Notes under the pieces: model-generated | Seen by the model: the letters and a program-made list of their open reading frames with translations, nothing else | Databases searched by the model: none | Told to the model about the DNA's origin: nothing | Program-made: the position numbers and the translations under genes | Source: a virus | IMG/VR virus record: IMGVR_UViG_3300032307_001129 | Span: 2,427 to 66,426 of that record | Length of the DNA stretch: 64,000 nt | Reading direction: 5' to 3' (one strand) | In this document: positions 1 to 64,000 of the stretch, piece after piece | Layout: each line of letters begins with the position of its first letter | Position numbering within the stretch: position 1 is the first letter of the stretch

Positions 1-28
1 CATGTTTTTAAACTATTAAAAAGAGAAG

Positions 29-517
29 ATGAATAAAGATTTAAAAAACAGGGTTTTCAAAATACCTCAAGATATTTTAGTCAAAATAAAACAAACAATA
101 ACTTGGTTGAATGGTGAAAATATTAAAGGTATTCAAAGAGCTAAAAAACTTTTAGAAGATAAAACTGTAAAATATAATCAATTAAAAAGAATTATTCATG
201 ATATTCAGAACATGGATAAAATTAAGGATAAATTAAAATATGATCTTTGTGGTGGGGAGTTAATGGAAAAATGGGCATTAACGTTTTTAAATAACGAAAG
301 AGACTTGATTAAAAGTAATAAAAAATCGAGAAAAAAATCTGATGAGGCTTCAGGTTTAACTGGTCAAAGAAAAAATGGTTATTTGAATTCACACACCAAA
401 AGATTTAGTTTTAAAATCCCATTAAATTTAATGAAAAGTAATTCAAATAAAACAAGTGTTTCATCATTAAAACTATTTGAAGAACTTGAAAAAATAAAAA
501 AACTAATCACACATTAA
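29..517 (+). CDS. hypothetical basic protein with C-terminal LFEELEKIKKLI motif
   Basis: 162-aa ORF; C-terminal motif shared with many ORFs in the window. Confidence 0.6.
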   Translation: MNKDLKNRVFKIPQDILVKIKQTITWLNGENIKGIQRAKKLLEDKTVKYNQLKRIIHDIQNMDKIKDKLKYDLCGGELMEKWALTFLNNERDLIKSNKKSRKKSDEASGLTGQRKNGYLNSHTKRFSFKIPLNLMKSNSNKTSVSSLKLFEELEKIKKLITH

Positions 518-518
518 T

Positions 519-1472
519 ATGGCAACTCAATTAGAAATAATAGCAGAACAACAAAGACAACAACATTTATCAACAAATCAGTACAATTATAATCAATTGT
601 ATGATTCAAATAATTTAAATGCGTTATCTAGTAATGACGAAAAAGGTAAAGGAGAGTTGAATGGTAATATAGGTTCTAAAAAAGATATACTTGAAAGGAA
701 CTCATTATTATCTAAGAATTTATATAATAATAAGTTTTTATATGATTCTAACAATCCAAACGCAATTTCTGATGGAGATGAAAAGGGAAAAGGGGAAACA
801 ACAAAATCAATAGGTGGATTAACAGATATTAATGTTAGAAACATTCTATTAGGTAAAAACATATACACATCTAATAATGGTTATGGTACTAATAACCCAA
901 ACGCAATATCTGATGGTGATGATAAAGGAAAAGGTGAAAATAATAATGGTAGTATTGGTTCTAATAAAGATATACTTGAAAGAACAAAATTATTATCAAA
1001 AAATATATATAAATTTGATACTGTTTATAGTTCTAGACATCCTAATGCATTATCTAATGGTGATGAAAAAGGTAGGGGTGATGTTGATGGTTTTATTGGT
1101 ACAAAAACAGATATGAATGAAAGAATAAATTTATATTCTAAAAATATATACAAACCAAATTACCCTTATAACTCTAATAATCCCAACGCAATATCTAACG
1201 GTGATGAAAAAGGTAGAGGAGAACTTGATGGTTTTATTGGTACAAAAACAGATATGAACGAAAGAGTAAATTTATTTTCTAAAAATATATACAGACCAAA
1301 TTATCCATATAATTCTAGTAATCCAAACGCGATATCTAACGGTGATGAAAAAGGTAGAGGTGAACGTAATGGTATTGTTGGAACAAAGACAGATATTAAT
1401 GAAAGAACATTATTAATTGCACGAAATAAATATAACTCTACTGAAGATTATAAGAAAAAAACTATTTTTTAA
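519..1472 (+). CDS. repeat protein with six ~47-aa units
   Basis: Repeats NxY..YxSNNPNAISxGDEKG(K/R)GE..GxxxDxxER visible in the translation. Confidence 0.75.
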   Translation: MATQLEIIAEQQRQQHLSTNQYNYNQLYDSNNLNALSSNDEKGKGELNGNIGSKKDILERNSLLSKNLYNNKFLYDSNNPNAISDGDEKGKGETTKSIGGLTDINVRNILLGKNIYTSNNGYGTNNPNAISDGDDKGKGENNNGSIGSNKDILERTKLLSKNIYKFDTVYSSRHPNALSNGDEKGRGDVDGFIGTKTDMNERINLYSKNIYKPNYPYNSNNPNAISNGDEKGRGELDGFIGTKTDMNERVNLFSKNIYRPNYPYNSSNPNAISNGDEKGRGERNGIVGTKTDINERTLLIARNKYNSTEDYKKKTIF

Positions 1473-2353
1473 TGAATAATTTTAAAAAGATTTTATTAGA
1501 AATGTCGATTGGTTCAAAAAGAGAAAGAATTACTAATGCTATAAAAAATAGATTTTTAGTTTCTTTTTATTATAATGGACCAAAAGGTGAAGTATTACCT
1601 GGTAGAAGAATTAAAGCAGAGTTAGTTGCATTAGGATTAACAAAAAAAGGTAATTTAGTTGCTAGAGGTTGGGTTCAACCACCTTCTATTTCTAAAAGAG
1701 GTTATGAAAAACATGGATGGAGACTATTCATGTTAAATCGAATGTCTGGTATTCAAATATATGAAGATGAAACTTTCGATGTAAAAAGACCTGATTTAAA
1801 TGATAGTGGTGATAAGTCTTTAAGTGTTGTTTATGTTACAAGTGATTGGGGTACGTTACCTACAGTACCCAAAAAAGATGATGAAAAACCAGAATCAGCA
1901 ACGGAACCGGAATTACCTGAACCAAAACCATCAGTAGAACCTGATATTGAACCTTCAGTAGAACCTGACACAGAACCATCAACGGAGCCGGAATTACCTG
2001 AACCAAAACCAGAATCAAAACCTCCGATAACACCTGACCCAAAAATTGATTTTACATCTGAAATTTATGATGAATTAAAGAAAAAAGTTCAAGACGTTGA
2101 TGGTAAAAAAACAATATCACCAGATGACTTTAATGTTCTTATGAATAATTTACGTAAAAAAGAATTTAATGATTGGTCTAATAGAAAAAAAGAAATCGGA
2201 GATAATTCTAAACCAGGTGAAGGAACTCGTAGAAGAATTGAGAAAGAAACCGAAATAAAATTATTTAATTTAATGAAAAAAGATAATATTGTCATAGGGA
2301 CAATACCATTACAAGAATCAATAAAAAGAATTAAAGCTTTAATCTTTTTTTAA
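1472..2353 (+). CDS. WYL-like domain protein with Pro/Glu-rich linker
   Basis: AIKNRFLVSFYY...GRRIKAELVALG...GWRLFMLNRM resembles the WYL fold; TEPELPEPKP duplicated. Confidence 0.6.
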   Translation: MNNFKKILLEMSIGSKRERITNAIKNRFLVSFYYNGPKGEVLPGRRIKAELVALGLTKKGNLVARGWVQPPSISKRGYEKHGWRLFMLNRMSGIQIYEDETFDVKRPDLNDSGDKSLSVVYVTSDWGTLPTVPKKDDEKPESATEPELPEPKPSVEPDIEPSVEPDTEPSTEPELPEPKPESKPPITPDPKIDFTSEIYDELKKKVQDVDGKKTISPDDFNVLMNNLRKKEFNDWSNRKKEIGDNSKPGEGTRRRIEKETEIKLFNLMKKDNIVIGTIPLQESIKRIKALIFF

Positions 2354-2382
2354 AAATAATTATATTATAAAAAAAATAAACT

Positions 2383-2943
2383 ATGGTAAAAGGTACAATA
2401 AGTGAAAATGAATTAATGATGAAATTAGTTCAAGCAAAAAAAGTATTAAATAAAGTTGATGGAGGTAATTATGAGAGAGGACATATAAATGAAACAATTT
2501 TAAGGTCTAACCCTGAAGATATTGATCCTTCGTATTTAAGTAATAACGCAACAAGTGTTTCATCTAAAAAAGTTATGGAATCTAAACTCCCTGACGTTAT
2601 AAAAAAAGCGATGATTGATACACCTATACCACAAATAAATTTAAATGATTCATTAAGTTTAGATTTTGTTAAAAATACGAAAAAATTAATGGAAGCTGAG
2701 GGTTTTAGAGTTAATAATACAACAAATAAATCAATACAAAGTAATAATGACGGTTCATTAATGAAAGAATTAACACCCTTAATTGAGAATATCGTAAGAA
2801 AAACAGTTACAGAAATATTAGATTCTAAATTAAATCAAATTTTGACCGCACAACAAACACTTTCAATCAATGAAAATTTAGTGTTAAAAGTTGGTGATTC
2901 TATTTTTAAGGGTAAAATCACTGGTGTTAATAAATCTAAATAA
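2383..2943 (+). CDS. hypothetical protein
   Basis: 186-aa ORF with A-rich start context. Confidence 0.6.
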   Translation: MVKGTISENELMMKLVQAKKVLNKVDGGNYERGHINETILRSNPEDIDPSYLSNNATSVSSKKVMESKLPDVIKKAMIDTPIPQINLNDSLSLDFVKNTKKLMEAEGFRVNNTTNKSIQSNNDGSLMKELTPLIENIVRKTVTEILDSKLNQILTAQQTLSINENLVLKVGDSIFKGKITGVNKSK

Positions 2944-3000
2944 TTTTTCTATTTTTTTTTTAAATTCTTTTTTGTATTATTATTTTATAATGATTATTTA

Positions 3001-4221
3001 ATGTCAAAAATTAATATTTTAACAATTCCTCCTGACATACACGGTGTAGGTAAATATAGAATTTTAGATCCCTTTAAATTTATTGGTGATAACTATTCAG
3101 ACGAATTTCATGTTGATATATCCATGAACGTAGAAAATGACGATGAACTTTTTAAAAAATATGACGTTGTAGTATTTCATAGTTTTATTCATCAAATGAG
3201 TCATGAACTAAATTTAGAAAGAATTAAAAAGTTAAAATCACAAGGTATAAAAGTGGTTATGGATATTGATGATTATTGGTTAGTTGATTTTACTCATCCA
3301 ATGTATCATCAAATTAAACAACATGAAATACCTCGTAAAAAAGTTGAGTTAATGAAAGCTTCAGATTGGGTAACTTGTACAACTCAAACTTTTGCTGATT
3401 CGATTAGAACAAAATTAGGTATTAAAAATGTTTTAGTTTTTCCAAATGCGGTTGACCCAAATGAACCACAATTTAAATCAAATCCTGAAAAATCCGATAA
3501 AATAAGATTTGGATGGTTAGGTGGTTCAAGTCATTATCATGATGTTAAACTAATGTCTTCAGGTATTAGTTCAATTCTTGGACAATATTCAAACACACAA
3601 TTCGTTTTATGTGGATTCGATTTAAGAGGTACTGTAACTGAAAATAATCCACAGACTGGTGAACAAAAAAGTAGACCAATTCAACCAATGGAAACTGTTT
3701 GGTATAACTATGAAAAAATATTTACAGAAAATTATAAGTACATAGATGAAGATTATAAAAAATATTTACTATCTTTCACCCAGAAAGAATATGATACATC
3801 TGAAAAGAGATATCGTAGAGTTTGGACACAACCAGTAAATAAATACGCTATGAATTATAATTTATTTGACGTATCTTTCGCCCCTCTTATCGAAAGTGAC
3901 TTTAATGCTAATAAATCACAACTAAAAGTTATTGAAGCAGGTTTCCATAAGAAGGCATTAATTGCAAGCGAAACACTACCATATACTCATGATTTAATTA
4001 ATGTTTTTGATTATGGTGGTAAAATTAACGATAAAGGTAACGCTCTTTTAGTGTCACCTAAAAAAAACCATAAACAATGGGCACAACAAATGAAAAGACT
4101 TATAGATAACCCAAACATGATAGAAGATTTAGGTAATAAACTTTATGAAACAGTAAAGGATACTTATTCTCTTCAAAATGTTTCTAAAAATAGGACACAA
4201 TTTTTTAAATCAATAATCTAG
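3001..4221 (+). CDS. GT-B fold (GT4-like) glycosyltransferase
   Basis: YRILDP, MDIDDYW, FGWLGGSSHYHD, APL...FNANKSQLKVIEAG motifs. Confidence 0.85.
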   Translation: MSKINILTIPPDIHGVGKYRILDPFKFIGDNYSDEFHVDISMNVENDDELFKKYDVVVFHSFIHQMSHELNLERIKKLKSQGIKVVMDIDDYWLVDFTHPMYHQIKQHEIPRKKVELMKASDWVTCTTQTFADSIRTKLGIKNVLVFPNAVDPNEPQFKSNPEKSDKIRFGWLGGSSHYHDVKLMSSGISSILGQYSNTQFVLCGFDLRGTVTENNPQTGEQKSRPIQPMETVWYNYEKIFTENYKYIDEDYKKYLLSFTQKEYDTSEKRYRRVWTQPVNKYAMNYNLFDVSFAPLIESDFNANKSQLKVIEAGFHKKALIASETLPYTHDLINVFDYGGKINDKGNALLVSPKKNHKQWAQQMKRLIDNPNMIEDLGNKLYETVKDTYSLQNVSKNRTQFFKSII

Positions 4222-4226
4222 TAAAC

Positions 4227-4457
4227 ATGTATTATTTAGTAACTGTAGGTTATGAGTTAGAACAACTCGACCGAAATGGTAATCCAAGGCTTCAAAAAAT
4301 CAAGTATGTTGTTGAAGCACAATCTGTTGAAGAAGCAACTATTATAGTTGCAAAATATCGATCCGAAGATGTTCGTTCGAGTGAAAGTTTATCAATTGTA
4401 AAATTACAAATTGAATGTGTAATTGATAAACAAAATGCACCACAATATTTTAAATAA
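4227..4457 (+). CDS. DUF4494-like small protein
   Basis: KIKYVVEAQSVEEA resembles the Bacteroidota DUF4494 signature. Confidence 0.45.
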   Translation: MYYLVTVGYELEQLDRNGNPRLQKIKYVVEAQSVEEATIIVAKYRSEDVRSSESLSIVKLQIECVIDKQNAPQYFK

Positions 4458-4475
4458 TTAAAAAACCAAAAAAAA

Positions 4476-4709
4476 ATGGAATTTTTTAGTCGTGAACTTC
4501 AGATTTTAAGACAATCACAAAGTAAAATGGTGGTAGAGTATTTAAATTCTTTACAAGTAAAGGTTACTGTAGAGGAACTACAAAAAATTACCGATGTTTT
4601 TGTTGAATGTTGTATAAGACCACAAGATGATGAGTTGAAAGATAGAATTAAAAAATTAGATAAATGGATAGAAACTAAAAAAAATAAAATAGAAAAAATA
4701 GATGGATAA
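4476..4709 (+). CDS. hypothetical protein
   Basis: 77-aa ORF overlapping the dut start. Confidence 0.6.
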   Translation: MEFFSRELQILRQSQSKMVVEYLNSLQVKVTVEELQKITDVFVECCIRPQDDELKDRIKKLDKWIETKKNKIEKIDG

Positions 4710-5286
4710 AAATAATATCGATGATTACGTTAATAGACTACGTGAAATTGAAAATTCTTTAGAATCTGATGATGTTGATTTTTCACTTATAAGTGATTTA
4801 AACAAAGTATTATTAGCTATTGATAATGACATTCAAAATAACGCAATGAATATTAATACATCATTGAAAATTAGATTAAAAAAATTAAATCCAACTGCAG
4901 TAACCCCGTCTTATTCTAAAGACGGGGATGCTGGGATGGACTTAACGTCAACAACAATAATGTCTAACACTATAGACCAAGTCACATATGGTACGGGTAT
5001 CTCTTTAGAGATACCCAAAGACTATGTTGGTTTAGTTTTTCCTAGATCATCTATTCGGAAATATGATTTAGAATTAACTAATTCTGTTGGTGTTATTGAT
5101 AGTGGATACAGAGGAGAAATTCAATTAACTTTCAATAAAGTTAATAATAAAACAACAATTTATAATGTTGGTGATAGGGTAGGACAAATTATGATTATAC
5201 CATATCCAAAAATAAATTTTGTTGAATCTGATGAATTAACAATAACTGAAAGAGGCGAAGGTGGATTTGGTTCATCTGGTTCATAA
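4702..5286 (+). CDS. dut: trimeric dUTPase with N-terminal extension
   Basis: AGMDL, PRSS, GVIDSGYRGEI, GDRVGQ, RGEGGFGSSG motifs. Confidence 0.97.
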   Translation: MDKNNIDDYVNRLREIENSLESDDVDFSLISDLNKVLLAIDNDIQNNAMNINTSLKIRLKKLNPTAVTPSYSKDGDAGMDLTSTTIMSNTIDQVTYGTGISLEIPKDYVGLVFPRSSIRKYDLELTNSVGVIDSGYRGEIQLTFNKVNNKTTIYNVGDRVGQIMIIPYPKINFVESDELTITERGEGGFGSSGS

Positions 5287-5315
5287 TTAAATTAAATAAA
5301 ATAAAATAAAATAAA

Positions 5316-6029
5316 TTGAGAAAATCAAATTTAAATTCAGAAAATAATACTGAAAATAAAACACCTAAGAAAGAAAGAATTAGGCAAATAATAAAAGAAC
5401 CTAAAGAAAAATTTTTAACAACAAATCAAGAAGAATATTGGAAAATTTTAGGTGAAAATGAAATTACCTTATGTTTTGGACCTGCCGGTGTAGGTAAGTC
5501 ATATATTGCAATGAAAAAAGCAGTGACATTATTATGGGATGATAAAAATAAGTATGAAAAAATTATTATAGTAAGACCAGCAGTAGAAGCAGAAGAAAAG
5601 TTAGGGTCATTACCAGGTAATTTAGAAGAAAAACTTGACCCATATATTTATCCATCTTATTATTTATTGAATAAAATTATTGGTAAAGAATGTAGAGAAA
5701 AATTAAAACAAGAAGGTTTTATTGAAGTAGCCGCTTTAGCTTTCATGAGAGGATGGAATGTTGATAATACGATTCTTATATTTGAAGAAGCACAAAATAC
5801 AACACCTTCACAAATGAAACTTTTACTAACAAGAATAGGATATAATTCAAAGTTTTTTATTTCAGGTGATTTAGAACAATCAGACAAATTTAAAGATAAA
5901 ACAAAAACAGGATTATATGATGCTAAGGTGAGATTAGAAAATATAAAAAATGTTGGTTTTTTTGAATTTGATACAAAAGATATTGTTCGTAATCCTATAA
6001 TTGGCGAAATATTAAAAAGGTATGATTAA
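5316..6029 (+). CDS. phoH: PhoH-family ATPase
   Basis: GPAGVGKS, VRPAVE, LGSLPG, FMRG, EAQN, LLTRIG, GDLEQSD, VRNP. Confidence 0.95.
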   Translation: MRKSNLNSENNTENKTPKKERIRQIIKEPKEKFLTTNQEEYWKILGENEITLCFGPAGVGKSYIAMKKAVTLLWDDKNKYEKIIIVRPAVEAEEKLGSLPGNLEEKLDPYIYPSYYLLNKIIGKECREKLKQEGFIEVAALAFMRGWNVDNTILIFEEAQNTTPSQMKLLLTRIGYNSKFFISGDLEQSDKFKDKTKTGLYDAKVRLENIKNVGFFEFDTKDIVRNPIIGEILKRYD

Positions 6030-6066
6030 AACTTTATTTATTTAAATTTTTTTATTATATTTTATT

Positions 6067-6717
6067 ATGGAATTATTTATAAGTATCGATGGTGTTTTAA
6101 GGAACACTATCCAAAAATTTGATTATCACTACAAAGATTATTTTTTTAATACTGAGTCACCTTCAGAAGAAACTTTTGAATATGGTATAAATGAACCAAT
6201 ATATAATGATAATCTTTTTAATTCGTACAAATTTCAGTCATATGATGAATTTATAAAATTTACATATTTTGATTTTCCTATAGAAATTTATGGACACGCA
6301 GGTTTAAGTTACCATCAATCTTGTACAGAATTAAATTCTTTGATTTTTGAAAATCCACATATTAATGTAACATTAGTAGGTCATACCGAAAAAGGTAAAG
6401 GAAAACCAGCGACTCTTTTCTTCTTATCTAAGAACGGTGTTATGTGTGATTCTATTAGATTTGTTTCTTTAGATAAAATAAAGAAATTATGGAATGAATG
6501 TGATTTATGGATAACAGATAATAAAGAAATAATTAATTCTTGTCCTAAGAATAAAAAAGTAATTAAATTTAATACACCATATAATAATCACTTTACAAAT
6601 TCAACAGAAATTAATAAATTATCTCAAATAAATAAAGAATGCTTGAAATATTCGGAAAAAACTATTACATCGACATTGATGGGATTACTTCAAAATGTCA
6701 AATCCAAGATCCAATAA
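6067..6717 (+). CDS. HAD-like 5'(3')-nucleotidase homolog
   Basis: SIDGVL near N-terminus, WITD, KFNTPYN; first Asp of motif I absent. Confidence 0.5.
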   Translation: MELFISIDGVLRNTIQKFDYHYKDYFFNTESPSEETFEYGINEPIYNDNLFNSYKFQSYDEFIKFTYFDFPIEIYGHAGLSYHQSCTELNSLIFENPHINVTLVGHTEKGKGKPATLFFLSKNGVMCDSIRFVSLDKIKKLWNECDLWITDNKEIINSCPKNKKVIKFNTPYNNHFTNSTEINKLSQINKECLKYSEKTITSTLMGLLQNVKSKIQ

Positions 6718-6935
6718 AAAAAGAAAAAGAAGAAGGAGAAACTGAAACTTTCGAAATAAACATTTTTAAATACGAAACAATTAAAATGTGTTTAGAACGT
6801 ATTTTAAATGAATATATTGAAATGGACGAACAAATCGTCCCTTTCTCACAAAACGAAGTTTCAGTTTCTTTTAAAATTGCGTTTAACACACTAATAAAAA
6901 ATAAAATATTATTAGAAGAAGATGAATATGAATAA
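6639..6935 (+). CDS. hypothetical protein
   Basis: 98-aa ORF in the operon. Confidence 0.6.
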   Translation: MLEIFGKNYYIDIDGITSKCQIQDPIKKEKEEGETETFEINIFKYETIKMCLERILNEYIEMDEQIVPFSQNEVSVSFKIAFNTLIKNKILLEEDEYE

Positions 6936-7992
6936 AGAAAATATTGAAAAATTAGAAAATTCGTTACATAATTTAATCTCTAACGAACATGTTATTTATT
7001 TTTTAACTTATGATACTAAGAATAATCCTAGAGCATCAGTTAAATATATTTATGACGTTGCATTAACATTAAAGAACAATGGATATAATGTTAAAATATT
7101 AGTTGAAGATAAAACATATCAAGGAGTACAATCATGGTTAGGAAATGATTATGATTCATTAGATGTTTTAACGATTAAAGATGATAAAGTTGAAATAAAA
7201 ATAGAAGATATTGTTGTTGTTCCAGAATATTATTCTAACATATTAGAAAACCTTTCTAATATTAAATGTACTAAAATTATGTTAGTACAACAAAAAGAAT
7301 ATATTTACGAAACATTACCAATTGGTAGTAGATGGATTAATTTTGGTTTTGATAAAATAATCACTACAACAGAATCTACTAAAAAATATATAATGGAATA
7401 TTTTAAAGATGTTAATGTATTTATTATTCCACCAATAATCGGAGAAAACTTTAAACCAAATGAAAAAACACCTAATCCGACTATTTCTATTTCTTGTAGA
7501 GATAGATCAATCAATAAAAAAATTATATCAGAATTTTATTTAAAATACCCACAATTAAGATGGATAAATTTTAAAGATATGAATCAATTAACATATGAAG
7601 AATTTTCAGACGCGTTAAAAGATTCTTTTGTTTCTGTTTGGGTAGATGATGATTCAACTTTCGGTACGTTTCCATTGGAATCCATGAAATGTGGTGTACC
7701 TGTAATTGGTAAAATACCTAAAAACGAACCGGATTGGTTAGATGAAAACGGAATGTGGACATATGATGAAAATAAAATTACTGAAATTTTAGGTAAGTAT
7801 GTTATGGCTTGGATTGAAGGTGTTGAACTAACAGATGAAGTTAAACAAAAAATGAAGGATACATTGTTACCTTATGAAAAAGAAATAACTGAAAAGAATA
7901 TTACAGTTATTTTCGAATCTTTTAAAACAAATAGAATAACAGTCATAGAAAAGGCATTAGAAAAATTAAATAACGAAGAAATAAAAGTATGA
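6922..7992 (+). CDS. GT-B glycosyltransferase-like protein
   Basis: STFGTFPLESMKCGVPVIG (GT4-like motif). Confidence 0.75.
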   Translation: MNMNKENIEKLENSLHNLISNEHVIYFLTYDTKNNPRASVKYIYDVALTLKNNGYNVKILVEDKTYQGVQSWLGNDYDSLDVLTIKDDKVEIKIEDIVVVPEYYSNILENLSNIKCTKIMLVQQKEYIYETLPIGSRWINFGFDKIITTTESTKKYIMEYFKDVNVFIIPPIIGENFKPNEKTPNPTISISCRDRSINKKIISEFYLKYPQLRWINFKDMNQLTYEEFSDALKDSFVSVWVDDDSTFGTFPLESMKCGVPVIGKIPKNEPDWLDENGMWTYDENKITEILGKYVMAWIEGVELTDEVKQKMKDTLLPYEKEITEKNITVIFESFKTNRITVIEKALEKLNNEEIKV

Positions 7993-8771
7993 AAAATATA
8001 ACAATTATTTTACCAATACATGAATGGAATGATGATTATCAAATAATGTTTGAAAACGCGATTAAATCGGTTGAAGAATTTTATAATGATGTTAAATTAA
8101 TTATTGTTGGACCTAAAAATATAACATCAAATATTAATATTATATCAGATAAAATTGAATCTAAAATATTAATAAACAAAGGTGAAACTGATTTTTGTAG
8201 TCAAATAAATTTAGGAATAGATAATTGTGATACTGAATGGTTTTCAATACTTGAAATAGATGATGAATATAGACCATCATGGTTAAAGTTTATGAATACC
8301 TATACCAAGGAAAATCCAACGGTAGATGTTTTTCTACCTATTGTTAGAGATATTAATGTTGAAGGGACTTTTTTAAGTTTCACAAACGAAGCAACTTGGG
8401 CTTATGGTTTCTCAGAAAAACAAGGGTTTTTGGATAATGAAGCACTTTTAGACTATCAAAATTTTCAAATTAGTGGTGGTTTATATAGAACATCAGTTAT
8501 TAAAGAATACGGTAAATTAAAAGATAATATAAAATTAACTTTTGGATATGAGTTTTTATTAAGACTAACACATAATGGTATATCTATTATGACTATACCA
8601 AAAATAGGATATCAACATGTAAATTTTAGGGAAAATTCATTATTTTGGTCATATAAAAATGATGATAAATTAAAAATATCTGAAGAAGAAGTTAAATTTT
8701 GGTTAGATACGGCAAAAAAAGAATTCTTTTTTAAAAATAAACGAGATATATTGAATTATGTAAAAAATTAA
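7989..8771 (+). CDS. GT2-family glycosyltransferase
   Basis: ITIILPIH, INLGI, WFSILEIDDEY, YEFLLRL. Confidence 0.75.
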   Translation: MKNITIILPIHEWNDDYQIMFENAIKSVEEFYNDVKLIIVGPKNITSNINIISDKIESKILINKGETDFCSQINLGIDNCDTEWFSILEIDDEYRPSWLKFMNTYTKENPTVDVFLPIVRDINVEGTFLSFTNEATWAYGFSEKQGFLDNEALLDYQNFQISGGLYRTSVIKEYGKLKDNIKLTFGYEFLLRLTHNGISIMTIPKIGYQHVNFRENSLFWSYKNDDKLKISEEEVKFWLDTAKKEFFFKNKRDILNYVKN

Positions 8772-8773
8772 TA

Positions 8774-9472
8774 ATGCCCCGTAAGAGAACCCAAAAAGTG
8801 TATTTTGGGGAGGACCAAGAAAAAGCGGTGGTGAGATATTTAGAATCCGAATCCGAAATAGAAAAGAATAAGATATTCAATGAATATTTAAAAGAACCTC
8901 TCATTATAATGGTCGAATCTATTATTCGACGTTATAAATTATATCGAAAAGATTTAGATTTTTCAGATATACATAGTGATACTATGTCTTTTTTAATTAC
9001 AAAGATTAATAAATTCGACCACACAAAAAATCATAAAGCATATTCTTATTTTGGAACAATATGTAAAAATTATTTGATGGGTGCGATACAAAAAGATACA
9101 AAAGAAACAAATAGAAATGTTTCTTATGAAGATATTTCTTCTGATATAGAAGAAAATTTTAAATATTCTTACGTTATTGATGAAAATTTTATTGATTATG
9201 AAGACGTTGTAGTTAAAATCACCATAAAAATGGAAGAGTTTATGGAAAAAGAAGATTTAACAGAGAACGAAGAAAAATTAGGTTACGCTCTTTTAGAAAT
9301 TTTTTCAAATTTTGATAAAATATTTCAAGTAGGTGATGGAAATAAATTTAATAAAAATTTAATTTTACTTTCATTACGTGAAATGACATCATTATCTACA
9401 AAAGAGATAAGGATATGTATGAAAAAGTTTAAAAAACTTTATAAAGGAATTATTTTAAATTTCATAAATTAA
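8774..9472 (+). CDS. phage late-transcription sigma factor (gp55-like)
   Basis: KINKFDHTKNHKAYSYFGTICKNYL resembles the gp55 region-2 signature. Confidence 0.7.
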   Translation: MPRKRTQKVYFGEDQEKAVVRYLESESEIEKNKIFNEYLKEPLIIMVESIIRRYKLYRKDLDFSDIHSDTMSFLITKINKFDHTKNHKAYSYFGTICKNYLMGAIQKDTKETNRNVSYEDISSDIEENFKYSYVIDENFIDYEDVVVKITIKMEEFMEKEDLTENEEKLGYALLEIFSNFDKIFQVGDGNKFNKNLILLSLREMTSLSTKEIRICMKKFKKLYKGIILNFIN

Positions 9473-9494
9473 AATAATATATATTTATCATATT

Positions 9495-9872
9495 ATGAGA
9501 GAAAGAAAAAATTTAATATCACTAAATACAGATTCTGCATTAGCTTTAATGCAGGAAATTTACAATGATATTGTGGAACAAAAAAATACTGCGTCAATGA
9601 TAACAAAAAAAATGTTATCATTTATGAAAGATTCTGAAGATATGAGTGTTATTGGCCCAGTGATAAAAGAACAACAAAAAATTTTAAATGATTGTACTGA
9701 AAAGAAAATTTCACTAGTTAAACTTCAAAGTGCATTATTAAAACAAACTCAAGGATCTGGTTCAAATTCTAATATGGGTAAATTACAATTGACTGAAGAT
9801 GATAAACTTTTGTTAGAAAAGTTAATGTCTGAACCTGACAACGAATCAAACGATGGTGTTTATAAATTATAA
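9495..9872 (+). CDS. hypothetical helical protein
   Basis: 125-aa ORF preceded by ATATTTAT. Confidence 0.6.
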   Translation: MRERKNLISLNTDSALALMQEIYNDIVEQKNTASMITKKMLSFMKDSEDMSVIGPVIKEQQKILNDCTEKKISLVKLQSALLKQTQGSGSNSNMGKLQLTEDDKLLLEKLMSEPDNESNDGVYKL

Positions 9873-11815
9873 TGAGTAAATTAAGAAATACTAAAAATTC
9901 TCTTTTTTCATTAATTGAAGGTATAAAAAAAATTAATGATGACCCAAAAGGATTTTCAAATTCATTTGAAAATAAATATCCTAAAAATATACCATCAACA
10001 AACGATTTTGTCGGTAAGAAACTTGATAGTTTAAAACAAAGAAAAAACCAAAAAAAAGAAAATAAAAAAGATATTTTCAGTGAAATTTTAGAAGTTGTTG
10101 AACAATTTTTAAGTGTTGACAAAAAAACTAAACAATCTGAAATATCACAAAGTGGTTCTACTGTAAATTCAGAAAAAAACAACGTCAAAAAAAAAATAAA
10201 CAGACACGCAATAAGTGCAAGTGAAAAGGCTTTAGCGTCAGCTAAAGAAATAGTAATAAAAAGGTTGTCCGAATCTTTATTTGTTGGTGATGGAATTTGT
10301 GGTACAAACAGACCTATTACTGGTGACACAATAAACTTAAGACCTGAAGAATTCGATTTATTAAACATTTTAACTGTTGATCCGGTATCATCATTAGGTC
10401 AAATTGTTTATGAGCCTAAATCACCAGAAAGAAATAAACAAAAAGTTAATAGAGAATTATATACCATATTTAGTGGAGGTACATATGATTTTATTTCTAA
10501 TAACGATAATACATTATTTACAACTACTTGGGATGTAAACAATCAACATTATAAATTTTCAGGATTAACACAAGGGAATGTTTCTGGTATAAAAGTACAA
10601 GATTTTATATCTGATTATTATTCATCAATAGAGTTTCCTGAAATAAATGATATAATAAAAACCTCAATGTTACTAACTATTCAGGGGGGTCAAAATAGTG
10701 GTAAAACTATTCAATTTGATAAATCATTAAATCTTGTCGATAGGTTATTAAAAAAGTTACTTTCTGTTTGTGGTTCAGATACAAAAAAAGATGAACTTAA
10801 AAATCAAAACGCCGTTGATATGTTTGACGAAAACGAAGAAGATATCGAATCTTACTTTGATTTTGATGATGTTGAAGGAATTGATTTAGATGATGAAAAT
10901 TTAAGATATAGAGGGGTTTTAAAATTTAAAGATTGTTATAATTTTGAAATAGATGTTGATGACACACATATGGAAGATTTTGTTTATTTAGTAAAAAATA
11001 AACAAGCTAAAAAAGTTATTGATGATGTCTTAACTAAAGTTGCTACCGATGCTAATGAACAATCTAATAATTCATTAAAAATACCCGATTTATTTTCTAA
11101 TTTAATAAATAACTTTATACTTAATTTACCTAAGGCATTAATAATGTCTGTATTGTCTGCAAAAATGTTTTTACCTTTAATTATTCTTTACAAATATTTT
11201 AAAATGGCGTCACTAAATGTTATTTTAAATGTTAAAGATTTAATTAAAAAATTTAATAAAGCCATTTTTAATATTGTAAAAGATTTATTTTGGTTATTCA
11301 TAAATGAATTTTGGAGACTCATTAAAATAGATTTAATTGCGTTTGTAACTAAATTAGTAAAAAAAATAATTAAAGAAAAATATAAAAGATATGTCCTTAT
11401 TGTTTCATCTTTAATAAATCTATTAAAGAGTGTTCAGCAAACAAATGTTGATAATTGTTTCAGTATTTTTGAATTAATACTTAAAACTATTAATGGAGCA
11501 ATTAATATGAAAGGTCCAATATCGATACCTTCTGTTTTATTATTCACTGCTGATTTAAGTTCAGGATATAGTAAAGAACGTGCTTTTTTAAGTATTGTTG
11601 AAAAAATGTCTTCTCTTGGTGTTAATACAGGTCCAATATATGGTGAAGATAATCAGTTATTAACCATAGTAAAATCTATAATTGATGGACATATTGAAGA
11701 GGAGGATACAAATTCTTTTGTAAAAATAGTACTAAAAGGTGGGTATTTACCAGGACCTTTAGGTGGTGCGGTAATACCTCCAGGTGTAATTACTGGTGTT
11801 GGTAAAAAAATATAA
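9872..11815 (+). CDS. large hypothetical protein, probably structural
   Basis: 647-aa ORF in the late operon ahead of a baseplate-like gene. Confidence 0.55.
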   Translation: MSKLRNTKNSLFSLIEGIKKINDDPKGFSNSFENKYPKNIPSTNDFVGKKLDSLKQRKNQKKENKKDIFSEILEVVEQFLSVDKKTKQSEISQSGSTVNSEKNNVKKKINRHAISASEKALASAKEIVIKRLSESLFVGDGICGTNRPITGDTINLRPEEFDLLNILTVDPVSSLGQIVYEPKSPERNKQKVNRELYTIFSGGTYDFISNNDNTLFTTTWDVNNQHYKFSGLTQGNVSGIKVQDFISDYYSSIEFPEINDIIKTSMLLTIQGGQNSGKTIQFDKSLNLVDRLLKKLLSVCGSDTKKDELKNQNAVDMFDENEEDIESYFDFDDVEGIDLDDENLRYRGVLKFKDCYNFEIDVDDTHMEDFVYLVKNKQAKKVIDDVLTKVATDANEQSNNSLKIPDLFSNLINNFILNLPKALIMSVLSAKMFLPLIILYKYFKMASLNVILNVKDLIKKFNKAIFNIVKDLFWLFINEFWRLIKIDLIAFVTKLVKKIIKEKYKRYVLIVSSLINLLKSVQQTNVDNCFSIFELILKTINGAINMKGPISIPSVLLFTADLSSGYSKERAFLSIVEKMSSLGVNTGPIYGEDNQLLTIVKSIIDGHIEEEDTNSFVKIVLKGGYLPGPLGGAVIPPGVITGVGKKI

Positions 11816-12017
11816 CATGGAAAAGAATAGGATAATAGAAATTATTAACGATATAAAAGATAAACCTAATAAAGATTTATTAGAATGTGAATTTATTCTT
11901 TTTGAAGAATATGAAAAAACAAAAGAAATAGTTGTAGAACTAACTAAACATATGGACACAATAGAAGAAATGCATTCTAAAATTATTTCTGAAATTGAGA
12001 AAAGAAAAAATTTATGA
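11796..12017 (+). CDS. hypothetical protein
   Basis: Short ORF coupled to both neighbours; likely start at the second Met. Confidence 0.5.
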   Translation: MLVKKYNMEKNRIIEIINDIKDKPNKDLLECEFILFEEYEKTKEIVVELTKHMDTIEEMHSKIISEIEKRKNL

Positions 12018-13570
12018 AATTAATAGATATTGGTATTTGTATTGATAATGAAGATCCTAAAGCGATGGGTAGGATTCGTTGTATTGATTATGAGGATTAT
12101 GTTTCAGGAAAAGAAAATTATAGAAAATATACTCCATGGAGTGAAGAAGATCCATTCATTGCGTTACCTTTTTTACCGAACAATATAAATTTTATTCCTG
12201 AGAATTTTCAAGCGGTAAAAATTTTAAGGTATAATACAGAAAAAACAACAGTAAACCAAGAATATATTGCGGGTCCATTTACCACAAGATTCGATTTTAA
12301 TGGTCAAACATATTCAGAACAAGTTAGTCCAACTACTTTTGGTTCAGGAGTAAAAGATAAAATTGATGTATTATCTAATGGTAAATTACCAAAAGATAGT
12401 GAAAATATGTTAGCTAAAAATACTGACTATTCCATTTCAGGTAAATTTGGTTCTGATATTTTATTAACTGAAGATGGTTTAGTTTTAAGGGGTGGAAAGT
12501 TAATTTCTAAACAATCCTCATCAAAAGAACAAAGAAAAAAACTTTTTAATTATCCATTATCTTCTAAGAAAGTTGCTAAATTACAATTAAAAAAATTTTC
12601 AGAAAAAAAAGTTTTAGTTGAAGAAGAAAAAATCACCACAACATATGAAAATGTAAATCTAAAATATGTTATTGAATATGGTATTAATAGTATTACCAAC
12701 CCAAATACTATTAATTTTTATATATATAAAATAAATACAAATGTTTATGGTGAATTATTTAAAACAAATTATTTCACTGAATTTACTGAATTACCTATAA
12801 ATTCTTATATTTTATTAAATAACGACAATACCAATAGTACACCAACATTAACTGTTGATATGTTAAGTAAAGTGGATTTTAGTGGGAGTACATTAGAAAG
12901 TAAAATAATACAAATATGTTCTGAAATAAGGACAACATTAACCAATATAAAAGATAATGGATTTATTGGTTTGTTTAATTCAGAAATAAATAAAAAATTT
13001 GATGGTCCTGAAGATTTAAATAATATTTATCCTTTTTTCTTTAGACCGACATATTCATTAAGGACATTACCAACATCTAATCCAACAGAATTAAACACTA
13101 AAAATAATTTATTATTAGGTGTTAAATTATCTAAAAATATACAACAAAGTAGTTTAGTTTGGTCTAACACATCTTTCTCATCTAGACCTATTTTTAAAAC
13201 AGAAAAAATAAAAAATTTAAAAAAAGATAATACATCAAAAGAACAAACATTTGGTAGTATAACATCTGATAAAATATATTTAGTATCTACTGACACTAAT
13301 TTCACTAACAAAACAATTGAGTTTGATAAGTTAAATAGTTATGAATATGAACAAGATGATTATTTAAGTAAAATTGACCCTAATACATACGCGACAGTTA
13401 GGGGTGAAAATTTATATAACGTTTTAGTGGCTTTTAAAAATTTAATGGATAGTCATATCCATAACATAAATCAACCTTTATCTAAAGGAGATGAAAACTG
13501 GATTATATTGGATAATTTAATGTCCACATTAGAAAATGAGTTATTAAACAAGTCAATTAGAATCAACTAA
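12014..13570 (+). CDS. baseplate hub/central spike-like protein (gp5/VgrG OB-fold N-terminus)
   Basis: N-terminal GICIDNEDPKAMGRIRC; C-terminal VRGENL...HIH metal-tip-like motif. Confidence 0.6.
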   Translation: MKLIDIGICIDNEDPKAMGRIRCIDYEDYVSGKENYRKYTPWSEEDPFIALPFLPNNINFIPENFQAVKILRYNTEKTTVNQEYIAGPFTTRFDFNGQTYSEQVSPTTFGSGVKDKIDVLSNGKLPKDSENMLAKNTDYSISGKFGSDILLTEDGLVLRGGKLISKQSSSKEQRKKLFNYPLSSKKVAKLQLKKFSEKKVLVEEEKITTTYENVNLKYVIEYGINSITNPNTINFYIYKINTNVYGELFKTNYFTEFTELPINSYILLNNDNTNSTPTLTVDMLSKVDFSGSTLESKIIQICSEIRTTLTNIKDNGFIGLFNSEINKKFDGPEDLNNIYPFFFRPTYSLRTLPTSNPTELNTKNNLLLGVKLSKNIQQSSLVWSNTSFSSRPIFKTEKIKNLKKDNTSKEQTFGSITSDKIYLVSTDTNFTNKTIEFDKLNSYEYEQDDYLSKIDPNTYATVRGENLYNVLVAFKNLMDSHIHNINQPLSKGDENWIILDNLMSTLENELLNKSIRIN

Positions 13571-13594
13571 TGATATATTTATATAATAAAAAAT

Positions 13595-14971
13595 ATGTCT
13601 TATTTCCGTTCGTATTTTGAAAAAAATAACACTATAATAAAAAATTATGGTGTAAACACCGCAAAAAATCCTACTACCGATATTTTTTATGGATCAGGAT
13701 TTTCTAAATATTTATTTAAAGTTGATTTTTCCGATTTAATAACAAAAATTCAAAATGGTGATTTAGTAAATAATACTAATACTAGACATTATTTAAAAAT
13801 GACTAATACTATATTCGGTGATCCTAAATTGATAGGGGAAAAAAGAAACACTGGAAAACAAAGAACAACATCATTTGATTTAATACTTTTTAAAATTTCA
13901 GAAAATTGGGATGAGGGTATTGGATTTGATTATGAAGATGGTGGATATGATTTCACGTATGGTAATAATACTTTCGATGAGCGTCCATCAAATTGGTTTA
14001 ATAGAACAACGTTAAATGAGTGGACAATTCCTGGTGTCTATTCAACATCACCAACAATATTAACAACAATTCATTTTGATAATGGTAACGAAAATATCGA
14101 CGTAGACATCACTGACTACGTTAATGGTATTATTGTATCAGGTAATACTAATCATGGATTAGGATTAGCCTTTGCCGTCTTATATCAAGATATTAATGAT
14201 GAATATGACCAATCTGTTTCATTTTTCACCAAATACACACAAACATTTTATGAACCTTTTGTAGAATCTGTTTTTAATGATTTAATAGAAGATAATCGAC
14301 AAAATTTTATTGCAGAAAAAGAAAATAATCTTTTTCTATATGTTACAAAGGGAAGTAATTTTTACGATTTAGATGAATTACCTATCGTTGATATTTTAAA
14401 TAGTTCAGGAACCCCAATTACGGGACTTACAGGGTTAACAACAACTAAGATTAAAAAGGGGACATATAAAGTTAGTTTTGGTATTACGGGTGAACTATGT
14501 GATGGAAAAAGATTTTTTTATGATAAATGGAAAAATTTAAATATTGATGATGTGTCAATATCAGATGTCACACAAAAATTCGTGCCTAAACCATTTTCCA
14601 GTTATTATTCATTTGGGTCAAATCCAACAGAATCACAAAATTTCATTATACAATTTTCAGGAATAAAACAAAATGATAAAATTATAAGAGGTGAATTAAA
14701 AAAGATTGTTATCGATTTTAAATCAATCGAAATTTCTAAATCACAATTATTTGAAAACGTTTTTTATAGAATATTTATAAAAGAAGGTAAAACTAACGTT
14801 ATTGTTTATGATTGGACTAAATTAGATATGACAACTAATGAAAATTCGTTCTATTTAGATACATCATTTATGATACCTAGAGAGTATTTTATGGAATTTA
14901 AAGCGTTAACATATACTGAGGAAATTTTTTATCCTAACTATATTAAATTTGAAATAATTTCAGAAAAATAA
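13595..14971 (+). CDS. virion structural protein, beta-rich
   Basis: ISENWDEGIG, IDVDITDYV, NHGLGL motifs typical of beta-sandwich phage structural domains. Confidence 0.5.
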   Translation: MSYFRSYFEKNNTIIKNYGVNTAKNPTTDIFYGSGFSKYLFKVDFSDLITKIQNGDLVNNTNTRHYLKMTNTIFGDPKLIGEKRNTGKQRTTSFDLILFKISENWDEGIGFDYEDGGYDFTYGNNTFDERPSNWFNRTTLNEWTIPGVYSTSPTILTTIHFDNGNENIDVDITDYVNGIIVSGNTNHGLGLAFAVLYQDINDEYDQSVSFFTKYTQTFYEPFVESVFNDLIEDNRQNFIAEKENNLFLYVTKGSNFYDLDELPIVDILNSSGTPITGLTGLTTTKIKKGTYKVSFGITGELCDGKRFFYDKWKNLNIDDVSISDVTQKFVPKPFSSYYSFGSNPTESQNFIIQFSGIKQNDKIIRGELKKIVIDFKSIEISKSQLFENVFYRIFIKEGKTNVIVYDWTKLDMTTNENSFYLDTSFMIPREYFMEFKALTYTEEIFYPNYIKFEIISEK

Positions 14972-14981
14972 ATTTAAAATT

Positions 14982-15653
14982 ATGAAAAATATTAATATAA
15001 TTATTAAGAAAGAATTAAAAAAAATAACTGAATCAAAAGAAAATTTTATTTTATTTGAACAGACTAAACCGGTACAAAAAAATGATTTTTCTAATACTGA
15101 TAATTTAGTTGATGTAGTATCAGCGGCTATAGACGTTATTCCTGGTATTGGTAATTTAATTTCTACTGGTATTGATATTACACATGGTTTAACCTATATA
15201 TTAAGATATTTTTCTGCAAAAAATGATGAAGAAAAATTATCATTTTTTCTTAAAGCTTTTATTACGTTTACGACTTCTTTTATTCCTGTTGGTGGTAATG
15301 TTATTAATTTAACTTCAAATGTGGCAATAAAACAAGTTTTACAAAAAACACCAAAAGAAATTCTTTTAGTTGGTCAAAAATTAGGTTTAATAAAACAGAC
15401 AACAATTTTTTTACAAAAAGGAAAATGGAAATATTCATTATTATTATTGTTAATAAAAATTTTTAAAAATACTTTAGTTGATGTGTTTATTAAAGTAATA
15501 AATTTATTAGATGATATAATAAAAAAAATAAATAAAAAAAATCCCGTTCAACTCAAAATATTTAATTCTTTAATTAATTTTAAAAATACTTTAGAAGAAT
15601 TAAAAGTAGATATTAATACGGTATATTTAATAAGTCAAAAATTAAAATATTAA
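14982..15653 (+). CDS. hypothetical protein with PT-TG-like motif
   Basis: AIDVIPGIGNLISTGID and SFIPVGGN; hydrophobic helices. Confidence 0.5.
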   Translation: MKNINIIIKKELKKITESKENFILFEQTKPVQKNDFSNTDNLVDVVSAAIDVIPGIGNLISTGIDITHGLTYILRYFSAKNDEEKLSFFLKAFITFTTSFIPVGGNVINLTSNVAIKQVLQKTPKEILLVGQKLGLIKQTTIFLQKGKWKYSLLLLLIKIFKNTLVDVFIKVINLLDDIIKKINKKNPVQLKIFNSLINFKNTLEELKVDINTVYLISQKLKY

Positions 15654-15657
15654 AATT

Positions 15658-16140
15658 ATGAAAAATATTAAAACAATTATTAAAAAACAATTAAAAAATT
15701 TATCCGAATCTGCTTATAGTGAAGAGAATTATATGTTTTTTCAAAATATCTCTCAAATACATAGACAATGTGAGATTTTATTAAAAATGGATGAGAATGA
15801 AGTCGATTCAATCTTACAAAATGGACATGATTGGGCAGATGACCATATTTCAGAAGCTAAAACAAATATTGACCAAGTTTTCGATTTTTTAATGAATGAA
15901 ACTGAAAGTACAGATAAAAAACCTAAAATGGATTCAAGATTAGAACCAAACATGGATACATTTAGTTTAAATGAAAATGAAGTGATTGATGAGTCTAAAA
16001 ATAAACCAACTAACCCTAAACTATGGGCGGCGTCTTTAGCTTGGGCTAAAACCAAATATGATGTTTGTCCAAGTGCATATTGTAATGGTGCTGCAGCTAA
16101 AAGATATAAATCAAAAGGTGGTGGATGGAGAAAAAAGTAA
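15658..16140 (+). CDS. hypothetical protein with basic C-terminal module
   Basis: GHDWADDH; C-terminal PSAYCNG...YKSKGGGW. Confidence 0.6.
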   Translation: MKNIKTIIKKQLKNLSESAYSEENYMFFQNISQIHRQCEILLKMDENEVDSILQNGHDWADDHISEAKTNIDQVFDFLMNETESTDKKPKMDSRLEPNMDTFSLNENEVIDESKNKPTNPKLWAASLAWAKTKYDVCPSAYCNGAAAKRYKSKGGGWRKK

Positions 16141-16168
16141 ATTAAGGATAAAAATATAAATTAATATT

Positions 16169-17638
16169 ATGAATTCAAATATAATAAACGAAATATTAAA
16201 AGGTTATATAATCGCTGCTCTTTGGACTGAAGAAGAAAGATTAAATGATGAATATGGGGTTGATGATGAACTTATATATGGTGATAATGATGATGACGAA
16301 CTTGAAAAAATAATAAATTTATCATCAAATATTAATAAAAAAGGGTTTGATACATTTACAAAAGAAGACATTGAAGATAATTCATTAATTAAAGCATACA
16401 GAGATATAAAAGAATTTATTAAAAAAGTTGGTGAGGATACAATAGAATCTGCAATAACTGAAGATAATGTAGAACCTGATACAATTGGTCATGATTTATG
16501 GTTAACAAGAAATGGTCATGGTGCTGGTTTTTTTGATGGTCACTATGATGAGGAAAGAGAAGAAAAATTCCTTAACGCGTCAAGAGAAATGGGTTCTGTT
16601 GATTTGTATATTAATGAAAACGGTAAATTATCGTTTTCAAACGAACATGTTTTTGAAAATAAAAACAATAATATGAAAATATTAGTAAACGAAGAAGATT
16701 TAAAATACATAGAGGAATCTATTATGAATGGTCTAATTATTAAAGAAGACCTAAGAAGGTGGTTTAAGGAAAAATGGGTGGACGTATCTAAAAAGGTAGA
16801 TGGTAAACATCCTCCTTGTGGTAGAAAAGAGGCAAAAGATAAAGGATATCCAAAATGTAGACCATCTAAGAAAGTATCAAAAGACACACCAAAAACTGCT
16901 GGTTCATATTCAAAGAAAGAAAAAAAATCAATGACTTCTCAAAAAAGAAGTGCTGAAAAAAAAGACCCAAAAGTAGGTAAAGGTAATTTACCTACAATGA
17001 CTAGATTTGATGAGAATAGAGTAATAAATTTGAAATTACCTGAAATAAGTGAAAAAAATTTATCACCTACATTAAATGTATTAAATGAATCAAAAATAAA
17101 TCTGAGTGAAGGACTACAATATCATTTAAAAAATGAAAAACAAATCATTGAAAATGTGTACAGAGTTTATTCAGAAAAATTTTTTGAATTATTTAATGAA
17201 TCTAGAGAATTGGTAAATAAAAACATATTAAACGTTTTTGGTGATGATAAAGTACTTTTAAAAACTGACATAGGTAAAACAGGTATATATGAAGGTAATG
17301 AAGTTTATTTAGATATACCATTTGTTTTAGATGAAGAAGAATATTTAGTTGAAGCAAAACATAGAGGTAAAGAAGTAAAATTAAACAAACCATTTAGAAC
17401 ACCAGGTGGTCCGAAAAAATTTGCTGTTTATGTTAAAAGTCCAGGTGGTAACATTAAAAAAGTTACTTTTGGTGACCCTAATTTAAGGGTTAGAAATAAT
17501 AATAAAGCGGCTGCTAAATCATTTAGGGCAAGACACAAATGTGACCAAAAGAAAGATAGGACAACCGCTGGATGGTGGAGTTGCAATGTATCTAGATATA
17601 GGAAGGTGCTCGGCATCAAAAGCTCAAATTCTTGGTAG
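16169..17638 (+). CDS. multi-module protein with basic Cys-containing domains (DUF5872/DUF6321-like)
   Basis: GHDLWLTRNGHGAGF; LRRWFKEKWVDV...PCGR...YPKCRP; KKFAVYVK...FGDP...SFRARHKC...WSC. Confidence 0.6.
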   Translation: MNSNIINEILKGYIIAALWTEEERLNDEYGVDDELIYGDNDDDELEKIINLSSNINKKGFDTFTKEDIEDNSLIKAYRDIKEFIKKVGEDTIESAITEDNVEPDTIGHDLWLTRNGHGAGFFDGHYDEEREEKFLNASREMGSVDLYINENGKLSFSNEHVFENKNNNMKILVNEEDLKYIEESIMNGLIIKEDLRRWFKEKWVDVSKKVDGKHPPCGRKEAKDKGYPKCRPSKKVSKDTPKTAGSYSKKEKKSMTSQKRSAEKKDPKVGKGNLPTMTRFDENRVINLKLPEISEKNLSPTLNVLNESKINLSEGLQYHLKNEKQIIENVYRVYSEKFFELFNESRELVNKNILNVFGDDKVLLKTDIGKTGIYEGNEVYLDIPFVLDEEEYLVEAKHRGKEVKLNKPFRTPGGPKKFAVYVKSPGGNIKKVTFGDPNLRVRNNNKAAAKSFRARHKCDQKKDRTTAGWWSCNVSRYRKVLGIKSSNSW

Positions 17639-17651
17639 TAAATAAAAAATT

Positions 17652-17918
17652 ATGGAATTACCTTTTTCTGAAAAAATAAATAATGGGTTTTATATTAGAA
17701 CATTTTCATCGGATTTAAATGAGAATGAATTGAAATGGCATTTTGATGAAGAAGATAGAATTGTTATATGTGAAAACGATACTGATTGGTTATTTCAATT
17801 TGATAATGAATTACCGATTACAATAAATAAAAATAAACCAATTTTTATCCAAAAAAATATTTATCATAGGATAATAAAAGGTACTAATAATTTAAAACTT
17901 AAAATTAAAAAACTATGA
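17652..17918 (+). CDS. small cupin-like protein
   Basis: WHFDEEDR...YHRIIKG His pattern. Confidence 0.5.
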   Translation: MELPFSEKINNGFYIRTFSSDLNENELKWHFDEEDRIVICENDTDWLFQFDNELPITINKNKPIFIQKNIYHRIIKGTNNLKLKIKKL

Positions 17919-18967
17919 AACTAATCACTTTATTAGAAAGTAAACAAACTGAAGAACTTGGAAAAAATATCCTTAAAGGTAAAGGAATACCTGAAAATGA
18001 TATTGAAAATATTGTAAATGATTTTAAAAATGGAGATAGGTCTCAAAATCAAAAAAATATTCCAATAATGTGTTTTTTTTATGATTCCAATATACCCACT
18101 AATCAAATCATTAGTGAGATAAACGACTTTAATTTATTAATGGATAATAGAAAAATTACTACTGAAAATTTTGGTAAAAAGGGGTTAACAATTAAGTATA
18201 AAGGTACTAATGGAGAAGATATTGGAAAAACATATACACCAAATGATTGGTTATCTTTTACCGAACTTATTCATGGTCAATTACAAATTTTTAATAGATC
18301 TAGAGAGAAATCTTCAGAATATGAAACTACTAAATATGATGAAGAAAAATCCGCTAACTTACCAATATACATGAAAGGAGATAATATTAATGTATATGAA
18401 GCTAAAGGTAAAAAAGATTGTATTAATTATACACACAGTTTAACAAATAAAACTTATACTTTTTGTATTGGTAGAACTGAACCATCACAAAATATGTATA
18501 ATAGTTATAGAAATACTAGATCAGCTAAATTTTATTATATTGTAGATTTAAATAAAATGGATAAACCAAACGATCCATTACATATGGTTGTCTTACAAAC
18601 AAATTTATTACCACAAAAAAGTATTACTTTAACGGATGCAAATAATACTTCTGGTAACATTGCGGAATATGGATCAGAGGTTGATGGATATTTAGAATAT
18701 TTAAAGTCAAAAGGTATTGATACGGATAAATTTGAATATTCTGAATTAACTGAAACTGAAAAGTATACAAATAGATTGGTTGGTCAACCAATTGGTGAGT
18801 TAGAAACTCTTTTAAATTTAGATAACCCATCAAATCCAAACTATAAAAAACCTGATATTGAAATTGAATCTGATTTAGAAAATTATTATTTAGGTCAATA
18901 TATTGACCGTGGTCACACTTTAACCGATAAACAATTTGATTATTTCTTGAGTGTAAGTAAAGATTAA
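17915..18967 (+). CDS. hypothetical protein sharing a core domain with the 62291 ORF
   Basis: TFCIG...NMYNSYR...FYYIVD compared with PWCVT...NMWGSYR...FYFVID. Confidence 0.6.
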   Translation: MKLITLLESKQTEELGKNILKGKGIPENDIENIVNDFKNGDRSQNQKNIPIMCFFYDSNIPTNQIISEINDFNLLMDNRKITTENFGKKGLTIKYKGTNGEDIGKTYTPNDWLSFTELIHGQLQIFNRSREKSSEYETTKYDEEKSANLPIYMKGDNINVYEAKGKKDCINYTHSLTNKTYTFCIGRTEPSQNMYNSYRNTRSAKFYYIVDLNKMDKPNDPLHMVVLQTNLLPQKSITLTDANNTSGNIAEYGSEVDGYLEYLKSKGIDTDKFEYSELTETEKYTNRLVGQPIGELETLLNLDNPSNPNYKKPDIEIESDLENYYLGQYIDRGHTLTDKQFDYFLSVSKD

Positions 18968-18981
18968 ATTTAGATAATGAT

Positions 18982-19839
18982 ATGAAACATTCAGAAGTAT
19001 TAAGTAGATATGTAAATTCAGGAAAACATATACCAGAAGAACAATATGAACGTTTAACAACAGTATTAAAGAAATCTTATCTTAGAATAAGAAGTGTTGC
19101 CGGTTTTAAAGATTGGGAATATGAATTTATAAGTGATAATCAAAGAATTAACTATATTGAAAAAAAAGGTGTAAAATTAGAAAAAGATGACGCAAAGGAT
19201 TTACTTAAATATTCAATTAATAAAGACCTTATTGCAACAAAAATTATTGATGTAAAGGGTGAAAATTTGAATTATAACGATATAAATAATTTACTTAAAT
19301 ATTCAGAGAATAAAGATGATATTGCTACAAAAATTATTGATGTAAAGCGTGAAAAATGGAATTATACCGATGTAGACTTTTTACTTAATTATTCAATTAA
19401 TAAAGACGTTATTGCGAAAAAAATTATTGATGTAAAAGGTGAAAAATTGAATGTTTATGATATAGTAAAATTAGTTACTATTTTAAAAGATAATGAATAT
19501 TATATCATACCTTTTATTTTAAAAATTATTGATGTAAAAGGTGAAAAATTGAATGATTTTGATATACACCATTTACTTGAACACTCGGATAATAAAGATA
19601 AAATTGCAATAAAAATTATCGAATCAAAAGGTGAAAAATTAAATGATTATGATATAAACCAATTAATTAAACGTTCAGAAAATAAAGAATTAATAAAGAA
19701 AACGTTATTACAAAATGGTGTTGATTATAAATTAATAAATGATGTAATAACAAGTTATAATATAGATACCCCATTAATACCAGACGATTACCAATCAATG
19801 TTACAAGAAATAAGAAGGATTAAAGAGATAATGATATGA
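18982..19839 (+). CDS. 30-aa repeat protein, paralog 1 (6 repeats)
   Basis: IDVKGExLxxxDIxxLLxYSxNKDxIATKI repeats. Confidence 0.85.
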   Translation: MKHSEVLSRYVNSGKHIPEEQYERLTTVLKKSYLRIRSVAGFKDWEYEFISDNQRINYIEKKGVKLEKDDAKDLLKYSINKDLIATKIIDVKGENLNYNDINNLLKYSENKDDIATKIIDVKREKWNYTDVDFLLNYSINKDVIAKKIIDVKGEKLNVYDIVKLVTILKDNEYYIIPFILKIIDVKGEKLNDFDIHHLLEHSDNKDKIAIKIIESKGEKLNDYDINQLIKRSENKELIKKTLLQNGVDYKLINDVITSYNIDTPLIPDDYQSMLQEIRRIKEIMI

Positions 19840-20510
19840 AACATTCAGAAGTATTAAGTAGATATGTGAATACTGGACAACGAATACCAGAAAAACAATT
19901 TGACCGTTTAACACCAGTATTAAAGAAGTCTTATCTTAGAATGAGAGGGGTTGCCGTTAATTATTCTCGTTGGGAATTTAAAGTGATAAGTGATATTCAA
20001 AGAATCAATTATATTGAAAAAAAAGGTGAAAAGTTAGACCATATAGAAATAGAAGATTTACTTAAATATTCAGTTAATAAAGATGATATTGCCACAAAAA
20101 TTATTGAAGCAAAAGGTGATACATTAAATAATGATGGTAACAGTTATTACTTTTTACTTGATTATTCACAAAATAAAGACCTTATCTCAACAAAAATTAT
20201 TGAAGCAAAAGGTAAAAAATTAGATAGTAACGAAATATTCTATTCACTTAAATATTCAGTTAATAAAGATGATATTGCAACAAAAATTATTCGCACAAAA
20301 GATGAAAATTATAAAAAAATAGATATATCTTATTTACTTCAATTGTCACATAATAAAGAAATAATAAAAAAATTATTGTTACAAAAAGGTATTGATTATA
20401 AATTAATAAATGATGTCATAACTAATGATGATATAGATATCCCATTAATACCAGACAATTACCAATCAATGTTACAAGAAATAAGAAGGATTAAAGAGAT
20501 AATGATATGA
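19836..20510 (+). CDS. 30-aa repeat protein, paralog 2 (4 repeats)
   Basis: Near-identical termini to its neighbours; ATGA overlap. Confidence 0.85.
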   Translation: MKHSEVLSRYVNTGQRIPEKQFDRLTPVLKKSYLRMRGVAVNYSRWEFKVISDIQRINYIEKKGEKLDHIEIEDLLKYSVNKDDIATKIIEAKGDTLNNDGNSYYFLLDYSQNKDLISTKIIEAKGKKLDSNEIFYSLKYSVNKDDIATKIIRTKDENYKKIDISYLLQLSHNKEIIKKLLLQKGIDYKLINDVITNDDIDIPLIPDNYQSMLQEIRRIKEIMI

Positions 20511-21256
20511 AACATTCAGAAGTATTAAGTAGATATGTGAATACCGGTACACAAATACCAGAAAAACAATATGACCGTTTAACACCAGTGTTAAAGAAGT
20601 CTTATCTTAGAATGAGAAGGGTTGCAGGTTATGACGGTTGGGAATTTAAATTTTTAACTGATGATGAAAGAATAAAATCTATTGAAAAAAAAGGTAAAGA
20701 ATTACTTCAAAATGAAATAAATTATTTACTTTATAGTTCAAATGATAATGACCTTATTGCAACAAAAATTATTGATGTGAAAGGTGAAAAATTGAGTCAT
20801 TATGATATATATCATTTAGTTAAACGATCAAAAAGTATAGATAATATCGCAATAAAAATTATTGAAGTAAAAGGTGAAGATTTGGATTATAATGATATAC
20901 ATGAATTAATTCATTATTCACGTAATAAAGACCTTATTGCAACAAAAATTATTGATGTAAAAGGTGAAAAATTGTGGTCACAAGAAATAAAAATTTTACT
21001 TCAATATACTTCTGAAAACATTGAAGTAAAAATAATTCAAACAAAAGAAATTAAATTAAGTAAAATCGATATAAATAATTTACTTACATATTCAAAAGAT
21101 AAAGAATTAATAAAGAAATTATTATTACAAAAAGGTATTGATTATAAATTAATAAATGATGTAATAACAAGTTATAATATAGATACCCCATTAATACCAG
21201 ACAATTACCAATCAATGTTAAATGAGATAAAAAGGATTAAAGAGATAATGAAATAA
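20507..21256 (+). CDS. 30-aa repeat protein, paralog 3 (5 repeats)
   Basis: Near-identical termini to its neighbours; ATGA overlap. Confidence 0.85.
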   Translation: MKHSEVLSRYVNTGTQIPEKQYDRLTPVLKKSYLRMRRVAGYDGWEFKFLTDDERIKSIEKKGKELLQNEINYLLYSSNDNDLIATKIIDVKGEKLSHYDIYHLVKRSKSIDNIAIKIIEVKGEDLDYNDIHELIHYSRNKDLIATKIIDVKGEKLWSQEIKILLQYTSENIEVKIIQTKEIKLSKIDINNLLTYSKDKELIKKLLLQKGIDYKLINDVITSYNIDTPLIPDNYQSMLNEIKRIKEIMK

Positions 21257-21262
21257 ATATTT

Positions 21263-21424
21263 TTAATAAAAATATACTATCACATTACATTCATTAAATA
21301 ACTTCATACTTTTTTCTTGAGATTCTTCCCATTTCTCTTTATTCTTTGTTGTACATTCTTTTTTACACCAAACGACTTGTATCCCCACATTTACAATGGC
21401 TCGAGCACAGTCCATACAGGGTAC
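21263..21424 (-). pseudogene. orphan 3' fragment of dCMP deaminase
   Basis: Reads VPCMDCARAIVNVGIQVVWCKK...WEES...FNECNVIVYFY*; 23/53 identical to the C-terminus of 22306-22746; preceded by an in-frame TGA. Confidence 0.9.
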
Positions 21425-21435
21425 TCAAATGACAG

Positions 21436-22284
21436 TTAACTACGTTCAATATTCCAATTATATCCTAAATAGTTAGAATTGGATATTATTTTTCTTTTAA
21501 AAGTTGTTAATGGTATTTTAAAATAATTAGAGGCAGATTTGAAAGATTCAAAATGTAAACTTTCGTGTTGATTTTCAATATTTATCGAAACACTATCACC
21601 TAAACTTTTATTTAATGTATCAATCATTTTTTTAAATTCATTATATTTTTCCCATTTTCTTTTTAGATATATTGATGAGTCTTTATATAAAAAATCTAAA
21701 AATTTATTTACATTCCTATTACCACAAATCCTTAAATCAAATATATTTTTTTCATCTTTATACCTTTTTGATAAGTTACATTTAATCTTTAAATTATTAT
21801 AAATAAAATCACTAAAAAAATTAAAAAATTCAATTGTACAACAAATATTTATTGTAGAATTAAATGTATTTCTTGTTTTATAAAATGTAATTGATCCATC
21901 ACCATCATAATATCCCCTTAAAAAATGTATTAATAGATTATTGTTTATTTTATCAAGTTTATTTGGGGTTGCGGTTAAACTTTTATTTTGATTGACTCCC
22001 AATTTTTTTAAATCATTTACTATTTTTTTTCTTGTTATTAATAATCGATATTGATTTTTAGTGTTTTTTTCTTTTCTTTTTATTAATTGTAATGGTTTAT
22101 TAGTATTAATAGAAGTTTTTAATTTTTCTAAAATATCAATATCATTATACTGTAGTGTTAATGACATATAATTTCTTTTCTCATTTAAATATCCATCGGC
22201 AAAAATAATACCTAAAAAATACGATTTTTCTTCATTATCTATATCCTCAAAATATTTCTCATTAATTTCATAAAATGGTTTCAT
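21436..22284 (-). mobile_element. free-standing double-motif LAGLIDADG homing endonuclease
   Basis: YFLGIIFADGYL and HFLRGYYDGDGSI; C-terminal NUMOD1-like HTH (FESFKSASNYF). Confidence 0.9.
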
Positions 22285-22305
22285 ACTATATAAATATACT
22301 CAATT

Positions 22306-22746
22306 TTAATAAAAATTTAATTTTATATTACATTCTTTAAACATTTCTAATGTTTTCTTTTTGGATTCAATCCAATGATTTCCTTTAACATCATCTTCGA
22401 TATTTTTACAAAAAACTTCCACAATACCACTATTAATTATTAATTTAGCACAATCTGAACATGGAACACCACAAGTCAAATATATTTTTGAGTTTTTTAA
22501 TGAAACACCAATTCTAGCTGCGTTAACAATTGAATTTGCCTCAGCATGAATCATCCAAAAGTATTTTTCAGGTCTTTCCTGTCTTTCTTTTATGGTGTCG
22601 TCTAAACCCCTCGGAAATGAGTTATATCCTGTCGATAAGACTTCATTATCCATACCAACAATAATAGCACCTATTTGTGTTGATTCGTCTTTAGACTTCA
22701 ATTTTATCTGTTCTGCAATGTTTAAAAAATATTCGGTCCAGTTCAT
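22306..22746 (-). CDS. cd: dCMP deaminase
   Basis: SKD...GAII, STGYN, HAEAN, PCSDC zinc motif. Confidence 0.93.
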   Translation of the reverse strand: MNWTEYFLNIAEQIKLKSKDESTQIGAIIVGMDNEVLSTGYNSFPRGLDDTIKERQERPEKYFWMIHAEANSIVNAARIGVSLKNSKIYLTCGVPCSDCAKLIINSGIVEVFCKNIEDDVKGNHWIESKKKTLEMFKECNIKLNFY

Positions 22747-22940
22747 GATAATTTTTGTTTGGATATATAATGTAGTTTGTTGTTTTGGTATAAACCAATA
22801 TTTTGGGCAATACCTTTTTCTACTAATTTACCTATTTCAGTAAAACTTTTGGTATCGTTTAATGAAATTCCAATAATGAATTTTTCATTATCAACTTTTT
22901 CGTAAGTTACTGGTTTTATGATTTTACTTTGGTCTTCCAT
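22743..22940 (-). CDS. hypothetical protein
   Basis: 65-aa ORF coupled to the deaminase; TATATTTG upstream. Confidence 0.55.
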   Translation of the reverse strand: MEDQSKIIKPVTYEKVDNEKFIIGISLNDTKSFTEIGKLVEKGIAQNIGLYQNNKLHYISKQKLS

Positions 22941-22951
22941 TTTTTTTAATG

Positions 22952-22959
22952 CAAATATA
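22952..22959 (-). promoter_or_regulatory. Bacteroidota-type -7 promoter element (TATATTTG)
   Basis: Matches TAnnTTTG, 12 bp upstream of the 22940 start. Confidence 0.5.
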
Positions 22960-22974
22960 ATAATTAAAATTAAT

Positions 22975-23006
22975 AAAAAAAGGGAATCCCTTTCGAGATT
23001 CCCTTT
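22975..23006 (-). terminator. intrinsic terminator after the major capsid gene
   Basis: AAAGGGAATC...GATTCCCTTT stem with U-tract on the minus strand. Confidence 0.8.
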
Positions 23007-23028
23007 ATATGTTTAAGAGTAATTAATA

Positions 23029-24747
23029 TTATCTTAATGTTTCAGTTCCAAATGTAGTCAAACCAAATACGTCAATTACACCATAGTAACGGTTATTAAC
23101 CATTTTCTTTGCGTAACGAGTCATAATACCCTTAATTGGGGTAAAGTTAAATGGGTTATACATAGTTGGAGTCAACTGTAATGGTACGTAAGGTGCGTAA
23201 ATATAACCTGCGTCCAATAATGATTTTCCTTTATGACCAATCATAATTTTACCTGCTGGTAAATATGGGTCACGGAATACTTGGTAACGACCAGCTAATG
23301 AACCAATTTTCTCAATACCCATGTTGTATTGGTCTTGCTCAGGATGTGCGTTTGATACGTGGAAATATTCCAAATCATCAAATACTGCAGATACTTCAGA
23401 AGATACTACAACCCAGTTAGCTCCACCACGAAGAGTTGTCTTGTGGATTTGTGCTGAAATTTGGTTAATTTTGGTTACCAATGTTTGGTTCCAATCTTTT
23501 TGAGTATAACCCAAGAATGGTGTATTACCAGTTGCACCATATCTCCATTCATTATAATCCCACTTGCTTCTCCATGCAGCACCCTTACGGATATCACGAA
23601 GAATTTCACGGTCGATTTCTGCAGCAATTTGTTCAGACAATAAAGCCGTTAATTCTGCCTCAGCATCGATATTATGGAATGCAGATACGTCTTGAGCAAG
23701 TTCAGGAGACCAGCTAGCCCTTAACTTTCTTTCAGTAACTGATACAGTTACAGACTGAAGGTCAAATGATACTTCACCAATTTCTTCTTCAAATTCTAAA
23801 GATGCATATGTTTTATAAGTAATCTTAAAATTAGCAATTGCTAAGTCGTTAGAACTAAAATCAGAACCTGCAAATCCTGTAGTTGCGTCATAAGTTTCTA
23901 GATCTACACTTAAATAGATTTTTCCTTCTTCATCACAAATATCATTATATTTTTCAAGATTCGATCCAGATTTTTGACCGTATTCAATAAGACCTTTACC
24001 ATATTTTTGTGTTACAACATTAAAGTTTTTAACACCATTATTACCTGTGGTATTTCCAGTAATTTCAACAGATAATGAAGCTAAAAATTCCTCGGTATCC
24101 ATAACGTTTCCATCGGCACCAACTAATTTACCTTGTCCAGCCTTTGTAAAACCACTTACAACAACAATTGCATTAGATACTGACGCACCACTTAAAGCGG
24201 TTGTAGTTTCTGATGGTACACCACCACTAAAAGTAACAAATGCAAATGGTGTGGTAGTTGTAACAGTTGCGGTTCCTCTTGAATAATCAAAAAGACCTTG
24301 GTCAGCTGAGTCACTCTCTTCATAAAAACGGTCATAAAGACTTCTTGTAGAAGTGTAACCAGCAGCAGGGTCAGTTTCGTTACTTGGATAACCGAAAGGT
24401 GCTGCTTTAGTATCTTGAATTTTAGGTACAAAGAAGAACAATTTACCAATAGGTAAATTCATCGCTTGTACAGACACGATATCGTTAGCTAACAATTTAG
24501 AAAACACCCTACGAATGATAGGGAATACAACTGTTTCAAATGAACCACTTGCGTCAGAAACCGCAGCTTCGTTAATTAAATAACTTGCTTGGTTTTCATA
24601 TAATTGTGCTACGTTATCTTTTTGGTGACCGTCAAGTCCTTCTAGGAAACCGAGGTCGTTCCATTTTTTAATGGTATCTTCTTTGATAACACGTAGGTGT
24701 TTTAAACCAATGTTACCAACCATACCAGATTCTAATAATGCTCCCAT
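23029..24747 (-). CDS. gp23: major capsid protein (T4 gp23-like)
   Basis: VSVQAMNLPIGKLF, RKLRASWSPELAQD, AEIDREI, YAPYVPLQ, GIMTRY. Confidence 0.97.
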   Translation of the reverse strand: MGALLESGMVGNIGLKHLRVIKEDTIKKWNDLGFLEGLDGHQKDNVAQLYENQASYLINEAAVSDASGSFETVVFPIIRRVFSKLLANDIVSVQAMNLPIGKLFFFVPKIQDTKAAPFGYPSNETDPAAGYTSTRSLYDRFYEESDSADQGLFDYSRGTATVTTTTPFAFVTFSGGVPSETTTALSGASVSNAIVVVSGFTKAGQGKLVGADGNVMDTEEFLASLSVEITGNTTGNNGVKNFNVVTQKYGKGLIEYGQKSGSNLEKYNDICDEEGKIYLSVDLETYDATTGFAGSDFSSNDLAIANFKITYKTYASLEFEEEIGEVSFDLQSVTVSVTERKLRASWSPELAQDVSAFHNIDAEAELTALLSEQIAAEIDREILRDIRKGAAWRSKWDYNEWRYGATGNTPFLGYTQKDWNQTLVTKINQISAQIHKTTLRGGANWVVVSSEVSAVFDDLEYFHVSNAHPEQDQYNMGIEKIGSLAGRYQVFRDPYLPAGKIMIGHKGKSLLDAGYIYAPYVPLQLTPTMYNPFNFTPIKGIMTRYAKKMVNNRYYGVIDVFGLTTFGTETLR

Positions 24748-24771
24748 TTTTAATTTTTTAATTTTAATTTT

Positions 24772-26043
24772 TTATTTTAATTTTGACATTAAGTCTTTCA
24801 TTCTTCTAAACTGAGGATTTTCATAAGCTTTCGATTCAGAAAGAACCTGAGTTGAGGAAGAAGTACTCGGACTTGTCCTTAGTTTTTCAACCACAGATTC
24901 AGATACAGGTTTTTTTGTATCTAAATCATTTTTAAGATTATTGTAAAGATTCTTTGATTCTTTTAATGTTGAAACCGAATCAAATTTCTTTAAAATGTTT
25001 ATTTTTTCTTTTTTTGTGGTAGAATGTTCAGTAAATAAACGTGTAGCGTAAGCTAAATTAGCATTGAATACAGCAACTTCATTAAGTTTATCTTTAAAAA
25101 GAATTAATGCTTTTCTATATTCTGTATTCTGTTTTTTTAGTTTCGTTACTTCTTCATTAATTGCACCTGATGCAAATAATTTCTTACCTTTTATTCCTGC
25201 TCTGTCAGCACCACCTTTGTCTCCGTGTATATTCCATTTAGTTCTGGCAGCTTCACCCATTTCTTCTTCAGGTTCACCATCAAGGTCTATTTCATATACC
25301 ACTTCGTCATCGTCATTCATATGACTTTTAATTGCATCATCAAAATCATCTTCTTCGTCCATTGACATATCTTCGTCACCAAAGAATGAATCTTCATCTT
25401 CTTCGTCCATTGACATATCTTCGTCACCAAAGAATGAATCTTCATCTTCTTCGTCCATTGGATATTCGTCCATTTCTGATTCGTCTAATTTAATGATATA
25501 TTCATTATCACCATCTTTAAATTCGATTTGACCATCGTCTTTTTTAACGATAAACCCATCTTCAGGTTTCATTGCTTTAAAAATTCTTAAAACTTCTTCA
25601 GGACTTGCGTCTGTTGCGTTAAAAACTTCACTGTCTTGTGAATCAAACCCACCCATATCAGGTTGGTCGTCACCCATATTTAAACTATCGAAATCTGATT
25701 CTTCATCATCCATGTCTAATTCTTCATCATCCATTTCTGAATCTTCATCATCCATTTCTGATTCTTCATCGTCCATGTCTAATTCTTCATCATCCATTTC
25801 TGAATCTTCATCATCCATTTCTTCATTATCAAGGTCTTCATCACCTTCATCAGGTACATCTTTTTTTCCTTTCTTAGGAGCCTGTTCGTAAACATCGTCC
25901 TCTTCTTCCAAAGATTCTTTCAACAAATCATTTAGTTCTTGTTTCATAGTAGAAGCAAGTATACCTTTTGCGTTTGTTTTTACGGCCTCTTCAAGTGTTT
26001 GAACTTGAAGCAATGCTTGTTCTAAAATTGATTTTTCGTTCAT
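24772..26043 (-). CDS. prohead core/scaffold protein (gp22-like position)
   Basis: Lies between protease and capsid genes; highly acidic repeats; coiled-coil LNEVAVFNANLAY. Confidence 0.75.
   Translation of the reverse strand: MNEKSILEQALLQVQTLEEAVKTNAKGILASTMKQELNDLLKESLEEEDDVYEQAPKKGKKDVPDEGDEDLDNEEMDDEDSEMDDEELDMDDEESEMDDEDSEMDDEELDMDDEESDFDSLNMGDDQPDMGGFDSQDSEVFNATDASPEEVLRIFKAMKPEDGFIVKKDDGQIEFKDGDNEYIIKLDESEMDEYPMDEEDEDSFFGDEDMSMDEEDEDSFFGDEDMSMDEEDDFDDAIKSHMNDDDEVVYEIDLDGEPEEEMGEAARTKWNIHGDKGGADRAGIKGKKLFASGAINEEVTKLKKQNTEYRKALILFKDKLNEVAVFNANLAYATRLFTEHSTTKKEKINILKKFDSVSTLKESKNLYNNLKNDLDTKKPVSESVVEKLRTSPSTSSSTQVLSESKAYENPQFRRMKDLMSKLK
25345..25825. repeat. in-frame tandem repeats encoding acidic tracts
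   Basis: 48-bp duplication (EEDEDSFFGDEDMSMD x2) and 21-bp MDDE(E/D)xx units. Confidence 0.8.
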
Positions 26044-26062
26044 TTGGAAATTTATTTTTTAT

Positions 26063-26070
26063 ATAAATAT
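26063..26070 (-). promoter_or_regulatory. putative late promoter ATATTTAT (representative copy)
   Basis: Same coding-strand motif upstream of many genes, e.g. 9481, 13575, 22290, 31825, 35675, 37717, 41059, 48707, 49145, 58693. Confidence 0.65.
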
Positions 26071-26082
26071 CTTAATATTATA

Positions 26083-26117
26083 AAAAAAACCAGTTTCTAT
26101 AAAAAAAACTGGTTTTT
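26083..26117. terminator. hairpin terminator between protease and scaffold genes
   Basis: AAAAACCAGTTT...AAACTGGTTTTT. Confidence 0.6.
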
Positions 26118-26143
26118 AGTAACAAAAACATGAATAAATTTTT

Positions 26144-26845
26144 TTATTTATACAAGAAATTATCTAATTTATTCATTAAATTTTTCATCTTATCTATAGA
26201 CTGTGGTTTTTCCTCAGTTGATTCCTCATAATTATTTCTATCATCCAAATTTTTAAATATATATGCACCAGGTGTTGATGGTGATGACACTAAATCAAAA
26301 CAAACTAATTCAAAATCATCTTGAACAATATTTTGTCCTTTTATATTTTTTAAAGAACCAACACCTCTTGATGAGATACCTAATGTTGCTCCATTCATTA
26401 AAAGCATAGCAGCTTGGTCTCCCTTAGTACTAACTATTCCCATTTTTCTCCATCCTGGTGATGTGAACAGTTTAATTTTCCCCATTAAAATTTTACCATC
26501 CCACCATGTTTCAGTTATCGAATGAGAAACTCTATCTAAATCTATTAAACTTGATGAAGGGTGGTTTAATTCATTTAACGCACCACCTTTCCTAATTATA
26601 TTTTGATACTTTTCGTTTTCTCTTTTTAATAATGTTTCAGGATAAATACGACCATTTTTATTTGGTGTATCAAACTTTTGTAAAACAGCATGTAATACCA
26701 CATCTTCAAAAAAATTGGTATCTTTCATTTCAGATATAATCTTTTTATTATCATTTGGGGAAACATGACCCGCATCGTATTCAATTAAAAGTTTCCTTCC
26801 GTCTTTAAATGTATATTCTTTTTCCATATTTAATAAATAGTTCAC
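26144..26845 (-). CDS. gp21: prohead protease (gp21-like)
   Basis: PNKNGRIYP, ELNHP, LDRVSH, GISSRGVGS, FDLVSSPSTPGAY; real start probably the second Met. Confidence 0.93.
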   Translation of the reverse strand: MNYLLNMEKEYTFKDGRKLLIEYDAGHVSPNDNKKIISEMKDTNFFEDVVLHAVLQKFDTPNKNGRIYPETLLKRENEKYQNIIRKGGALNELNHPSSSLIDLDRVSHSITETWWDGKILMGKIKLFTSPGWRKMGIVSTKGDQAAMLLMNGATLGISSRGVGSLKNIKGQNIVQDDFELVCFDLVSSPSTPGAYIFKNLDDRNNYEESTEEKPQSIDKMKNLMNKLDNFLYK

Positions 26846-26872
26846 AGAAATTTATTATATATAAATATTAAA

Positions 26873-27298
26873 TTATTTCTTTTTATTATGAAAATTAAAA
26901 AGAATTTCATTGGTTAATATATCGTCGATAATATATTGTGATAAATTAATAATTAATTGTTTAATTTCTTTTGACTTTAATTCAAATTTTTTATCCACAT
27001 ATAAGGTTATTTCTAAATCCATAAATGACCTTTTATTTGTTTTTATACTACTTGTTTTAATGTCTAAATCAACAATAGATTCTTGTTTAAAATAAACACA
27101 ATTTAAATTAAAAATGTGGTGTTTAATTACTTTACTTATTTTTGATATAATTTTTTGAAAATTATTGTTTTCTTCAGTAGGTTGTGTCCAAGAATTTAAC
27201 TTGATATAAATTGTTTTTAAGTTTTTGTAATCTACTGTTCCATAACCTATCTTAACATTGTTATGTGTGTTTACGTTAATAAATTTTCCTTTTTTCAT
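26873..27298 (-). CDS. hypothetical protein in head module
   Basis: 141-aa ORF. Confidence 0.6.
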   Translation of the reverse strand: MKKGKFINVNTHNNVKIGYGTVDYKNLKTIYIKLNSWTQPTEENNNFQKIISKISKVIKHHIFNLNCVYFKQESIVDLDIKTSSIKTNKRSFMDLEITLYVDKKFELKSKEIKQLIINLSQYIIDDILTNEILFNFHNKKK

Positions 27299-27379
27299 TA
27301 AATAATATTCATGTCTATTTTTTATGGTGTGTATTTAAAATATACATAATAAATTTAAAAAATCAAAATTTATAACAAT

Positions 27380-27413
27380 AAAAAAACCTTAGACTATTTT
27401 GTCTAAGGTTTTT
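27380..27413. terminator. intrinsic terminator
   Basis: AAAAAACCTTAGAC...GTCTAAGGTTTTT. Confidence 0.75.
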
Positions 27414-27435
27414 ACATATAAAGTATTAAGATATT

Positions 27436-28188
27436 TTAAAGTAAACCTTCTTTAAGTTCTAGTAATTTAAAGTAATTATATTTTGATAATTCTTTTTCAT
27501 TTATTTGTTTTTTAACGTTACTAAGTTTTTCTATTAACGAATTATCATTTGACTCATTTAAGATATTTTCTATTCTACTATTTAATTCAAATTTCAAATG
27601 ACTTGTTTCATTAATTAATGTTTCTTCATTCATTGACATAATATCTTTAAATTTTTTCTTTTGGTCTTCATTTAAAAAATCACCGTATTTTATATTAAAG
27701 TTACTTACTAATACATTGTTTAGTAATGAAAAATTTTCAATCTGAACATTTGAAAGTCCATCTTTTTTAATTTCTTTTTCTTTCATTAAGAAATTAATAA
27801 ATTTTTCTTTAGATTCAAATTTAGTATTAATATTATTAATATTATGTTCTTCAGATAATGTATCTAACCATTCGTACAATTCGTTCTTTTCAATAACTAC
27901 ATCTTTTAAAATTTTATCTAATTTTTTACAATCCGTATTTATTGTTTTCATTTTTTGAATGAAATGAGGTTCCAAAGTTTCAACAAATAATCTTGCATTA
28001 TCTTTTTGTACAATATGTGTTGTTTCCATATCTTCATAAAATTTATAAACTTCAACCAAATTTTTATTAGACTTTAATTTTTTTATTAAGTCTTTTAATT
28101 CTTTCTTATTACCTGAATTGTAAGCTTCGGTTAATTTAACCAATACTTTTGTTTTTAATTCACCAAATTTTGTCATATTATTCTTCAT
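27436..28188 (-). CDS. hypothetical helical protein downstream of portal
   Basis: 250-aa ORF overlapping the portal stop. Confidence 0.65.
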   Translation of the reverse strand: MKNNMTKFGELKTKVLVKLTEAYNSGNKKELKDLIKKLKSNKNLVEVYKFYEDMETTHIVQKDNARLFVETLEPHFIQKMKTINTDCKKLDKILKDVVIEKNELYEWLDTLSEEHNINNINTKFESKEKFINFLMKEKEIKKDGLSNVQIENFSLLNNVLVSNFNIKYGDFLNEDQKKKFKDIMSMNEETLINETSHLKFELNSRIENILNESNDNSLIEKLSNVKKQINEKELSKYNYFKLLELKEGLL

Positions 28189-29992
28189 TTAAAATATTTT
28201 TTAGTTTATTTTCTATTTCATAAATATTCTTTTGTGCCTTATTGATGTCAAATAATTCACTTAATTCATCACCTTCACCTAACATATTTAATAAATTTCT
28301 CCTCTTTGTTGATTCGGCTAATGGTGCTGAAGTTTCAGTAGATGGTGGTGTTGAAGAACCTCCCATATCCATACCACCCATTTCACCGCCAGCGCCAGCA
28401 TCTGCATTTTGTGATTTTTCTAACTTATCCCTTTCCTCTTTAGAAATACCATATTTTGAATCAACATCATCGAAAACACCTGAACGTTTAATTACATTTT
28501 GAGTGTTTTGTAATTCAATACCCATTGCTCTTTCTAACCTTTGTTGTTGTAAATCAAGTAAAACTTCATTGTCACTCATACCTAAAATATTTTTCTTAGC
28601 CCAAGTATGTGAAACAGGTAAAATACCTAATTGTGAATTATCTGATGTTGCATCTTTATATAGTAAGATTTTTTCTTTCCATTGTTCTATTCTTAATAAA
28701 TCAGATTGTGCTGATGGATTTGTCAAAGAAAGAGTAAAATTATCTAATTCATCTTCCATTCCAAGAAGATAAAGATGCATTAAAGCTATTTTATTTAACT
28801 CCTGAACTAATGATTTTTGTATTCTATTAATTGTTCTAGCGAAACGGATATCCATTAACGCTAATTGTTTACCATCACCAACAACTTCTTCAAATCCTAA
28901 AAATGCTTTAGGAATACGAAGAGCCGCCAACATTTTCTTTTGAATGTATTCGATATCGGCAATCTCACCTAAATTTTGTGCTCCTGGTAATGTTTCTATT
29001 GGGTTAGTTTGAGTAGCGTCACGAACAGGAATAAAATAATCTTGGTCTACTGCCATTTGATTATATCTCATATCTATTTGTCCATTCCTTGAATCAACTA
29101 TTTGGTCTCTTTTAAATTTATTAGCAACACGTTGAACATAAGATTCAATGTCCTTATCGTCCATATTACCAACAAACACTTTAAAAACTCTTCTTTCTGG
29201 TGCTCTAGTTGTTCTATAAATTAACATCGCGTCTTCAGCTAGAAGTAATTGTTTCCAAATTCTTCTAATCTTATCTAACATACTGGTTCCATATGGAAGT
29301 TTCCTATCATCACCCAACAATCTAAAATGTGCCATTTCCCATGCTTGGAATTCTAACTCTTTATTAGTCCATTGAAATCTTAGTTCCCTTGTTGGTATAT
29401 TATTAGTTCTTTGATTCGGTGATTTAGATTCTCTCCCTTCAATTCTTTGTATTTCAATATTTGGTAATTGTTGACAACCAATAATACCTTTTTCAGGATC
29501 TATTTTTAAGTAAACAAAATTATCACCATACTTACAAACACCTCTGGTCCACATTTGTAAATTTGTGTTTAAATCTAATCTATTTAAAAAAAGGTCTTCT
29601 AAAATTGTCTTAACTCTAGTTGATTCTGAAAAAATAGTTAAAATTTCACCTTTTTCAGAAAGTGTTGTGGATTCTTCAGCATATATATCTAAGGCTGCCG
29701 ATATTTCTGGAGTAAATTCCATACTTTCATAATCATAATAGGCTGACAATCTATTAGGTTCATAATAAACCGACTGATTATATAATGATTGATCTAATTT
29801 AGTCCATTTATCGGCAATATATTGATTTTGTTGTGCTTGTAATGCGGCTTTTTCGTACTCCTCTCTACTATTTGTTTTTAGTATTTCATCTTTAGAAAAA
29901 TTAAATGACGGAGCTTCTTCTGGTCTCAATTTTCCAGGAAAACCAAACATTTGTGTTAATCTTTGAAATACTGTTAAATTACTATCTGCCAT
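28178..29992 (-). CDS. gp20: portal protein (gp20-like)
   Basis: QLLLAEDAMLIYRTTRAPERRVF, DYFIPVR, IETLPGAQNLGEIADIEY. Confidence 0.95.
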   Translation of the reverse strand: MADSNLTVFQRLTQMFGFPGKLRPEEAPSFNFSKDEILKTNSREEYEKAALQAQQNQYIADKWTKLDQSLYNQSVYYEPNRLSAYYDYESMEFTPEISAALDIYAEESTTLSEKGEILTIFSESTRVKTILEDLFLNRLDLNTNLQMWTRGVCKYGDNFVYLKIDPEKGIIGCQQLPNIEIQRIEGRESKSPNQRTNNIPTRELRFQWTNKELEFQAWEMAHFRLLGDDRKLPYGTSMLDKIRRIWKQLLLAEDAMLIYRTTRAPERRVFKVFVGNMDDKDIESYVQRVANKFKRDQIVDSRNGQIDMRYNQMAVDQDYFIPVRDATQTNPIETLPGAQNLGEIADIEYIQKKMLAALRIPKAFLGFEEVVGDGKQLALMDIRFARTINRIQKSLVQELNKIALMHLYLLGMEDELDNFTLSLTNPSAQSDLLRIEQWKEKILLYKDATSDNSQLGILPVSHTWAKKNILGMSDNEVLLDLQQQRLERAMGIELQNTQNVIKRSGVFDDVDSKYGISKEERDKLEKSQNADAGAGGEMGGMDMGGSSTPPSTETSAPLAESTKRRNLLNMLGEGDELSELFDINKAQKNIYEIENKLKNILNEE

Positions 29993-30047
29993 ATATGTAA
30001 ATACTTTTAATTAAATATAGTTAATTATTTGATAATTATGAACAATC

Positions 30048-31820
30048 TTATTTTTTTCTTTTTGAAAATAACCAAGAATATTCTTTATAGTGGTCTTTAT
30101 TTGGTGTATTTATAAAATAATTATTTTCAGGATCACCCATGTTCATGGCACCAATAGAATCGAATGCAACACCATAAGAATAGAATGATTTTTTTGTTTC
30201 ATATGTTCTTTCTGAAATTGTCCAAGATTCTAACATTGCTTTACTTGCGTTTTGGTTTTTTTCTAATTGATTAAAACACATGTCAGCTGCGTACAGGGCC
30301 ATTGATAAACTCATAATTGAATCATCATGATAACCTTTCATATGATCTGGTCTACCATTAATATATACAAACGTACTTAATTCGTTTAAAAGTCTTGATG
30401 ACCTAACATTAAATCCTTTTCTTAATTGTTCTTCAAACGCAGATACTATTTGTGTTCTTTTATTATTAAAATTTAATCCTGGAATTTTATCTAACGCTTT
30501 ACGATTATATTCCCATATATTTTGAGTGTTGACACCATCAATATATAAATTCTTATAATTCATTTCTTGTAATTTCCTTGATGTTGCAATACCCATACCA
30601 CCTGTTATATCAATAACAATAAACGCTTCATATAAAATACCCCATTTATAACAAACTGTAGCCAAATCATCTGGCGGCATTTTACCAATGTATTCTGCAA
30701 CTTGTTCTCTTTCATCGAAATCAATAATATTAATTGACGAATAATCTTCACTATCTCCACGACTAACGTCCACACCCATCAAATATCTATGACCTTGAAC
30801 AGGTTCTTTCCATTGCCAAAAAGTACCTTGCATATATTTTTCTTTGGGTTCTCTTATACAATTTTTTGATATGTCTTGTTGTACACTTCCAGGAATAACA
30901 CCGTCACCAGAACCTAAAAAATCGGCTTCAAGTTCCTGTGAAATTTTACGTCTATCGTATTTAAATTTTTTAGACATAGATTCAAACCATGAAGAAAATG
31001 GTTTATAACCCATTTCAAGATATTCATTATATTTTTCTGGTTCAAAATCATATAAAATTATTTCATCATCATTATATTCTTCTCTATTTAACATGTAATG
31101 ACATATATCAATACATTTAACCCATCTTAAATCCTTAGAGTATCTGGGGTCTTTAAACCACCTTAAATCCGTTATATGGAAGTCATTCATTCCACGAATA
31201 GATTGATCATATACACCATGATATATCGGGTCAAACCCGTTTGGTGTTGAAATTAGAATAATTTTTCCTCCTGTTGACAAAGACGCCATAGATGCTGCCC
31301 AAAAATCTTCACCTGCTTCAATATACGCTGCCTCATCAAAAATCAAAATTGTTGGAGTGTAACCACGTAACGCATCCGCTGATGTTGCTACCGCTTTAAC
31401 TTCACAACCATTATTTAATCTAAATCTACTTTCTGAGTTTTTATCAACAGAAAATCCAACATTAATCCATTCGGGCCATTGGTCAATAAAATGACGAATT
31501 TTGTTTGCCATTTCTATTGCGGTATCTCTTTTATTTGCAATAATCAATACCCTTTCCGGATTTTCTGGCTTAGCTATTTGTAATCTTCTAGATATCCAAG
31601 CTGCGGTAACGGTTGTTACACCTGCTTGTCTATATTTTTTTGTGATATTTTCATTATATGTTTCATAATCTTTTATTAACTGAATTTGGTCAGGAAATAA
31701 ATCTAATGGGACATATTTTTTTTGAGTATTATCGTAAGTTGTTAAATATGTTTTTAATGCATATGGTGCATCTTTTACTATACGTACATATTCTTTTAAT
31801 TGTATTAATTTTTGATCCAT
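30048..31820 (-). CDS. gp17: terminase large subunit (gp17-like)
   Basis: YRQAGVTT, LIFDEAAY, ISTPNG, MGVDVSRG, HDDSIMS. Confidence 0.95.
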   Translation of the reverse strand: MDQKLIQLKEYVRIVKDAPYALKTYLTTYDNTQKKYVPLDLFPDQIQLIKDYETYNENITKKYRQAGVTTVTAAWISRRLQIAKPENPERVLIIANKRDTAIEMANKIRHFIDQWPEWINVGFSVDKNSESRFRLNNGCEVKAVATSADALRGYTPTILIFDEAAYIEAGEDFWAASMASLSTGGKIILISTPNGFDPIYHGVYDQSIRGMNDFHITDLRWFKDPRYSKDLRWVKCIDICHYMLNREEYNDDEIILYDFEPEKYNEYLEMGYKPFSSWFESMSKKFKYDRRKISQELEADFLGSGDGVIPGSVQQDISKNCIREPKEKYMQGTFWQWKEPVQGHRYLMGVDVSRGDSEDYSSINIIDFDEREQVAEYIGKMPPDDLATVCYKWGILYEAFIVIDITGGMGIATSRKLQEMNYKNLYIDGVNTQNIWEYNRKALDKIPGLNFNNKRTQIVSAFEEQLRKGFNVRSSRLLNELSTFVYINGRPDHMKGYHDDSIMSLSMALYAADMCFNQLEKNQNASKAMLESWTISERTYETKKSFYSYGVAFDSIGAMNMGDPENNYFINTPNKDHYKEYSWLFSKRKK

Positions 31821-31831
31821 ATATATAAATA

Positions 31832-31862
31832 TAAAAAAAGGTGAAATTAATCACCTTTTTTT
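31832..31862. terminator. hairpin terminator
   Basis: AAAAAGGTGA...TCACCTTTTT. Confidence 0.6.
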
Positions 31863-31864
31863 AT

Positions 31865-33463
31865 TTATCTGAAAAAATCATCATCATCATCGTCATCATC
31901 GTCTGATAATCCAATTCCTGGAATACCACCTAAAAAGTCTTTAAGTTCATCGTCTGAAATCTCATCCGCAATGTCATCTACTTCACTATTGTATTCTGAC
32001 AACGCGTCTTCATAATCTTCTTCTTCTAACATTTGTTCGATTGCCGTAACTAATGAAGATACAATTGATTTGGATCTATTAGTACCTTCCATAATTTCTT
32101 TCATTAATGCTAAAAATTTACGTGCAGGTAACTCATAAATATAGATTTGTACAAATGATTGTAATTCAATTTTTTCTTCTGGATTTATCACTCTACTAGG
32201 ATTAGCCATTCTAAATTTTTGCCATATTGCTGGACCTAAACGTAAATCCCACATTTCGTATTCGATAACATCTTCATATTTTGTAACCATATCAACAAAA
32301 TTCTTATGTTTACGATTTTTATTGTCATAACCTTTAAATGTTAAACCAGCACCTGCTTTAACCTTTTCCATTCCTTTAATTACTTCATGAAATAGAACAG
32401 GGAAATTCATACCATGTATATATACTTGTGGTTTTGATAAATCAACAGGGTTTCCTAATGTATCTCTTTGATTTTGGTTTTCATTACCATCATCATCGTC
32501 TTCATCATTGTCTCCACCATATTCTTCATCATCATCTGGATAATCAGGAAATTTAACATCAGCTTTTCCCGCTATTGATTGTTGAGCACTTATTATCATA
32601 TTATCACTAAAATGCCAATAATTACTATCATTTACTGCCATCATAAGAGCGTAAATTTCCATTACATCTTTTCCATTATAAGTTGGGCCAACTATATTCT
32701 TAATTTTATTTGCAACAAAAGAATAGAGATTATACGCTGAATGAGCAGAACCTTGTGTCATTGCATTTATTAATCTCCTTTTAGCTCTTTCTAAATTAAA
32801 ATTTTCTAATTTATCTACATAATCTTCCTCTACTTCAATATCTTCATCATCGATATCAATGTAGTTAGATACTTCATCATCAATATCAGGGCTTTCTGGA
32901 TTTTCATTATCCATTTTATGTAAAAAATCGTCAGTTTGAATTTTTTGTCCTCGTTGTCTATCTGAATATGAAACTAATTTTACAAATATATTAACCGAAT
33001 TTTTAGGTATTTTATAAAGGTCAAAAACAGTATCAGCAGCTAATTTTTCTAATTCTTTTTTATGATTTTTTTCAAATTCATCAATTTGTGACATAGCTTC
33101 AAACATTTGTCCAGTTAAATTTCTTGAATTTGAACCAGTAGTTTGTTTTACACGTCTAATCACATCCTCATAAGTTTCAGACGCCAATAACTCTTGAAAA
33201 TTTTGATTTACAGTACCTCTTGGCATCGGTACTTTTTTAAGTGGTGTATCTTGAGATGCTAACTTTGATTGGATACCTCCTTCAGGTCTTTCTGTAAAAG
33301 GTTCATCAATTTCAATAAACTTAGGATTCCTATCACTTTCTTCTTGATTTGGATCAAAATCTGGATTTGGTCTCCTTACACTTATTGTTTGAGGAAAAGT
33401 CATTGGCATTTCTAATAATGTTTGTTCAATTAAATTTAATATATCTTTTTTTAGGAATTTCAT
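31865..33463 (-). CDS. acidic hypothetical protein, possibly head-associated
   Basis: 532-aa ORF; KRRLINAMTQG, FPVLFHEVIKG, WDLRLGP. Confidence 0.65.
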   Translation of the reverse strand: MKFLKKDILNLIEQTLLEMPMTFPQTISVRRPNPDFDPNQEESDRNPKFIEIDEPFTERPEGGIQSKLASQDTPLKKVPMPRGTVNQNFQELLASETYEDVIRRVKQTTGSNSRNLTGQMFEAMSQIDEFEKNHKKELEKLAADTVFDLYKIPKNSVNIFVKLVSYSDRQRGQKIQTDDFLHKMDNENPESPDIDDEVSNYIDIDDEDIEVEEDYVDKLENFNLERAKRRLINAMTQGSAHSAYNLYSFVANKIKNIVGPTYNGKDVMEIYALMMAVNDSNYWHFSDNMIISAQQSIAGKADVKFPDYPDDDEEYGGDNDEDDDDGNENQNQRDTLGNPVDLSKPQVYIHGMNFPVLFHEVIKGMEKVKAGAGLTFKGYDNKNRKHKNFVDMVTKYEDVIEYEMWDLRLGPAIWQKFRMANPSRVINPEEKIELQSFVQIYIYELPARKFLALMKEIMEGTNRSKSIVSSLVTAIEQMLEEEDYEDALSEYNSEVDDIADEISDDELKDFLGGIPGIGLSDDDDDDDDDFFR

Positions 33464-33476
33464 TTTTTTTTAATTT

Positions 33477-34175
33477 TTACCTTTTTTTAGCTTGTGGTCC
33501 AGTTTTAGGTTTTGGACCAGGATTAAATGGATTTTTTCTTACTTTTTTTTCTTCCTTTGGTTTTGTAGTTGGTTTTGTTTTAGTATCTTCTTCTACTTGA
33601 CTACTTTTTCTTTTTAACCCTTCGGCTTGTGGTCCAGTTTTAGGTTTTGGACCAGGATTAAATGGATTTTTTCTTACTTTTTTTTCTTCCTTTGGTTTTG
33701 TAGTCGGTTTTGTTTTAGTATCTTCTTCTACTTGACTACTTTTTCTTCTACTATTTTTAATTGCTCTTGAAGTTAAAAAATCAGGTAACTCTTCTTCAGA
33801 ACTTTCATTTAATTTACTTTTAATTAATTTTACAATATCACCTTTTGATGTAAAATTATGGAAGTATTTATTTTCAACTAATTTTCCAACCATTCTAGAT
33901 GACCTATTTTTTAAACCTCTTTTTCTTCTTGATTCGTAAACTTCTTCCTCTTCTTCTTCATGATGGTCTTTTTCTCTTAATTCAACATTAAGTCCACCTT
34001 TTGTTAAATTTTTAATATCAGGAATTGGTGTTTTTTTTGATGCTATCACACTTCCCACTTGCTCATTAACCATAATCTTATTTAAAGATAAGAGTTGTTT
34101 ATCATCTAACATAGATAATGTTCTTTCTGTGAAACCTTCAGATAAAAGTTTCTTTATAATATGTATTCTTTTCAT
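33477..34175 (-). CDS. hypothetical protein with duplicated basic Pro-rich C-terminus
   Basis: RKSSQVEEDTKTKP...KTGPQA occurs twice. Confidence 0.7.
   Translation of the reverse strand: MKRIHIIKKLLSEGFTERTLSMLDDKQLLSLNKIMVNEQVGSVIASKKTPIPDIKNLTKGGLNVELREKDHHEEEEEEVYESRRKRGLKNRSSRMVGKLVENKYFHNFTSKGDIVKLIKSKLNESSEEELPDFLTSRAIKNSRRKSSQVEEDTKTKPTTKPKEEKKVRKNPFNPGPKPKTGPQAEGLKRKSSQVEEDTKTKPTTKPKEEKKVRKNPFNPGPKPKTGPQAKKR
33490..33747. repeat. direct repeat, ~123 bp x2, 135-bp period
   Basis: 33490-33612 vs 33625-33747, one mismatch seen. Confidence 0.9.
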
Positions 34176-34573
34176 AATGTTTCTAATTTTATATTTTTAT
34201 TTTCTAAATTATATCCTCTAGTTTTTAATTTTTTTGTTATAGAGTCGATTGATTCACCAAATCTAAAAAATAATCTATCATTTTCTGAATCTAAATTTAA
34301 TTTTTCCCAACCCATAGCGACAATACCATCAACTGAATCTATCACACCAAAATAATCTGAATTTTGTATTAATTCTAAAATTATATCAGAGTCTTTTAAT
34401 AATCCAATAGTATCAATATATTCAATATCAGGAGATTTTATTGAACTGGTAGATGATGCAGGTATATCGAACCATTCTTCCATTTCAATTTCTTCATTTT
34501 CACTGAATATAAATTCATATTGTTTCTGTCCTTTATAATCTAACCCAATTTCATTAATATATATTAATCTCAT
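34172..34573 (-). CDS. hypothetical protein
   Basis: 133-aa ORF coupled to its neighbours. Confidence 0.65.
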   Translation of the reverse strand: MRLIYINEIGLDYKGQKQYEFIFSENEEIEMEEWFDIPASSTSSIKSPDIEYIDTIGLLKDSDIILELIQNSDYFGVIDSVDGIVAMGWEKLNLDSENDRLFFRFGESIDSITKKLKTRGYNLENKNIKLETL

Positions 34574-35637
34574 TATTTAAAATATTTCCCTAATGTTGTA
34601 TTTATACTATTATTTATTTCTTTTTTTATTTCATCCAAATCTAACTCTTGAATATCATCTTCATCATTTGAATTATTTTTCATTGGATTAGTTCCAACAA
34701 AACCACTATATTTTGGTTTTTCTTGGTATTGATTTGATGATGGTTCAACATCTTCTTCATCAAGGTCTGCGTATTTACTTAAATCGATTTCATCTGTTTG
34801 AACTGGTGTATTAATAAATCTATCTAACTTACCCATAACTTCACTTAAATCTTCATCTTCAGGTTCTTCCTCTGGCATTTCAGGTTCTTCCTCTGGCATT
34901 TCAGGTTCTTCCTCTGGCATTTCAGGTTCTTCATCTCTGTCGAATTTCTTACCAATTTCTTCGATATCATCATCTTCTAATTTATCTAAATTTACTGCAG
35001 ATATAATCATATTTAAAACGTACTTAATATCGTCGCTTTCCATTTTTGATTTTTGGTCTCTTAATTCTTGCCCTAATTTTCCTGCAAATTTTTGTACTTC
35101 AGACATGTAATCAGAAGGTTTGTCGTTAGATTCTGTTTCACCATCAGGTTCTTCTGACGGTATTTCATCACCTGGCATTTCACCATCAGGCATTTCTGCT
35201 GGCATTTCTGATGGCATTTCTGCTGGCATTTCTGCTGGTATTTCTGCTGGCATTTCTACTGGCATTTCTGCTGGCATAGGTGGTGTTGATTCCGCCGAAT
35301 TTTGTTTTAAAACATATTTTGTGGCTTCATTTATTTGTTCTCCACTAAGTAAATTTAATCTTTTTAGTGCTTCAGCATATGATGAAAATCTGTTCTTGTT
35401 CTTCATGAACAAACCTCCAATATAATCTAATGAACTTTCATTTAATCCTTTTTTCACATAGTACCCATCTTTTTCTCTAACGATACCATATGTACCATTA
35501 TATGATTCAGTAATGTAATCAGAATTGTTTTGAACAGGTAATTTTGGTTTATTTCCGTAATAAGTTAACTCAAGGATTCGTTTTAATTTTTCATCTCCTT
35601 GTAGTTTTTCACTTCCTAATGGTTTTAAGTCTGCCAT
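34573..35637 (-). CDS. acidic Pro/Glu/Met-repeat protein, possibly head-associated
   Basis: PAEM x~7 and EEPEMPE x3 repeats. Confidence 0.7.
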   Translation of the reverse strand: MADLKPLGSEKLQGDEKLKRILELTYYGNKPKLPVQNNSDYITESYNGTYGIVREKDGYYVKKGLNESSLDYIGGLFMKNKNRFSSYAEALKRLNLLSGEQINEATKYVLKQNSAESTPPMPAEMPVEMPAEIPAEMPAEMPSEMPAEMPDGEMPGDEIPSEEPDGETESNDKPSDYMSEVQKFAGKLGQELRDQKSKMESDDIKYVLNMIISAVNLDKLEDDDIEEIGKKFDRDEEPEMPEEEPEMPEEEPEMPEEEPEDEDLSEVMGKLDRFINTPVQTDEIDLSKYADLDEEDVEPSSNQYQEKPKYSGFVGTNPMKNNSNDEDDIQELDLDEIKKEINNSINTTLGKYFK

Positions 35638-35709
35638 ATTTTTAATATTATAAATTTTTTATTCTTAATATACTATAAATATATGTATAAAAAGAAAAAA
35701 TAATGTTTA

Positions 35710-36492
35710 TTATTCTGTGATAGATAATTCTTTATCGAGAATTTTTGTTTTAATGGTCATTAATTTTTCAATGTATCCATTTCTCCTTAAAAGTTTAAAT
35801 GTTAAGTTTTCATATGAATATTCACCTCCACGTTCTAAACCACTTTGTCTAAATTTTTTTAATTTCTTTTTTATCCTTTCTATCTCTTTTAATTTTTTAT
35901 CGTTAGTTGTTTCGTTTTTAATTAAACTATCAATTTGTTGTATGAATTCTTGACTTTTTTCTAATATCTTTTTTTCGTCAATTTCATAAGGTGTTTTCAT
36001 TTTAATTGGTTCAACTACCCATTCGTTATTTAAGACGGAGTATATACCTGATGAAAGAAGTTTATCATTTACATCTTGAACATATAATTCTACTTCATAA
36101 TTTTTAATTTTAACATTTGTTGTTAGACCCCAATTTTTTTTCTTAGTTTCAAAAAAATTTCTAATAATTTCTTCGTAAATTTTATAATCTTCGTTTGAAA
36201 CTAATTCTTTAATGTCAAACATTATATGTAAATCTAAATCAGAGTACTTTGACCAATTATAATTCGCCAGTGAACCTGTTAAATGAATATCAAATACAAA
36301 AAAATCTACATTTAAAAAATCTAAAAACTTATCTGTTATTTTTAATAACTTTTCTCTTATTTCTTCCTTTAAAATATATGAATCATTTATCTTTTCAAAA
36401 ACATCCATAGATAATGAATTCTTTAATTCAAAAGATTTTAAAATTTCTTTATCTTTACCGATATCTTCAATTAATTCTTTTAGTAGATTCAT
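35710..36492 (-). CDS. Pol-beta-superfamily nucleotidyltransferase
   Basis: LTGSLANYNWSKYSDLDLHI (GS...DxD); third acidic residue in YEVELY. Confidence 0.8.
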   Translation of the reverse strand: MNLLKELIEDIGKDKEILKSFELKNSLSMDVFEKINDSYILKEEIREKLLKITDKFLDFLNVDFFVFDIHLTGSLANYNWSKYSDLDLHIMFDIKELVSNEDYKIYEEIIRNFFETKKKNWGLTTNVKIKNYEVELYVQDVNDKLLSSGIYSVLNNEWVVEPIKMKTPYEIDEKKILEKSQEFIQQIDSLIKNETTNDKKLKEIERIKKKLKKFRQSGLERGGEYSYENLTFKLLRRNGYIEKLMTIKTKILDKELSITE

Positions 36493-36734
36493 TTTACTTT
36501 TTCGTACTTATATTTTTTAGAAATGTCAGAGTTAAAATATTTTCCTTGAGATTCCGACATTCTAAACTTTGTGAACACTTCCCAAGGTACTTCATTATAT
36601 TGGTATAATGAATTATTATTGAATTCTATTAATAATGTTTTATCTTCAGTATTGTAAGTTGAAGATTTAATGTTAGATGATTGAATTTTAACCTCAATTA
36701 ATTTTCCTTCAATCTTTTCAGATAATATTGACAT
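36489..36734 (-). CDS. KTSC domain protein
   Basis: SSNIKSSTYN...LLIEFNNNSLYQYNEVP...SESQGKYFN. Confidence 0.88.
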   Translation of the reverse strand: MSILSEKIEGKLIEVKIQSSNIKSSTYNTEDKTLLIEFNNNSLYQYNEVPWEVFTKFRMSESQGKYFNSDISKKYKYEKVK

Positions 36735-36746
36735 ATTTTTTTATTA

Positions 36747-37715
36747 TTAATAACGATTTTTTCTCCTGTTTTGTTTTATTTCTCTAATCACAGAAGATAA
36801 TGATTCGTTAATCTTGTTATTAGAACTTTCTCTTGGTCTCCATCCACGAGACAACATATTGCTAATCATATTTATATTATGTTCATTTTCTTCAAAATTT
36901 AATTGTTTTAATACCGCAATAGGGTCTAATTTATTTTCTTCATCATTACTTATTTTACTTTCTTTGTTTTGAACATCATACTCTTTTGGATTATCTTTTT
37001 TATTATTTTTAGAAGAACCCATAAGTGTTAATTTTTTAGGATCATATCCAGCGTTTCTTATCGCATCTTCTCTATTTTTCAAATCTTTTTCATCTTCTGA
37101 ATTATTGTTATCTTCGTTATCATCTATATATTTCGAATTAGTTGATCTTAGTCTTTCAAAATCTATACTATCATATGGATATTTTTCAGTGTCTAATATT
37201 TGTTGGTCATATAAAAAACGGTCAATCCTCGTATAGTCTTTTCCTGTATTTTTCTTTCTAATCTTATCTTTTAATATTCCGTCATTATATTTTTCTTTAC
37301 GTTTCTCATCCTGTTCAAATTCCTTTAAAACGTCAATACAAAGTTTACGTAATTCATTTTTTGGATACTTTCCGTATTTTTTAAAAACCTCATCTTGTTT
37401 AGATGTGGGTTTATATTTACGTTTAGTTGATTTACTATCACGAGTAAAATGTGAGAAACTATTTGTTAAAAACATAAAACTATGTTTTGAACCACCAATA
37501 ATTTGAGAAACTTTATCTACACATTCTTCAGATGTTAAAGATAAATACGGCCTACCTAAATTTTGTAAACCATATAAATGATGAAATAATGGTAATAATA
37601 ATTCATTTTCACCCCATTGTTCAATATATCTAATACCGTAATGTTCATCTAATTCTTTAGATAATATATGTTTTAACTGACTTTCCGTTATATGTACTAT
37701 CATATTATTTTTCAT
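36747..37715 (-). CDS. hypothetical protein
   Basis: 322-aa ORF; N-terminal ITESQLKHIL and C-terminal INESLSSVIREI motifs. Confidence 0.6.
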   Translation of the reverse strand: MKNNMIVHITESQLKHILSKELDEHYGIRYIEQWGENELLLPLFHHLYGLQNLGRPYLSLTSEECVDKVSQIIGGSKHSFMFLTNSFSHFTRDSKSTKRKYKPTSKQDEVFKKYGKYPKNELRKLCIDVLKEFEQDEKRKEKYNDGILKDKIRKKNTGKDYTRIDRFLYDQQILDTEKYPYDSIDFERLRSTNSKYIDDNEDNNNSEDEKDLKNREDAIRNAGYDPKKLTLMGSSKNNKKDNPKEYDVQNKESKISNDEENKLDPIAVLKQLNFEENEHNINMISNMLSRGWRPRESSNNKINESLSSVIREIKQNRRKNRY

Positions 37716-37733
37716 TATAAATATCTTAAAAAT

Positions 37734-37761
37734 AAAAAAACCCCACGTTTGTGGGGTTTTT
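37734..37761. terminator. intrinsic terminator after hsp20
   Basis: AAAACCCCAC GTTT GTGGGGTTTT. Confidence 0.8.
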
Positions 37762-37763
37762 AG

Positions 37764-38129
37764 TTATTCTAAAGAAATTATCCTTTCTTTACTTTTTTCT
37801 TTGGATTTAGGTAGAATAATTTCTAATATACCGTTCTTTACGTTCGCACTAATATCCTCTTCAGATATATCTTCAGGAATAAGGTACGTTTTTTTAAAGG
37901 AGTTAGTAAACGAAAATATTTCATTTTCATTTTTTTCTTTTTCATATTTAATTGTTAATAAATTTTCTTTAAGTGTAATGGATAAATCATCTTTTGTTAA
38001 TCCAGGCACTTTAAGATAAATTAAATACTTGTCCTCCTTTTCAGTAAATTTTACCGAACGGTCTTTTGTTGTTTCGTTGTCAAAAAACATATCTAATACA
38101 TCTTTTAACGGGTCTTTGTAAAATGTCAT
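37764..38129 (-). CDS. small heat-shock protein (Hsp20/alpha-crystallin)
   Basis: VPGLTKDDLSI...FKKTYLIP...ANVKNGILEIILPK, C-terminal IxL; start chosen at MTFYKD. Confidence 0.9.
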   Translation of the reverse strand: MTFYKDPLKDVLDMFFDNETTKDRSVKFTEKEDKYLIYLKVPGLTKDDLSITLKENLLTIKYEKEKNENEIFSFTNSFKKTYLIPEDISEEDISANVKNGILEIILPKSKEKSKERIISLE

Positions 38130-38267
38130 AATATTATATTTTTTTAATTTTATTAAACAAAACATATACCACAAAAAAAAATTGACAAAATGTCTTGTTA
38201 AACTGAAAAAAAGTCATATATTTGTGTTTATAATTTTTTTTTCGTATAATTCACTAAAACAAAAAAG

Positions 38268-40280
38268 ATGTCAGTAGATTATTTTGACGAAGGTCAACAA
38301 ACATCCTTTAAAAAGGTAAGGAAAGGTTCGAGGACGCCAATTCTCGATAATTTCTCAAGAGATTTAAATAAATTGGCTGAAGAAGGTAAAATCGATCCCG
38401 TCATCGGTAGAGAATCTGAAGTAAAAAGAATTGCCCAAATTATTTCAAGAAAGAAAAAAAATAACGCGGTTATTGTTGGAGATGCGGGTGTTGGTAAATC
38501 TGTGTTGGTTGAAAAATTAGCGTTATTAATTGTTAAGGGGGAATGTCCGTCAAATCTATTAGATAAAAGAATATTATCTTTAGATTTAACTTCATTAGTT
38601 GCTGGTACTAAATATCGAGGTCAATTTGAGGAAAGAATTAAAGCGATATTAAACGAGTTACAAAACGAACCTAATATTATTATCTTCATTGATGAACTAC
38701 ATACAATGGTAGGTGCTGGTAATGCTTCAGGTTCAATGGATGTTGCTAATATTCTTAAACCAGCATTGGCTCGGGGTGAAATTCAATGTATTGGTGCAAC
38801 CACATTTGATGAATATAAGAAACATATTGAAAAAGATGCCGCTTTAGTTAGAAGGTTCCAAAAAATTATTTTAAAAGAACCTACTAAACCTGAGACAATT
38901 TTAATTTTGAATAACTTAAAAGAAGTATATCAAAATTATCATAAGGTTAAATATGATGAGGATGTTATTGAAACGATTGTAAATCTATCATCACAATATA
39001 TTACTGATAGACAATTTCCTGATAAGGCAATTGATATATTAGATGAATTAGGGTCTAATAAAAAAATAAATTTAAAGTCTCCTCAAATAATTGAAGATTT
39101 AAAGAAAGAATCTGAAGAGATAAAGGAAAGAAAACTACAAGTAGTAAAAACTCAAAATTATGAACAAGCGGCTAAGCTTAGGGACGATGAAAAAAAAGTT
39201 TTAGTTAAACTTGAAGATGAAAAAAGTAAGTGGTCCGAAAAACAAAAAAATAATTTAATACCTATTAATGTTGACGATGTATATAATATAATCTCAGATG
39301 TAACAGGTATTCCAATATCTAAGTTAGATGTTAATGAAATTGAAAAATTAATAAACTTAGAAGAACGGTTATCCTCAAAAATAATTGGTCAAAGTGATGC
39401 TATTTCAATCATATCTAAATCAATTAGAAGAAATAGAGTTGGTATTAAAGAAAATAATAGACCTATTGGTTCATTTATTTTTGTTGGTTCAACAGGTGTG
39501 GGTAAAACTTTCTTAGCTAAAACAATAGCTGAAGTTGTTTTTGGTGATCCAAACAAAATGATTCGTGTAGATATGAGTGAATTCATGGAAAAACATAATG
39601 TTTCTCGTTTGATTGGTTCACCACCAGGATATGTTGGTCATGATGAAGGTGGTCAATTAACTGAAAAAATTAAGAATAATCCATTCTCCGTTGTTTTATT
39701 TGATGAGATAGAAAAAGCACATAAAGATGTTTATAACATTCTCCTTCAAATAATGGATGAAGGTCACCTTACAGATTCTTTTGGTAGAAAAGTTAATTTT
39801 ACAAATACTATCATTATTATGACATCTAATGTTGGTGCTAAAAAAGTGGTAGATTTTGGTAATGGTTTAGGTTTTAATACTTCATCTAGTGATACACAAA
39901 GACAGGAAGTTAAAAAATCTATTATTCAACAATCATTGAAACAACAATTTACACCTGAATTTTTAAATAGACTTGATGATATTATTCTATTTAATTCATT
40001 AAATAATGATGACATTAAAAAAATTATCACTATTGAATTAAATAAATTAAGTAATAGGATTTCAGAAAAAAATTATATAATTTCATTCAATGAAAGTGTT
40101 CTTAATGAAATCATTAATTTAAATACAATGGAAGAATATGGTGCAAGACCTATTAAACGAATCATACAAAATTTATGTGAAGATTTTATATCTGATGAAA
40201 TTTTAAAAGGTAATATTGTAGAAAATAAATCTATAGAATTAAATTTTGAAAATGAAAAAATGAATTTTTTTGTAAAATAA
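38268..40280 (+). CDS. clpC: ClpC-like AAA+ ATPase lacking the Clp N-domain
   Basis: [31 protein letters not shown]-type [29 protein letters not shown]. Confidence 0.92.
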
Positions 40281-40340
40281 TGTAAATATTTTGGTTTTTA
40301 ATAAAAACGTATATATTTATATTTATATTTATTAAAAAAT

Positions 40341-40431
40341 AAGGTATCTTTGCCGATATCCTTTCGTTTGATGTCGTGGAGTTGAATCCACAAATGACCT
40401 AGAAGCCTCGATTCCCATCGAGGCTTTTTTT
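40341..40431 (+). ncRNA. putative small structured RNA (RNA-A)
   Basis: Tandem TATTTAT upstream; two hairpins; terminator AAGCCTCGAT-TCCC-ATCGAGGCTT+T run; GC-rich relative to flanks; no meaningful ORF. Confidence 0.55.
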
Positions 40432-40465
40432 CTTGTTAAAATTTTTTTTTACGGATTTAATTTGT

Positions 40466-40473
40466 TATATTTG
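40466..40473 (+). promoter_or_regulatory. Bacteroidota-type -7 element TATATTTG
   Basis: TAnnTTTG upstream of 40490. Confidence 0.5.
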
Positions 40474-40489
40474 ATGATAAATTAAAAAA

Positions 40490-40804
40490 ATGACAAACAA
40501 TGTTACAATGGTAAAATTAGATATTGAAGGTGAGTACAATAATTTTACGGATTTTTATGGTGTTAATAAAGTTATCATATATAACAATATCATAAATTTA
40601 TTTGAAGATTTTAAAGATAAAAAGAAAAAGAAATTAGTCTTAGAATTATCTGCAAATATTGAAAATATCCAATGGAAAACTGAATTGGAATTCACGAGAA
40701 AAGAAATATATGTTCTTAAACGAGATATATTACCTTTCTTTGAAGAGATTGAAGATTATGAGACATGTGAGAAAGTATTTAACTTATGTGAAACAATAAA
40801 ATAA
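40490..40804 (+). CDS. small protein with C-terminal UVR-like motif
   Basis: FEEIEDYETCEKV. Confidence 0.55.
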   Translation: MTNNVTMVKLDIEGEYNNFTDFYGVNKVIIYNNIINLFEDFKDKKKKKLVLELSANIENIQWKTELEFTRKEIYVLKRDILPFFEEIEDYETCEKVFNLCETIK

Positions 40805-40837
40805 AAAAAAGGGAAGAGTTTTTAATTCTTCCCTTTT
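40805..40837. terminator. bidirectional terminator
   Basis: AAAAGGGAAGA...TCTTCCCTTTT between convergent genes. Confidence 0.7.
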
Positions 40838-40857
40838 AAAAATTAAATTAAAATAAT

Positions 40858-41025
40858 TTACCATTCTTTTCCTGATACACCACTATCTTTAGCTAGTGTT
40901 AATCCTAACGCGGTTAAGATAGTAGTCACCATTCCGGCTTGACTGGCATTAATCCAATCCATGTAAGTTGCAAAAGATACTAAAGCTAATACTACTCCTG
41001 CTGCTGTAGTTTTCCAGTTCTTCAT
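40858..41025 (-). CDS. 55-aa two-TM membrane protein, holin-like (absent from the ORF track)
   Basis: MKNWKTTAAGVVLALVSFATYMDWINASQAGMVTTILTALGLTLAKDSGVSGKEW; late motif at 41059. Confidence 0.7.
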   Translation of the reverse strand: MKNWKTTAAGVVLALVSFATYMDWINASQAGMVTTILTALGLTLAKDSGVSGKEW

Positions 41026-41089
41026 AATTTTAAAGTTTTAAAAAAAATTTATTTATTAATAAATATTGTAATAATGGAAAATCGTCAAG

Positions 41090-41353
41090 TTATTCTTCAG
41101 TTGTTGGTTCATTTTTTTCTAAATTCTTTTTATTTATCCATTTATCAATAGAACCAATACCAAAAGAACCTAATGTTATAATTAAGAAACCATCGAAGAT
41201 GAATTCATTTATTACAAACTCTTTTCCCATCCAACCTTTTATTATGTCAATAAACATAGTTAAAACCATCATAAAAAATGCGATAAAACCTATTACAGAT
41301 TTCTCATTAATTGAGTTATTATCGTTAAATAATTCTTTTAATAATTTTCTCAT
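41090..41353 (-). CDS. two-TM membrane protein, holin-like
   Basis: Two hydrophobic segments and a charged tail. Confidence 0.55.
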   Translation of the reverse strand: MRKLLKELFNDNNSINEKSVIGFIAFFMMVLTMFIDIIKGWMGKEFVINEFIFDGFLIITLGSFGIGSIDKWINKKNLEKNEPTTEE

Positions 41354-41420
41354 TTCAACGTGTTTTATTAACTATAATTAGTATGTTAATTAACGAAATT
41401 GTATATTTATATATAAAAAA

Positions 41421-42023
41421 GTGAAAGATTTATATTTAATACTTGTTTTAATCTTATCACCGTTATTTATTCAAAATAATACCATAGACTTAAATAATGT
41501 ACCTGTTTTATTTATTGGGGATTCACATACCGCTAATCATTCATGGGGATGGCAAATCCTTCTTAGGAATAAAACTAAATTAGAATTACATAACACCGCA
41601 GTAGTTGGGAAACAATTACCTTGGATGGTTTCTATTGGTAAAAAAACAATCACACCATATTTTAAATATTGTTTTATATATGGTGGTGTGAACGACATAC
41701 ATTCAAAAAGAAATCCTTATTTGGTTTATAAAGATGTACAACATATTGTTAATATATGTAATTCAAAAAATGTTATTCCTGTTGTTATTCTTGGACTTAA
41801 TGTTAATGAATGTATAAGTGTAACAAAAGAAAAAGAATATTTTTCAATAAATTATAAAAGATATCAACAATTATTAAATGATAGTATTGTTGGTGCAAAA
41901 ATAATTAATATTAATACAATTAATAAAAATGATTGTTTTGATTGGATTTGTCACATGAAATATTCAGGTCACAAAAAATTGTCTGATTTAGTTATAAAAC
42001 AAATGAATTTTAAATCATATTAA
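41421..42023 (+). CDS. SGNH/GDSL hydrolase with signal peptide
   Basis: FIGDSHT, GGVND, DWICH...GH; hydrophobic N-terminus. Confidence 0.8.
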   Translation: MKDLYLILVLILSPLFIQNNTIDLNNVPVLFIGDSHTANHSWGWQILLRNKTKLELHNTAVVGKQLPWMVSIGKKTITPYFKYCFIYGGVNDIHSKRNPYLVYKDVQHIVNICNSKNVIPVVILGLNVNECISVTKEKEYFSINYKRYQQLLNDSIVGAKIININTINKNDCFDWICHMKYSGHKKLSDLVIKQMNFKSY

Positions 42024-42074
42024 TTTGATATTTTAATTTTTTTTTCTTATATTTTATTATATCAAATATAAAAT

Positions 42075-42761
42075 ATGTCATATTCGGAAGAAATCATCAG
42101 TGTTGTTATTTCAACAAGAAAAATCGATGATTCAAATGTACAAAAAATTAAAAAAAAGTTTTCACATCCAAGGACTGAAATATTGGTTTATGAAAATAAT
42201 AATGAATTTTCATTATCTAAATTATATAATAAAGGTTTAGAGGAATCATCAAATAATATTGTTGTTTTTATGCACGACGATATCGATATTGAAACACCTA
42301 ATGTTTCACATATTTTAAATCAATTATTTAGTAAATTTCCTGAACATGGAATTATTGGGTTAGCTGGAACTGATGAGTTGGTTAGTGGAATGTGGTGGGA
42401 AAAAAGGGATAAGATGTATGGTAAAGTAAAACATGAACATAATGGAAAAATTCATTGTAATCATTACTCAGAAAGTTTAGGGTTTAATTTAAAAGACGTT
42501 GTTACTGTCGATGGTTTATTTTTTGCCGTTCATAAAAACAGAATAAAAGAAAAATTTGATGAGGAATTCGATGGTTTTCATTTCTATGATATTCCTTTTT
42601 GTGTTTTAAATCATTTAAAAGGTGTTAAAATTGGTGTAACAACTAAAATTATGGTGATACATAAATCAATCGGTCAAGTAAATGAACAATGGATAAATAA
42701 TAAATCAAGTTTTGAAAAAAAATATGGTAAATTATTACCATTGATCGTAAAAAGTTTTTAA
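42075..42761 (+). CDS. GT2-like glycosyltransferase
   Basis: YNKGL, VFMHDD, GIIGLAG, VDGLF, FDEEFDGFHFYD. Confidence 0.8.
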   Translation: MSYSEEIISVVISTRKIDDSNVQKIKKKFSHPRTEILVYENNNEFSLSKLYNKGLEESSNNIVVFMHDDIDIETPNVSHILNQLFSKFPEHGIIGLAGTDELVSGMWWEKRDKMYGKVKHEHNGKIHCNHYSESLGFNLKDVVTVDGLFFAVHKNRIKEKFDEEFDGFHFYDIPFCVLNHLKGVKIGVTTKIMVIHKSIGQVNEQWINNKSSFEKKYGKLLPLIVKSF

Positions 42762-42796
42762 CTTTAATCTTTATATTTATAATTAAAAAACAAATT

Positions 42797-43048
42797 ATGA
42801 AAAACTTATTTGAAAAATTAAAAAACTTTTTTGGTGGTACAGAAAAAAATGAACCAACAAAAAATGAAACGATTGTTGAGGTAAAACCAGTGGTAACTGA
42901 AAAGAAACCATCTTCTAAACCATCAAAAGTTAAGAAAAAAACAACGGAAGAAATTCCTACAATCACACTTGACACTGTAACAATTACATCAAGTAAAATT
43001 TCTTCAACATCAAATGACACTGATGTTAGAGGTCCTGAGTATAAATAA
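42797..43048 (+). CDS. small Lys/Thr-rich hypothetical protein
   Basis: 83-aa ORF with TATATTTAT upstream. Confidence 0.55.
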   Translation: MKNLFEKLKNFFGGTEKNEPTKNETIVEVKPVVTEKKPSSKPSKVKKKTTEEIPTITLDTVTITSSKISSTSNDTDVRGPEYK

Positions 43049-43069
43049 TTTATTTATACTCTAAATCAT

Positions 43070-43493
43070 GGGGGTGAATTAGAATCGATTGGCGTTGGTA
43101 TTGTAAGTAGGCACGTAGTCGGATTTCATCTACGACTTTAATAAATGGTGGAAAAAATTAGACGGAGACGTTTACAAAAACATGGAAATTGTTGGTTTAC
43201 TAGCAACTTCTAACGTGGAAGTAGCCTAAGGGTAAAAACACAAAACGGGTCGGTGGACATATAACCTTGGAACAGAAGTCCCTACGGTGTGATACAACCA
43301 TAAAAGTGTCAAAGGTCTCGTTCAGAGGACTACCTGTAATTCCATGAAAATGGTAAAAGTGAACTCGACACAGTTTTCGGTAACAATGTCAAAATAGGAA
43401 CCAAATATTTGTCAGTTGTGAATTAATTGAATAAACGTGTAGTCTATTTATGATAAAACGAACAAGACCCGGTGGCGGTGACCGGCACCTCCA
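43070..43493 (+). ncRNA. ssrA: tmRNA
   Basis: 5' GGGGGTG pairs with 3' CACCTCC-A including the G3:U70 Ala determinant; ...GAC-CCGGT/ACCGG T-stem; internal tag frame 43164-43229; ~424 nt. Confidence 0.88.
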
Positions 43494-43496
43494 CTT

Positions 43497-43532
43497 AAAC
43501 AAAAAACCCACCAATTGGTGGGTTTTTTGTTT
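43497..43532. terminator. terminator downstream of tmRNA
   Basis: AAACAAAAAACCCACC AATT GGTGGGTTTTTTGTTT perfect palindrome. Confidence 0.85.
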
Positions 43533-43649
43533 TAATGTTACTTCTTAAATAAATTATTAAATAATTTGTTAAATTCTTTTCTTAAATAAATATTTGATTA
43601 AATAAAAATATATTATTAATATATATTTATTTTTAAAAAAAGTAAAGTC

Positions 43650-43755
43650 TATAAACAAACAAAGGAATCAATTTGATTCCTTTGTTGAGATTTTGATACC
43701 TCCTTTCGTTTTTTAGTTAATTTATTATCATATAGCGACCAAACCATATGAGTCT
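43650..43755 (-). ncRNA. putative small RNA carrying an extended SD (RNA-B)
   Basis: Minus strand: TATTTATTTAT, hairpin TCATATGG..CTATATGA, AAACGAAAGGAGGTATC, then 13-bp terminator stem; no ATG after the SD. Confidence 0.5.
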
Positions 43756-43780
43756 ATAAATAAATATCACCAAAAATGAT

Positions 43781-44692
43781 TTAAGCTAATTTGTTAGCTA
43801 ATATTTTTACTAATGGTAGTGTTATTATACTACCAAATGAACTTAATGGGTTACTACTTGTTTCTTTTTTTGGATTTAAATCCGCGTCACTTGAATTTTG
43901 TGCGATAAATTCACTCATTTGTGGATTATCAGCTACTTTATCTCTAAAATTTTTATCATTTTGTAATTTATCTTCAAAAGACCCAACGTTAGGTAAACCA
44001 AATAATTCTAACATATTATTTGCTACAATAAAACGTCTAAATGAATCTCTTCTATCTTTTCCTGCACCATAATTTATCCACCATTTTTGAATAAAATTAC
44101 TTGGTTCCATCCCCCTTTTTGTAATATATTTAGATAATCTTTCACCTCTATAAAAATTTTTAAGACCTGTACTAAATTTACCTCCAGTTGTTGCACTTTT
44201 CACACCTGATTTAATGGCTTCTAATGGTGTTACTTTTGGTAAAACCTTCTTTATTGATGTTAAACCTTTCTCAATACTTGACATCCAATTTTCTGGTAGG
44301 TATTTTTTGTATTTTTCGTTATTTTTTACTGACTCAAACGCTTTTGTTAATTTTGATTCGTCACCCACTAATTCTTTTAACTTACTTGTAACTTTTGGAT
44401 TTTTATTTAATGCCTCTACTAAATTATTAGTATTTTTTAATGTTTTTTTACCTACTTGTAATGTTTTAATGAATGGTTTAACTAAAATATCTCCCACAGT
44501 TGGTATTAGGGCAATTAACATTAGTGCAGCGTATAAGTTTTCACCTTTTCTTAAATAATGAATAATTAATAAAATATCTGCGACTTCTCCAATTATAGGA
44601 AAATAACCTAATGTCATTAAAATATTTTCTACACTAAATAATGCTTCATTAATTAATCTTCTTTCTTCTAATATTTGTTGTTTTGTTTTCAT
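43781..44692 (-). CDS. hypothetical protein with PT-TG-like motifs
   Basis: LGYFPIIGEVAD and LIPTVGD. Confidence 0.6.
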   Translation of the reverse strand: MKTKQQILEERRLINEALFSVENILMTLGYFPIIGEVADILLIIHYLRKGENLYAALMLIALIPTVGDILVKPFIKTLQVGKKTLKNTNNLVEALNKNPKVTSKLKELVGDESKLTKAFESVKNNEKYKKYLPENWMSSIEKGLTSIKKVLPKVTPLEAIKSGVKSATTGGKFSTGLKNFYRGERLSKYITKRGMEPSNFIQKWWINYGAGKDRRDSFRRFIVANNMLELFGLPNVGSFEDKLQNDKNFRDKVADNPQMSEFIAQNSSDADLNPKKETSSNPLSSFGSIITLPLVKILANKLA

Positions 44693-44693
44693 A

Positions 44694-45281
44694 TTAATGT
44701 ATTATTTTACAAAATCTTTCAGATATTGTTTCTGATATATTTGATTCTCTTATTACCTCACCTAGTAAATTTCCACCCAATGTTGTTGCATCGGACTTAA
44801 GGTTGACACCATAATCTTCTCTGTCAACATTCATTTGGTTAGATGCAATGTACCTAATTAAAACTTCTAATAACCCATCAATAAGTTTTGGCATACCATC
44901 ATTTGACATACATGTTTGTAAGTTTTTGAACGGTTTTAAAAGATTTATTGGGTTATAATCAGCTAAAAATTGTGCAGCGGTAGTGGAAAATCCACTACCT
45001 GCGCCAAATACTTCTCTTAGAATATATTGGATAACATATTCTTTAACACTAGACAATAAAGAATCGGTCAAAACTGAATTAAAGTCTATTTTATCTAATT
45101 GTCCTTTTATATCTATTTCACTAATATCATAACCTTCCTTAATTAATTTAGATGAAATTTCAAATATACGTTGTGTTCTATATGAATCATCTCGAATATC
45201 TTTTATTTCATTAAAAGAATTTTTTAAATTTTCTCTTCTTTCGTCGAGAATTATAGTTTTTATTTTTTGTTTTAGTTCCAC
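44694..45281 (-). CDS. hypothetical protein
   Basis: 195-aa ORF in the operon. Confidence 0.6.
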   Translation of the reverse strand: MELKQKIKTIILDERRENLKNSFNEIKDIRDDSYRTQRIFEISSKLIKEGYDISEIDIKGQLDKIDFNSVLTDSLLSSVKEYVIQYILREVFGAGSGFSTTAAQFLADYNPINLLKPFKNLQTCMSNDGMPKLIDGLLEVLIRYIASNQMNVDREDYGVNLKSDATTLGGNLLGEVIRESNISETISERFCKIIH

Positions 45282-45288
45282 TTGATTA

Positions 45289-47205
45289 TTATTTTCTCTT
45301 TATTTTTTTAAAAACTAATTTTTCTCCTTGTTTAATTTCACCATTATCAGTTGTTAAAACATAATCTTTCATATTCAAATATGTAATAAGTAATCTTTGA
45401 TTTTCATCAGATAGGTCACTTCCTTTATATATAATTCTTTCTCCTCCAAGTAGACCCTTTCGTGGGTATAAAAGACCTGCTTTTTTAAGTTTAGTATATA
45501 ATCCCCACCCTAATTCTTCATCACTTTTTTTTCGTTCTTCTGGTTTGGTCGGTTCTTCCGGAGTAATTGTTGGATTATCAATAGGACCATCCACATTAGG
45601 TGGTGTTATAACAACAGGTTCTGGGTTTGGTTTATTAAGACAAATTTTCTTAAAATTTTCTTCAGTAACACCAAACACTTCTTTATCACCTAATGGTATA
45701 AGAAAAGGAATATTATTTTTTGACCCCCAAGATTCAGCTGTTGCTTTAGTGTTTGGTCCTAATTTACCGTCAACACCTGTCATTTTTAAACATATTTGTA
45801 ATTCTGATACTAACGGACCTTTACATCCAAATGTTAATGGGAAATCATTACAATCTCTATATAAGTCTTTTTTTATTGGTGTAACCTCTTCTTTCTTTTT
45901 ATCATCCCAAATTATCTCAATACCACTTAATGGATCACTTGTACTTGTTCCACCAGAACCTTTTACTGCTCTTATAATAGTGTATATTTCATTTCTTATT
46001 TTTCTTTCACTAGGGTCATTTAGTGTGGTTTTAGATTGGAGTGTATTTTCTAAAAATTCACCACTTATTCTTTTATATGCACTTAATAATTGTTTACCTT
46101 GACCACTTTTATTATAGGTATTTAAAATGTTTTTAACATTAGTTAACATGCTAGAATTTATTACATTCCCTTTTAAATATGATACAATTTTTTCAACATC
46201 ACTACCTATATTACCACCTGTAGTGGATTGTTCTTTAACATCTGTTACCTTTCCTTCTTTACATTTCCATGTTCCTTTTCTTTTACCATCATTAGTTAGA
46301 ACTTTTCCATCGGCAAAGAATAATACACCTTCAGAATATGTATCATTTATAACTTTAACAACTAACTTACCTGATGTTACTTTAATCACTATTCCTTTTT
46401 TACTATCAAGTATCTTTTTTAAACAAGGAGCCCATTCACCTTCTAATGGTGGTTCACTAGGTATATCTTCATCTTCAATTTTATTTTGTTTAAACCAATA
46501 CCATAATAAAAATGAACCACCCACTGCACCTGCGCCTAAAAGCAGCGCTTTTTTCCAACCTATAGTTTTTAATTTTTCCCAAAATGTTGGGTCTTTTGGA
46601 TTTGTTAGTTTTGTGGTGTCTGTTGGATCCGTTATTTTTTTCGGTTTATTAGTTGAAATATCAACATCACCTTTTTTAAGAGTTTGTGGACGATCATATG
46701 GTTTTCCTGTTTTTGGGTTTATTTGATTAAATTTCTTTTGTACGATTTTTGTTATTGCGTCGTCACTATATCCTTCTAGTTTTAAAGCCTTTTCATATGC
46801 CGGTTGTCCTTTGGCAAATTCTGCTGCGTGTTTTGTATTGAATTTTTCGTTTCTAACTAAATTTTCTGTTGCAATATCAATTAAAGTTGCATTTTTGGTA
46901 TTTGATTTTAATATACTTAATTCTAACGCACCTTTTAATCGACCCGTTAATCTATTACCCTTTAATGCAACTAATAAATTTTCAGATGAATTAATTCCTG
47001 ATTTTATTAATTCGGCCTTTATTTTAGTATCTTTATTCATCATTTTAAGGTAACCCTCTAATTCATTAGCGGCTATTTTAGCGTCCAGTGCTGCCGCTTG
47101 AAATAGATCTTCATTTAACATTTTTTCATTGGTAATCAATTTATTATTAATTGATTCCATAAGATTCATGTATTTTCTAATTAATAAACTATTTTTATTT
47201 TCCAT
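45289..47205 (-). CDS. membrane-anchored protein with peptidoglycan-binding domain
   Basis: TM ALLLGAGAVGGSFLLWYWF; LTFGCKGPLVSELQ...VDGKLGPNT (PG_binding_1-like). Confidence 0.65.
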   Translation of the reverse strand: MENKNSLLIRKYMNLMESINNKLITNEKMLNEDLFQAAALDAKIAANELEGYLKMMNKDTKIKAELIKSGINSSENLLVALKGNRLTGRLKGALELSILKSNTKNATLIDIATENLVRNEKFNTKHAAEFAKGQPAYEKALKLEGYSDDAITKIVQKKFNQINPKTGKPYDRPQTLKKGDVDISTNKPKKITDPTDTTKLTNPKDPTFWEKLKTIGWKKALLLGAGAVGGSFLLWYWFKQNKIEDEDIPSEPPLEGEWAPCLKKILDSKKGIVIKVTSGKLVVKVINDTYSEGVLFFADGKVLTNDGKRKGTWKCKEGKVTDVKEQSTTGGNIGSDVEKIVSYLKGNVINSSMLTNVKNILNTYNKSGQGKQLLSAYKRISGEFLENTLQSKTTLNDPSERKIRNEIYTIIRAVKGSGGTSTSDPLSGIEIIWDDKKKEEVTPIKKDLYRDCNDFPLTFGCKGPLVSELQICLKMTGVDGKLGPNTKATAESWGSKNNIPFLIPLGDKEVFGVTEENFKKICLNKPNPEPVVITPPNVDGPIDNPTITPEEPTKPEERKKSDEELGWGLYTKLKKAGLLYPRKGLLGGERIIYKGSDLSDENQRLLITYLNMKDYVLTTDNGEIKQGEKLVFKKIKRK

Positions 47206-47231
47206 TTTTTTATTTTTTTATTTTTTTATTT

Positions 47232-48470
47232 TTAAATATCATCGTAATTGTACACAGACTCAATATTACTATTTTTTAATGATGATAACAAAGCATCTTC
47301 ATATTCCTCTTCTTTATGTTTTCCATAAACACCAATACCTGTAACAGGTACTAATGTATTTGCAGCTGCTGATGTTTTTGTTCCGCCACCAAGTTTTGAA
47401 GTTAATTTTCCAGGTGCGGATAAAACTTTTCCAGCACCTTTTAATATTGAACCAATTAGATTTATTAATTTATTTAAAACTGTTGTTAATCCACCCATAA
47501 CACCTGATAAAAATTTATAGAACATAGGTGATTTTGTTTTTAAATGTACTAAGGCTTTTTCCATTAATCCAACAACTTTAGAAGACGATGATTGTATAGT
47601 TTCTAAAAACGTAGTTAATTTTTTTGAATTTTTAACTGCTTGTGATACCGCTTCAGATGTTTTACCATATTTAGTTATTAATCCGGTAACCATATTTTTT
47701 GCAACTTTTGCAGACGCACCAGCAAAAACTAATCCCATAACATCAGTTGCAAAAAATAATAATCTCCACCCTGTAGATAATTCAGTATCTTCATATTTAC
47801 CGGTCATGAATTCATAAACATCTAATCCGACAACAATAGCCCAAGGTAACATTTTAAGTGTAACACCTACACCTGATGCCATTAATATTGCATCAAGTAC
47901 TATTCCAATAGGGTGATATAAAGCACCTCTAATTTTTCTAGCAACATAAAGTGCACCTTTTTTTAATAAATCAACAATACGATTCCAATCCCCTTCTGAA
48001 ATTGCAATACCAAGTTTTTTTAATCCATCCCAACTTGTCTTTACAAAATCTGACACACCAGAAACCGCAGATGAGACAGTTTCTTTTCCCCAATCTGCAA
48101 CATTTTTAAGTATACCTTCTTCTAATAATTCCTTTATGTAAGGTTTTAATGTACTCATATTTTGAGTAGATTCTGTAATAACAAATGATTTTAAAGAATT
48201 TAAAACATTTTCTTTAATTTGTTTTGGTACATTAGTTGCTACTTTAAAAGAATGTGTTAGAAAAAATTTGAAGTTATCAAAATTCTCCCAAATATTACCT
48301 ATTTTAGTTTTATTTTGAATATCATATAATTCATCTAAGAAAACACAATATTTTTCATCTGGTGATAACCATTCGGTGATTACAATAGTGTCTTTTACAC
48401 TTGATACACCATATAAATTTAAAATATGTGTTTTATCTGATTCTGATATTAAAAGTTTATTATATAACAT
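47232..48470 (-). CDS. hypothetical protein with Gly/Ala-rich hydrophobic helices
   Basis: 412-aa ORF; hydrophobic central region; ISESDKTHILNLY. Confidence 0.6.
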   Translation of the reverse strand: MLYNKLLISESDKTHILNLYGVSSVKDTIVITEWLSPDEKYCVFLDELYDIQNKTKIGNIWENFDNFKFFLTHSFKVATNVPKQIKENVLNSLKSFVITESTQNMSTLKPYIKELLEEGILKNVADWGKETVSSAVSGVSDFVKTSWDGLKKLGIAISEGDWNRIVDLLKKGALYVARKIRGALYHPIGIVLDAILMASGVGVTLKMLPWAIVVGLDVYEFMTGKYEDTELSTGWRLLFFATDVMGLVFAGASAKVAKNMVTGLITKYGKTSEAVSQAVKNSKKLTTFLETIQSSSSKVVGLMEKALVHLKTKSPMFYKFLSGVMGGLTTVLNKLINLIGSILKGAGKVLSAPGKLTSKLGGGTKTSAAANTLVPVTGIGVYGKHKEEEYEDALLSSLKNSNIESVYNYDDI

Positions 48471-48476
48471 TTTAAT

Positions 48477-48701
48477 TTATTTTAATCTATTCCCCTTATC
48501 TCTCTTTAATAAAGAACCAACAACGTCTGACCACTTAGTTAACCCTATTTGATTACCAGGACCTCTGGTTACGCCAGACTCCCATTTACCTACTTCAGGA
48601 TAACCTTGACCACCTGATGAGGGGGTAGAGGTTGCGGTATCTTGTTCGTCAATACTTTTTATTAGTTTTTTATATTGTTTTTCTGATATGATTATTTTCA
48701 T
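48477..48701 (-). CDS. small hypothetical protein
   Basis: MKIIISEKQYKKLI N-terminus; KWESGVTRGPGN. Confidence 0.65.
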   Translation of the reverse strand: MKIIISEKQYKKLIKSIDEQDTATSTPSSGGQGYPEVGKWESGVTRGPGNQIGLTKWSDVVGSLLKRDKGNRLK

Positions 48702-48770
48702 ATTTTATAAATATTTTAAATTGAACGTTTATTATAGTAATATACTAAAAAAGTATTTGAATATAAATAT

Positions 48771-49139
48771 TTACTCATCGTAAATAGTTTCATCCATTTT
48801 AGAATATAATTTTATATATTGACCAGCCTTAGCATTTGCCTCATCTTCTATTTCACCACCTATGTCTGGTGGTGGTGTTTTTAATCTACCATCTTCATAT
48901 TGTTTATGATGTACCATTTCATGAGCAATACTTCTCATAACATCAACTAAAGACCTATTTTTTGCGTTTATTCTAATTATTTTATTCTTTTTAGAATAAT
49001 CATAATTTGCGGTAGTTTTTAATTCACCTCTACCGTTTTGAAGAACAATTGTTGGACATTTTTCAATCCCAAGTTCTTTTTTTACGAATTTTACAAATTC
49101 AGTAATTTTTTGTTTTTTGTTATCTTCTAAGAAATCCAT
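48771..49139 (-). CDS. zincin-like metallopeptidase
   Basis: SIAHEMVHHKQ...EDEANA (HExxH...E). Confidence 0.75.
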   Translation of the reverse strand: MDFLEDNKKQKITEFVKFVKKELGIEKCPTIVLQNGRGELKTTANYDYSKKNKIIRINAKNRSLVDVMRSIAHEMVHHKQYEDGRLKTPPPDIGGEIEDEANAKAGQYIKLYSKMDETIYDE

Positions 49140-49203
49140 ACTTTATAAATATATTCGTTTAATATATACAACTTAATGTTTTTTTTTTATAATTATCTAT
49201 ATT

Positions 49204-49527
49204 ATGGATTGGTACTCTATTCAATATCTTTATTCTAATTCAATGGAATTATTTTGTTCAACAATGTTTCCAAACGTTGGAGTTCCATCTATTTCTGTAC
49301 TTGAATATTATGATAATAAAAAACTATATAATTTTTTTGATAAACAAGGTATATTTCTAACAATAGAAATGTATACAAAAAATAATTGGACGTATACCAT
49401 ATCCACAGAAAATGAAAAAGTCATTCTGACATCAAAAGAATCTAAAAATAAAAGAGAAGACATCGAAAATGATGGATTCGAAGAATGTTTTAGATTATTA
49501 GAAAAAAAAATCATAGAAATAAAATGA
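49204..49527 (+). CDS. hypothetical protein
   Basis: 107-aa ORF. Confidence 0.55.
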   Translation: MDWYSIQYLYSNSMELFCSTMFPNVGVPSISVLEYYDNKKLYNFFDKQGIFLTIEMYTKNNWTYTISTENEKVILTSKESKNKREDIENDGFEECFRLLEKKIIEIK

Positions 49528-49646
49528 ATACATTAAAATTATCCGAAGAAGAAAAAAATAGAATTCTTCAAAAACACAAAAATGCAATTAAAAAAGAAAA
49601 TGTGAAAAAAGAAACATTAAATAAAGGTCTACAGAAACCAAGTTAA
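49524..49646 (+). CDS. 40-aa basic peptide (absent from the ORF track)
   Basis: MNTLKLSEEEKNRILQKHKNAIKKENVKKETLNKGLQKPS; ATGA overlap with the upstream gene. Confidence 0.55.
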   Translation: MNTLKLSEEEKNRILQKHKNAIKKENVKKETLNKGLQKPS

Positions 49647-51328
49647 TGTTCCTTTCTTAAACTTCCATCATAATGGTCAAATCTATCATGTTTTATTGGT
49701 GATAATAATAAAATTGCGGTTTTAAATTTATTTTGTTTAATCATTTGAAATACATGACTCATCCATGTTTGTTCAAACGGTCTTTCCCATTTTGTTTCTA
49801 AGAATATTTTATAATTACCTTCTTTTGATACCCATAATGGCCAATTACAATAATAAATCTCACCTTCCAAATATGTTATGTCTTGATATTGTTTCATAAC
49901 ATTAAATTTTGTTTTTGGTGCATCTGGATCTAACCCTTTAACTGGAAGATGTTTTTTTTCAGGAAAAAACTCTTCTCTCACATTTTGAGGTATATTATAC
50001 CAAGACCATTGTGTCATATTGTTTCCAAAAAATTCAGAAAATGATAATTTAAGATAATCATATTGATTATCATATATAATTTTTAAAGTTTTATTGTATA
50101 ATTCATCTTTATATCTTTTAAAACCCATTCCACAAACATCATTTGTGTTCGGATGTAAAAACATATCATCTTCAAAAAATATATAATAGTCTGAATCACT
50201 TTCATTGAAATGTTCTGCAATCCATTGTCTTCCACCACATATTCCAATATTATCAAAATTATGAATTTCAAATCCATAATTTTTACATATGACACCATAT
50301 TGTTCATCAGTTGTTCTATCTGTAGAATTATTAACTAATATTTTTCTTGTTTTATTTAAAAAATTATTATCAACTTCTTCAAAAGATTTTAATAATGTTT
50401 CAAATTGATTTGGTGAATTATATGTTAACACATATAATGATGTTTTTATATCAGAAAAAGGTTTTAATCCTTTTGATGTCTTTTTTATTTTATTTTTTAT
50501 ATCTTTTAAATTTTCAAAAAATGGCCAAACTAATCCATTTCCTTCAATTTCGAAACGATGAATTAAGTCTGGATGTCTATGACATAGAATTGTAAATAAA
50601 CATTCGTCAGCCCCCATGTATCCATCATTGATTGTTGTTTCTAGTACGTTATAATATAACATATTCATTTGTGAAATTAATGATTTTTTTCCACCAAAAA
50701 ATCCACCTCTAGCAACATAATCAACAAAATCAACATTACAATAACTTGCCATTTTTCCCCTTTCAAATCCATGAATTTCGTCATTTGACGTATATGGGTA
50801 AGTTATAAAAAGAAATTTTTCATATAAGTCACAATAATAGTCTAAATTATCTAAAACTTTATCTGATGAAAAATAATGACCATTAACTGTTGTTGTTAAA
50901 CCACCATCCATCCAAAAAAAATATTCTGAATCAAAGGGGTTTGATAACATTGTATCATGAACCATAAACATTTTTGTCATCATCATGGGATTATAAAATT
51001 CTAATGCTGCTTGGGGAGATTCCGGCAACCACCCTGCAAAATTTTTCCAATCAGGATTATTTCGTATTTGTTGTATTTTTTCGAAAAATGGGTTCCAAGT
51101 TCTAAAGTCCTCTACTTCTTTAATAAAAATTTTAGTATTGTCTTTACTTCTAACACTCCAAACATCTTCTTCTAATTCTTTTGGTATCCACACAACCATA
51201 AAAGCATCTGCTTTTAATGTTTCAAGAAATTTTTCTTTATATGTACTAAAATCTCTTTTAGACCATCCTTCAATTGATCCTCTTCCAAGATCCCATAAAC
51301 CTGTTACTATTGTTACATTTCTATTCAT
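49643..51328 (-). CDS. HtrL/YibB-like domain fused to a GT-A domain
   Basis: VTIVTGLWDLGR, YFFWMDGG, GGFFGG; C-terminal YYIFFEDD. Confidence 0.7.
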   Translation of the reverse strand: MNRNVTIVTGLWDLGRGSIEGWSKRDFSTYKEKFLETLKADAFMVVWIPKELEEDVWSVRSKDNTKIFIKEVEDFRTWNPFFEKIQQIRNNPDWKNFAGWLPESPQAALEFYNPMMMTKMFMVHDTMLSNPFDSEYFFWMDGGLTTTVNGHYFSSDKVLDNLDYYCDLYEKFLFITYPYTSNDEIHGFERGKMASYCNVDFVDYVARGGFFGGKKSLISQMNMLYYNVLETTINDGYMGADECLFTILCHRHPDLIHRFEIEGNGLVWPFFENLKDIKNKIKKTSKGLKPFSDIKTSLYVLTYNSPNQFETLLKSFEEVDNNFLNKTRKILVNNSTDRTTDEQYGVICKNYGFEIHNFDNIGICGGRQWIAEHFNESDSDYYIFFEDDMFLHPNTNDVCGMGFKRYKDELYNKTLKIIYDNQYDYLKLSFSEFFGNNMTQWSWYNIPQNVREEFFPEKKHLPVKGLDPDAPKTKFNVMKQYQDITYLEGEIYYCNWPLWVSKEGNYKIFLETKWERPFEQTWMSHVFQMIKQNKFKTAILLLSPIKHDRFDHYDGSLRKEH

Positions 51329-51387
51329 ATTTTTTTTATTATAATCAAAAATTATATATTTTTTTACATCAGCAATAAATTATTATA

Positions 51388-52425
51388 TTAAGGTTTAAAA
51401 TTTAAATAACCACCTTCATGTATCCCTATTTTGTAAATTTTGTCCAAGTTATCGGACTTAACATATTCAATAAAAAAAAATTTTCTCTGACCTGGTGCAG
51501 GATCTATTAAAGAATTATTTGTACAATAAAATTCAAATTTTTCATGATTTTGTTTAATTAATTCATTTTCTATTTGATATGTTATATCTGTAGTTAGATT
51601 ACAGATATATTCGTCAGGATAACCTTCATCTATAATAAATGGTGCAGTACCATATTTAACAGATTTTAAAATTATTTTATCATTCGATTCATATTTTACT
51701 TTTTTATACCATTCTTCTTCTAAAAAAGTAAAATATGGGTTAACGTTAAAGTTATACCATTGAAAAAATTTTTTTTCACCTTCTACGTAGTCATTTAACC
51801 ATGCCTCATATGACCATCTACCCCAATATCCAACGGGTATACATCTTTTAATATACGAAGATTTTGACCACCAAAAATTACCCCAATACCAACCACCATT
51901 ATTTGTTACACCAACACAATCATTATCTTTTAATTTTTCCAAAGAATCTTCCCATTTATCTATTAAAAAATATTCTAAACATTCACGCCATCCTTTTATA
52001 TTTTTAATTTTTTCTTCACATATAATTAGCGATTCTGATTTAGGATTTTCATATATATTACTTACCCCTTTAGTATGGAAATATAGGATATTAGCGTCTT
52101 CATAAATTTCACTAATTTCTTTTACTTTATTAATTCCAGGATATTCCGAACTATTATTTGTGTTAAACACTATTTTTAATTTCATATAATCTTTAACTAA
52201 ATCTATAAATTCCTCTTCTGAATTATCTAATTTAGTTACCATAACCCAAAATTCGTCACATTTTTCATATAATCCTGAATCTTTAACTCTATTTAATTGT
52301 TCAATCACTAATTGTTTCCAATGATTAACTAAAAAACAATAATAAACAATTATAGTTTTATTATTGTTCTCATCAAATTTATCATTTGATTCATTGTTGT
52401 CTGATAAATTTATTTCTTTTTTCAT
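51388..52425 (-). CDS. glycan-pathway protein of uncertain function
   Basis: ILYFHTKG, WYWGNFWWSKSSYI; located in the glycosyltransferase cluster. Confidence 0.5.
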   Translation of the reverse strand: MKKEINLSDNNESNDKFDENNNKTIIVYYCFLVNHWKQLVIEQLNRVKDSGLYEKCDEFWVMVTKLDNSEEEFIDLVKDYMKLKIVFNTNNSSEYPGINKVKEISEIYEDANILYFHTKGVSNIYENPKSESLIICEEKIKNIKGWRECLEYFLIDKWEDSLEKLKDNDCVGVTNNGGWYWGNFWWSKSSYIKRCIPVGYWGRWSYEAWLNDYVEGEKKFFQWYNFNVNPYFTFLEEEWYKKVKYESNDKIILKSVKYGTAPFIIDEGYPDEYICNLTTDITYQIENELIKQNHEKFEFYCTNNSLIDPAPGQRKFFFIEYVKSDNLDKIYKIGIHEGGYLNFKP

Positions 52426-53210
52426 ACGTGATATTTAATTATTTCTTTTAATATTGTAATATTTGATTTTGTGTTATGTACTAATTTAACTTTTGGTATA
52501 TTTTGATATATATGTTCATCTTCTTTAAAATTACCCAAAAACCAATCATTTTCAATAGATTCTGGATGTGCTGTTGAATGTAATCTTTTATGACTTATAT
52601 TGTTTTCAAAAATAAATTTTAATAAAAATAATTCTTCAGGGTATCTACTATAAAAATGGTGATCAGGATGATATGTGTCGCTCACATAAAAATTATGTTG
52701 TTGTTCAGTAAATTCTGTTAATTGTTTCATTAATTCTGTCTTCCCACCAAAAAAATTACCCATAGTCCAATATTCATCAGTTGAATTAAAATTTAATGGT
52801 ACTCTATCTGTCACATCATTATGAACACCTTTTAAAGACGCATAAAAATAATGATGAAGTAAATAAAAATCATTATCTAAAAAATCTTCATTTATTGGGT
52901 TAACATATATTTGGTCTGTATCATGTACAAAAATATAATCATAACTATCATTAATATATTTCAAAGATAATATTTTCATGAGGCACATGTGCCAAAATCC
53001 ATTAACATTATGGTCTATATATATGTTTTTAACATTTTCAAGTTCAATATTTTTATCATTTGTAATAAAAATGAAATCAACATTCGAATCTTTAAAAAAA
53101 TATTTTTTTGCACTATCATATAAACAATCCAAAATAAATTTATTATCATCATGTATTCCTGAATGACCATTAAACGAATACCAACCAGAAATGAACGCTA
53201 TTTTTTTCAT
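52422..53210 (-). CDS. GT-A glycosyltransferase (GT6-like)
   Basis: KYFF...FIFITND, YDYIFVHDTD, GNFFGG. Confidence 0.6.
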   Translation of the reverse strand: MKKIAFISGWYSFNGHSGIHDDNKFILDCLYDSAKKYFFKDSNVDFIFITNDKNIELENVKNIYIDHNVNGFWHMCLMKILSLKYINDSYDYIFVHDTDQIYVNPINEDFLDNDFYLLHHYFYASLKGVHNDVTDRVPLNFNSTDEYWTMGNFFGGKTELMKQLTEFTEQQHNFYVSDTYHPDHHFYSRYPEELFLLKFIFENNISHKRLHSTAHPESIENDWFLGNFKEDEHIYQNIPKVKLVHNTKSNITILKEIIKYHV

Positions 53211-53923
53211 ACTTTTTTAAACATTTTTTTAATTGAATCATCATATATTTCATATGGTTTACCACCATGATTCATATGATTTTGAAATTGATGAAGTCTA
53301 AATTTGTGATTTTTAGATTCAAAATCTACATTATTATGGTATTCTTCAATACCTTCAGGTCCTGTATGTATATTTATATTTACTAATCTATCTAAAAAAA
53401 TTTTACCCCTTATAATTGATTTTCCACATGTACCGTGACCATTTTCAAATCTTTCTTCTGTTGACCATCTATGAAAATCTTGTTCATTTATTGATTTATC
53501 ATAATCAAAAGGAGGTCTAAAATTATACATTGGAAGATAAATCATATTATCTTTTAACTCGGATAACATTTTTTTTAAATTATATTCATCTAAATTTATT
53601 GGAACAATCCATTCATCAACATCAAAAATAGCTATCCAATCATATTCACTTTTTAAACTATTAAATCCATTTTTAAATGATTCTCTTTGTCTTTCTGTGG
53701 CTAAAGAACAATTATTTCCTTGATAATCCCCGATTGGTTTAGTGTTTAAATATTCTATATTATATTCTTTTTTTAATTCCTCTAAAACATCTTCGGTATT
53801 ATCTTCTGGTTGATCTAAATAAAATAAAAATTTATCAACATCATAAAAATCATAATGAAATTTAACCCATTCTTTTAATCTTTTTGATTCATTTCTAATT
53901 TGAGTTATAATAGATAAGGTCAT
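53207..53923 (-). CDS. GT92/GT2-like glycosyltransferase
   Basis: IRNESKRLKEWVKFH, DWIAIFDVDEW, KSII. Confidence 0.7.
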   Translation of the reverse strand: MTLSIITQIRNESKRLKEWVKFHYDFYDVDKFLFYLDQPEDNTEDVLEELKKEYNIEYLNTKPIGDYQGNNCSLATERQRESFKNGFNSLKSEYDWIAIFDVDEWIVPINLDEYNLKKMLSELKDNMIYLPMYNFRPPFDYDKSINEQDFHRWSTEERFENGHGTCGKSIIRGKIFLDRLVNINIHTGPEGIEEYHNNVDFESKNHKFRLHQFQNHMNHGGKPYEIYDDSIKKMFKKV

Positions 53924-53924
53924 A

Positions 53925-55196
53925 TTATTTTTTTTTAATTATTGAAGTTATACTATTCCCATTATTTAAATAATATATTTCACAAAATTCTATATTTTCT
54001 GATAGATATTTTTCTTGTTCTTCATTTAAATAATCACTTTTTATTTTATTTTTTATATTAAAATATTCCAACATTTTCAATGTTGTTGTTTTTGTCGGAT
54101 CACCCCATTGAAATATAGATTTTTCAGGCATTAAACATTCAACACTTGTATGTAAATCCTCTATTATATAAATTCCACCTGATTTTAACATTTTAAAAAG
54201 TATGGCGAATGTAATTTGTTGGTCATACATTTTATGTGACCCATCATCCAAAATAATATCGACATTTTCTATTTTATTTAAAAAATCATACAATTCTTCA
54301 GAATTAGATTGGTCACATTTAATAACTTCAATATCATCATCAACAATATCTTCTTTTAAATCGACACCATATATTTTAGCATTAGAAAAAAATCTTTTAA
54401 AAACTTTTAATGAATTTCCGTCTAATGTACCAATTTCAACTAATTTTTTTACTTCATTTTTTATTGGGAAAAACACATCTTGGTATACTTGATTAAAATA
54501 ATTATGTAAATAATGTTTATCTGTTGGATAAATTTCACCTAAGTCCATTAAACTATTAGTATCAACAATTGGTTCAATATTTAATAGTTTATAATACATT
54601 GCATCAATTGTTCTATTTCTCAAATTACCATATGAAAATGCGTGGAATATAAATTCATTACCATTGTGTGTTGATGCATTTAATTCATGATTTTCTATTA
54701 TAGAAAATTTTTCTTTTTTTTCTAATGTTTGATATAATAACCCTATACAAGTTTGGTCATGCCATAAACCCGTTTTATATTGAGGATATTCTTCACCTAT
54801 TAACCACCAATCTTCTAAAAATTTTTTACTAAATTCGTCATTTTTTACAATCATGACACCAGCATTTACTAATGATGGTCCATAATCTTTAGTCATTATA
54901 ATACTAACATTTTCTTCAATAAAGTCTTCTATTTTTTTATTATTGTTTGTTATTATTGCATCCATATCTAAAAACAACACATAATCACAATCAGGATTAT
55001 CAAGTAAAATTGATTTTATTAAATGAGGTTTGTACCAAGTAATTGATCTACCTTCTAATTTTTCGATTATTTTTTTCGTGTCAGATTCGACATAATATTC
55101 ATATCCATTTTCATTACAATATTTTTTATTTATTTCTATTGTAAATTTAGCATATGGAACATTATTTGTATAAAATTGTGTAACAATTATTTTCAT
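53925..55196 (-). CDS. GT34-like glycosyltransferase fused to class I SAM methyltransferase
   Basis: DYVLFLDMDA, NAGVMIV, HDQ; then TDK, LVEIG, IILDDGSH, GGIYIIED. Confidence 0.75.
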   Translation of the reverse strand: MKIIVTQFYTNNVPYAKFTIEINKKYCNENGYEYYVESDTKKIIEKLEGRSITWYKPHLIKSILLDNPDCDYVLFLDMDAIITNNNKKIEDFIEENVSIIMTKDYGPSLVNAGVMIVKNDEFSKKFLEDWWLIGEEYPQYKTGLWHDQTCIGLLYQTLEKKEKFSIIENHELNASTHNGNEFIFHAFSYGNLRNRTIDAMYYKLLNIEPIVDTNSLMDLGEIYPTDKHYLHNYFNQVYQDVFFPIKNEVKKLVEIGTLDGNSLKVFKRFFSNAKIYGVDLKEDIVDDDIEVIKCDQSNSEELYDFLNKIENVDIILDDGSHKMYDQQITFAILFKMLKSGGIYIIEDLHTSVECLMPEKSIFQWGDPTKTTTLKMLEYFNIKNKIKSDYLNEEQEKYLSENIEFCEIYYLNNGNSITSIIKKK

Positions 55197-55229
55197 GTAT
55201 TTTATTTATTTATTTATTTATTTATATTA

Positions 55230-56489
55230 TTAATATAAAATCCCTTCGATTTTTTCACACCATCCTTTTGATGAGGAATATGGCCATACAATCCATTTTT
55301 TCGGTGTTTTTTCGGTATTGAATGTTCTCCATACTTTATAGTAATTATCTCCGAAATCTAATTTAATACTGTTTAATTCGTTAACATCGGCATCTTGTCT
55401 ATACATAGTTTCACCTATTTCGTTTTCAAATGCTACGACCCAAAATTCATAATCTGTTTCAGGTACTTGATGTGGATATATATCTATACAGTGTTTAAAT
55501 ATTGTTAAAAAAGAATTTGAAAATTCTTCACCATATAATGGAATGTTTGGTGGGTATTTATGGTCTAACGTATCTTGTTGCACACCTCTTTTTTTAAAAG
55601 ATATTCCTGAGTATCTTTCGTAATCTTCCAATGTTCTTTCTTTTCCAAAACCATAAAACCCGAAATCAATGTCATTTATCTCACCATCCATTTCAAATAA
55701 TTTTCTATTTCTTTTGTGACATTCGATATTCCTTAAATGCCAAGATTTATCGTCATCCCATTGTTTAGCCCTACCTTTTCTAGTGTACTCGTGCCAAGCA
55801 ATTACTTTATGTGGATGAAATAAATCGTATCCATGTGTATATGCCCTAACCGCAATTGAAATCTCCTCACCATGAAAATAATAATTTGGGTCATGAGGAA
55901 CATCTTTTACAAATGAACCTAATGTAAAACAAAAATGTGCAGAATAAAATCTTGATGGAACAGGTTCGGTTCTATCTTTATAATCATCTATTGATGCTGG
56001 TAAAAAGAAAATAGCCCCTTCAGGAATAAACCTATCAAAAGTCATTTTCCAAGGTGTCTCAACTCTACCTTCAGGGTCATTATCCGGATCAAAAGAAGAT
56101 ATATAAGACGTTAATAATGGTTTTACGTGACCTTTTTCTTGTAATTGTTTAATCATTGAGATACATTCCACATCCCAATCTTGGACAAATCTATGATGTG
56201 AATCTAATTGAAGAGTATATTCTTCATTATCATAAAGTTGTTGTAACATATGTCTTGCCCAACATGCACCTTTTGATATTTTATAACTAACATCTATAAT
56301 TTTAAATCTATCGTCATTTTTGTATTCATCTAAATTATCCCAAACATCTTCATTAGAACGTTGCAATGTTATCCCAAAAACCAAATTTTCGGGATGTTTC
56401 GCTTTTTCGATACAATCTTTTATGGTTGGTTTTAATTGTGGGTCACGATATGATGCTATTTGAATAAAAATCTTACCATTTTCTAACAT
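55230..56489 (-). CDS. GT60-family polypeptide GlcNAc transferase
   Basis: IFIQIASYRDP, GACWAR, LQLDSHHRF, FHGEEI, AYTHGYDLFHP; start at MLENGK. Confidence 0.8.
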   Translation of the reverse strand: MLENGKIFIQIASYRDPQLKPTIKDCIEKAKHPENLVFGITLQRSNEDVWDNLDEYKNDDRFKIIDVSYKISKGACWARHMLQQLYDNEEYTLQLDSHHRFVQDWDVECISMIKQLQEKGHVKPLLTSYISSFDPDNDPEGRVETPWKMTFDRFIPEGAIFFLPASIDDYKDRTEPVPSRFYSAHFCFTLGSFVKDVPHDPNYYFHGEEISIAVRAYTHGYDLFHPHKVIAWHEYTRKGRAKQWDDDKSWHLRNIECHKRNRKLFEMDGEINDIDFGFYGFGKERTLEDYERYSGISFKKRGVQQDTLDHKYPPNIPLYGEEFSNSFLTIFKHCIDIYPHQVPETDYEFWVVAFENEIGETMYRQDADVNELNSIKLDFGDNYYKVWRTFNTEKTPKKWIVWPYSSSKGWCEKIEGILY

Positions 56490-56563
56490 AAATTTTTTTT
56501 TAAAAAATAAACTTTTATTTATAAATAGTAAACTTTTAATTTTTTTATTATCTTGCAAAAAAA

Positions 56564-56917
56564 TTGATTATGAAAACTAACTATCAACCAATTGTTGTGA
56601 ATAATGCAACTAAAATGTTTAAAGTTTTAGAAGAAGAAAACTTTTTTAATGAATTTGAAATTAAAGACAAACAATTTGTTTTTGATTATTTCTGTGATTT
56701 CTTTACTGAAAAATTTATTAAAGGTGAATATCAAGATACCGACATAACAATTTCATTTGATGAAATGGAAAAGTGTTTGTTAGAGATTACAATTAAAGAT
56801 ACATTATATTCGTTAACTAAAGAAGGTATTGTAAATGTTGTAGAAGACGAAAATAATGAGGAACAATTTTTTTTAACTGGTTTAGGTAAAAATATAGCAA
56901 AAAAATTGGATAATTAA
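56564..56917 (+). CDS. hypothetical protein
   Basis: 117-aa ORF; C-terminal FFLTGLG, winged-helix-like. Confidence 0.55.
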   Translation: MIMKTNYQPIVVNNATKMFKVLEEENFFNEFEIKDKQFVFDYFCDFFTEKFIKGEYQDTDITISFDEMEKCLLEITIKDTLYSLTKEGIVNVVEDENNEEQFFLTGLGKNIAKKLDN

Positions 56918-57669
56918 AGTTCAAAAGTTTTTAAAAACTCTTTTCCTGATTTTTTATAACTTTCTTTTGATTCATCTTTTGGATCTTCAGTATATTGCCA
57001 ATTCCATGAAAGTTCTTTTTTAACATCGAAACCAAAAAATGTTAATACATTTTTTTGTATATCCACAACGTCTTTACCATTCCAGTTTTGACCAACTGCA
57101 ATAATACCAGAAGAAATATCTTTTAATAAATTAGATTCACCTAATGTTGAATGTCTATTCTCTAACCATGTTAATCTTTCTATTAAATTTTGATATATGG
57201 CATTCATTTGACCCCATCTTATTGAACCGAAAAATAAAACAGTATCACTTTCAAATAAAACTTTAGTTATTTTCCATAATTCATCATCTGGATTATTAAT
57301 GTTTCTCCAACATCTATGATGACCTGTTGGATTTTTTTCATCATCCTTTAGTGATGCTTTTTTAAGTCCACATTGATTCCCATCCATATGTGAAACATTT
57401 GCTTCACATGTGTATATCTTTAAATCAGGTACCTCAATTAAAGTTACTTTGTTATTACCTAAATAAGATTGAATAGCCATTGCTAACCTTGTTGATTTAG
57501 GTTGTTCTTTTAGTTCTTTTTCCGCCCATTCACCTCTGTTAGAGGTTGTTAAAAATAAAATCTTTTCTTTCTTTTCAAGAAACTTAACCGTTTCCATTAA
57601 TTTTTTATAATGTATATTATCTTTTTTTAATGTTGGGTCAATTTCTTCAATTAGATTTAATAGTTTCAT
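56914..57669 (-). CDS. NADPH-dependent FMN reductase/flavodoxin-like protein
   Basis: ILFLTTSNR, LKIYTCE, DDELW, SDTVLFFGSIRWG, LIERL. Confidence 0.7.
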   Translation of the reverse strand: MKLLNLIEEIDPTLKKDNIHYKKLMETVKFLEKKEKILFLTTSNRGEWAEKELKEQPKSTRLAMAIQSYLGNNKVTLIEVPDLKIYTCEANVSHMDGNQCGLKKASLKDDEKNPTGHHRCWRNINNPDDELWKITKVLFESDTVLFFGSIRWGQMNAIYQNLIERLTWLENRHSTLGESNLLKDISSGIIAVGQNWNGKDVVDIQKNVLTFFGFDVKKELSWNWQYTEDPKDESKESYKKSGKEFLKTFEL

Positions 57670-57995
57670 TACTTATTTTTTTCGTCAATTTGATTTGACT
57701 TATACGACATTTTTTTATGTTCTTTAATTTTATTTTTAAGTTGTTTTATTAGACTATGTGAATTGTTTAAATTTTCAGTCACATTTTTTAATCTATTATT
57801 ACAAATTAATTTTAAACCTTCAGGCATCGAATCATTTACTTTTCTAAGTTCTTTAACTGTCTCAATAAGTTGATTTTCAAATTCTTCGATTTTATATTGT
57901 ATTTTATTATAGTCCTCTCTACGAATTTTTTTTGTTTCTTCGGAAAGGATTTCTTTTATTTTACTTCTTATTATTGCTTCGTTAATATTTGACAT
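57669..57995 (-). CDS. coiled-coil hypothetical protein
   Basis: 108-aa ORF. Confidence 0.6.
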   Translation of the reverse strand: MSNINEAIIRSKIKEILSEETKKIRREDYNKIQYKIEEFENQLIETVKELRKVNDSMPEGLKLICNNRLKNVTENLNNSHSLIKQLKNKIKEHKKMSYKSNQIDEKNK

Positions 57996-58011
57996 TGAGG
58001 TATTTTTAGAA

Positions 58012-58242
58012 TTATACTGTAAATTCTTTATCTTCAGCTTTAGTTAATTCACCATCTCTTTTCATACCTTCTTTAATGTATGTTCTAATGAGTTTAGAAA
58101 CGGTCATGTTTTTGTGGTCAGCAACTTTTTCAATCTCCCTAAAATACGCAGGCATAACTCTAAATGATAACATTTGAACTAATTGTTTTGATTTTGGAGT
58201 ATTTGGAAATTTCTCGTCTTCGTTAAAATCTTTTAAATTCAT
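58012..58242 (-). CDS. ribbon-helix-helix-like DNA-binding protein
   Basis: MLSFRV...IEKVA...MTVSKLIRTYI; start chosen at MNLKDF after the late motif. Confidence 0.6.
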   Translation of the reverse strand: MNLKDFNEDEKFPNTPKSKQLVQMLSFRVMPAYFREIEKVADHKNMTVSKLIRTYIKEGMKRDGELTKAEDKEFTV

Positions 58243-58266
58243 TTTATTAATATTTTTATATAAATA

Positions 58267-58298
58267 TTTGTTAATATACAAATATTTTCGTAGATTTG
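58267..58298 (+). promoter_or_regulatory. Bacteroidota sigma-A promoter
   Basis: TTTG(58267)-N20-TAGATTTG(58291). Confidence 0.65.
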
Positions 58299-58321
58299 GC
58301 ATAATAAAAAGATAAATCATA

Positions 58322-58675
58322 ATGGAAAAAAAAGAAACATTAAATCCGGTAGCATATTGTGAAATAACATATCCTGAAATGACATCAGAATTTAAAAAAA
58401 TAATGGAAGAACAATATATATTGTTTTGTAAAAAACAAATGAATTATGGACCCAGTAATATTTCAGGAGGTACTTCACTAAGAACTGAAGAAGATATTAA
58501 ATTCTCTTTAATGGGGTTATTTTTTAGAATGAATGATAAGGTACAAAGATTGAAACAATTGGTTGTGTTAGGTAATGACGATACTGTTGGTGAGTCTATA
58601 GATGATACGTATCAAGATCTAAGTGTATATGGTATTATTGCACAAATCGTCAAAAGACAAAAGTGGGGTCAATAG
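58322..58675 (+). CDS. DUF1599/nucleotide-modification-associated domain protein
   Basis: KKQMNYG, RMNDKVQRL, ESIDDTYQDLSVYGII. Confidence 0.75.
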   Translation: MEKKETLNPVAYCEITYPEMTSEFKKIMEEQYILFCKKQMNYGPSNISGGTSLRTEEDIKFSLMGLFFRMNDKVQRLKQLVVLGNDDTVGESIDDTYQDLSVYGIIAQIVKRQKWGQ

Positions 58676-58719
58676 TTTTTTTAAAAACTAAAATATTTAT
58701 ATAAAACGAAAGGAATATT

Positions 58720-59079
58720 ATGAAAACTAACTTAAATCATCCTACATTTTTGTTGTTCTTAGATACAGTTGTGTCTAATATTTTAACAAATATTAAAGTA
58801 GACAATTATTTTTCCTTAACAAAGGAAAAGAAAACACCTATTCAGTATTTAACTTTAAAAATTATTTCACAATTAATAAAAGTTAGAATTAAATTAACAA
58901 ATGAAGATTTATTGGAATTTATTAATATTCTAATAAAGAAAAATGAAGATTCAGAACAATATGAATTGGCAGGGATTTTAATTGATGTGGTTAATAATTT
59001 CGAATCGCTTAACGAAAAAATTACTGATGTTAAAAAAGTCAAAAGAACTATTAAAGTAGACAAAACACCAAATGAATAG
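58720..59079 (+). CDS. hypothetical protein with UVR-like motif and a strong SD leader
   Basis: EDSEQYELAGILID; leader AAACGAAAGGA. Confidence 0.6.
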   Translation: MKTNLNHPTFLLFLDTVVSNILTNIKVDNYFSLTKEKKTPIQYLTLKIISQLIKVRIKLTNEDLLEFINILIKKNEDSEQYELAGILIDVVNNFESLNEKITDVKKVKRTIKVDKTPNE

Positions 59080-59085
59080 TTGAAT

Positions 59086-59301
59086 TCACTTTGGGATGAA
59101 TTCAACTATTTCTGCAATTGGTATTAACACTAAAAATATTAATACATTACCCTCTTGATTGTTTTGTTTTAATACAATGTCACAATCTAAATAATTTTTA
59201 AGAGAATCAATTAACTCAGGTTTAATTTGATTCTCTTTTATTTTTTTACGGACATAAAAGAGATTACCTTGGTAATTTATTGTTTCTTTACAATTTATCA
59301 T
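59086..59301 (-). CDS. hypothetical protein
   Basis: 71-aa ORF coupled to the nuclease gene. Confidence 0.5.
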   Translation of the reverse strand: MINCKETINYQGNLFYVRKKIKENQIKPELIDSLKNYLDCDIVLKQNNQEGNVLIFLVLIPIAEIVEFIPK

Positions 59302-59891
59302 TTTTCACAATTTATTTTATACTGATACCATTTTAATTTAGGTTTTTCATTTTTGAAATAAAAACAAATAAGTTCTCTTGAGTTTTCGAAATATATTCGT
59401 TTTATATATCCTGAAGGAACTGTTGCACCTGAACTTAATTTTATACTATTTTCATCAAATAAAACTTCGATAGTGACAGTTATTGGTTCATAATTATCCC
59501 ATACCCTTTCTCGTTCTTCTAATATTCTCCATTCACCTCTATTTAGATATTGATTCTGTAACGAACAATTTAAAAATGAATAGGTTTCCCTAAGATTAGA
59601 TATGTTGTCTGAAAAAGAACCGGCAGGTACCAAATGACCTTTATCATATATGTTATTATGGTAGTCATCGTTATTTGAAGTATGGACACCTTTTTCCATA
59701 TAAAAATTTAAATTTTTATTTCTAACTTTTGATTTTCTATTAGTTGAACGATACGTAATTTCTAACGGTTGTTCTAATCTTTGGGAATATTTAACAGAAT
59801 ATATTGATTTTTTTATAAAAACAATATCACTTTGTATTGATGGTGATGTTGAAAATAAAAGTAATAATAAAATTATATTGTATTTTTTCAT
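59298..59891 (-). CDS. DNA/RNA non-specific endonuclease (NucA-like) with signal peptide
   Basis: YDKGHLVPA, NCSLQ...LNRGEWRILE, VPSGYIK. Confidence 0.88.
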   Translation of the reverse strand: MKKYNIILLLLLFSTSPSIQSDIVFIKKSIYSVKYSQRLEQPLEITYRSTNRKSKVRNKNLNFYMEKGVHTSNNDDYHNNIYDKGHLVPAGSFSDNISNLRETYSFLNCSLQNQYLNRGEWRILEERERVWDNYEPITVTIEVLFDENSIKLSSGATVPSGYIKRIYFENSRELICFYFKNEKPKLKWYQYKINCEK

Positions 59892-60442
59892 TTAGTTATA
59901 TTTTTAATGTGATTTAAAATTTTTTCTGTTATGTCTGATTCTATTTTGAATTCAATAAATGGAATATCATTATCACTTAATTTTTTTCTTATTTGTTGGT
60001 CAATATCTTTAGCCTCATTAAGATTTTGAAATCTTCCATTCTCGTTATATGTTTTATCATCTCTTATTAATAATATATTTAGACTATTATATTTCTTAAA
60101 TAAATTTAAAATAAAATTATCAAAAGAATCATCATAAAAAGAAGATGGATATGAAGTTTCTGTATCATAAAAATCTTTATATACCATACCCAATATAATT
60201 GGAGAATCTACAATAATATATTTAACTTTATTATATAATCTACTAATATTTCTATGTTGGTTAGCTGTTATATAAAATTGGTCTTTTATTGCTGAAAAAT
60301 TTTCTTCCCATGCGACTATTTTAGGGTATTCAAATGTTAACTCAACGTCCATATGCATTTTTTTCATTTCAGTAAATAGACTAGAACTTTGAGTTGATTT
60401 TCCAATACCAGGTCCTCCAAAAAAATTAATTATTAAACTCAT
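59888..60442 (-). CDS. P-loop kinase/ATPase (AAA_28/NadR-like)
   Basis: INFFGGPGIGKST, IIVDSP, GRFQ. Confidence 0.8.
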   Translation of the reverse strand: MSLIINFFGGPGIGKSTQSSSLFTEMKKMHMDVELTFEYPKIVAWEENFSAIKDQFYITANQHRNISRLYNKVKYIIVDSPIILGMVYKDFYDTETSYPSSFYDDSFDNFILNLFKKYNSLNILLIRDDKTYNENGRFQNLNEAKDIDQQIRKKLSDNDIPFIEFKIESDITEKILNHIKNITK

Positions 60443-60523
60443 TTTTTATTTTAAATATACTGTTTTTTTTTCGTTTTTTAAATATTTAATCTAAATTTGA
60501 GATATTTATAAATAAAAAAATAC

Positions 60524-60832
60524 ATGGATATCAACTCTTTATATACTGTTATTATCACAGTAGTAACGGTTTTAGGTTCAGCAAGTGCTTGGAGATTTTA
60601 CGAAAAAAGGGCAATGAGTAAAGAAAGAACTGAAAATTTTATGAAAGATGATTGTAGGGAAAGGATTTCTAAATTAGAGTTACTTTTAGAAAAATCATCA
60701 GTAGAAAAAAATGATATGAGGGATAAAATTTTAGAACTAACTCGTGAAGTTGCTGAACTAAGAGTGAAAGTTGAATTCTTGGAAGATAAAAATAAAGAAC
60801 TGTTAAAAAAAACAGGTACAATACAATTATAA
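60524..60832 (+). CDS. single-TM plus coiled-coil protein, possibly lysis-related
   Basis: N-terminal hydrophobic helix, heptad C-terminus. Confidence 0.55.
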   Translation: MDINSLYTVIITVVTVLGSASAWRFYEKRAMSKERTENFMKDDCRERISKLELLLEKSSVEKNDMRDKILELTREVAELRVKVEFLEDKNKELLKKTGTIQL

Positions 60833-61396
60833 CTAATGATTTTTAGTTAAAGAATCAAAAATATTGACAACATGGTTTAATGAATCATATGAAAAACATT
60901 CAGAATAACCGTGAAAATTTTCAAGTATGGGTCTAAATTTTTTTACACCCATATTTTTTTTAATTTTATCTTTTATCTTTTCTTCTAATTTTTCGGCATC
61001 AGGAGTGTCTATTCTCCGTAAAATGGTTTCTAATTTGTATCCTTCGTACCCATATTCTTTACTGAACCTACGAAAAATAAATTTCTTAGAAGTTATACCA
61101 ACTTTAATAAAAGTGTCACCAGTCTTCTCTTCTTTCATTATAATCAAATACAATGATTTTGGTAAATTTTTTATTATGGTTTCTTTTCTTTTTTTATGTT
61201 TGGATAGTTTTTTTAATACATATGATTTAGCGTCATCAATTTTACTAAATTCTTTCACATCTCTATATTTGTTCGGAAAATATTTTTTATATTTTTCCGA
61301 ACAAATTATTTTACCACTATCAACAACGATTATCGTTTTATTTTGTTTTATCTTTTCATAAAAAGAATAAAATCCAACTTTAAATAATGGTTCCAT
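60833..61396 (-). CDS. GIY-YIG/T5orf172-like nuclease
   Basis: LYLIIM...FIKVGITS...RRF...AEKLE...GYSECF. Confidence 0.65.
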   Translation of the reverse strand: MEPLFKVGFYSFYEKIKQNKTIIVVDSGKIICSEKYKKYFPNKYRDVKEFSKIDDAKSYVLKKLSKHKKRKETIIKNLPKSLYLIIMKEEKTGDTFIKVGITSKKFIFRRFSKEYGYEGYKLETILRRIDTPDAEKLEEKIKDKIKKNMGVKKFRPILENFHGYSECFSYDSLNHVVNIFDSLTKNH

Positions 61397-61467
61397 ATTT
61401 TTTTATTTTTATTTATTATAAATACAATTTTATAATAAAATAAAAATATTTATAAGTAAAACAACAC

Positions 61468-62280
61468 ATGATACTAAAAATTGGTTCAAAAGGTGAAGAA
61501 ATCAAAAAACTTCAAACAAAATTATCTTTAAATCCTGACGGTAATTTTGGTCCAGCAACCGAAACTGCAGTTAAAAAATGGCAAATGAAAAATGGTTTAA
61601 CACCTAATGGTGTTGTAACTGAAATAGTATGGAAAAAGTTATTTGATATAACGATTGTTGAAGAAAAAAGTAACAAATCATTAAACTTAGATAAATTAAA
61701 AGGACATATTCCAAATTCAGTTTTTATTCAGATTCCTAATACTGTTACAACTTTTGGTATCAACACACCATTAAGACTTGCTCATTTTTTAGCACAATGT
61801 GCACATGAAAGTGGTGGTTTTAAATCAGTACAAGAAAATTTAAATTATAGCGCTGATGGACTTATGGATATATTTAAAAAATATTTCCCAACAAGACAAT
61901 TAGCTGAACAATATCAAAGAAAACCTATTTTAATAGCATCTAAAGTTTACGGTAATAGAATGGGTAACGGTAATGAAAAATCGAAAGAGGGTTACAAATA
62001 TAGAGGTAGGGGATATATTCAATTAACAGGTAAAGAAAATTATGTTGCATTTGGTAAAGCAATAAATGAAGATATGGTAAATGAACCAGATAAAGTGGCA
62101 ACACATTATCCTTTATTATCTGCTGCTTGGTTTTTTACAAAAAATGGGTTACATAAAATGTCAGATAAAGGTTCAACCAATCAAATTGTAACGTTAATAA
62201 CAAAAAGAGTTAATGGTGGTGTTAATGGTTTAGACGATAGAATTAAATACTTTAAAAAATTTTATGATTTATTAAAATAG
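61468..62280 (+). CDS. endolysin: PG-binding domain plus GH19 catalytic domain
   Basis: LKIGSKG...DGNFGPATE; AHFLAQCAHESGG, YRGRGYIQLTG, TKRVNGG. Confidence 0.92.
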   Translation: MILKIGSKGEEIKKLQTKLSLNPDGNFGPATETAVKKWQMKNGLTPNGVVTEIVWKKLFDITIVEEKSNKSLNLDKLKGHIPNSVFIQIPNTVTTFGINTPLRLAHFLAQCAHESGGFKSVQENLNYSADGLMDIFKKYFPTRQLAEQYQRKPILIASKVYGNRMGNGNEKSKEGYKYRGRGYIQLTGKENYVAFGKAINEDMVNEPDKVATHYPLLSAAWFFTKNGLHKMSDKGSTNQIVTLITKRVNGGVNGLDDRIKYFKKFYDLLK

Positions 62281-62305
62281 AAAAAGGAGGTTAATACCTC
62301 CTTTT
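62281..62305. terminator. bidirectional hairpin terminator
   Basis: AAAAGGAGGT TAAT ACCTCCTTTT between convergent genes. Confidence 0.65.
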
Positions 62306-63916
62306 AAATTCGTTAATATCTGTTTCTGGTTTATTTTTAAGTGTTTTATCATTTGGGTCTGGTTGGTTCATTGGTTCATTACCTTCTAAATTAATTTCAG
62401 GATTATCAGACAGTAATCTTAAAAAAGCCTTTCTCGACATAAAATGTGATTGGTACGCACCACTTTTATCAGAGGAGTCATAAATACCATAAAATGTTTT
62501 ATCATCAATCGTACCGTTTATGGTATATTCTTCAACAATATATCTTACTGACTTATCTTCATCATTGTATTTATATAATTTAGTTTGTCTTTTATTATAA
62601 AATGGTTCGTATCTTATATTATTTTTTTCTAACCAGTCACCTTTTAAATAATCAAATATACCCATTTCCTTTGTGGATTTATGTTGTAATATACTAATAT
62701 GTTTATTAGTAAATTCCGTTTTAAGAATGTTAAATCTAGTTTTTAACATATCACCTAAAAGATAAGTGATACCTTCTTTAAATCCTAAATCAGTTAATTT
62801 TTTATGTAATAATTTAAAATTACCTTGATTTTTTCTTATTTCAGAAATTAAATTATAATTATCAAATTTATTTTTTGCGTTATCTCTAGTTGTGTTAAGA
62901 ATATATATTTTTCTTAATCCATCATCTAATGACATCCAAGATTCAGGTTTATGTAAACTATTATTTAATTCTATAAATCTTTTTTTAAGTAATCTACTTT
63001 GTTTTTTAAACTCGTAGGTACTTCCTTCATATTCACTTATTTGTCCAATAATACTTGTTATTTTTAATTCTTTTGACCCATCATATTCTTTTTTTACAAT
63101 TAAATCTTTTTGTTCTTTAAGTTTTGGGTATATTTTAACAATTTGGTCCCAAGACATTTCTATTTCACCATCGTTTTTTACAGATACTAATCTATAACCA
63201 TTAGTATTAAATGGTGAATTATCTTTTATAAGTGCACCTAAATAATATTTATCATTTTCCTTATTTTTTGATTCATCGATAACAAAATAAAAACTATATC
63301 CTCTTTGTCTATATGACCCCCACATATTGGAGTTTGTTGCCCATGTTACACACCATGGACTGCTCGATGATTTTTGTAGGTTATTAATTTTTTTAACATA
63401 ATAACCAAATTTTATTGATGTTATTTGATTTGGTATATCATAAACTCTAAAATCTCCATCACTAATTATTAAGTTTTTTTCACCATTCCATAATTTTTCA
63501 GAATTGTCATATATTTTTTCAGTTGGGTTTGACATTACACCAATATCATCATTATCTTCATCTTCTTGGTCAACATCACTATATTGTTCAATTAAAAAAT
63601 CAATTTGAAAAAAATTATATTTGGTAATATCTTTTAAATCATTTACATTAAATTTAACAAACCCACCATTACCATCATATCTATTTAAAAAAGAATTTAC
63701 TTGAGGTTGACCAGGTCTTAAATTATTTTTTACTTTATTAAATTCATTTATTAATCTTTCTGTTTCTTCAATAGTTAAATTAGGATCACCTGTTTTCCAT
63801 TTTTCAAATAAGTTATTAACAAGTTGTCTATTTTTTATTTCCTCAAGAATAATATTTTCACTATTCATTTTTTTAGTCAATTCTTTTAATTGATTTTCAT
63901 TAATAATAATTTTCAT
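62291..63916 (-). CDS. large hypothetical protein sharing a core domain with the 17915 ORF
   Basis: Start chosen at MKIIINENQL; SPWCVTW...NMWGSYR...FYFVID. Confidence 0.65.
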   Translation of the reverse strand: MKIIINENQLKELTKKMNSENIILEEIKNRQLVNNLFEKWKTGDPNLTIEETERLINEFNKVKNNLRPGQPQVNSFLNRYDGNGGFVKFNVNDLKDITKYNFFQIDFLIEQYSDVDQEDEDNDDIGVMSNPTEKIYDNSEKLWNGEKNLIISDGDFRVYDIPNQITSIKFGYYVKKINNLQKSSSSPWCVTWATNSNMWGSYRQRGYSFYFVIDESKNKENDKYYLGALIKDNSPFNTNGYRLVSVKNDGEIEMSWDQIVKIYPKLKEQKDLIVKKEYDGSKELKITSIIGQISEYEGSTYEFKKQSRLLKKRFIELNNSLHKPESWMSLDDGLRKIYILNTTRDNAKNKFDNYNLISEIRKNQGNFKLLHKKLTDLGFKEGITYLLGDMLKTRFNILKTEFTNKHISILQHKSTKEMGIFDYLKGDWLEKNNIRYEPFYNKRQTKLYKYNDEDKSVRYIVEEYTINGTIDDKTFYGIYDSSDKSGAYQSHFMSRKAFLRLLSDNPEINLEGNEPMNQPDPNDKTLKNKPETDINEFKRRY

Positions 63917-64000
63917 GTTTACTTTTTCTTTTTTAATAAATATTTTATTTTTATGTAAAACTAATATTTTTTTAAATATATAATACTTATAAATATTCAA

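Follow-up and report, generated by a model that had tools for sequence, protein, structure and literature searches.

The dCMP deaminase gene of a freshwater (lake) phage has very probably been entered by a homing element of the gene-end-replacement type, which supplies a new 3′ end to the gene that it interrupts. In the stretch of DNA that was analysed (64,000 nt, hereafter the window), a foreign deaminase 3′ end, tail A, completes the gene and is followed by a free-standing LAGLIDADG endonuclease gene, beyond which the native 3′ end, tail B, persists as an orphan (Table 1). The insert is present in some genomes and absent from others, and both tail A and the endonuclease are under purifying selection.

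Table 1. Features of the deaminase-endonuclease locus, in window positions. Informative sites are those telling L004 from L001.
Feature	Positions	Strand	Remarks
Chimeric dCMP deaminase gene	22306..22746	-	146 aa; ORF, Pfam, PHROG
HAE, residues 67-69 (H67-A68-E69), and PCxxC, residues 95-99 (P95-C96-x-x-C99), of the deaminase			Read from translation
Recipient-type 5′ part of deaminase gene, gene nt 1-194	22553..22746	-	34/36 informative sites as L004
Donor-type patch round the HAE zinc/catalytic motif, gene nt 195-225, codons 65-75	22522..22552	-	10/13 informative sites as L001
Recipient-type block between both donor-type tracts, gene nt 226-261	22486..22521	-	9/10 informative sites as L004
Donor-type 3′ part: ~18 nt of putatively co-converted sequence, then replacement tail A	22306..22485	-	69/77 informative sites as L001
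Tail A, V94-Y146, last 53 residues, begins VPCSDC	22467-22309	-	Stop 22308-22306
Spacer, 21 nt, deaminase stop to endonuclease start	22285..22305	-	Read from sequence
Free-standing two-motif LAGLIDADG homing endonuclease gene, 282 aa	21436..22284	-	ORF, Pfam, PHROG, fold
Right-hand junction, 11 nt	21425..21435	-	Read from sequence
Orphan native tail B, 53 codons + stop, severed from the gene, begins VPCMDC	21263..21424	-	23/53 identity to tail A
Insert relative to empty site, 1043 bp: tail A, spacer, endonuclease gene and junction	21423..22465	-	X9 contig, L004 alignment

The initial annotation had described a deaminase gene, a LAGLIDADG gene, 11 nt and an orphan 53-codon stretch in this order, and its coordinates proved correct when the ORFs and the sequence were read again. 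It had also aligned the two tails without gaps, colinearly and with the identity given in Table 1, and BLASTP agreed (34/53 positions similar, E 1e-14 in a single comparison); judged by this alignment, the likeness of the tails is far beyond chance. The deaminase gene is complete without the orphan, which gave no Pfam match when searched alone and which has a TGA in frame directly upstream. Membership of the product in the dCMP/cytidine deaminase family PF00383 is indicated by a profile match (71.2 bits with a cut-off of 25, E 7.2e-20 in Pfam) together with the presence of both the H-A-E and the P-C-x-x-C motifs, and the PHROG assignment is likewise dCMP deaminase (3.7e-38). Exactly this chimeric protein is recorded on 19 contigs.

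The origin of each tail becomes apparent from a comparison with 80 related loci (L001-L080). The endonuclease is present in two of them (L002 and L003), both with tail A, whereas 75 endonuclease-free loci (L004-L078) carry a full-length tail whose score is in every case better with the orphan than with the window's current tail, as would be expected if, as had been predicted, endonuclease-free relatives retain the orphan type of end; four of these tail-B loci have less than 900 nt of downstream flank, so that an endonuclease gene may lie beyond their end. The last two loci are frameshifted (L079) or end at a contig edge (L080). The closest relatives, L004-L006, match the orphan at 52 of 53 amino acids (L004 at 157 of 159 nt) and align with the window in two blocks, one of 4154 nt reaching 22447 (94.3% identity) and one of 948 nt beginning at 21426 (97.7%), the orphan running on downstream into the 97.7% block with L004. 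Between the two blocks the cassette alone is missing. Separate trees, which the initial annotation had proposed, place the N-terminal part and the orphan with L004-L006 and the current tail with L001-L003: the orphan falls in a clade with L004-L006 and L014 (SH-aLRT 100), and tail A in a clade of four rows with L001-L003 (SH-aLRT 99), at least 2.2 substitutions per site from every other tail. The earlier proposal that an element had inserted with a diverged replacement 3′ end and had stranded the ancestral one is supported by an empty site in L004-L006, a native orphan and a foreign tail A.

Tail A is 92% identical to its counterpart in L001, 91% in L002 and 74% in L003, and its dN/dS of 0.08-0.19 points to purifying selection. 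The gene as a whole, however, is not a simple fusion. Along it, informative sites are recipient-type, then donor-type, then recipient-type and donor-type again (counts in Table 1). Over the 5′ part (192 nt compared) the gene is 98% identical to L004-L006, which are also its nearest neighbours in the tree, and the peptide GVSLKNS of the second recipient-type block is absent from all 15 other tail-A-type deaminases. The empty-site contig of the lake run X9 departs from the window at exactly 22522-22558, the region of the donor-type patch. A breakpoint at PCxxC had been suggested at the outset, and the right-hand junction does lie immediately ahead of the PCxxC codons (gene nt 278); but no single breakpoint describes the gene, since sequence of the endonuclease-bearing type begins at about nt 260 and a separate patch of it occupies nt 195-221 near HAE.

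An endonuclease-free relative with a VPCSDC-type tail had been named as the finding that would speak against an insertion, and one such locus, L001, was indeed found. L001 is itself a chimera, with tail A on an L014-like 5′ part (96.8% identical to L014 over the first 190 nt), a 3′ part 90.8% identical to that of the window, a left boundary similar to that of the window, and neither endonuclease nor orphan. To judge from its sequence, it reads as an independent chimera left by endonuclease loss or by conversion without the endonuclease. In L002 and L003 the last ~11 codons of the native tail (26/33 nt to L037) stand right after the endonuclease stop and are continuous with the syntenic downstream gene, so that the junction lies ~125 nt deeper into tail B than it does in the window; either these loci lost an orphan by deletion, or their junctions and that of the window are of separate origin. 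Beyond the window's own lineage, the cassette most similar to it is that of L002, at 82% DNA identity. An alignment scan with the tail alone gave the same three tail A loci (L001-L003), and blastn of 20500-23500 against GenBank phages gave no match. The longest contigs are equally long in six tail-A deaminase clusters and six endonuclease clusters, which hints at shared contigs.

The endonuclease gene is a separate ORF with its own ATG, and a spacer like that of the window also precedes it in L002 and L003. Its product matches PF14528 (LAGLIDADG_3) in two stretches (39.8 bits, cut-off 22.5) and PHROG 4645, an endonuclease (1.1e-50). Two LAGLIDADG motifs, at residues 23-31 and 122-130, mark it as a single-chain type, and each ends in a conserved acidic residue, which we take to be the catalytic one; across 56 aligned endonuclease sequences no change occurs at G25, D30, G31, G124, D127, G128 or G130, and D129 is kept in at least 90% of them. 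The predicted structure (pLDDT 93.2, pTM 0.84) appears to adopt the two-domain alpha-beta-beta-alpha-beta-beta-alpha fold of the solved monomeric enzymes. Foldseek against the PDB gave 141 matches at E <=0.001, the best being I-Tsp061I, I-OnuI variants and I-AniI (probability 1.00, TM 0.45-0.53, E 4e-9 to 1e-7), at 11-20% identity to solved enzymes, and phmmer against PDB sequences returned nothing at E up to 1. A dN/dS of 0.25-0.29 indicates that the endonuclease is under purifying selection, and three lineages, now 66-76% identical in amino acid sequence, all carry it intact. Among close relatives, a single-protein scan gave L002 only; alignment scans, run on both viral and metagenome contigs, brought in only L003 and distant relatives (33-40% identity), the latter never adjoining a deaminase gene. 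A promoter scan found 23 sites where 20.1 were expected, too close a match to be informative, and no terminator-like site was found between the deaminase and endonuclease genes.

Further evidence came solely from assembled contigs of other runs (bins of low or zero depth being disregarded), among which X1 is possibly the sample that yielded the window itself. In X9, a single lake run, a contig of 996 nt joins 21422 to 22466 and skips 1043 nt, which is the empty allele; the same run holds the filled form, in contigs without any difference from the window that cover part of the endonuclease gene (21652-21831) and the junction of the endonuclease with tail A (21991-22389). Filled and empty states thus coexist in one sample, and the comparison with L004-L006 likewise shows the insert to be present or absent at the same site in related genomes. 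In another study (X2), a contig of 2138 nt covers 21191-23300 and with it the entire arrangement, and in a third (X5) one of 498 nt bridges the junction between orphan and endonuclease. X2 and X5 may be regarded as one second haplotype, since most of their differences from the window are common to both. Between the X2 contig and the window, 1 of 1043 positions differs in the cassette and 15 of 1067 in the flanks (Fisher p 5e-4), from which it appears that the cassette was recently shared between backbones. An estimated 21% of the genome is represented in the window's record, and contigs related to it are up to 333 kb long. In four RNA runs (X17-X20), 0.06-0.17 of the sampled words were present.

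Around the junction within the gene the alleles differ at 7 of 22 bases (gene nt 264-285). This junction does not lie in the most conserved DNA of the gene, a placement that we considered and rejected: the top 22-nt stretches start at nt 158-167, and those across the junction (starts at nt 262-270) rank 186-235 of 309. At the right-hand end of the insert, identity to L004 begins at 21426, and the 11-nt junction aligns to L004 codons upstream of the tail only with small indels, so that a derivation from these codons is at best suggested. Simple homologous repair does not account for these 11 nt. An origin by five-base microhomology was also rejected, for it needs extra indels and is indistinguishable from chance.

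Group I introns are a frequent setting of phage homing endonucleases, and it could be asked whether an intron, or splicing of another kind, joins the N-terminal part of the deaminase to the VPCMDC tail, the VPCSDC stretch being intron sequence that is read through. We regard this as highly improbable. A search with Rfam over 20800-23200 at E up to 10 matched no intron family (its one hit, to an irrelevant sRNA, scored 22.4 bits with a cut-off of 54), tail A is a true homologue of the deaminase tail and under strong purifying selection, L001 has it as its sole tail without any endonuclease, and L002 and L003 have lost most of what would be the downstream exon. The specific model of a group I intron that harbours the endonuclease ORF was rejected on similar grounds: no ribozyme core match, a gene that is whole without the orphan, and tail A standing alone in L001. 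An intein is ruled out by the layout, in which the deaminase stop, the spacer and an ATG of its own separate the endonuclease from the deaminase. The initial view that neither intron nor intein is involved therefore stands on the present sequence, and splicing is presumably absent. The colinearity and adjacency of the tails might instead suggest that the 3′ end of the gene was duplicated locally in tandem and that the copies diverged in place before an endonuclease landed between them. Divergence in place is contradicted because the tails group with different relatives, in well supported clades; indeed, against the near-complete match of the orphan to L004, tail A over nt 271-405 is 94% identical to L001 and at most ~62% to tail B, which leaves this origin with hardly any probability. 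An assembly chimera of two co-occurring strains has as slight a chance: both allele types do occur in one sample, the setting in which assemblers make chimeras, but the X2 contig spans the entire arrangement in another study, the X5 contig bridges the right-hand junction in a third, and that junction offers no repeat shared with the endonuclease-free allele.

A more serious rival, though still an unlikely one, is that the locus is the fossil of one illegitimate recombination, now simply inherited, with an endonuclease that drives no spread. No clear template is apparent for the right-hand junction, none of the 80 + 13 + 52 loci compared is a donor that shares it, and close relatives of the endonuclease are few in contig collections, all of which would fit a fossil. 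Against it stand the intact endonuclease of three diverged lineages, with its low dN/dS and conserved motif residues, a cassette that is nearly identical on two distinguishable backbones, the coexistence of filled and empty alleles in X9, and a second, independent chimera in L001 with a similar left boundary.

We therefore favour a gene-end-replacement element, whose mobile unit would comprise tail A, the foreign end of the deaminase gene (starting near codon 88), and the free-standing endonuclease gene, and which would have entered an L004-like deaminase gene just ahead of the PCxxC codons. The endonuclease would cut, near codons 89-96, an allele that has tail B and lacks the endonuclease, and a cassette-bearing genome in the same co-infected cell would serve as template for repair of the break. 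Tail A and the endonuclease gene would be copied, with patchy co-conversion further upstream, and native tail B, beyond the break, would be left as an untranslated orphan which could provide downstream homology for later rounds. The enzyme would stay whole because tail A provides the PCxxC zinc ligands and the C-terminus, and the base differences around the junction presumably protect the new allele from further cutting. With time the orphan would decay, as in L002 and L003, and the endonuclease may be lost with the chimeric gene remaining, as in L001.

A bolder proposal, which we put forward only tentatively, is that gene-end replacement is a live and general route by which free-standing endonucleases enter essential phage genes without a splicing device, that a sweep of the cassette through a lake population of large phages is under way, and that the HAE patch is not repair noise but was co-selected with the foreign PCxxC tail. 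On this proposal, co-selection would follow from the need for both halves of the zinc site to fit together, and the endonuclease would then be driving the active site of an enzyme to be remodelled in a modular and co-adapted way. Apart from this bolder proposal, the cassette explains why a phage enzyme of nucleotide metabolism is a mosaic of two lineages, and gene calls near cassettes of this kind, like trees of single genes, will mislead. Most stages in the life cycle of a homing endonuclease that uses neither intron nor intein can be seen within one group of related phage genomes: the empty site, the fresh invasion with an intact native end, old invasions in which that end has decayed to 11 codons, and the endonuclease-free chimera. 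With filled and empty alleles in one sample, the system is also a tractable one in which to measure homing and co-conversion in natural virus populations. In a literature search whose coverage excluded most subscription journals, we found no phage case of the gene-end-replacement design.

The closest parallels are the mORFs of fungal mitochondria, which make hybrid genes of atp6 in Allomyces macrogynus, of atp6, atp9, cox2 and nad3 in Glomus sp., of atp9 in Rhizopus and of cox2 in Mortierella (PMC3630166). In these, a LAGLIDADG or GIY-YIG ORF has inserted into a conserved gene close to its 3′ end, a foreign C-terminal copy in phase with the gene precedes the endonuclease ORF, and the native C-terminus lies ~1 kb downstream; the native copy matches that of a close element-free relative and the inserted one is phylogenetically foreign (PMC3630166). 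The phage locus shares with these hybrids the endonuclease ORF, the in-frame foreign end and the stranded native end, and with Glomus cox2 and atp9 an inserted end that has its own stop (PMC3630166). It differs in residing in a bacteriophage genome rather than in mitochondria, in having a dCMP deaminase as target, and in the patchiness of donor-type sequence upstream of the junction. Moreover, the endonuclease of Allomyces and of Glomus atp6 is fused in phase, whereas that of the phage is a separate ORF beyond a stop and spacer, and tests of expression and cleavage exist for the fungal elements, whereas the phage locus is known from sequence.

A second parallel is provided by the WHO elements of the yeasts Torulaspora and Lachancea, which target FBA1 (PMC7282813). 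These too are neither introns nor inteins, their endonuclease gene lies downstream of the target gene, homing swaps the 3′ end of the gene for an allele that is resistant through sequence differences, and duplicated 3′ fragments, intact or decayed, lie beyond the endonuclease gene as a proposed second homology arm (PMC7282813). Unlike the phage cassette, they have intein-derived endonucleases with a zinc finger, inhabit a nuclear genome, home at meiosis and form arrays of several genes and pseudogenes; their cleavage site and their resistant and sensitive alleles were shown experimentally (PMC7282813), whereas the phage equivalents are predicted from sequence.

The arrangement of L002 and L003 looks much like the intronless homing of T4-like phages. 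Such homing includes that of SegF at gene 56 and SegG at gene 32. It is also described for the free-standing endonucleases SegB and MobE (PMC2330249, PMC2790892, PMC2988022). There, as is proposed for the phage locus, a free-standing endonuclease gene adjoins the gene that is cut in endonuclease-free relatives, and spread occurs in mixed infection with co-conversion of flanking markers. In the T4-like cases, however, the neighbouring sequence is replaced and not duplicated, and the enzymes are of the GIY-YIG or HNH type instead of LAGLIDADG. The word 'duplication' has no occurrence in the T4 review (PMC2988022).

By its predicted fold and its motifs, the phage enzyme resembles I-OnuI, I-AniI, I-Tsp061I and the Tli VMA intein endonuclease (Foldseek probability 1.00). 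In contrast to the LAGLIDADG enzymes borne by introns and inteins, it is accompanied by neither a ribozyme nor intein blocks, and a spare gene end, not splicing, keeps the host gene intact. Gene-end replacement, with an endonuclease ORF at the 3′ end of the gene, two copies of that end, one native and one foreign, and a polymorphic site, is thus a design already known from fungal mitochondria and yeast nuclei, to which the phage locus very probably adds a member.

The deaminase of the window, which carries the motifs H67-A-E69 and P95-C-x-x-C99, ends in a C-terminus starting VPCSDC (tail A), and a second, stranded C-terminus starting VPCMDC (the orphan, or tail B) lies past a LAGLIDADG endonuclease gene. 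When the 53-codon orphan stretch was searched alone against Pfam, no match was found. Because BLASTP aligned it to deaminase residues 94-146 without a gap (23/53 identical, E 1e-14) and the ORFs were located, the two colinear deaminase C-termini flanking the endonuclease gene stand exactly as the initial annotation described them. Homing by gene-end replacement is supported as the best reading of this arrangement.

Features of the deaminase-endonuclease locus (window coordinates)
Feature	Coordinates	Strand	Basis
Small ORF, 65 codons	22940-22743	-	ORF reading
dCMP deaminase gene, 146 codons	22746-22306	-	PF00383 match, 71.2 bits (cut-off 25)
Spacer, 21 nt, from deaminase to endonuclease gene	between 22306 and 22284	-	sequence reading
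LAGLIDADG endonuclease ORF, 282 codons	22284-21436	-	PF14528 LAGLIDADG_3, 39.8 bits (cut-off 22.5)
11 nt between endonuclease stop and orphan	between 21436 and 21424	-	sequence reading
Orphan tail B, 53 codons, terminated by a stop	21424-21263	-	open stretch; stop 6 nt from end of converging gene

We searched each of 80 loci from a deaminase scan of viral contigs (L001-L080) with four queries: the N-terminal part, tail A, tail B and the endonuclease. The endonuclease was found in two of them (L002 and L003, 76 and 66% amino acid identity, respectively) and tail A-type ends in three (L001, L002 and L003; 92, 91 and 74%). For 75 of the 80 (L004-L078), which have a full-length tail, tail B gave the better score of the two tail queries and the endonuclease query gave no hit; four of the tail-B loci have a downstream flank shorter than 900 nt. 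The remaining loci are L080, which ends at a contig edge, and L079 (4001-4401), where a frameshift or short deletion after about residue 104 puts the remainder of the tail into a different frame, which may reflect a damaged gene or a sequencing error. The nearest relatives, L004-L006, are 93.5% identical to the window in the N part and match the orphan at 52/53 tail residues, so that the orphan-type end expected of endonuclease-free relatives was indeed recovered. At the DNA level, L004 is 94.3% identical to the window over 4154 nt up to 22447 and 97.7% over 948 nt from 21426 onward, and the stretch between the two blocks is missing in L004.

Separate trees were built for gene nt 1-192 and for the tails, with L001-L078 and the window as rows and L079 and L080 omitted. 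The window adjoins L004-L006 in the N-part tree (98% identity), and the orphan falls in a five-row clade with L004-L006 and L014 (SH-aLRT 100). Tail A forms a four-row clade with L001-L003 (SH-aLRT 99), at least 2.2 substitutions per site from every other tail.

Metagenome assemblies contain the same structure. A 2141-nt contig of run X1, possibly the window's own source sample, is identical to 21201-23300. In another study (run X2), a 2138-nt contig covers 21191-23300 and differs by 16 substitutions and one indel, and in a third (X5) a 498-nt contig bridges the orphan-endonuclease junction (21198-21695); since most differences are common to X2 and X5, they represent one second haplotype. Only one of the 16 X2 substitutions lies in the 1043-nt cassette (tail A, spacer, endonuclease gene and junction), against 15 in the flanks (1067 nt; Fisher p 5e-4), a skew that fits more recent sharing of the cassette than of the backbones. 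A 996-nt contig from a fourth study (X9) is an empty site: it runs from 21422 directly to 22466, lacking the 1043 nt between them, and has L004-type bases at 22522-22558. The same run also yielded contigs that match the window without any difference in the endonuclease gene (21652-21831) and across the endonuclease-tail A junction (21991-22389), and the exact chimeric deaminase protein is recorded on 19 contigs. Loci, trees and contigs together establish the insert, its origin and the polymorphism of filled and empty alleles, in agreement with the earlier proposal that an element inserted with a diverged replacement 3′ end and stranded the ancestral tail.

When we scored the sites distinguishing L004 from L001, we found that the deaminase gene is a mosaic with no clean splice. 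The window follows L004 at 34/36 informative sites in gene nt 12-186, L001 at 10/13 in nt 195-221 (codons 65-74, around HAE), L004 again at 9/10 in nt 231-255, and L001 at 69/77 from nt 260 to the stop. The peptide GVSLKNS, encoded by the second L004-type (recipient-type) block at nt 231-255, occurs in none of 15 other tail-A-type deaminases. The breakpoint placed at the PCxxC motif holds for the right-hand junction, but L001-type (donor-type) sequence already begins at about nt 260, with a separate patch at nt 195-221, and no one breakpoint accounts for the gene. Such patchy tracts are the expected outcome of heteroduplex repair after a double-strand break. The general rule that homing endonucleases target conserved sites finds no support at this locus on the DNA level, where the 22-nt windows at the junction (starting nt 262-270) are only average, ranking 186-235 of 309. 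The most conserved DNA of the gene lies in windows starting at nt 158-167, just ahead of the first donor-type patch.

Three loci appear to represent other stages. In L002, a NECGVEVFFY-stop stretch directly after the endonuclease stop agrees at 26/33 positions with the final 33 nt of the tail in L037, which has no endonuclease, and is continuous with the same downstream gene. At the corresponding place L003 carries a further degraded form; both older lineages therefore keep a relic of the native tail, reduced to its last ~11 codons. The orphan differs from L004 at only 2/159 nt, with neither frameshift nor internal stop, so the window invasion is recent relative to L002 and L003. L001 lacks both endonuclease and orphan. 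Over the first 190 nt it is closest to L014 (96.8% identity, with the runner-up at 86.8%), and its last 251 nt are 90.8% identical to the window, compared with at most 71% to any tail-B locus over comparable lengths, only short segments being higher; downstream of its stop it continues L004-like. L001 is therefore a second, independent chimera, which could have lost endonuclease and orphan by recombination between similar tail ends, or arisen by break repair copying the tail alone.

Three lineages carry an intact endonuclease gene (dN/dS 0.25-0.29; tail A 0.08-0.19). When 56 relatives are aligned, both LAGLIDADG motifs show little or no variation at their glycine and aspartate positions. A phmmer search of PDB sequences gave no match. 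A structure model built on that alignment (pLDDT 93.2) matched the solved monomeric enzymes I-Tsp061I, I-OnuI and I-AniI (Foldseek probability 1.00, E 4e-9 to 1e-7, TM 0.45-0.53). The last ~55 residues (~228-282; 21436-21600) fold with high model confidence into a small strand-and-helix module, probably an extra DNA-binding module; distant relatives without it (73-80% query coverage) in several cases bear HTH domains, e.g. PF02796, instead. The protein database held 18 clusters of full-length relatives (50-99% identity) and one truncated form of 157 residues (P0035, 70% identity over 56% of the query). The longest contig of P0035 is 5235 nt, as is that of the tail-A deaminase cluster P0013, and the pair may be a decaying cassette copy. 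A dUTPase domain (PF00692) is also present in two remote LAGLIDADG relatives, P0087 (425 aa) and P0096 (409 aa), which may be inteins or else endonucleases fused in frame within a different gene of nucleotide metabolism.

The window belongs to a 66-kb record classed by IMG/VR as a provirus (estimated completeness 21%), and its genome encodes a T4-like major head protein, portal and large terminase. Related contigs reach 333 kb, the sequence-bearing runs are lake and other aquatic metagenomes, and GenBank phages gave no match at blastn sensitivity. A strong two-way terminator-like hairpin (22979-23006, 12 pairs then a T run) separates the major head gene from the small ORF preceding the deaminase; it is one of three such sites found against 0.1 expected. 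Three tandem paralogous genes of 285, 224 and 249 aa (18982-21256, plus strand), all beginning MKHSEVLSRYVN, hold internal repeats of ~30 residues and have no Pfam or PHROG match; L004 has one copy, the window three and L001 at least five.

A self-splicing intron with the endonuclease inside would join the deaminase to the orphan; this is rejected, as no Rfam intron family matched in 20800-23200, selection acts on tail A, which is the sole tail in L001, and most of the orphan is lost in L002 and L003. An intein is rejected because the deaminase has its own stop and the endonuclease ORF, beyond the spacer, its own start codon, in keeping with the intron- and intein-free element first supposed. 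Duplication in place as the source of the two tails is contradicted by the trees, and an assembly chimera by the supporting contigs from other studies. The only rival with some weight is a one-off fossil with a dead endonuclease; it is disfavoured by the purifying selection seen on the endonuclease, by a cassette that is almost the same on backbones that have diverged, and by the existence of two chimeras of independent origin.

In homing by gene-end replacement, the endonuclease would cut the tail-B allele, putatively near codons 89-96, and repair from a filled genome would copy tail A and the endonuclease gene, leaving the native tail on the far side of the break, where it might serve as a second homology arm. 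The new allele would presumably escape cutting, given that 7/22 bases around the junction differ from the empty allele. Since no clear template was found for the 11 nt between endonuclease stop and orphan, the junction was probably first formed by an illegitimate join.

In the literature searched, with most subscription journals outside its scope, we found no phage case of this design. Phage intronless homing shares the free-standing gene and co-conversion with this locus but lacks the stranded duplicate. What makes the locus moderately interesting is that natural phage populations show both alleles alongside the stages of the life cycle. Partial gene duplications are noted beside free-standing LAGLIDADG genes in Pyronema and Phlebia mitochondria (PMC7487136). 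The locus matches the design of fungal mitochondrial mobile endonuclease ORFs, which bring a foreign C-terminus into atp6, atp9, cox2 or nad3 and leave the native one ~1 kb downstream, matching an element-free relative (PMC3630166). It likewise matches the model of yeast WHO elements, which home into FBA1 and swap its 3′ end for a resistant version, the duplicated FBA1 3′ fragment providing the downstream homology (PMC7282813).

What the first reader, a model, noticed from the sequence alone, without database searches (positions are those of the whole stretch)
40341..58722. Three non-coding loci share a complementary 11-nt core: possible phage sRNA/sponge/target circuit
Seen: RNA-A (+ strand) carries GATA-TCCTTTCGTTT at 40355-40369, whose reverse complement is AAACGAAAGGA-TATC. 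RNA-B (- strand, 43695-43711) reads AAACGAAAGGA-GG-TATC. The leader of gene 58720 reads AAACGAAAGGA-A-TATT-ATG (core 58704-58714). All three lie in non-coding DNA shortly downstream of the TATTTAT motif. I found no other copy by eye, and a CG-containing 11-mer is rare in such AT-rich DNA. Inference: RNA-A could pair over about 14-15 nt with the ribosome-binding site of 58720, one of the few SD-led genes here, and RNA-B could titrate RNA-A. RNA-A lies directly behind clpC and the target encodes a UVR-like motif protein, so the circuit may time Clp adaptor expression. A protein-binding DNA or RNA motif is an alternative explanation.
Basis: partly seen in the sequence, partly recalled or inferred. 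Interest (0 to 1): 0.88.

Follow-up and report, generated by a model that had tools for sequence, protein, structure and literature searches.

The report
Phage small-RNA, decoy and target circuit
A giant lake phage and its relatives keep two small non-coding RNA genes and the start of one protein gene that can pair with each other and tend to change in step, which points to an RNA-run switch inside the phage, though the RNAs themselves have not been observed.

Summary
AAACGAAAGGA occurs exactly three times in the window, at the stated places. Word frequency alone is unremarkable: about 14 such triple words are expected per window. It is, however, the only one lying wholly in non-coding DNA (0 of 100 simulations).

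RNA-A (about 40339-40431, +) is a conserved structured RNA behind clpC. It was found in 74 of 80 related loci and in at least 120 IMG/VR contigs, and matches no Rfam family. RNA-B (about 43752-43646, -) is an inverted paralogue of RNA-A with its own promoter-like motif and terminator. It is complementary to RNA-A in two blocks.

Orthologues of gene 58720 keep ACG 6-7 nt behind TATTTAT, followed by a stretch complementary to RNA-A, in 14 of 16 genomes. Clade-specific changes match across the loci: 3 U with 3 A against 4 U with 4 A, CUC with GGG, and C:G against U:A.

The independent events are few, there are exceptions, and no transcript ends were seen. The Clp-adaptor idea is unsupported.

This scan reached the same reading earlier on another genome (e1-5679399).

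The parts
40314..40332 (+). RNA-A promoter-like element: three overlapping TATTTAT copies
   Evidence: One search lists TATTTAT at 40314, 40320 and 40326. The block ATATATATTTATAT is invariant or nearly so in the 56 distinct sequences aligned.
40339..40431 (+). RNA-A, a small RNA of about 90 nt. The start is inferred; the end is the U run of the terminator.
   Evidence: nhmmer finds it behind clpC in 74 of 80 loci. In the consensus structure, 98.6% of cells are paired and 10 of 19 pairs change on both sides; 0 of 500 shuffles reach this. No Rfam family matches.
40343..40360 (+). RNA-A 5' hairpin. Its loop CUUUGCCGA (40348-40356) is block 1, complementary to RNA-B in relatives.
   Evidence: Helix 1: pair 7:22 occurs as UA 29, AU 13, GU 4 and CG 1. 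Block 1 pairing with RNA-B is shown. In this window block 1 has two C.A mismatches.
40359..40369 (+). RNA-A seed TCCTTTCGTTT, the reverse complement of the 11-mer. It is unpaired in the consensus fold apart from its first two bases.
   Evidence: Alignment columns 24-50 are unpaired.
40376..40391 (+). RNA-A second hairpin, GTGGA-GTTGAA-TCCAC, with an invariant loop
   Evidence: Helix 2: 4 of 5 pairs change on both sides.
40403..40431 (+). RNA-A intrinsic terminator
   Evidence: helix 3; G.U at 88:99 in 35 of 48 sequences. A T run follows in all 48 rows.
43756..43766 (-). RNA-B promoter-like element: two overlapping TATTTAT copies on the - strand
   Evidence: ATATTTAT lies just 5' of the RNA-B hairpin in the relatives printed (GTATTTAT in one of three).
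43646..43752 (-). RNA-B, a small RNA of about 105-110 nt. It has a 5' hairpin with the loop GGTTTGGTCGC, an A-rich linker, the core with GGAGGT, and a terminator.
   Evidence: Alignment and fold. Model R1 finds it in further genomes. The - strand folds better than the + strand in 18 of 18 cases, mean -35.3 against -23.4 kcal/mol.
43695..43711 (-). RNA-B core AAACGAAAGGAGGTATC. It pairs with the RNA-A seed over 15 bp with a GG bulge, and holds GAAAGGAGGT.
   Evidence: The duplex energy with RNA-A in the window is -19.5 kcal/mol.
43680..43688 (-). RNA-B block 2 (TCAACAAAG on the - strand), the counterpart of the RNA-A loop. It lies in the 5' strand of the RNA-B terminator.
   Evidence: It is fully complementary in most relatives and has two mismatches in the window.
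58694..58700 (+). TATTTAT promoter-like motif of gene 58720
   Evidence: It is present in all 16 orthologous leaders.
58704..58719 (+). Short leader of gene 58720, holding the 11-mer and an AAGGA ribosome-binding-like site. The inferred RNA start is near 58705-58707.
   Evidence: ACG sits 6-7 nt after TATTTAT in every leader that keeps the complement. Six ORFs of 60 aa or more start 4-6 nt after TATTTAT.
58720..59079 (+). Candidate target gene, 119 aa, predicted as a five-helix protein of unknown function
   Evidence: pLDDT 81.4. No family or fold match was found.

Best explanation
RNA-A is a trans-acting antisense small RNA of about 90 nt. It is made from its own TATTTAT-type promoter directly behind clpC. 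Its unpaired stretch CCUUUCGUUU pairs with the first 9-12 nt of the short-leader mRNA of gene 58720. This covers the only ribosome-binding-like element (AAGGA, 6 nt before AUG) and so most likely blocks initiation.

RNA-B is an inverted paralogue of RNA-A, made from its own promoter on the other strand. It carries the same ACGAAAGGA word extended to a full GGAGGU. In most relatives it also carries a second block that pairs with the loop of the RNA-A 5' hairpin. RNA-B therefore binds RNA-A more strongly than the mRNA does and acts as a decoy that sets how much free RNA-A there is.

Shown: the conservation, the structures, the complementarity and the matched changes. Inferred: transcription, the RNA ends, the direction of regulation and the decoy role.
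For: 1. Placement. The 11-mer is the only repeated G/C-containing 11-mer confined to non-coding DNA (0 of 100 simulations).

2. RNA-A.
- It is conserved behind clpC in 74 of 80 loci and matches a pattern in at least 120 IMG/VR contigs.
- Its fold has 10 of 19 covarying pairs, reached by 0 of 500 shuffles, and the seed is unpaired.
- The gene that follows it in the window directly follows it in only 2 of the 68 related loci that carry that gene. It is therefore not the leader of that gene.

3. RNA-B.
- It has its own promoter motif, placed after an upstream terminator in several relatives.
- It folds better on the - strand in 18 of 18 cases.

4. Leaders. 14 of 16 genomes keep at least 8 consecutive pairs with their own RNA-A.

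5. Matched changes.
- The RNA-A seed has 3 U where RNA-B has 3 A in 7 genomes, and 4 U where RNA-B has 4 A in 9 genomes. The leaders read CGAAAGG against CGAAAAG accordingly.
- G005 and G014 have CCUCUCG in RNA-A and CGGGAGG in the leader. G006, the sister of G005 by ClpC, has CCUUUCG and CGAAAGG.
- At the block 1 position, counted by hand from the sequences printed, the pairs are C:G in 8 genomes, U:A in 8, U.G in 3 and C.A in 2.

6. Energies. A genome's own RNA-A pairs better with its own partner than with other genomes' partners. For the leader, means are -13.4 against -11.9 kcal/mol (permutation p = 0.017, 9 genomes). For RNA-B, means are -25.7 against -23.7 (p = 0.0003, 15 genomes).

7. 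Distribution. G005 (92% complete) has RNA-A and the leader but no detectable RNA-B. This fits RNA-B as an accessory modulator.
Against: - No RNA has been seen. The contigs of RNA libraries laid cannot show ends or strand and may contain DNA.
- The matched changes come from few independent events. On a ClpC tree the U count changes once, the A count twice, Y three times and R four times. Only 2-3 independent pairs exist, too few for a test. The permutation p-values are not corrected for relatedness.
- There are exceptions. The leader complement is lost in G002 and G052. RNA-B did not follow the CUC change in G014 and G015, leaving an A.C mismatch. G051 and G052 need a shifted register. In the window and G001, block 1 has two C.A mismatches.
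- Of about 7 classes of within-genome differences between RNA-A and RNA-B, 4 are wobble-compatible and 3 are not. This is my reading, and it is no better than chance.
- Duplex energy alone is not specific. In a scan of both strands of the window, RNA-B ranks about 11th and the leader is not among the top 14.
- RNA-B arose by inverted duplication, which gives complementarity without any function.
- All three units use the same promoter type, so no timing difference is visible.
Confidence: 0.55

Rival explanations
1. The functional pair is RNA-A with RNA-B only. RNA-B is an RNA with a very strong ribosome-binding sequence, acting as a ribosome or anti-SD decoy or as a tiny non-AUG reading frame. 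RNA-A is its antisense antidote. The match to the 58720 leader is a side effect of an A-rich, SD-like leader.
For: - RNA-A and RNA-B pair in two blocks at -19.5 to -32 kcal/mol. RNA-A and the leader reach only -6.5 to -17.
- RNA-B holds GAAAGGAGGT and an invariant ATCTC 6-7 nt further on.
- The leader complement is lost in 2 of 16 genomes.
Against: - The leader followed RNA-A in the CUC/GGG change where RNA-B did not.
- G005 keeps RNA-A and a complementary leader without a detectable RNA-B.
- The conserved part of the leader is ACGAAA rather than the GGA of a ribosome-binding site: G007 reads ACGAAAAAAAAA.
- The ATC-started frame in RNA-B varies from 6 to more than 30 codons.
Confidence: 0.2
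2. The shared word is a binding site for a phage protein, either a DNA operator or an RNA-binding site. The copies change together because the protein's specificity changed, not because the RNAs pair.
For: - In the leader the word sits at about +1 to +10 of the promoter, an operator-like place.
- Changes shared by all copies in a clade are also expected for a co-evolving protein and its sites.
- A CopG-like repressor match lies next door at 58012-58320.
Against: - The word lies at quite different distances from the three promoter motifs: about 3, 25 and 50 nt. In RNA-A it is in the opposite orientation.
- Copies within one genome differ in ways that keep pairing but break identity. Examples are the G020 RNA-B AAATGAAAGG, the G061 RNA-B CGAAAGGG against RNA-A CCUUUUCG, and the G005 leader CGGGAGG against RNA-A CCUCUCG.
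- A second, unrelated block also co-varies between RNA-A and RNA-B.
Confidence: 0.12
3. There is no circuit. RNA-A is a conserved RNA with some other job. Locus B is a decaying inverted copy of it. The leader match is chance in A-rich, SD-like sequence.
For: - About 14 triple 11-mers of this kind are expected per window.
- Inverted duplication explains the complementarity.
- Independent events are few, and no transcripts were seen.
Against: - Locus B is kept, with its promoter motif, structure and G.U-dependent strand bias, across clades whose ClpC proteins are only 73-89% identical to the window's. This is not decay.
- The leader word is kept at a fixed distance from the promoter across the same clades.
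- 0 of 100 simulations give an all-intergenic triple word.
Confidence: 0.1

Closest known systems
AgvB anti-sRNA of EHEC prophage Sp5, which acts against the host sRNA GcvB. Source: passages read in the review PMC12197685. The primary paper, Tree et al. 2014, was not read.
   Same: A phage-borne small RNA carries a copy of the mRNA target site of a base-pairing sRNA and so counteracts that sRNA. RNA-B likewise carries the same ACGAAAGGA word as the 58720 leader.
   Different: - AgvB acts on a host, Hfq-dependent sRNA and relieves host genes. Here the sRNA, the decoy and the mRNA are all phage genes.
- The decoy is an inverted paralogue of the sRNA and has a second pairing block.
- No Hfq gene was found in 5 records of this phage group, and the host is unknown.
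- Nothing here has been shown experimentally.
Bacterial sRNA sponges in general, for example the Caulobacter sponge RNA (PMC12559287; only the search listing and the start of the abstract were seen). SroC/GcvB and ChiX/chb are recalled from memory and were not checked.
   Same: A three-part logic of regulator RNA, competing RNA and mRNA.
   Different: As I recall them, known sponges are mostly derived from mRNA or tRNA-spacer fragments. RNA-B is a free-standing gene with its own promoter motif and terminator, and is homologous to its partner.
Small RNAs described for virulent or jumbo phages, for example the phiKZ differential RNA-seq study (PMC8244752; search listing only) and the table of phage sRNAs in PMC12197685.
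   Same: Non-coding RNAs encoded by large lytic phages.
   Different: None of the passages I saw describes a pair of complementary phage sRNAs with a phage mRNA target. There is no sequence or Rfam relation.
Rfam families (4,227 models)
   Same: Only sub-threshold noise over RNA-A: MicC at 23.7-26.2 bits against a cut-off of 90, STnc180 at 25 against 50, and AgrB at 23.5 against 40.
   Different: No match reaches a gathering score for RNA-A or RNA-B in the window or in two relatives. Both are undescribed families by that test.

Membership tests
Trans-encoded base-pairing small RNA (RNA-A) | A free-standing unit with its own promoter and an intrinsic terminator, not the leader of the next gene | tested here: met
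   The promoter-like block is invariant and a terminator with a T run is present in all 48 distinct sequences. The window's downstream gene directly follows RNA-A in only 2 of the 68 related loci that carry it. Promoter activity itself was not tested.
Trans-encoded base-pairing small RNA (RNA-A) | A conserved secondary structure that leaves a conserved seed unpaired | tested here: met
   98.6% of cells are paired and 10 of 19 pairs change on both sides; 0 of 500 shuffles reach this. Columns 24-50, which hold the seed, are unpaired.
Trans-encoded base-pairing small RNA (RNA-A) | Seed complementarity to a target's translation start region, kept by compensatory change | tested here: met
   14 of 16 genomes keep it. 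The 3U/3A against 4U/4A change and the CUC/GGG change match in both partners. Independent events are few.
Trans-encoded base-pairing small RNA (RNA-A) | A discrete transcript of the predicted size and strand | tested here: inconclusive
   Only contigs of three RNA libraries could be laid. They cannot show ends or strand, and none of the listed pieces covers 40340-40405.
Trans-encoded base-pairing small RNA (RNA-A) | A pairing-dependent change in target expression | not testable with these tools
   This needs reporter or in vitro assays.
sRNA sponge / anti-sRNA (RNA-B) | Carries a mimic of the mRNA target site and pairs with the sRNA seed | tested here: met
   RNA-B and the leader share ACGAAAGGA. 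RNA-B pairs with RNA-A at -19.5 (window) to -32 kcal/mol. Its own partner pairs better than other genomes' partners, p = 0.0003, uncorrected for relatedness.
sRNA sponge / anti-sRNA (RNA-B) | Non-coding | tested here: met
   In the sequences printed, no ATG, GTG or TTG lies at the usual spacing after GGAGGT. The frame from the invariant ATC varies from 6 to more than 30 codons (read by eye).
sRNA sponge / anti-sRNA (RNA-B) | Lowers the activity of the sRNA on its target | not testable with these tools
   This needs an experiment.
Any Rfam family | A score at or above the family's gathering threshold | tested here: not met
   Only tmRNA (RF00023) passes, and that is a different locus.
UVR-motif Clp adaptor (product of gene 58720) | A match to the UVR motif (PF02151) or to a known adaptor fold | tested here: not met
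   The window protein has 0 Pfam families even at E up to 10. UVR appears in 1 of 9 orthologues at E = 0.032. Foldseek against the PDB gives no match at E <= 0.001. The profile search against PDB sequences gives a best E of 0.49.

The most novel reading that the evidence does not exclude
The pair is not chiefly about one gene. RNA-B presents a 10-nt perfect ribosome-docking sequence (GAAAGGAGGT) with no reading frame. RNA-A presents the matching pyrimidine stretch. Together they could form a phage-run buffer that binds and releases the free 3' tail of the small ribosomal subunit. This would switch SD-led initiation on or off in a host, and a phage, whose genes mostly lack such leaders. The 58720 leader would be one read-out of that switch.
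Probability: 0.1. Interest if true: 0.85.

Novelty: new variant of a known kind. Interest (0 to 1): 0.62.

Why it matters
Post-transcriptional control by small RNAs is well known in bacteria and in a few prophages, but little is known about it inside large lytic phages.

This lineage of about 300-kb lake phages is found in at least 120 public viral contigs. It appears to carry a self-contained three-part RNA circuit of regulator, decoy and phage mRNA. The decoy arose by inverted duplication of the regulator.

If confirmed, this would give two new RNA families and a natural example of how a sponge is born from its own sRNA. It would also offer a handle on translation control in phages that mostly use leaderless or very short-leader mRNAs.

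The comparative pattern makes clear predictions that a few gel shifts, a reporter assay or one stranded small-RNA library could test.

Tried and rejected
- RNA-A as a tRNA-like gene or a known RNA family. ARAGORN finds nothing and Rfam finds nothing for RNA-A or RNA-B. The second hairpin resembles a tRNA T arm only loosely, so I dropped the idea.
- RNA-A as an attenuator of the next gene. Rejected, because that gene is directly downstream in only 2 of the 68 related loci that carry it.
- Locus B read on the + strand as a same-sense paralogue of RNA-A. Rejected for three reasons: the promoter motif is conserved on the - strand, the terminator's U run is on the - strand, and the - strand folds better in 18 of 18 cases.
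- A small peptide in RNA-B. The frame length is not conserved.
- Target ranking by duplex energy. The first attempt, with whole 5' regions, was dominated by long loops. The window-wide scan with the 22-nt seed did not single out the leader. Energy alone is uninformative here.
- A second candidate target at 60476 (-), where AAACGAAA follows a TATTTAA. The leaders of that gene printed for four relatives lack the word, so it is taken as chance.
- Phage-encoded helpers. No Hfq (PF17209) and no RNase III (PF14622) were found in 5 records, 3 of them at least 92% complete.
- Expression. 20 runs hold part of 40000-44000, 3 of them RNA libraries. Their contigs cover much of 39900-49200 and, in one run, 57230-59583. 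They give no ends or strands, and the listed pieces do not cover RNA-A. This is no evidence either way.
- Function of the target protein. Pfam, PHROGs, an AlphaFold2 model with Foldseek against the PDB, and a profile search against PDB sequences gave nothing usable.
- The search for related loci with the 119-aa protein found no relatives. The genome search on the relatives' records did.
- A phylogenetic sign test of co-variation was not possible, because there are too few independent pairs.
- Literature searches found no description of these RNAs. They cover open-access text only, and supplements were not seen.

Full report
**What is in the sequence.** AAACGAAAGGA occurs three times in the window and three times in the whole 66,426-nt viral record: twice on the - strand and once on the + strand. 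The record is estimated to be about 21% complete, so the phage genome is probably about 300 kb. The window has about 26% G+C.

**Is it more than chance?** For this one word the expected count is about 0.05. The word was picked after reading, however. In 60 simulated windows, about 14 words of this kind appear three or more times (11-mers with at least 4 G/C, either strand). Three copies are therefore not remarkable in themselves. The placement is remarkable. With a crude ORF mask (93.3% coding), this is the only such word whose copies are all non-coding, and none of 100 simulated windows produced one. Each copy lies behind a TATTTAT motif on its own strand.

**RNA-A.**
- The ClpC-like gene at 38268-40280 has many relatives in IMG/VR: 263 confirmed stretches, with the best 80 kept at 73-89% identity.
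- The roughly 160 nt behind clpC are recognisably conserved in 74 of the 80 loci. Of these, 22 carry the exact 11-mer at that place (my count of the list).
- An alignment of 48 distinct copies shows an almost invariant ATATATATTTATAT, a variable spacer of about 6 nt, and then the RNA.
- The RNA has four parts: a short 5' hairpin with the conserved loop UCUUUGYCGA; an unpaired stretch CCUUU(U)CGUUUU; a second hairpin with the invariant loop GUUGAA; and the conserved word GACC followed by an intrinsic terminator.
- The fold is well supported. 98.6% of cells are paired and 10 of 19 pairs change on both sides. 0 of 500 shuffles reach this, and slid controls fall to 32-53% paired.
- No Rfam family and no tRNA or tmRNA model matches it.
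- The gene that follows RNA-A in the window is directly downstream in only 2 of the 68 related loci that have it. RNA-A therefore travels with clpC and is not a leader of the next gene.
- A degenerate pattern for the 5' half of RNA-A hits at least 120 IMG/VR contigs, once each in the 80 contigs listed.

**RNA-B.**
- Five close copies show, on the - strand, a conserved ATATTTAT motif, a 5' hairpin with the invariant loop GGUUUGGUCGC, and an A-rich linker. Then come the core AAACGAAAGGAGGU, an invariant AUCUC 6-7 nt further on, and a terminator hairpin followed by UUUGUUYGUU.
- Several conserved pairs are G.U, so they exist only on the - strand.
- The - strand folds better than the + strand in 18 of 18 copies, mean -35.3 against -23.4 kcal/mol.
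- A covariance model built from the five copies found RNA-B in 3 of 5, 10 of 20 and 6 of 28 further records (strong hits only).
- It found none in G005 (92% complete), G010 or G011.
- In several relatives the RNA-B promoter motif follows a terminator of the upstream gene, so RNA-B is a separate unit.
- There is no start codon at the usual spacing, and the frame opened by the invariant AUC varies from 6 to more than 30 codons.

**RNA-B is an inverted paralogue of RNA-A.**
- The reverse complement of RNA-B runs parallel to RNA-A: CTTTGYCGA, an insertion of about 11 nt, then CCTTTCGTTTT. In G017 the similarity continues through the second hairpin.
- Local alignment scores are 29-34 against shuffle means of 17-18 (sd about 3.3) in four relatives. 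In the window the score is only 25.
- The two RNAs are therefore complementary in two blocks, not one.
- Predicted duplexes are -19.5 kcal/mol in the window, where block 1 has two C.A mismatches, and -22 to -32 in relatives.

**The leader of gene 58720.**
- Orthologues were found in 15 further genomes. Every one has TATTTAT upstream.
- All but G002 and G052 have ACG whose A lies 6 or 7 nt after that motif, followed by a purine stretch complementary to that genome's own RNA-A.
- In the window, six ORFs of 60 aa or more begin 4-6 nt after a TATTTAT. This suggests leaderless messages that start about 5-7 nt after the motif.
- By that inference the 58720 message begins at (A)ACGAAAGGA. RNA-A would then pair with its first 9-12 nt, including AAGGA 6 nt before AUG.

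**Matched changes.**
1. Clade 1 has CCUUUCG in RNA-A, CGAAAGG in RNA-B and CGAAAGG in the leader. Clade 2 has CCUUUUCG, CGAAAAGG and CGAAAAG. The tally is 3/3 in 7 genomes and 4/4 in 9. G061 has 4 U against AAAG, which keeps pairing through G.U.
2. G005 and G014 have CCUCUCG in RNA-A and CGGGAGG in the leader: one compensatory pair and one G.U. G006, the sister of G005 by ClpC, has CCUUUCG and CGAAAGG.
3. In block 1 the variable base of RNA-A and its partner in RNA-B are C:G in 8 genomes, U:A in 8, U.G in 3 and C.A in 2. G040 and G048 combine C:G with the 4/4 state, so the two sites assort separately.
4. A genome's own RNA-A pairs better with its own partner than with other genomes' partners. 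For the leader p = 0.017 with 9 genomes. For RNA-B p = 0.0003 with 15 genomes.

**What weakens the case.**
- The permutation tests ignore relatedness.
- On a ClpC tree of 19 genomes the states change only one to four times. There are 2-3 independent pairs, too few for any test.
- RNA-B did not follow the CUC change in G014 and G015.
- G051 and G052 need a shifted register, and G052 and G002 have lost the leader complement.
- Wobble-compatible and incompatible differences are about equally common.
- Duplex energy does not single out the leader in the window.
- Complementarity between RNA-A and RNA-B comes for free from the duplication.
- No transcript was observed. Contigs of three RNA libraries cover parts of the region but give no ends or strands.

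**The target protein and the Clp idea.** The 119-aa product is predicted as a five-helix protein (pLDDT 81.4). It has no Pfam, PHROG, PDB-sequence or Foldseek match. The UVR motif appears in 1 of 9 orthologues at E = 0.032. I found nothing that ties it to ClpC beyond the position of RNA-A.

**Reading.** The best account is a phage-internal antisense circuit. RNA-A pairs with the 5' end of the 58720 message and probably blocks initiation. RNA-B, born from RNA-A by inverted duplication, carries a copy of the target site plus a second pairing block and competes for RNA-A. I put about 0.55 on this reading. The rivals are: that only the RNA-A and RNA-B pair matters, that a protein reads the word, or that nothing functional links the loci.

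**Comparison with what is known.** The closest described case is the prophage anti-sRNA AgvB, which mimics the targets of host GcvB (review PMC12197685, passages read). Here all the parts are phage-encoded, and the decoy is a paralogue of the regulator. My four literature searches found no description of these RNAs.

**Earlier work in this scan.** A follow-up on another genome reached the same reading (e1-5679399). I tested it independently here.

Noticed in passing
window 43070-43496 (+): A phage tmRNA gene. Rfam RF00023 scores 49.0 bits against a cut-off of 47 (E = 1.4e-17) in the sensitive search. ARAGORN missed it, as did the default-filter Rfam run. Its T loop is unusual in the window and in G001 and G003, but ordinary in G002 and G004. 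A 406-nt contig of one RNA library spans 43083-43479.
   Followed up: partly
whole window: TATTTAT occurs 91 times on the two strands. Six ORFs of 60 aa or more begin 4-6 nt after it, which suggests a class of leaderless or nearly leaderless messages.
   Followed up: partly
window 40000-44000: About half of the sampled 31-letter words of this stretch are held by runs from lake, marine, aquaculture, sludge and other metagenomes of 13 studies. Close relatives of this phage therefore seem widespread. The habitats were not checked further.
   Followed up: no
L099 (record G004), downstream of RNA-B on its strand: In G004 a short open frame with two CxxC pairs lies between RNA-B and the tmRNA region. 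The window has no such frame there. This was read by eye from the sequence printed and was not analysed.
   Followed up: no
window 58012-58320 (-): The 102-aa gene divergent from the 58322 and 58720 genes gives a weak PHROG match to a CopG-like repressor (E = 6.3e-6). It is a candidate if the shared word were a protein-binding site.
   Followed up: no
L165 and L170 (records G053, G054): Two records of 41-43 kb, rated 100% complete, match the degenerate RNA-A pattern with a CCTTTCCG variant. They have no RNA-B and far fewer candidates. They may be chance hits or a distant smaller phage. Not examined.
   Followed up: no

Follow-up and report, generated by a model that had tools for sequence, protein, structure and literature searches.

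The 64,000-nucleotide stretch of viral DNA analysed here (the window) carries on its minus strand, at about 43755..43650, an element of ~105 nt that is very probably a real, conserved, structured and functional non-coding RNA. The evidence supports a stand-alone RNA candidate that contains an extended Shine–Dalgarno sequence (SD) without a start codon. Together with its homologues, the element constitutes a new family of RNAs, well conserved among giant freshwater phages and located beside the phage tmRNA.

Architecture, fold and conservation of the element

The element lies downstream of a 303-aa gene (43781..44692), which stops at 43781, and starts 13 nt past the stop codon. It opens with a promoter-like motif, gATATTTATTTAT (43768..43756, minus strand), in which GATATTTATT is invariant in all six homologues and which would act as a promoter. 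This motif is followed by a 5' hairpin, HP1 (43751..43728, minus strand; 9 bp, loop TTGGTC), by a central region (43687..43727, minus strand) made up of an A/U-rich single strand, the invariant block CGAAAGGAGGTA, a variable 3-nt patch and the motif AAATCTC, and by an intrinsic terminator (43651..43686, minus strand). The SD 10-mer GAAAGGAGGT (43707..43698, minus strand) is contained within CGAAAGGAGGTA and is the sole exact copy in the 64 kb, and ATCAAAATCTC sits between CGAAAGGAGGTA and the terminator stem. The terminator has the features expected of a small RNA gene, namely a 13-pair stem (43686..43658), one pair of which has changed in a compensatory manner, and a T-rich tail, TGTTTAT. The SD is followed by ATCAAAATCTCAACAAAGG, and the next ATG, GTG or TTG is a TTG in the terminator loop. 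An earlier, sequence-only reading of this DNA had described the promoter-like run, the 5' hairpin, the SD 10-mer and the 13-bp terminator stem on the minus strand, with no start codon at SD spacing, and the window agrees with it on all these points.

The fold is well defined and specific to one strand. In an alignment of the six homologues, both hairpins are paired in 124 of 124 cells over 21 pairs, as opposed to 39–55% when the partner columns are slid, and this pairing is maintained through 8 further pair types and one compensatory pair. Five of the nine HP1 pairs vary, on one side only and always via G-U, which fits the minus strand only; the terminator displays one A-U to G-C compensatory pair (2 vs 4 sequences) and one G-U. 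Read on the plus strand, the 11 G-U cells of the minus strand become A-C mismatches. The predicted folding energy is -30.2 kcal/mol for the minus strand (z -5.08, with none of 200 shuffles as good) and -21.9 kcal/mol for the plus strand (z -2.82). Covariation is modest because the six sequences are closely related (its shuffle control gives only 24/500), and the structural case rests on perfect pairing and strand-specific wobble. No known RNA family fits the element: Rfam 15 yields no matches in a gathering pass over the whole window, and in sensitive mode over 42700-44000 the element attracts only rli47 (11.2 bits, gathering 200) and SSRC38 (18.6 bits, gathering 80), both at the level of noise.

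The homologues comprise the window, L005 and L007 from IMG/VR, and L009, L011 and L015 from metagenomes, with a mean column identity of 94% over the RNA. Among the four most divergent, the element is 0.85–0.93 identical, the intergenic flanks 0.42–0.73, the upstream gene mostly 0.40–0.85 and the tmRNA 0.85–1.0. The protein encoded by the upstream gene is 94, 72, 61 and 54% identical to that of the window in the relatives, and the element remains 85–93% identical in relatives in which this protein reaches only 54–72%. Conservation is not confined to the SD but extends over the entire stretch from AATAAAT through AAATCTC, and the best conserved part of the element is the stretch between the two hairpins (0.88–0.93).

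The block CGAAAGGAGGTA is invariant in six of six copies. The three metagenomic homologues were recovered with a pattern that required the SD, so its conservation in them is by construction. L005 and L007 were also recovered without the SD, by a search with the neighbouring protein and by a tmRNA pattern, and both keep CGAAAGGAGGTA. A third contig found with the tmRNA pattern (G003) ends a few bases before the element. A covariance model of the element has a single strong match per record (140.6 bits in G000, 130.1 in G001 and 124.7 in G002). The element pattern also hit six stretches in the genome collection, all unrelated and of high G+C, and five of the eight stretches that it hit in metagenomes are unrelated as well. 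Among GenBank phages, no DNA similarity to the window was found.

A 6-kb stretch is partly present in 20 sequencing runs from 16 studies, mostly of lake or freshwater DNA. Two metatranscriptome runs of a single sludge study contain contigs of a relative that is roughly 8% divergent. One of these contigs (X19) extends from the operon across the element as far as the terminator of the tmRNA, and another (X20) ends at 43725, 3 nt past the first hairpin, and continues into 25 loose letters, which we take to be sequencing adapter. Assembled contigs show no ends, strand or level, may derive from DNA carry-over and mean nothing where they leave parts uncovered; they cannot show transcripts and are therefore a weak hint only, equally compatible with read-through, with processing and with an independent RNA.

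Such contigs would also suit another explanation, in which the element is only the 3' untranslated end of the operon that ends with the 303-aa gene, its hairpins stabilise and terminate the mRNA, there is no separate RNA and the SD has no function. The 13-nt distance to the stop codon points the same way, as do the span of X19 from the operon through the element and the end of X20, which, followed by the presumed adapter, hints at an RNA end at 43725. A terminator, however, has no need of 40 invariant single-stranded nucleotides, and here it is precisely the inter-hairpin stretch that is conserved best. Moreover, an invariant promoter-like motif is inserted between the stop codon and the first hairpin, and the few bases that precede it vary. 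This explanation appears improbable to us.

The element has no conserved reading frame, and what is conserved is its structure. It had been called ORF-less, but in the window a 32-aa ATG ORF (43747..43649, minus strand) does cross it. This ORF spans the element in the window only and is judged to be no gene: in L005 GTG replaces the ATG and the frame runs into a stop after 9 codons, and in L007 a 1-nt deletion shifts the frame. A second frame begins with an AUC six nt past the SD and runs for seven codons (ISTKES[N/I]) to a TGA in five of the six homologues; in L015, a 1-nt deletion in the loop removes its stop. The element could be a tiny mRNA from which one of these two peptides is translated, and the 32-aa ORF of the window, the ideal SD spacing of the AUC and the recurrence of the seven-codon frame could be taken in that sense. 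However, the first frame does not survive in L005 and is out of register in L007, and the second lies within the terminator stem, which explains its conservation, loses its stop in L015 and would have to start at AUC, a very poor start codon. Translation of either frame is very improbable.

A 10-bp direct repeat, AGTCTATAAA, had been proposed to flank the element. It does occur exactly twice in the window, 105 bp apart (43646..43655, plus strand, downstream; 43751-43760, upstream), but the upstream copy falls within the promoter and the 5' end of the RNA and so does not flank the latter. The two copies, with no others in the window, are what would be expected if a small mobile insertion had duplicated 10 bp of its target site. 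Against this origin, the repeat is exact in just two of the six homologues, the element has a single copy per record, and no empty site was seen among the relatives, where the sequence-only reading had suggested looking for one: all five that span the site carry the element. Furthermore, the A+T-rich window contains 271 distinct direct repeats of at least 10 bp (with at least 2 G/C and spaced 20–150 nt), about 18 being expected after block shuffling. With conserved flanking repeats, empty sites and multiple copies all lacking, the insertion reading was rejected and deserves next to no credence; the repeat looks like chance.

The phage, its promoter-like motif and its tmRNA

The IMG/VR virus record from which the window derives measures 66.4 kb and has a G+C content of 26%. 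CheckV puts this record at 21% completeness, and the genome is therefore estimated to be near 300 kb. The window encodes a T4-like large terminase, a portal and a major head protein. In GenBank, the large terminase finds its best match in Flavobacterium myophages, with which it shares only 27% identity. The host is presumed to belong to the Bacteroidia. Elsewhere in the window, three adjacent paralogues (18982-21256, plus strand; 285, 224 and 249 aa), which have near-identical upstream sequences and all begin with ATGAAACAT, look like a tandem gene triplication, and the segment 38268-40280 (plus strand) encodes a phage ClpB/ClpC-like double AAA+ ATPase (PHROG 4871, E 3.8e-236). None of the neighbouring proteins of 303, 195, 638, 412 and 83 aa could be assigned to a Pfam or PHROG family.

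There are 22 copies of the motif ATATTTATA in the window (8.77 expected; none of 100 shuffles reaches 22), and most of them point toward a gene start 1–40 nt downstream. We infer that ATATTTATA is a phage promoter, and the invariant GATATTTATT with which the element opens matches this enriched, gene-preceding motif; the element may be transcribed from a promoter of its own. The motif is often found only 1–6 nt before an ATG, for example at 22289-22297, 31824-31832 and 49144-49152 (all minus strand), which suggests a phage-specific promoter that yields leaderless mRNAs or mRNAs with a very short leader. A second promoter-like sequence, ATATTTAT (43586-43593, minus strand), is located past the terminator of the element and faces that of the tmRNA; relatives hold motifs similar to it, and the intervening sequence is poorly conserved (0.42–0.73). 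Two other promoter types were considered for the window and rejected: the Bacteroidetes -7 motif TANNTTTGC is not enriched (4 copies, 10.1 expected), and a scan for sigma-70-type promoters remains at or below chance (11, with 14.1 expected).

The phage tmRNA (43070..43496, plus strand) is convergent with the element. It was identified in the sensitive mode of Rfam (RF00023, 49 bits with a gathering threshold of 47, E 5e-18) and was missed both by the gathering pass over the whole window and by ARAGORN. Its CCA 3' end is not encoded, and an open frame from about 43164 to a TAA at 43227-43229, ending in ..NVEVA, could be its tag. The tmRNA has no BLAST-level match in 201 genomes of the phylum Bacteroidota, a result that is uninformative on the host. 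Between the tmRNA and the element there is a G+C-rich palindromic terminator (43500..43531), which is usable in both directions and at which the contigs from RNA runs break.

The tmRNA directly adjoins the element in five of the six homologues. In L015, a small lysine-rich gene intervenes between the tmRNA and the shared terminator (L015 34-494 and 600-900, plus strand). The same small gene lies before the tmRNA in the window, so that gene order in L015 is rearranged locally, with the element still next to the terminator. In L005, a GOLLD RNA (7331-7736, minus strand; 294 bits) is found about 1.8 kb from the tmRNA, and the syntenic place in the window (40200-42100) has no Rfam hit, to GOLLD or otherwise. 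A relative represented in the RNA runs has 974 extra letters at 41420.

The sequence-only reading had offered, as one possible role for the element, that of a sponge for a second RNA. If that second RNA is the neighbouring tmRNA, the proposal does not hold: the best predicted duplexes have energies of -11.5 to -12.8 kcal/mol and the shuffled controls have means of -12.9 to -14.6 kcal/mol. Pairing between the element and the tmRNA is thus at chance level, no better than with shuffled tmRNA.

The extended SD and the 16S tail

The 10-mer is the exact complement of the 16S tail sequence ACCUCCUUUC, with 10 Watson–Crick pairs, and so falls within the 9–13 consecutive pairs that characterise the SD of rpsU, the gene for bS21. 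The complementarity had been pointed out before and proves exact, for a tail that may not be that of the host. The duplex of the element with the canonical 15-nt 16S 3' tail, a sequence that is assumed here and may differ from the host's, has an energy of -17.9 kcal/mol. The core GAGGU is predicted to be engaged in a weak 5-bp hairpin with AUCUC, with an unpaired probability of about 0.01; this hairpin displays no covariation, and opening it is predicted to cost 3.9–6.8 kcal/mol. The SD core may therefore be partly hidden in a small hairpin. An rpsU SD is placed a few nt upstream of the bS21 start codon, and no ATG, GTG or TTG takes that place after the SD of the element.

With up to one mismatch, the 10-mer occurs seven times in the window (2.42 expected; none of 100 shuffles reaches seven). 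Two of the SD-like matches are explained by a palindromic terminator between convergent genes (62282-62305), which consists of AAAAGGAGGT and its complement. Counts of the SD heptamer AGGAGGT in four related records are similar to those of a reversed control, and the heptamer was discarded as a signal. In 201 Bacteroidota genomes, the 10-mer itself and its reversed control occur about equally often, and the bare word is therefore uninformative.

Such a sequence is lacking at the gene starts of the phage. Among 63 phage gene starts, 31 have no match of at least 4 nt to the complement of the tail, one reaches 7 nt and the rest have 4–5 nt. The 25 bases before these starts are A-rich (0.51–0.68 A from -14 to -2) and G-poor. 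The starts are thus A-rich and SD-less, a pattern described for Bacteroidia (PMC13000453). The longest of the 63 matches (7 nt) belongs to a 119-aa gene at 58720, in which a promoter-like motif is followed by ACGAAAGGA, five nt before the ATG (58693-58722, plus strand); ACGAAAGGA represents the same nine bases that open the SD block of the element. The 119-aa protein has no Pfam family.

In Bacteroidota, rpsU is present in all 201 genomes sampled. Many of the 31 rpsU upstream regions inspected contain extended SDs of the GGAGGTGA type, and at one of these rpsU loci (L058) the 10-mer recurs letter for letter, followed after 6 nt by ATG; in the element, the same 10-mer is followed after 6 nt by ATC. 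A bS21 gene of the phage itself, which the sequence-only reading had thought worth seeking in the full genome, is absent (as PF01165) from G000, G001 and G002, records that are only 18–50% complete and thus cover the genome in part.

Other phages were searched for a comparable orphan SD. Flavobacterium phage immuto has eight AAGGAGGT sites, all of them, by eye, in coding-looking sequence, and nothing analogous to the element. The five largest of 14 bS21-encoding IMG/VR records contain five AAAGGAGGT sites, none of which resembles it; one of these sites precedes the bS21 gene of the phage as its SD, and another falls between tRNAs. A phage bS21 gene in IMGVR_UViG_3300037041_002705 (L120 / L113) stands behind a Bacteroidetes-type promoter box, TATCTTTG, and has an extended SD, GGAAAGGAGGTGAGG, six nt before its ATG; the other phage bS21 genes from the same search are without an SD.

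The likeness to an SD could also be incidental, the element being a trans-acting small RNA whose conserved single strand, GGAGG included, would pair with pyrimidine-rich stretches of mRNAs from the host or the phage. Its layout, in which about 40 conserved single-stranded nt separate a 5' hairpin from a terminator, is classical for such RNAs, and the conservation from AATAAAT through AAATCTC, rather than of the SD alone, can be counted in favour. No target was found, however: extended complements in the window are limited to the terminator palindrome at 62282-62305 and one intragenic site, and the tmRNA, as described above, pairs no better than its shuffled versions. In addition, the most conserved and most G+C-rich block of the element corresponds exactly to the complement of the 16S tail. 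A base-pairing regulator of this kind is an unlikely alternative on balance.

A possible decoy for the anti-SD

Several papers on Bacteroidia ribosomes provide a framework for the extended SD. In Flavobacteriales, rpsU is the only gene with a strong SD, which forms 9–13 consecutive pairs with the 16S tail (PMC9976891, PMC13000453); the statement of the sequence-only reading that Bacteroidota rarely use the SD, flavobacterial rpsU being the exception, agrees with both papers. According to cryo-EM data (PMC13000457), the extended SD–ASD helix and bS21 are mutually exclusive on the ribosome, and when bS21-replete ribosomes were bound to rpsU mRNA, 65% of the particles had lost bS21. Translation of rpsU improves on ribosomes devoid of bS21, so that an autoregulatory loop results. 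Such ribosomes initiate worse on SD-less mRNAs, according to PMC9976891, whose authors speculate that phages may encode products aiding bS21 exchange.

Because an SD of 9–13 bp is unique to rpsU in Flavobacteriales and its helix excludes bS21, a decoy for the anti-SD is the best mechanistic reading of the element. We put it forward tentatively that the element acts through the 16S tail in this manner. The RNA would be transcribed from a point just past GATATTTATT as far as the 13-bp intrinsic terminator and would lead from a protective 5' hairpin through the A/U-rich single strand and the invariant extended SD, CGAAAGGAGGUA, to the terminator. Such an RNA would copy a feature that in Flavobacteriales is otherwise reserved for rpsU, an SD of sufficient length to draw the 16S 3' tail out of the bS21/bS18/bS6 pocket, and would bind 30S or 70S particles through the SD helix without being translated. 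It could then capture bS21-free subunits or displace bS21 and would compete with the host rpsU mRNA, with the outcome that host bS21 autoregulation and ribosome make-up would be disturbed in late infection. In its full form, this reading describes a late small RNA with an SD of rpsU grade that, in Bacteroidia hosts, evicts bS21 or traps bS21-free subunits, starves the rpsU loop and would be the first RNA decoy for the anti-SD; this is possible but rather doubtful. Since ribosomes free of bS21 initiate worse on SD-less mRNAs, the decoy would harm the phage's own SD-less genes.

Two known systems resemble the element or its proposed role in outline. The 6S RNA is a non-coding RNA that mimics a nucleic-acid ligand and sequesters a core machine, RNA polymerase. 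The proposed logic is the same, with an abundant small RNA that occupies the docking site of a central machine unproductively, but the machine addressed by the element would be the ribosome, and there is neither a likeness in sequence or structure nor an Rfam match. Phage T4 has two small stable RNAs of unknown function, RNA C and RNA D, which are located in its tRNA cluster and are processed from it. Similar to the element, they are small phage RNAs beside genes for translation-related RNAs, a likeness by description only.

A further parallel is the extended SD of the rpsU mRNA itself (PMC9976891, PMC13000453, PMC13000457). Both match the 16S tail over at least 10 Watson–Crick pairs although SDs are avoided elsewhere in their genomes, and the L058 locus shares with the element both the 10-mer and the 6-nt spacing, its start codon corresponding in position to the ATC of the element. 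Unlike the rpsU mRNA, the element is phage-encoded, has no start codon or rpsU ORF, carries a 5' hairpin of its own and runs into a terminator straight after the SD.

Freshwater Bacteroidetes phages with genomes of ~300 kb are described in PMC9723584 as encoding bS21, with the gene located in the terminase/portal/capsid block. The phage of the window is similar to them in its freshwater origin, estimated genome size near 300 kb, low G+C and T4-like structural core, and the presumed target would likewise be the bS21/anti-SD corner of the 30S platform. It differs from them in that the element is an RNA and that the terminase/portal/capsid block of the window has no bS21 gene. PMC9723584 also includes a bS21-less outgroup genome of 308 kb with 27.3% G+C, which the phage resembles in size and composition, a likeness by those traits alone. 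The open-access literature that was searched holds no description of an RNA such as the element.

Should the decoy fail, a new conserved RNA family in giant freshwater phages would still stand, and the idea is directly testable with the tools available for Flavobacterium johnsoniae, namely bS21-depleted ribosomes, rpsU reporters and cryo-EM. The anti-SD of Bacteroidia is hidden and, as far as is known, serves a single regulatory purpose, the sensing of bS21 through the extended SD of rpsU. If the decoy is true, it would represent a direct viral attack on the bS21/rpsU circuit, or a use of it, by a non-coding RNA, and would put forward a specific candidate for the products aiding bS21 exchange on which the authors of PMC9976891 speculate. 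The phage would then re-programme ribosome composition with an RNA that either replaces or accompanies a phage bS21 protein.
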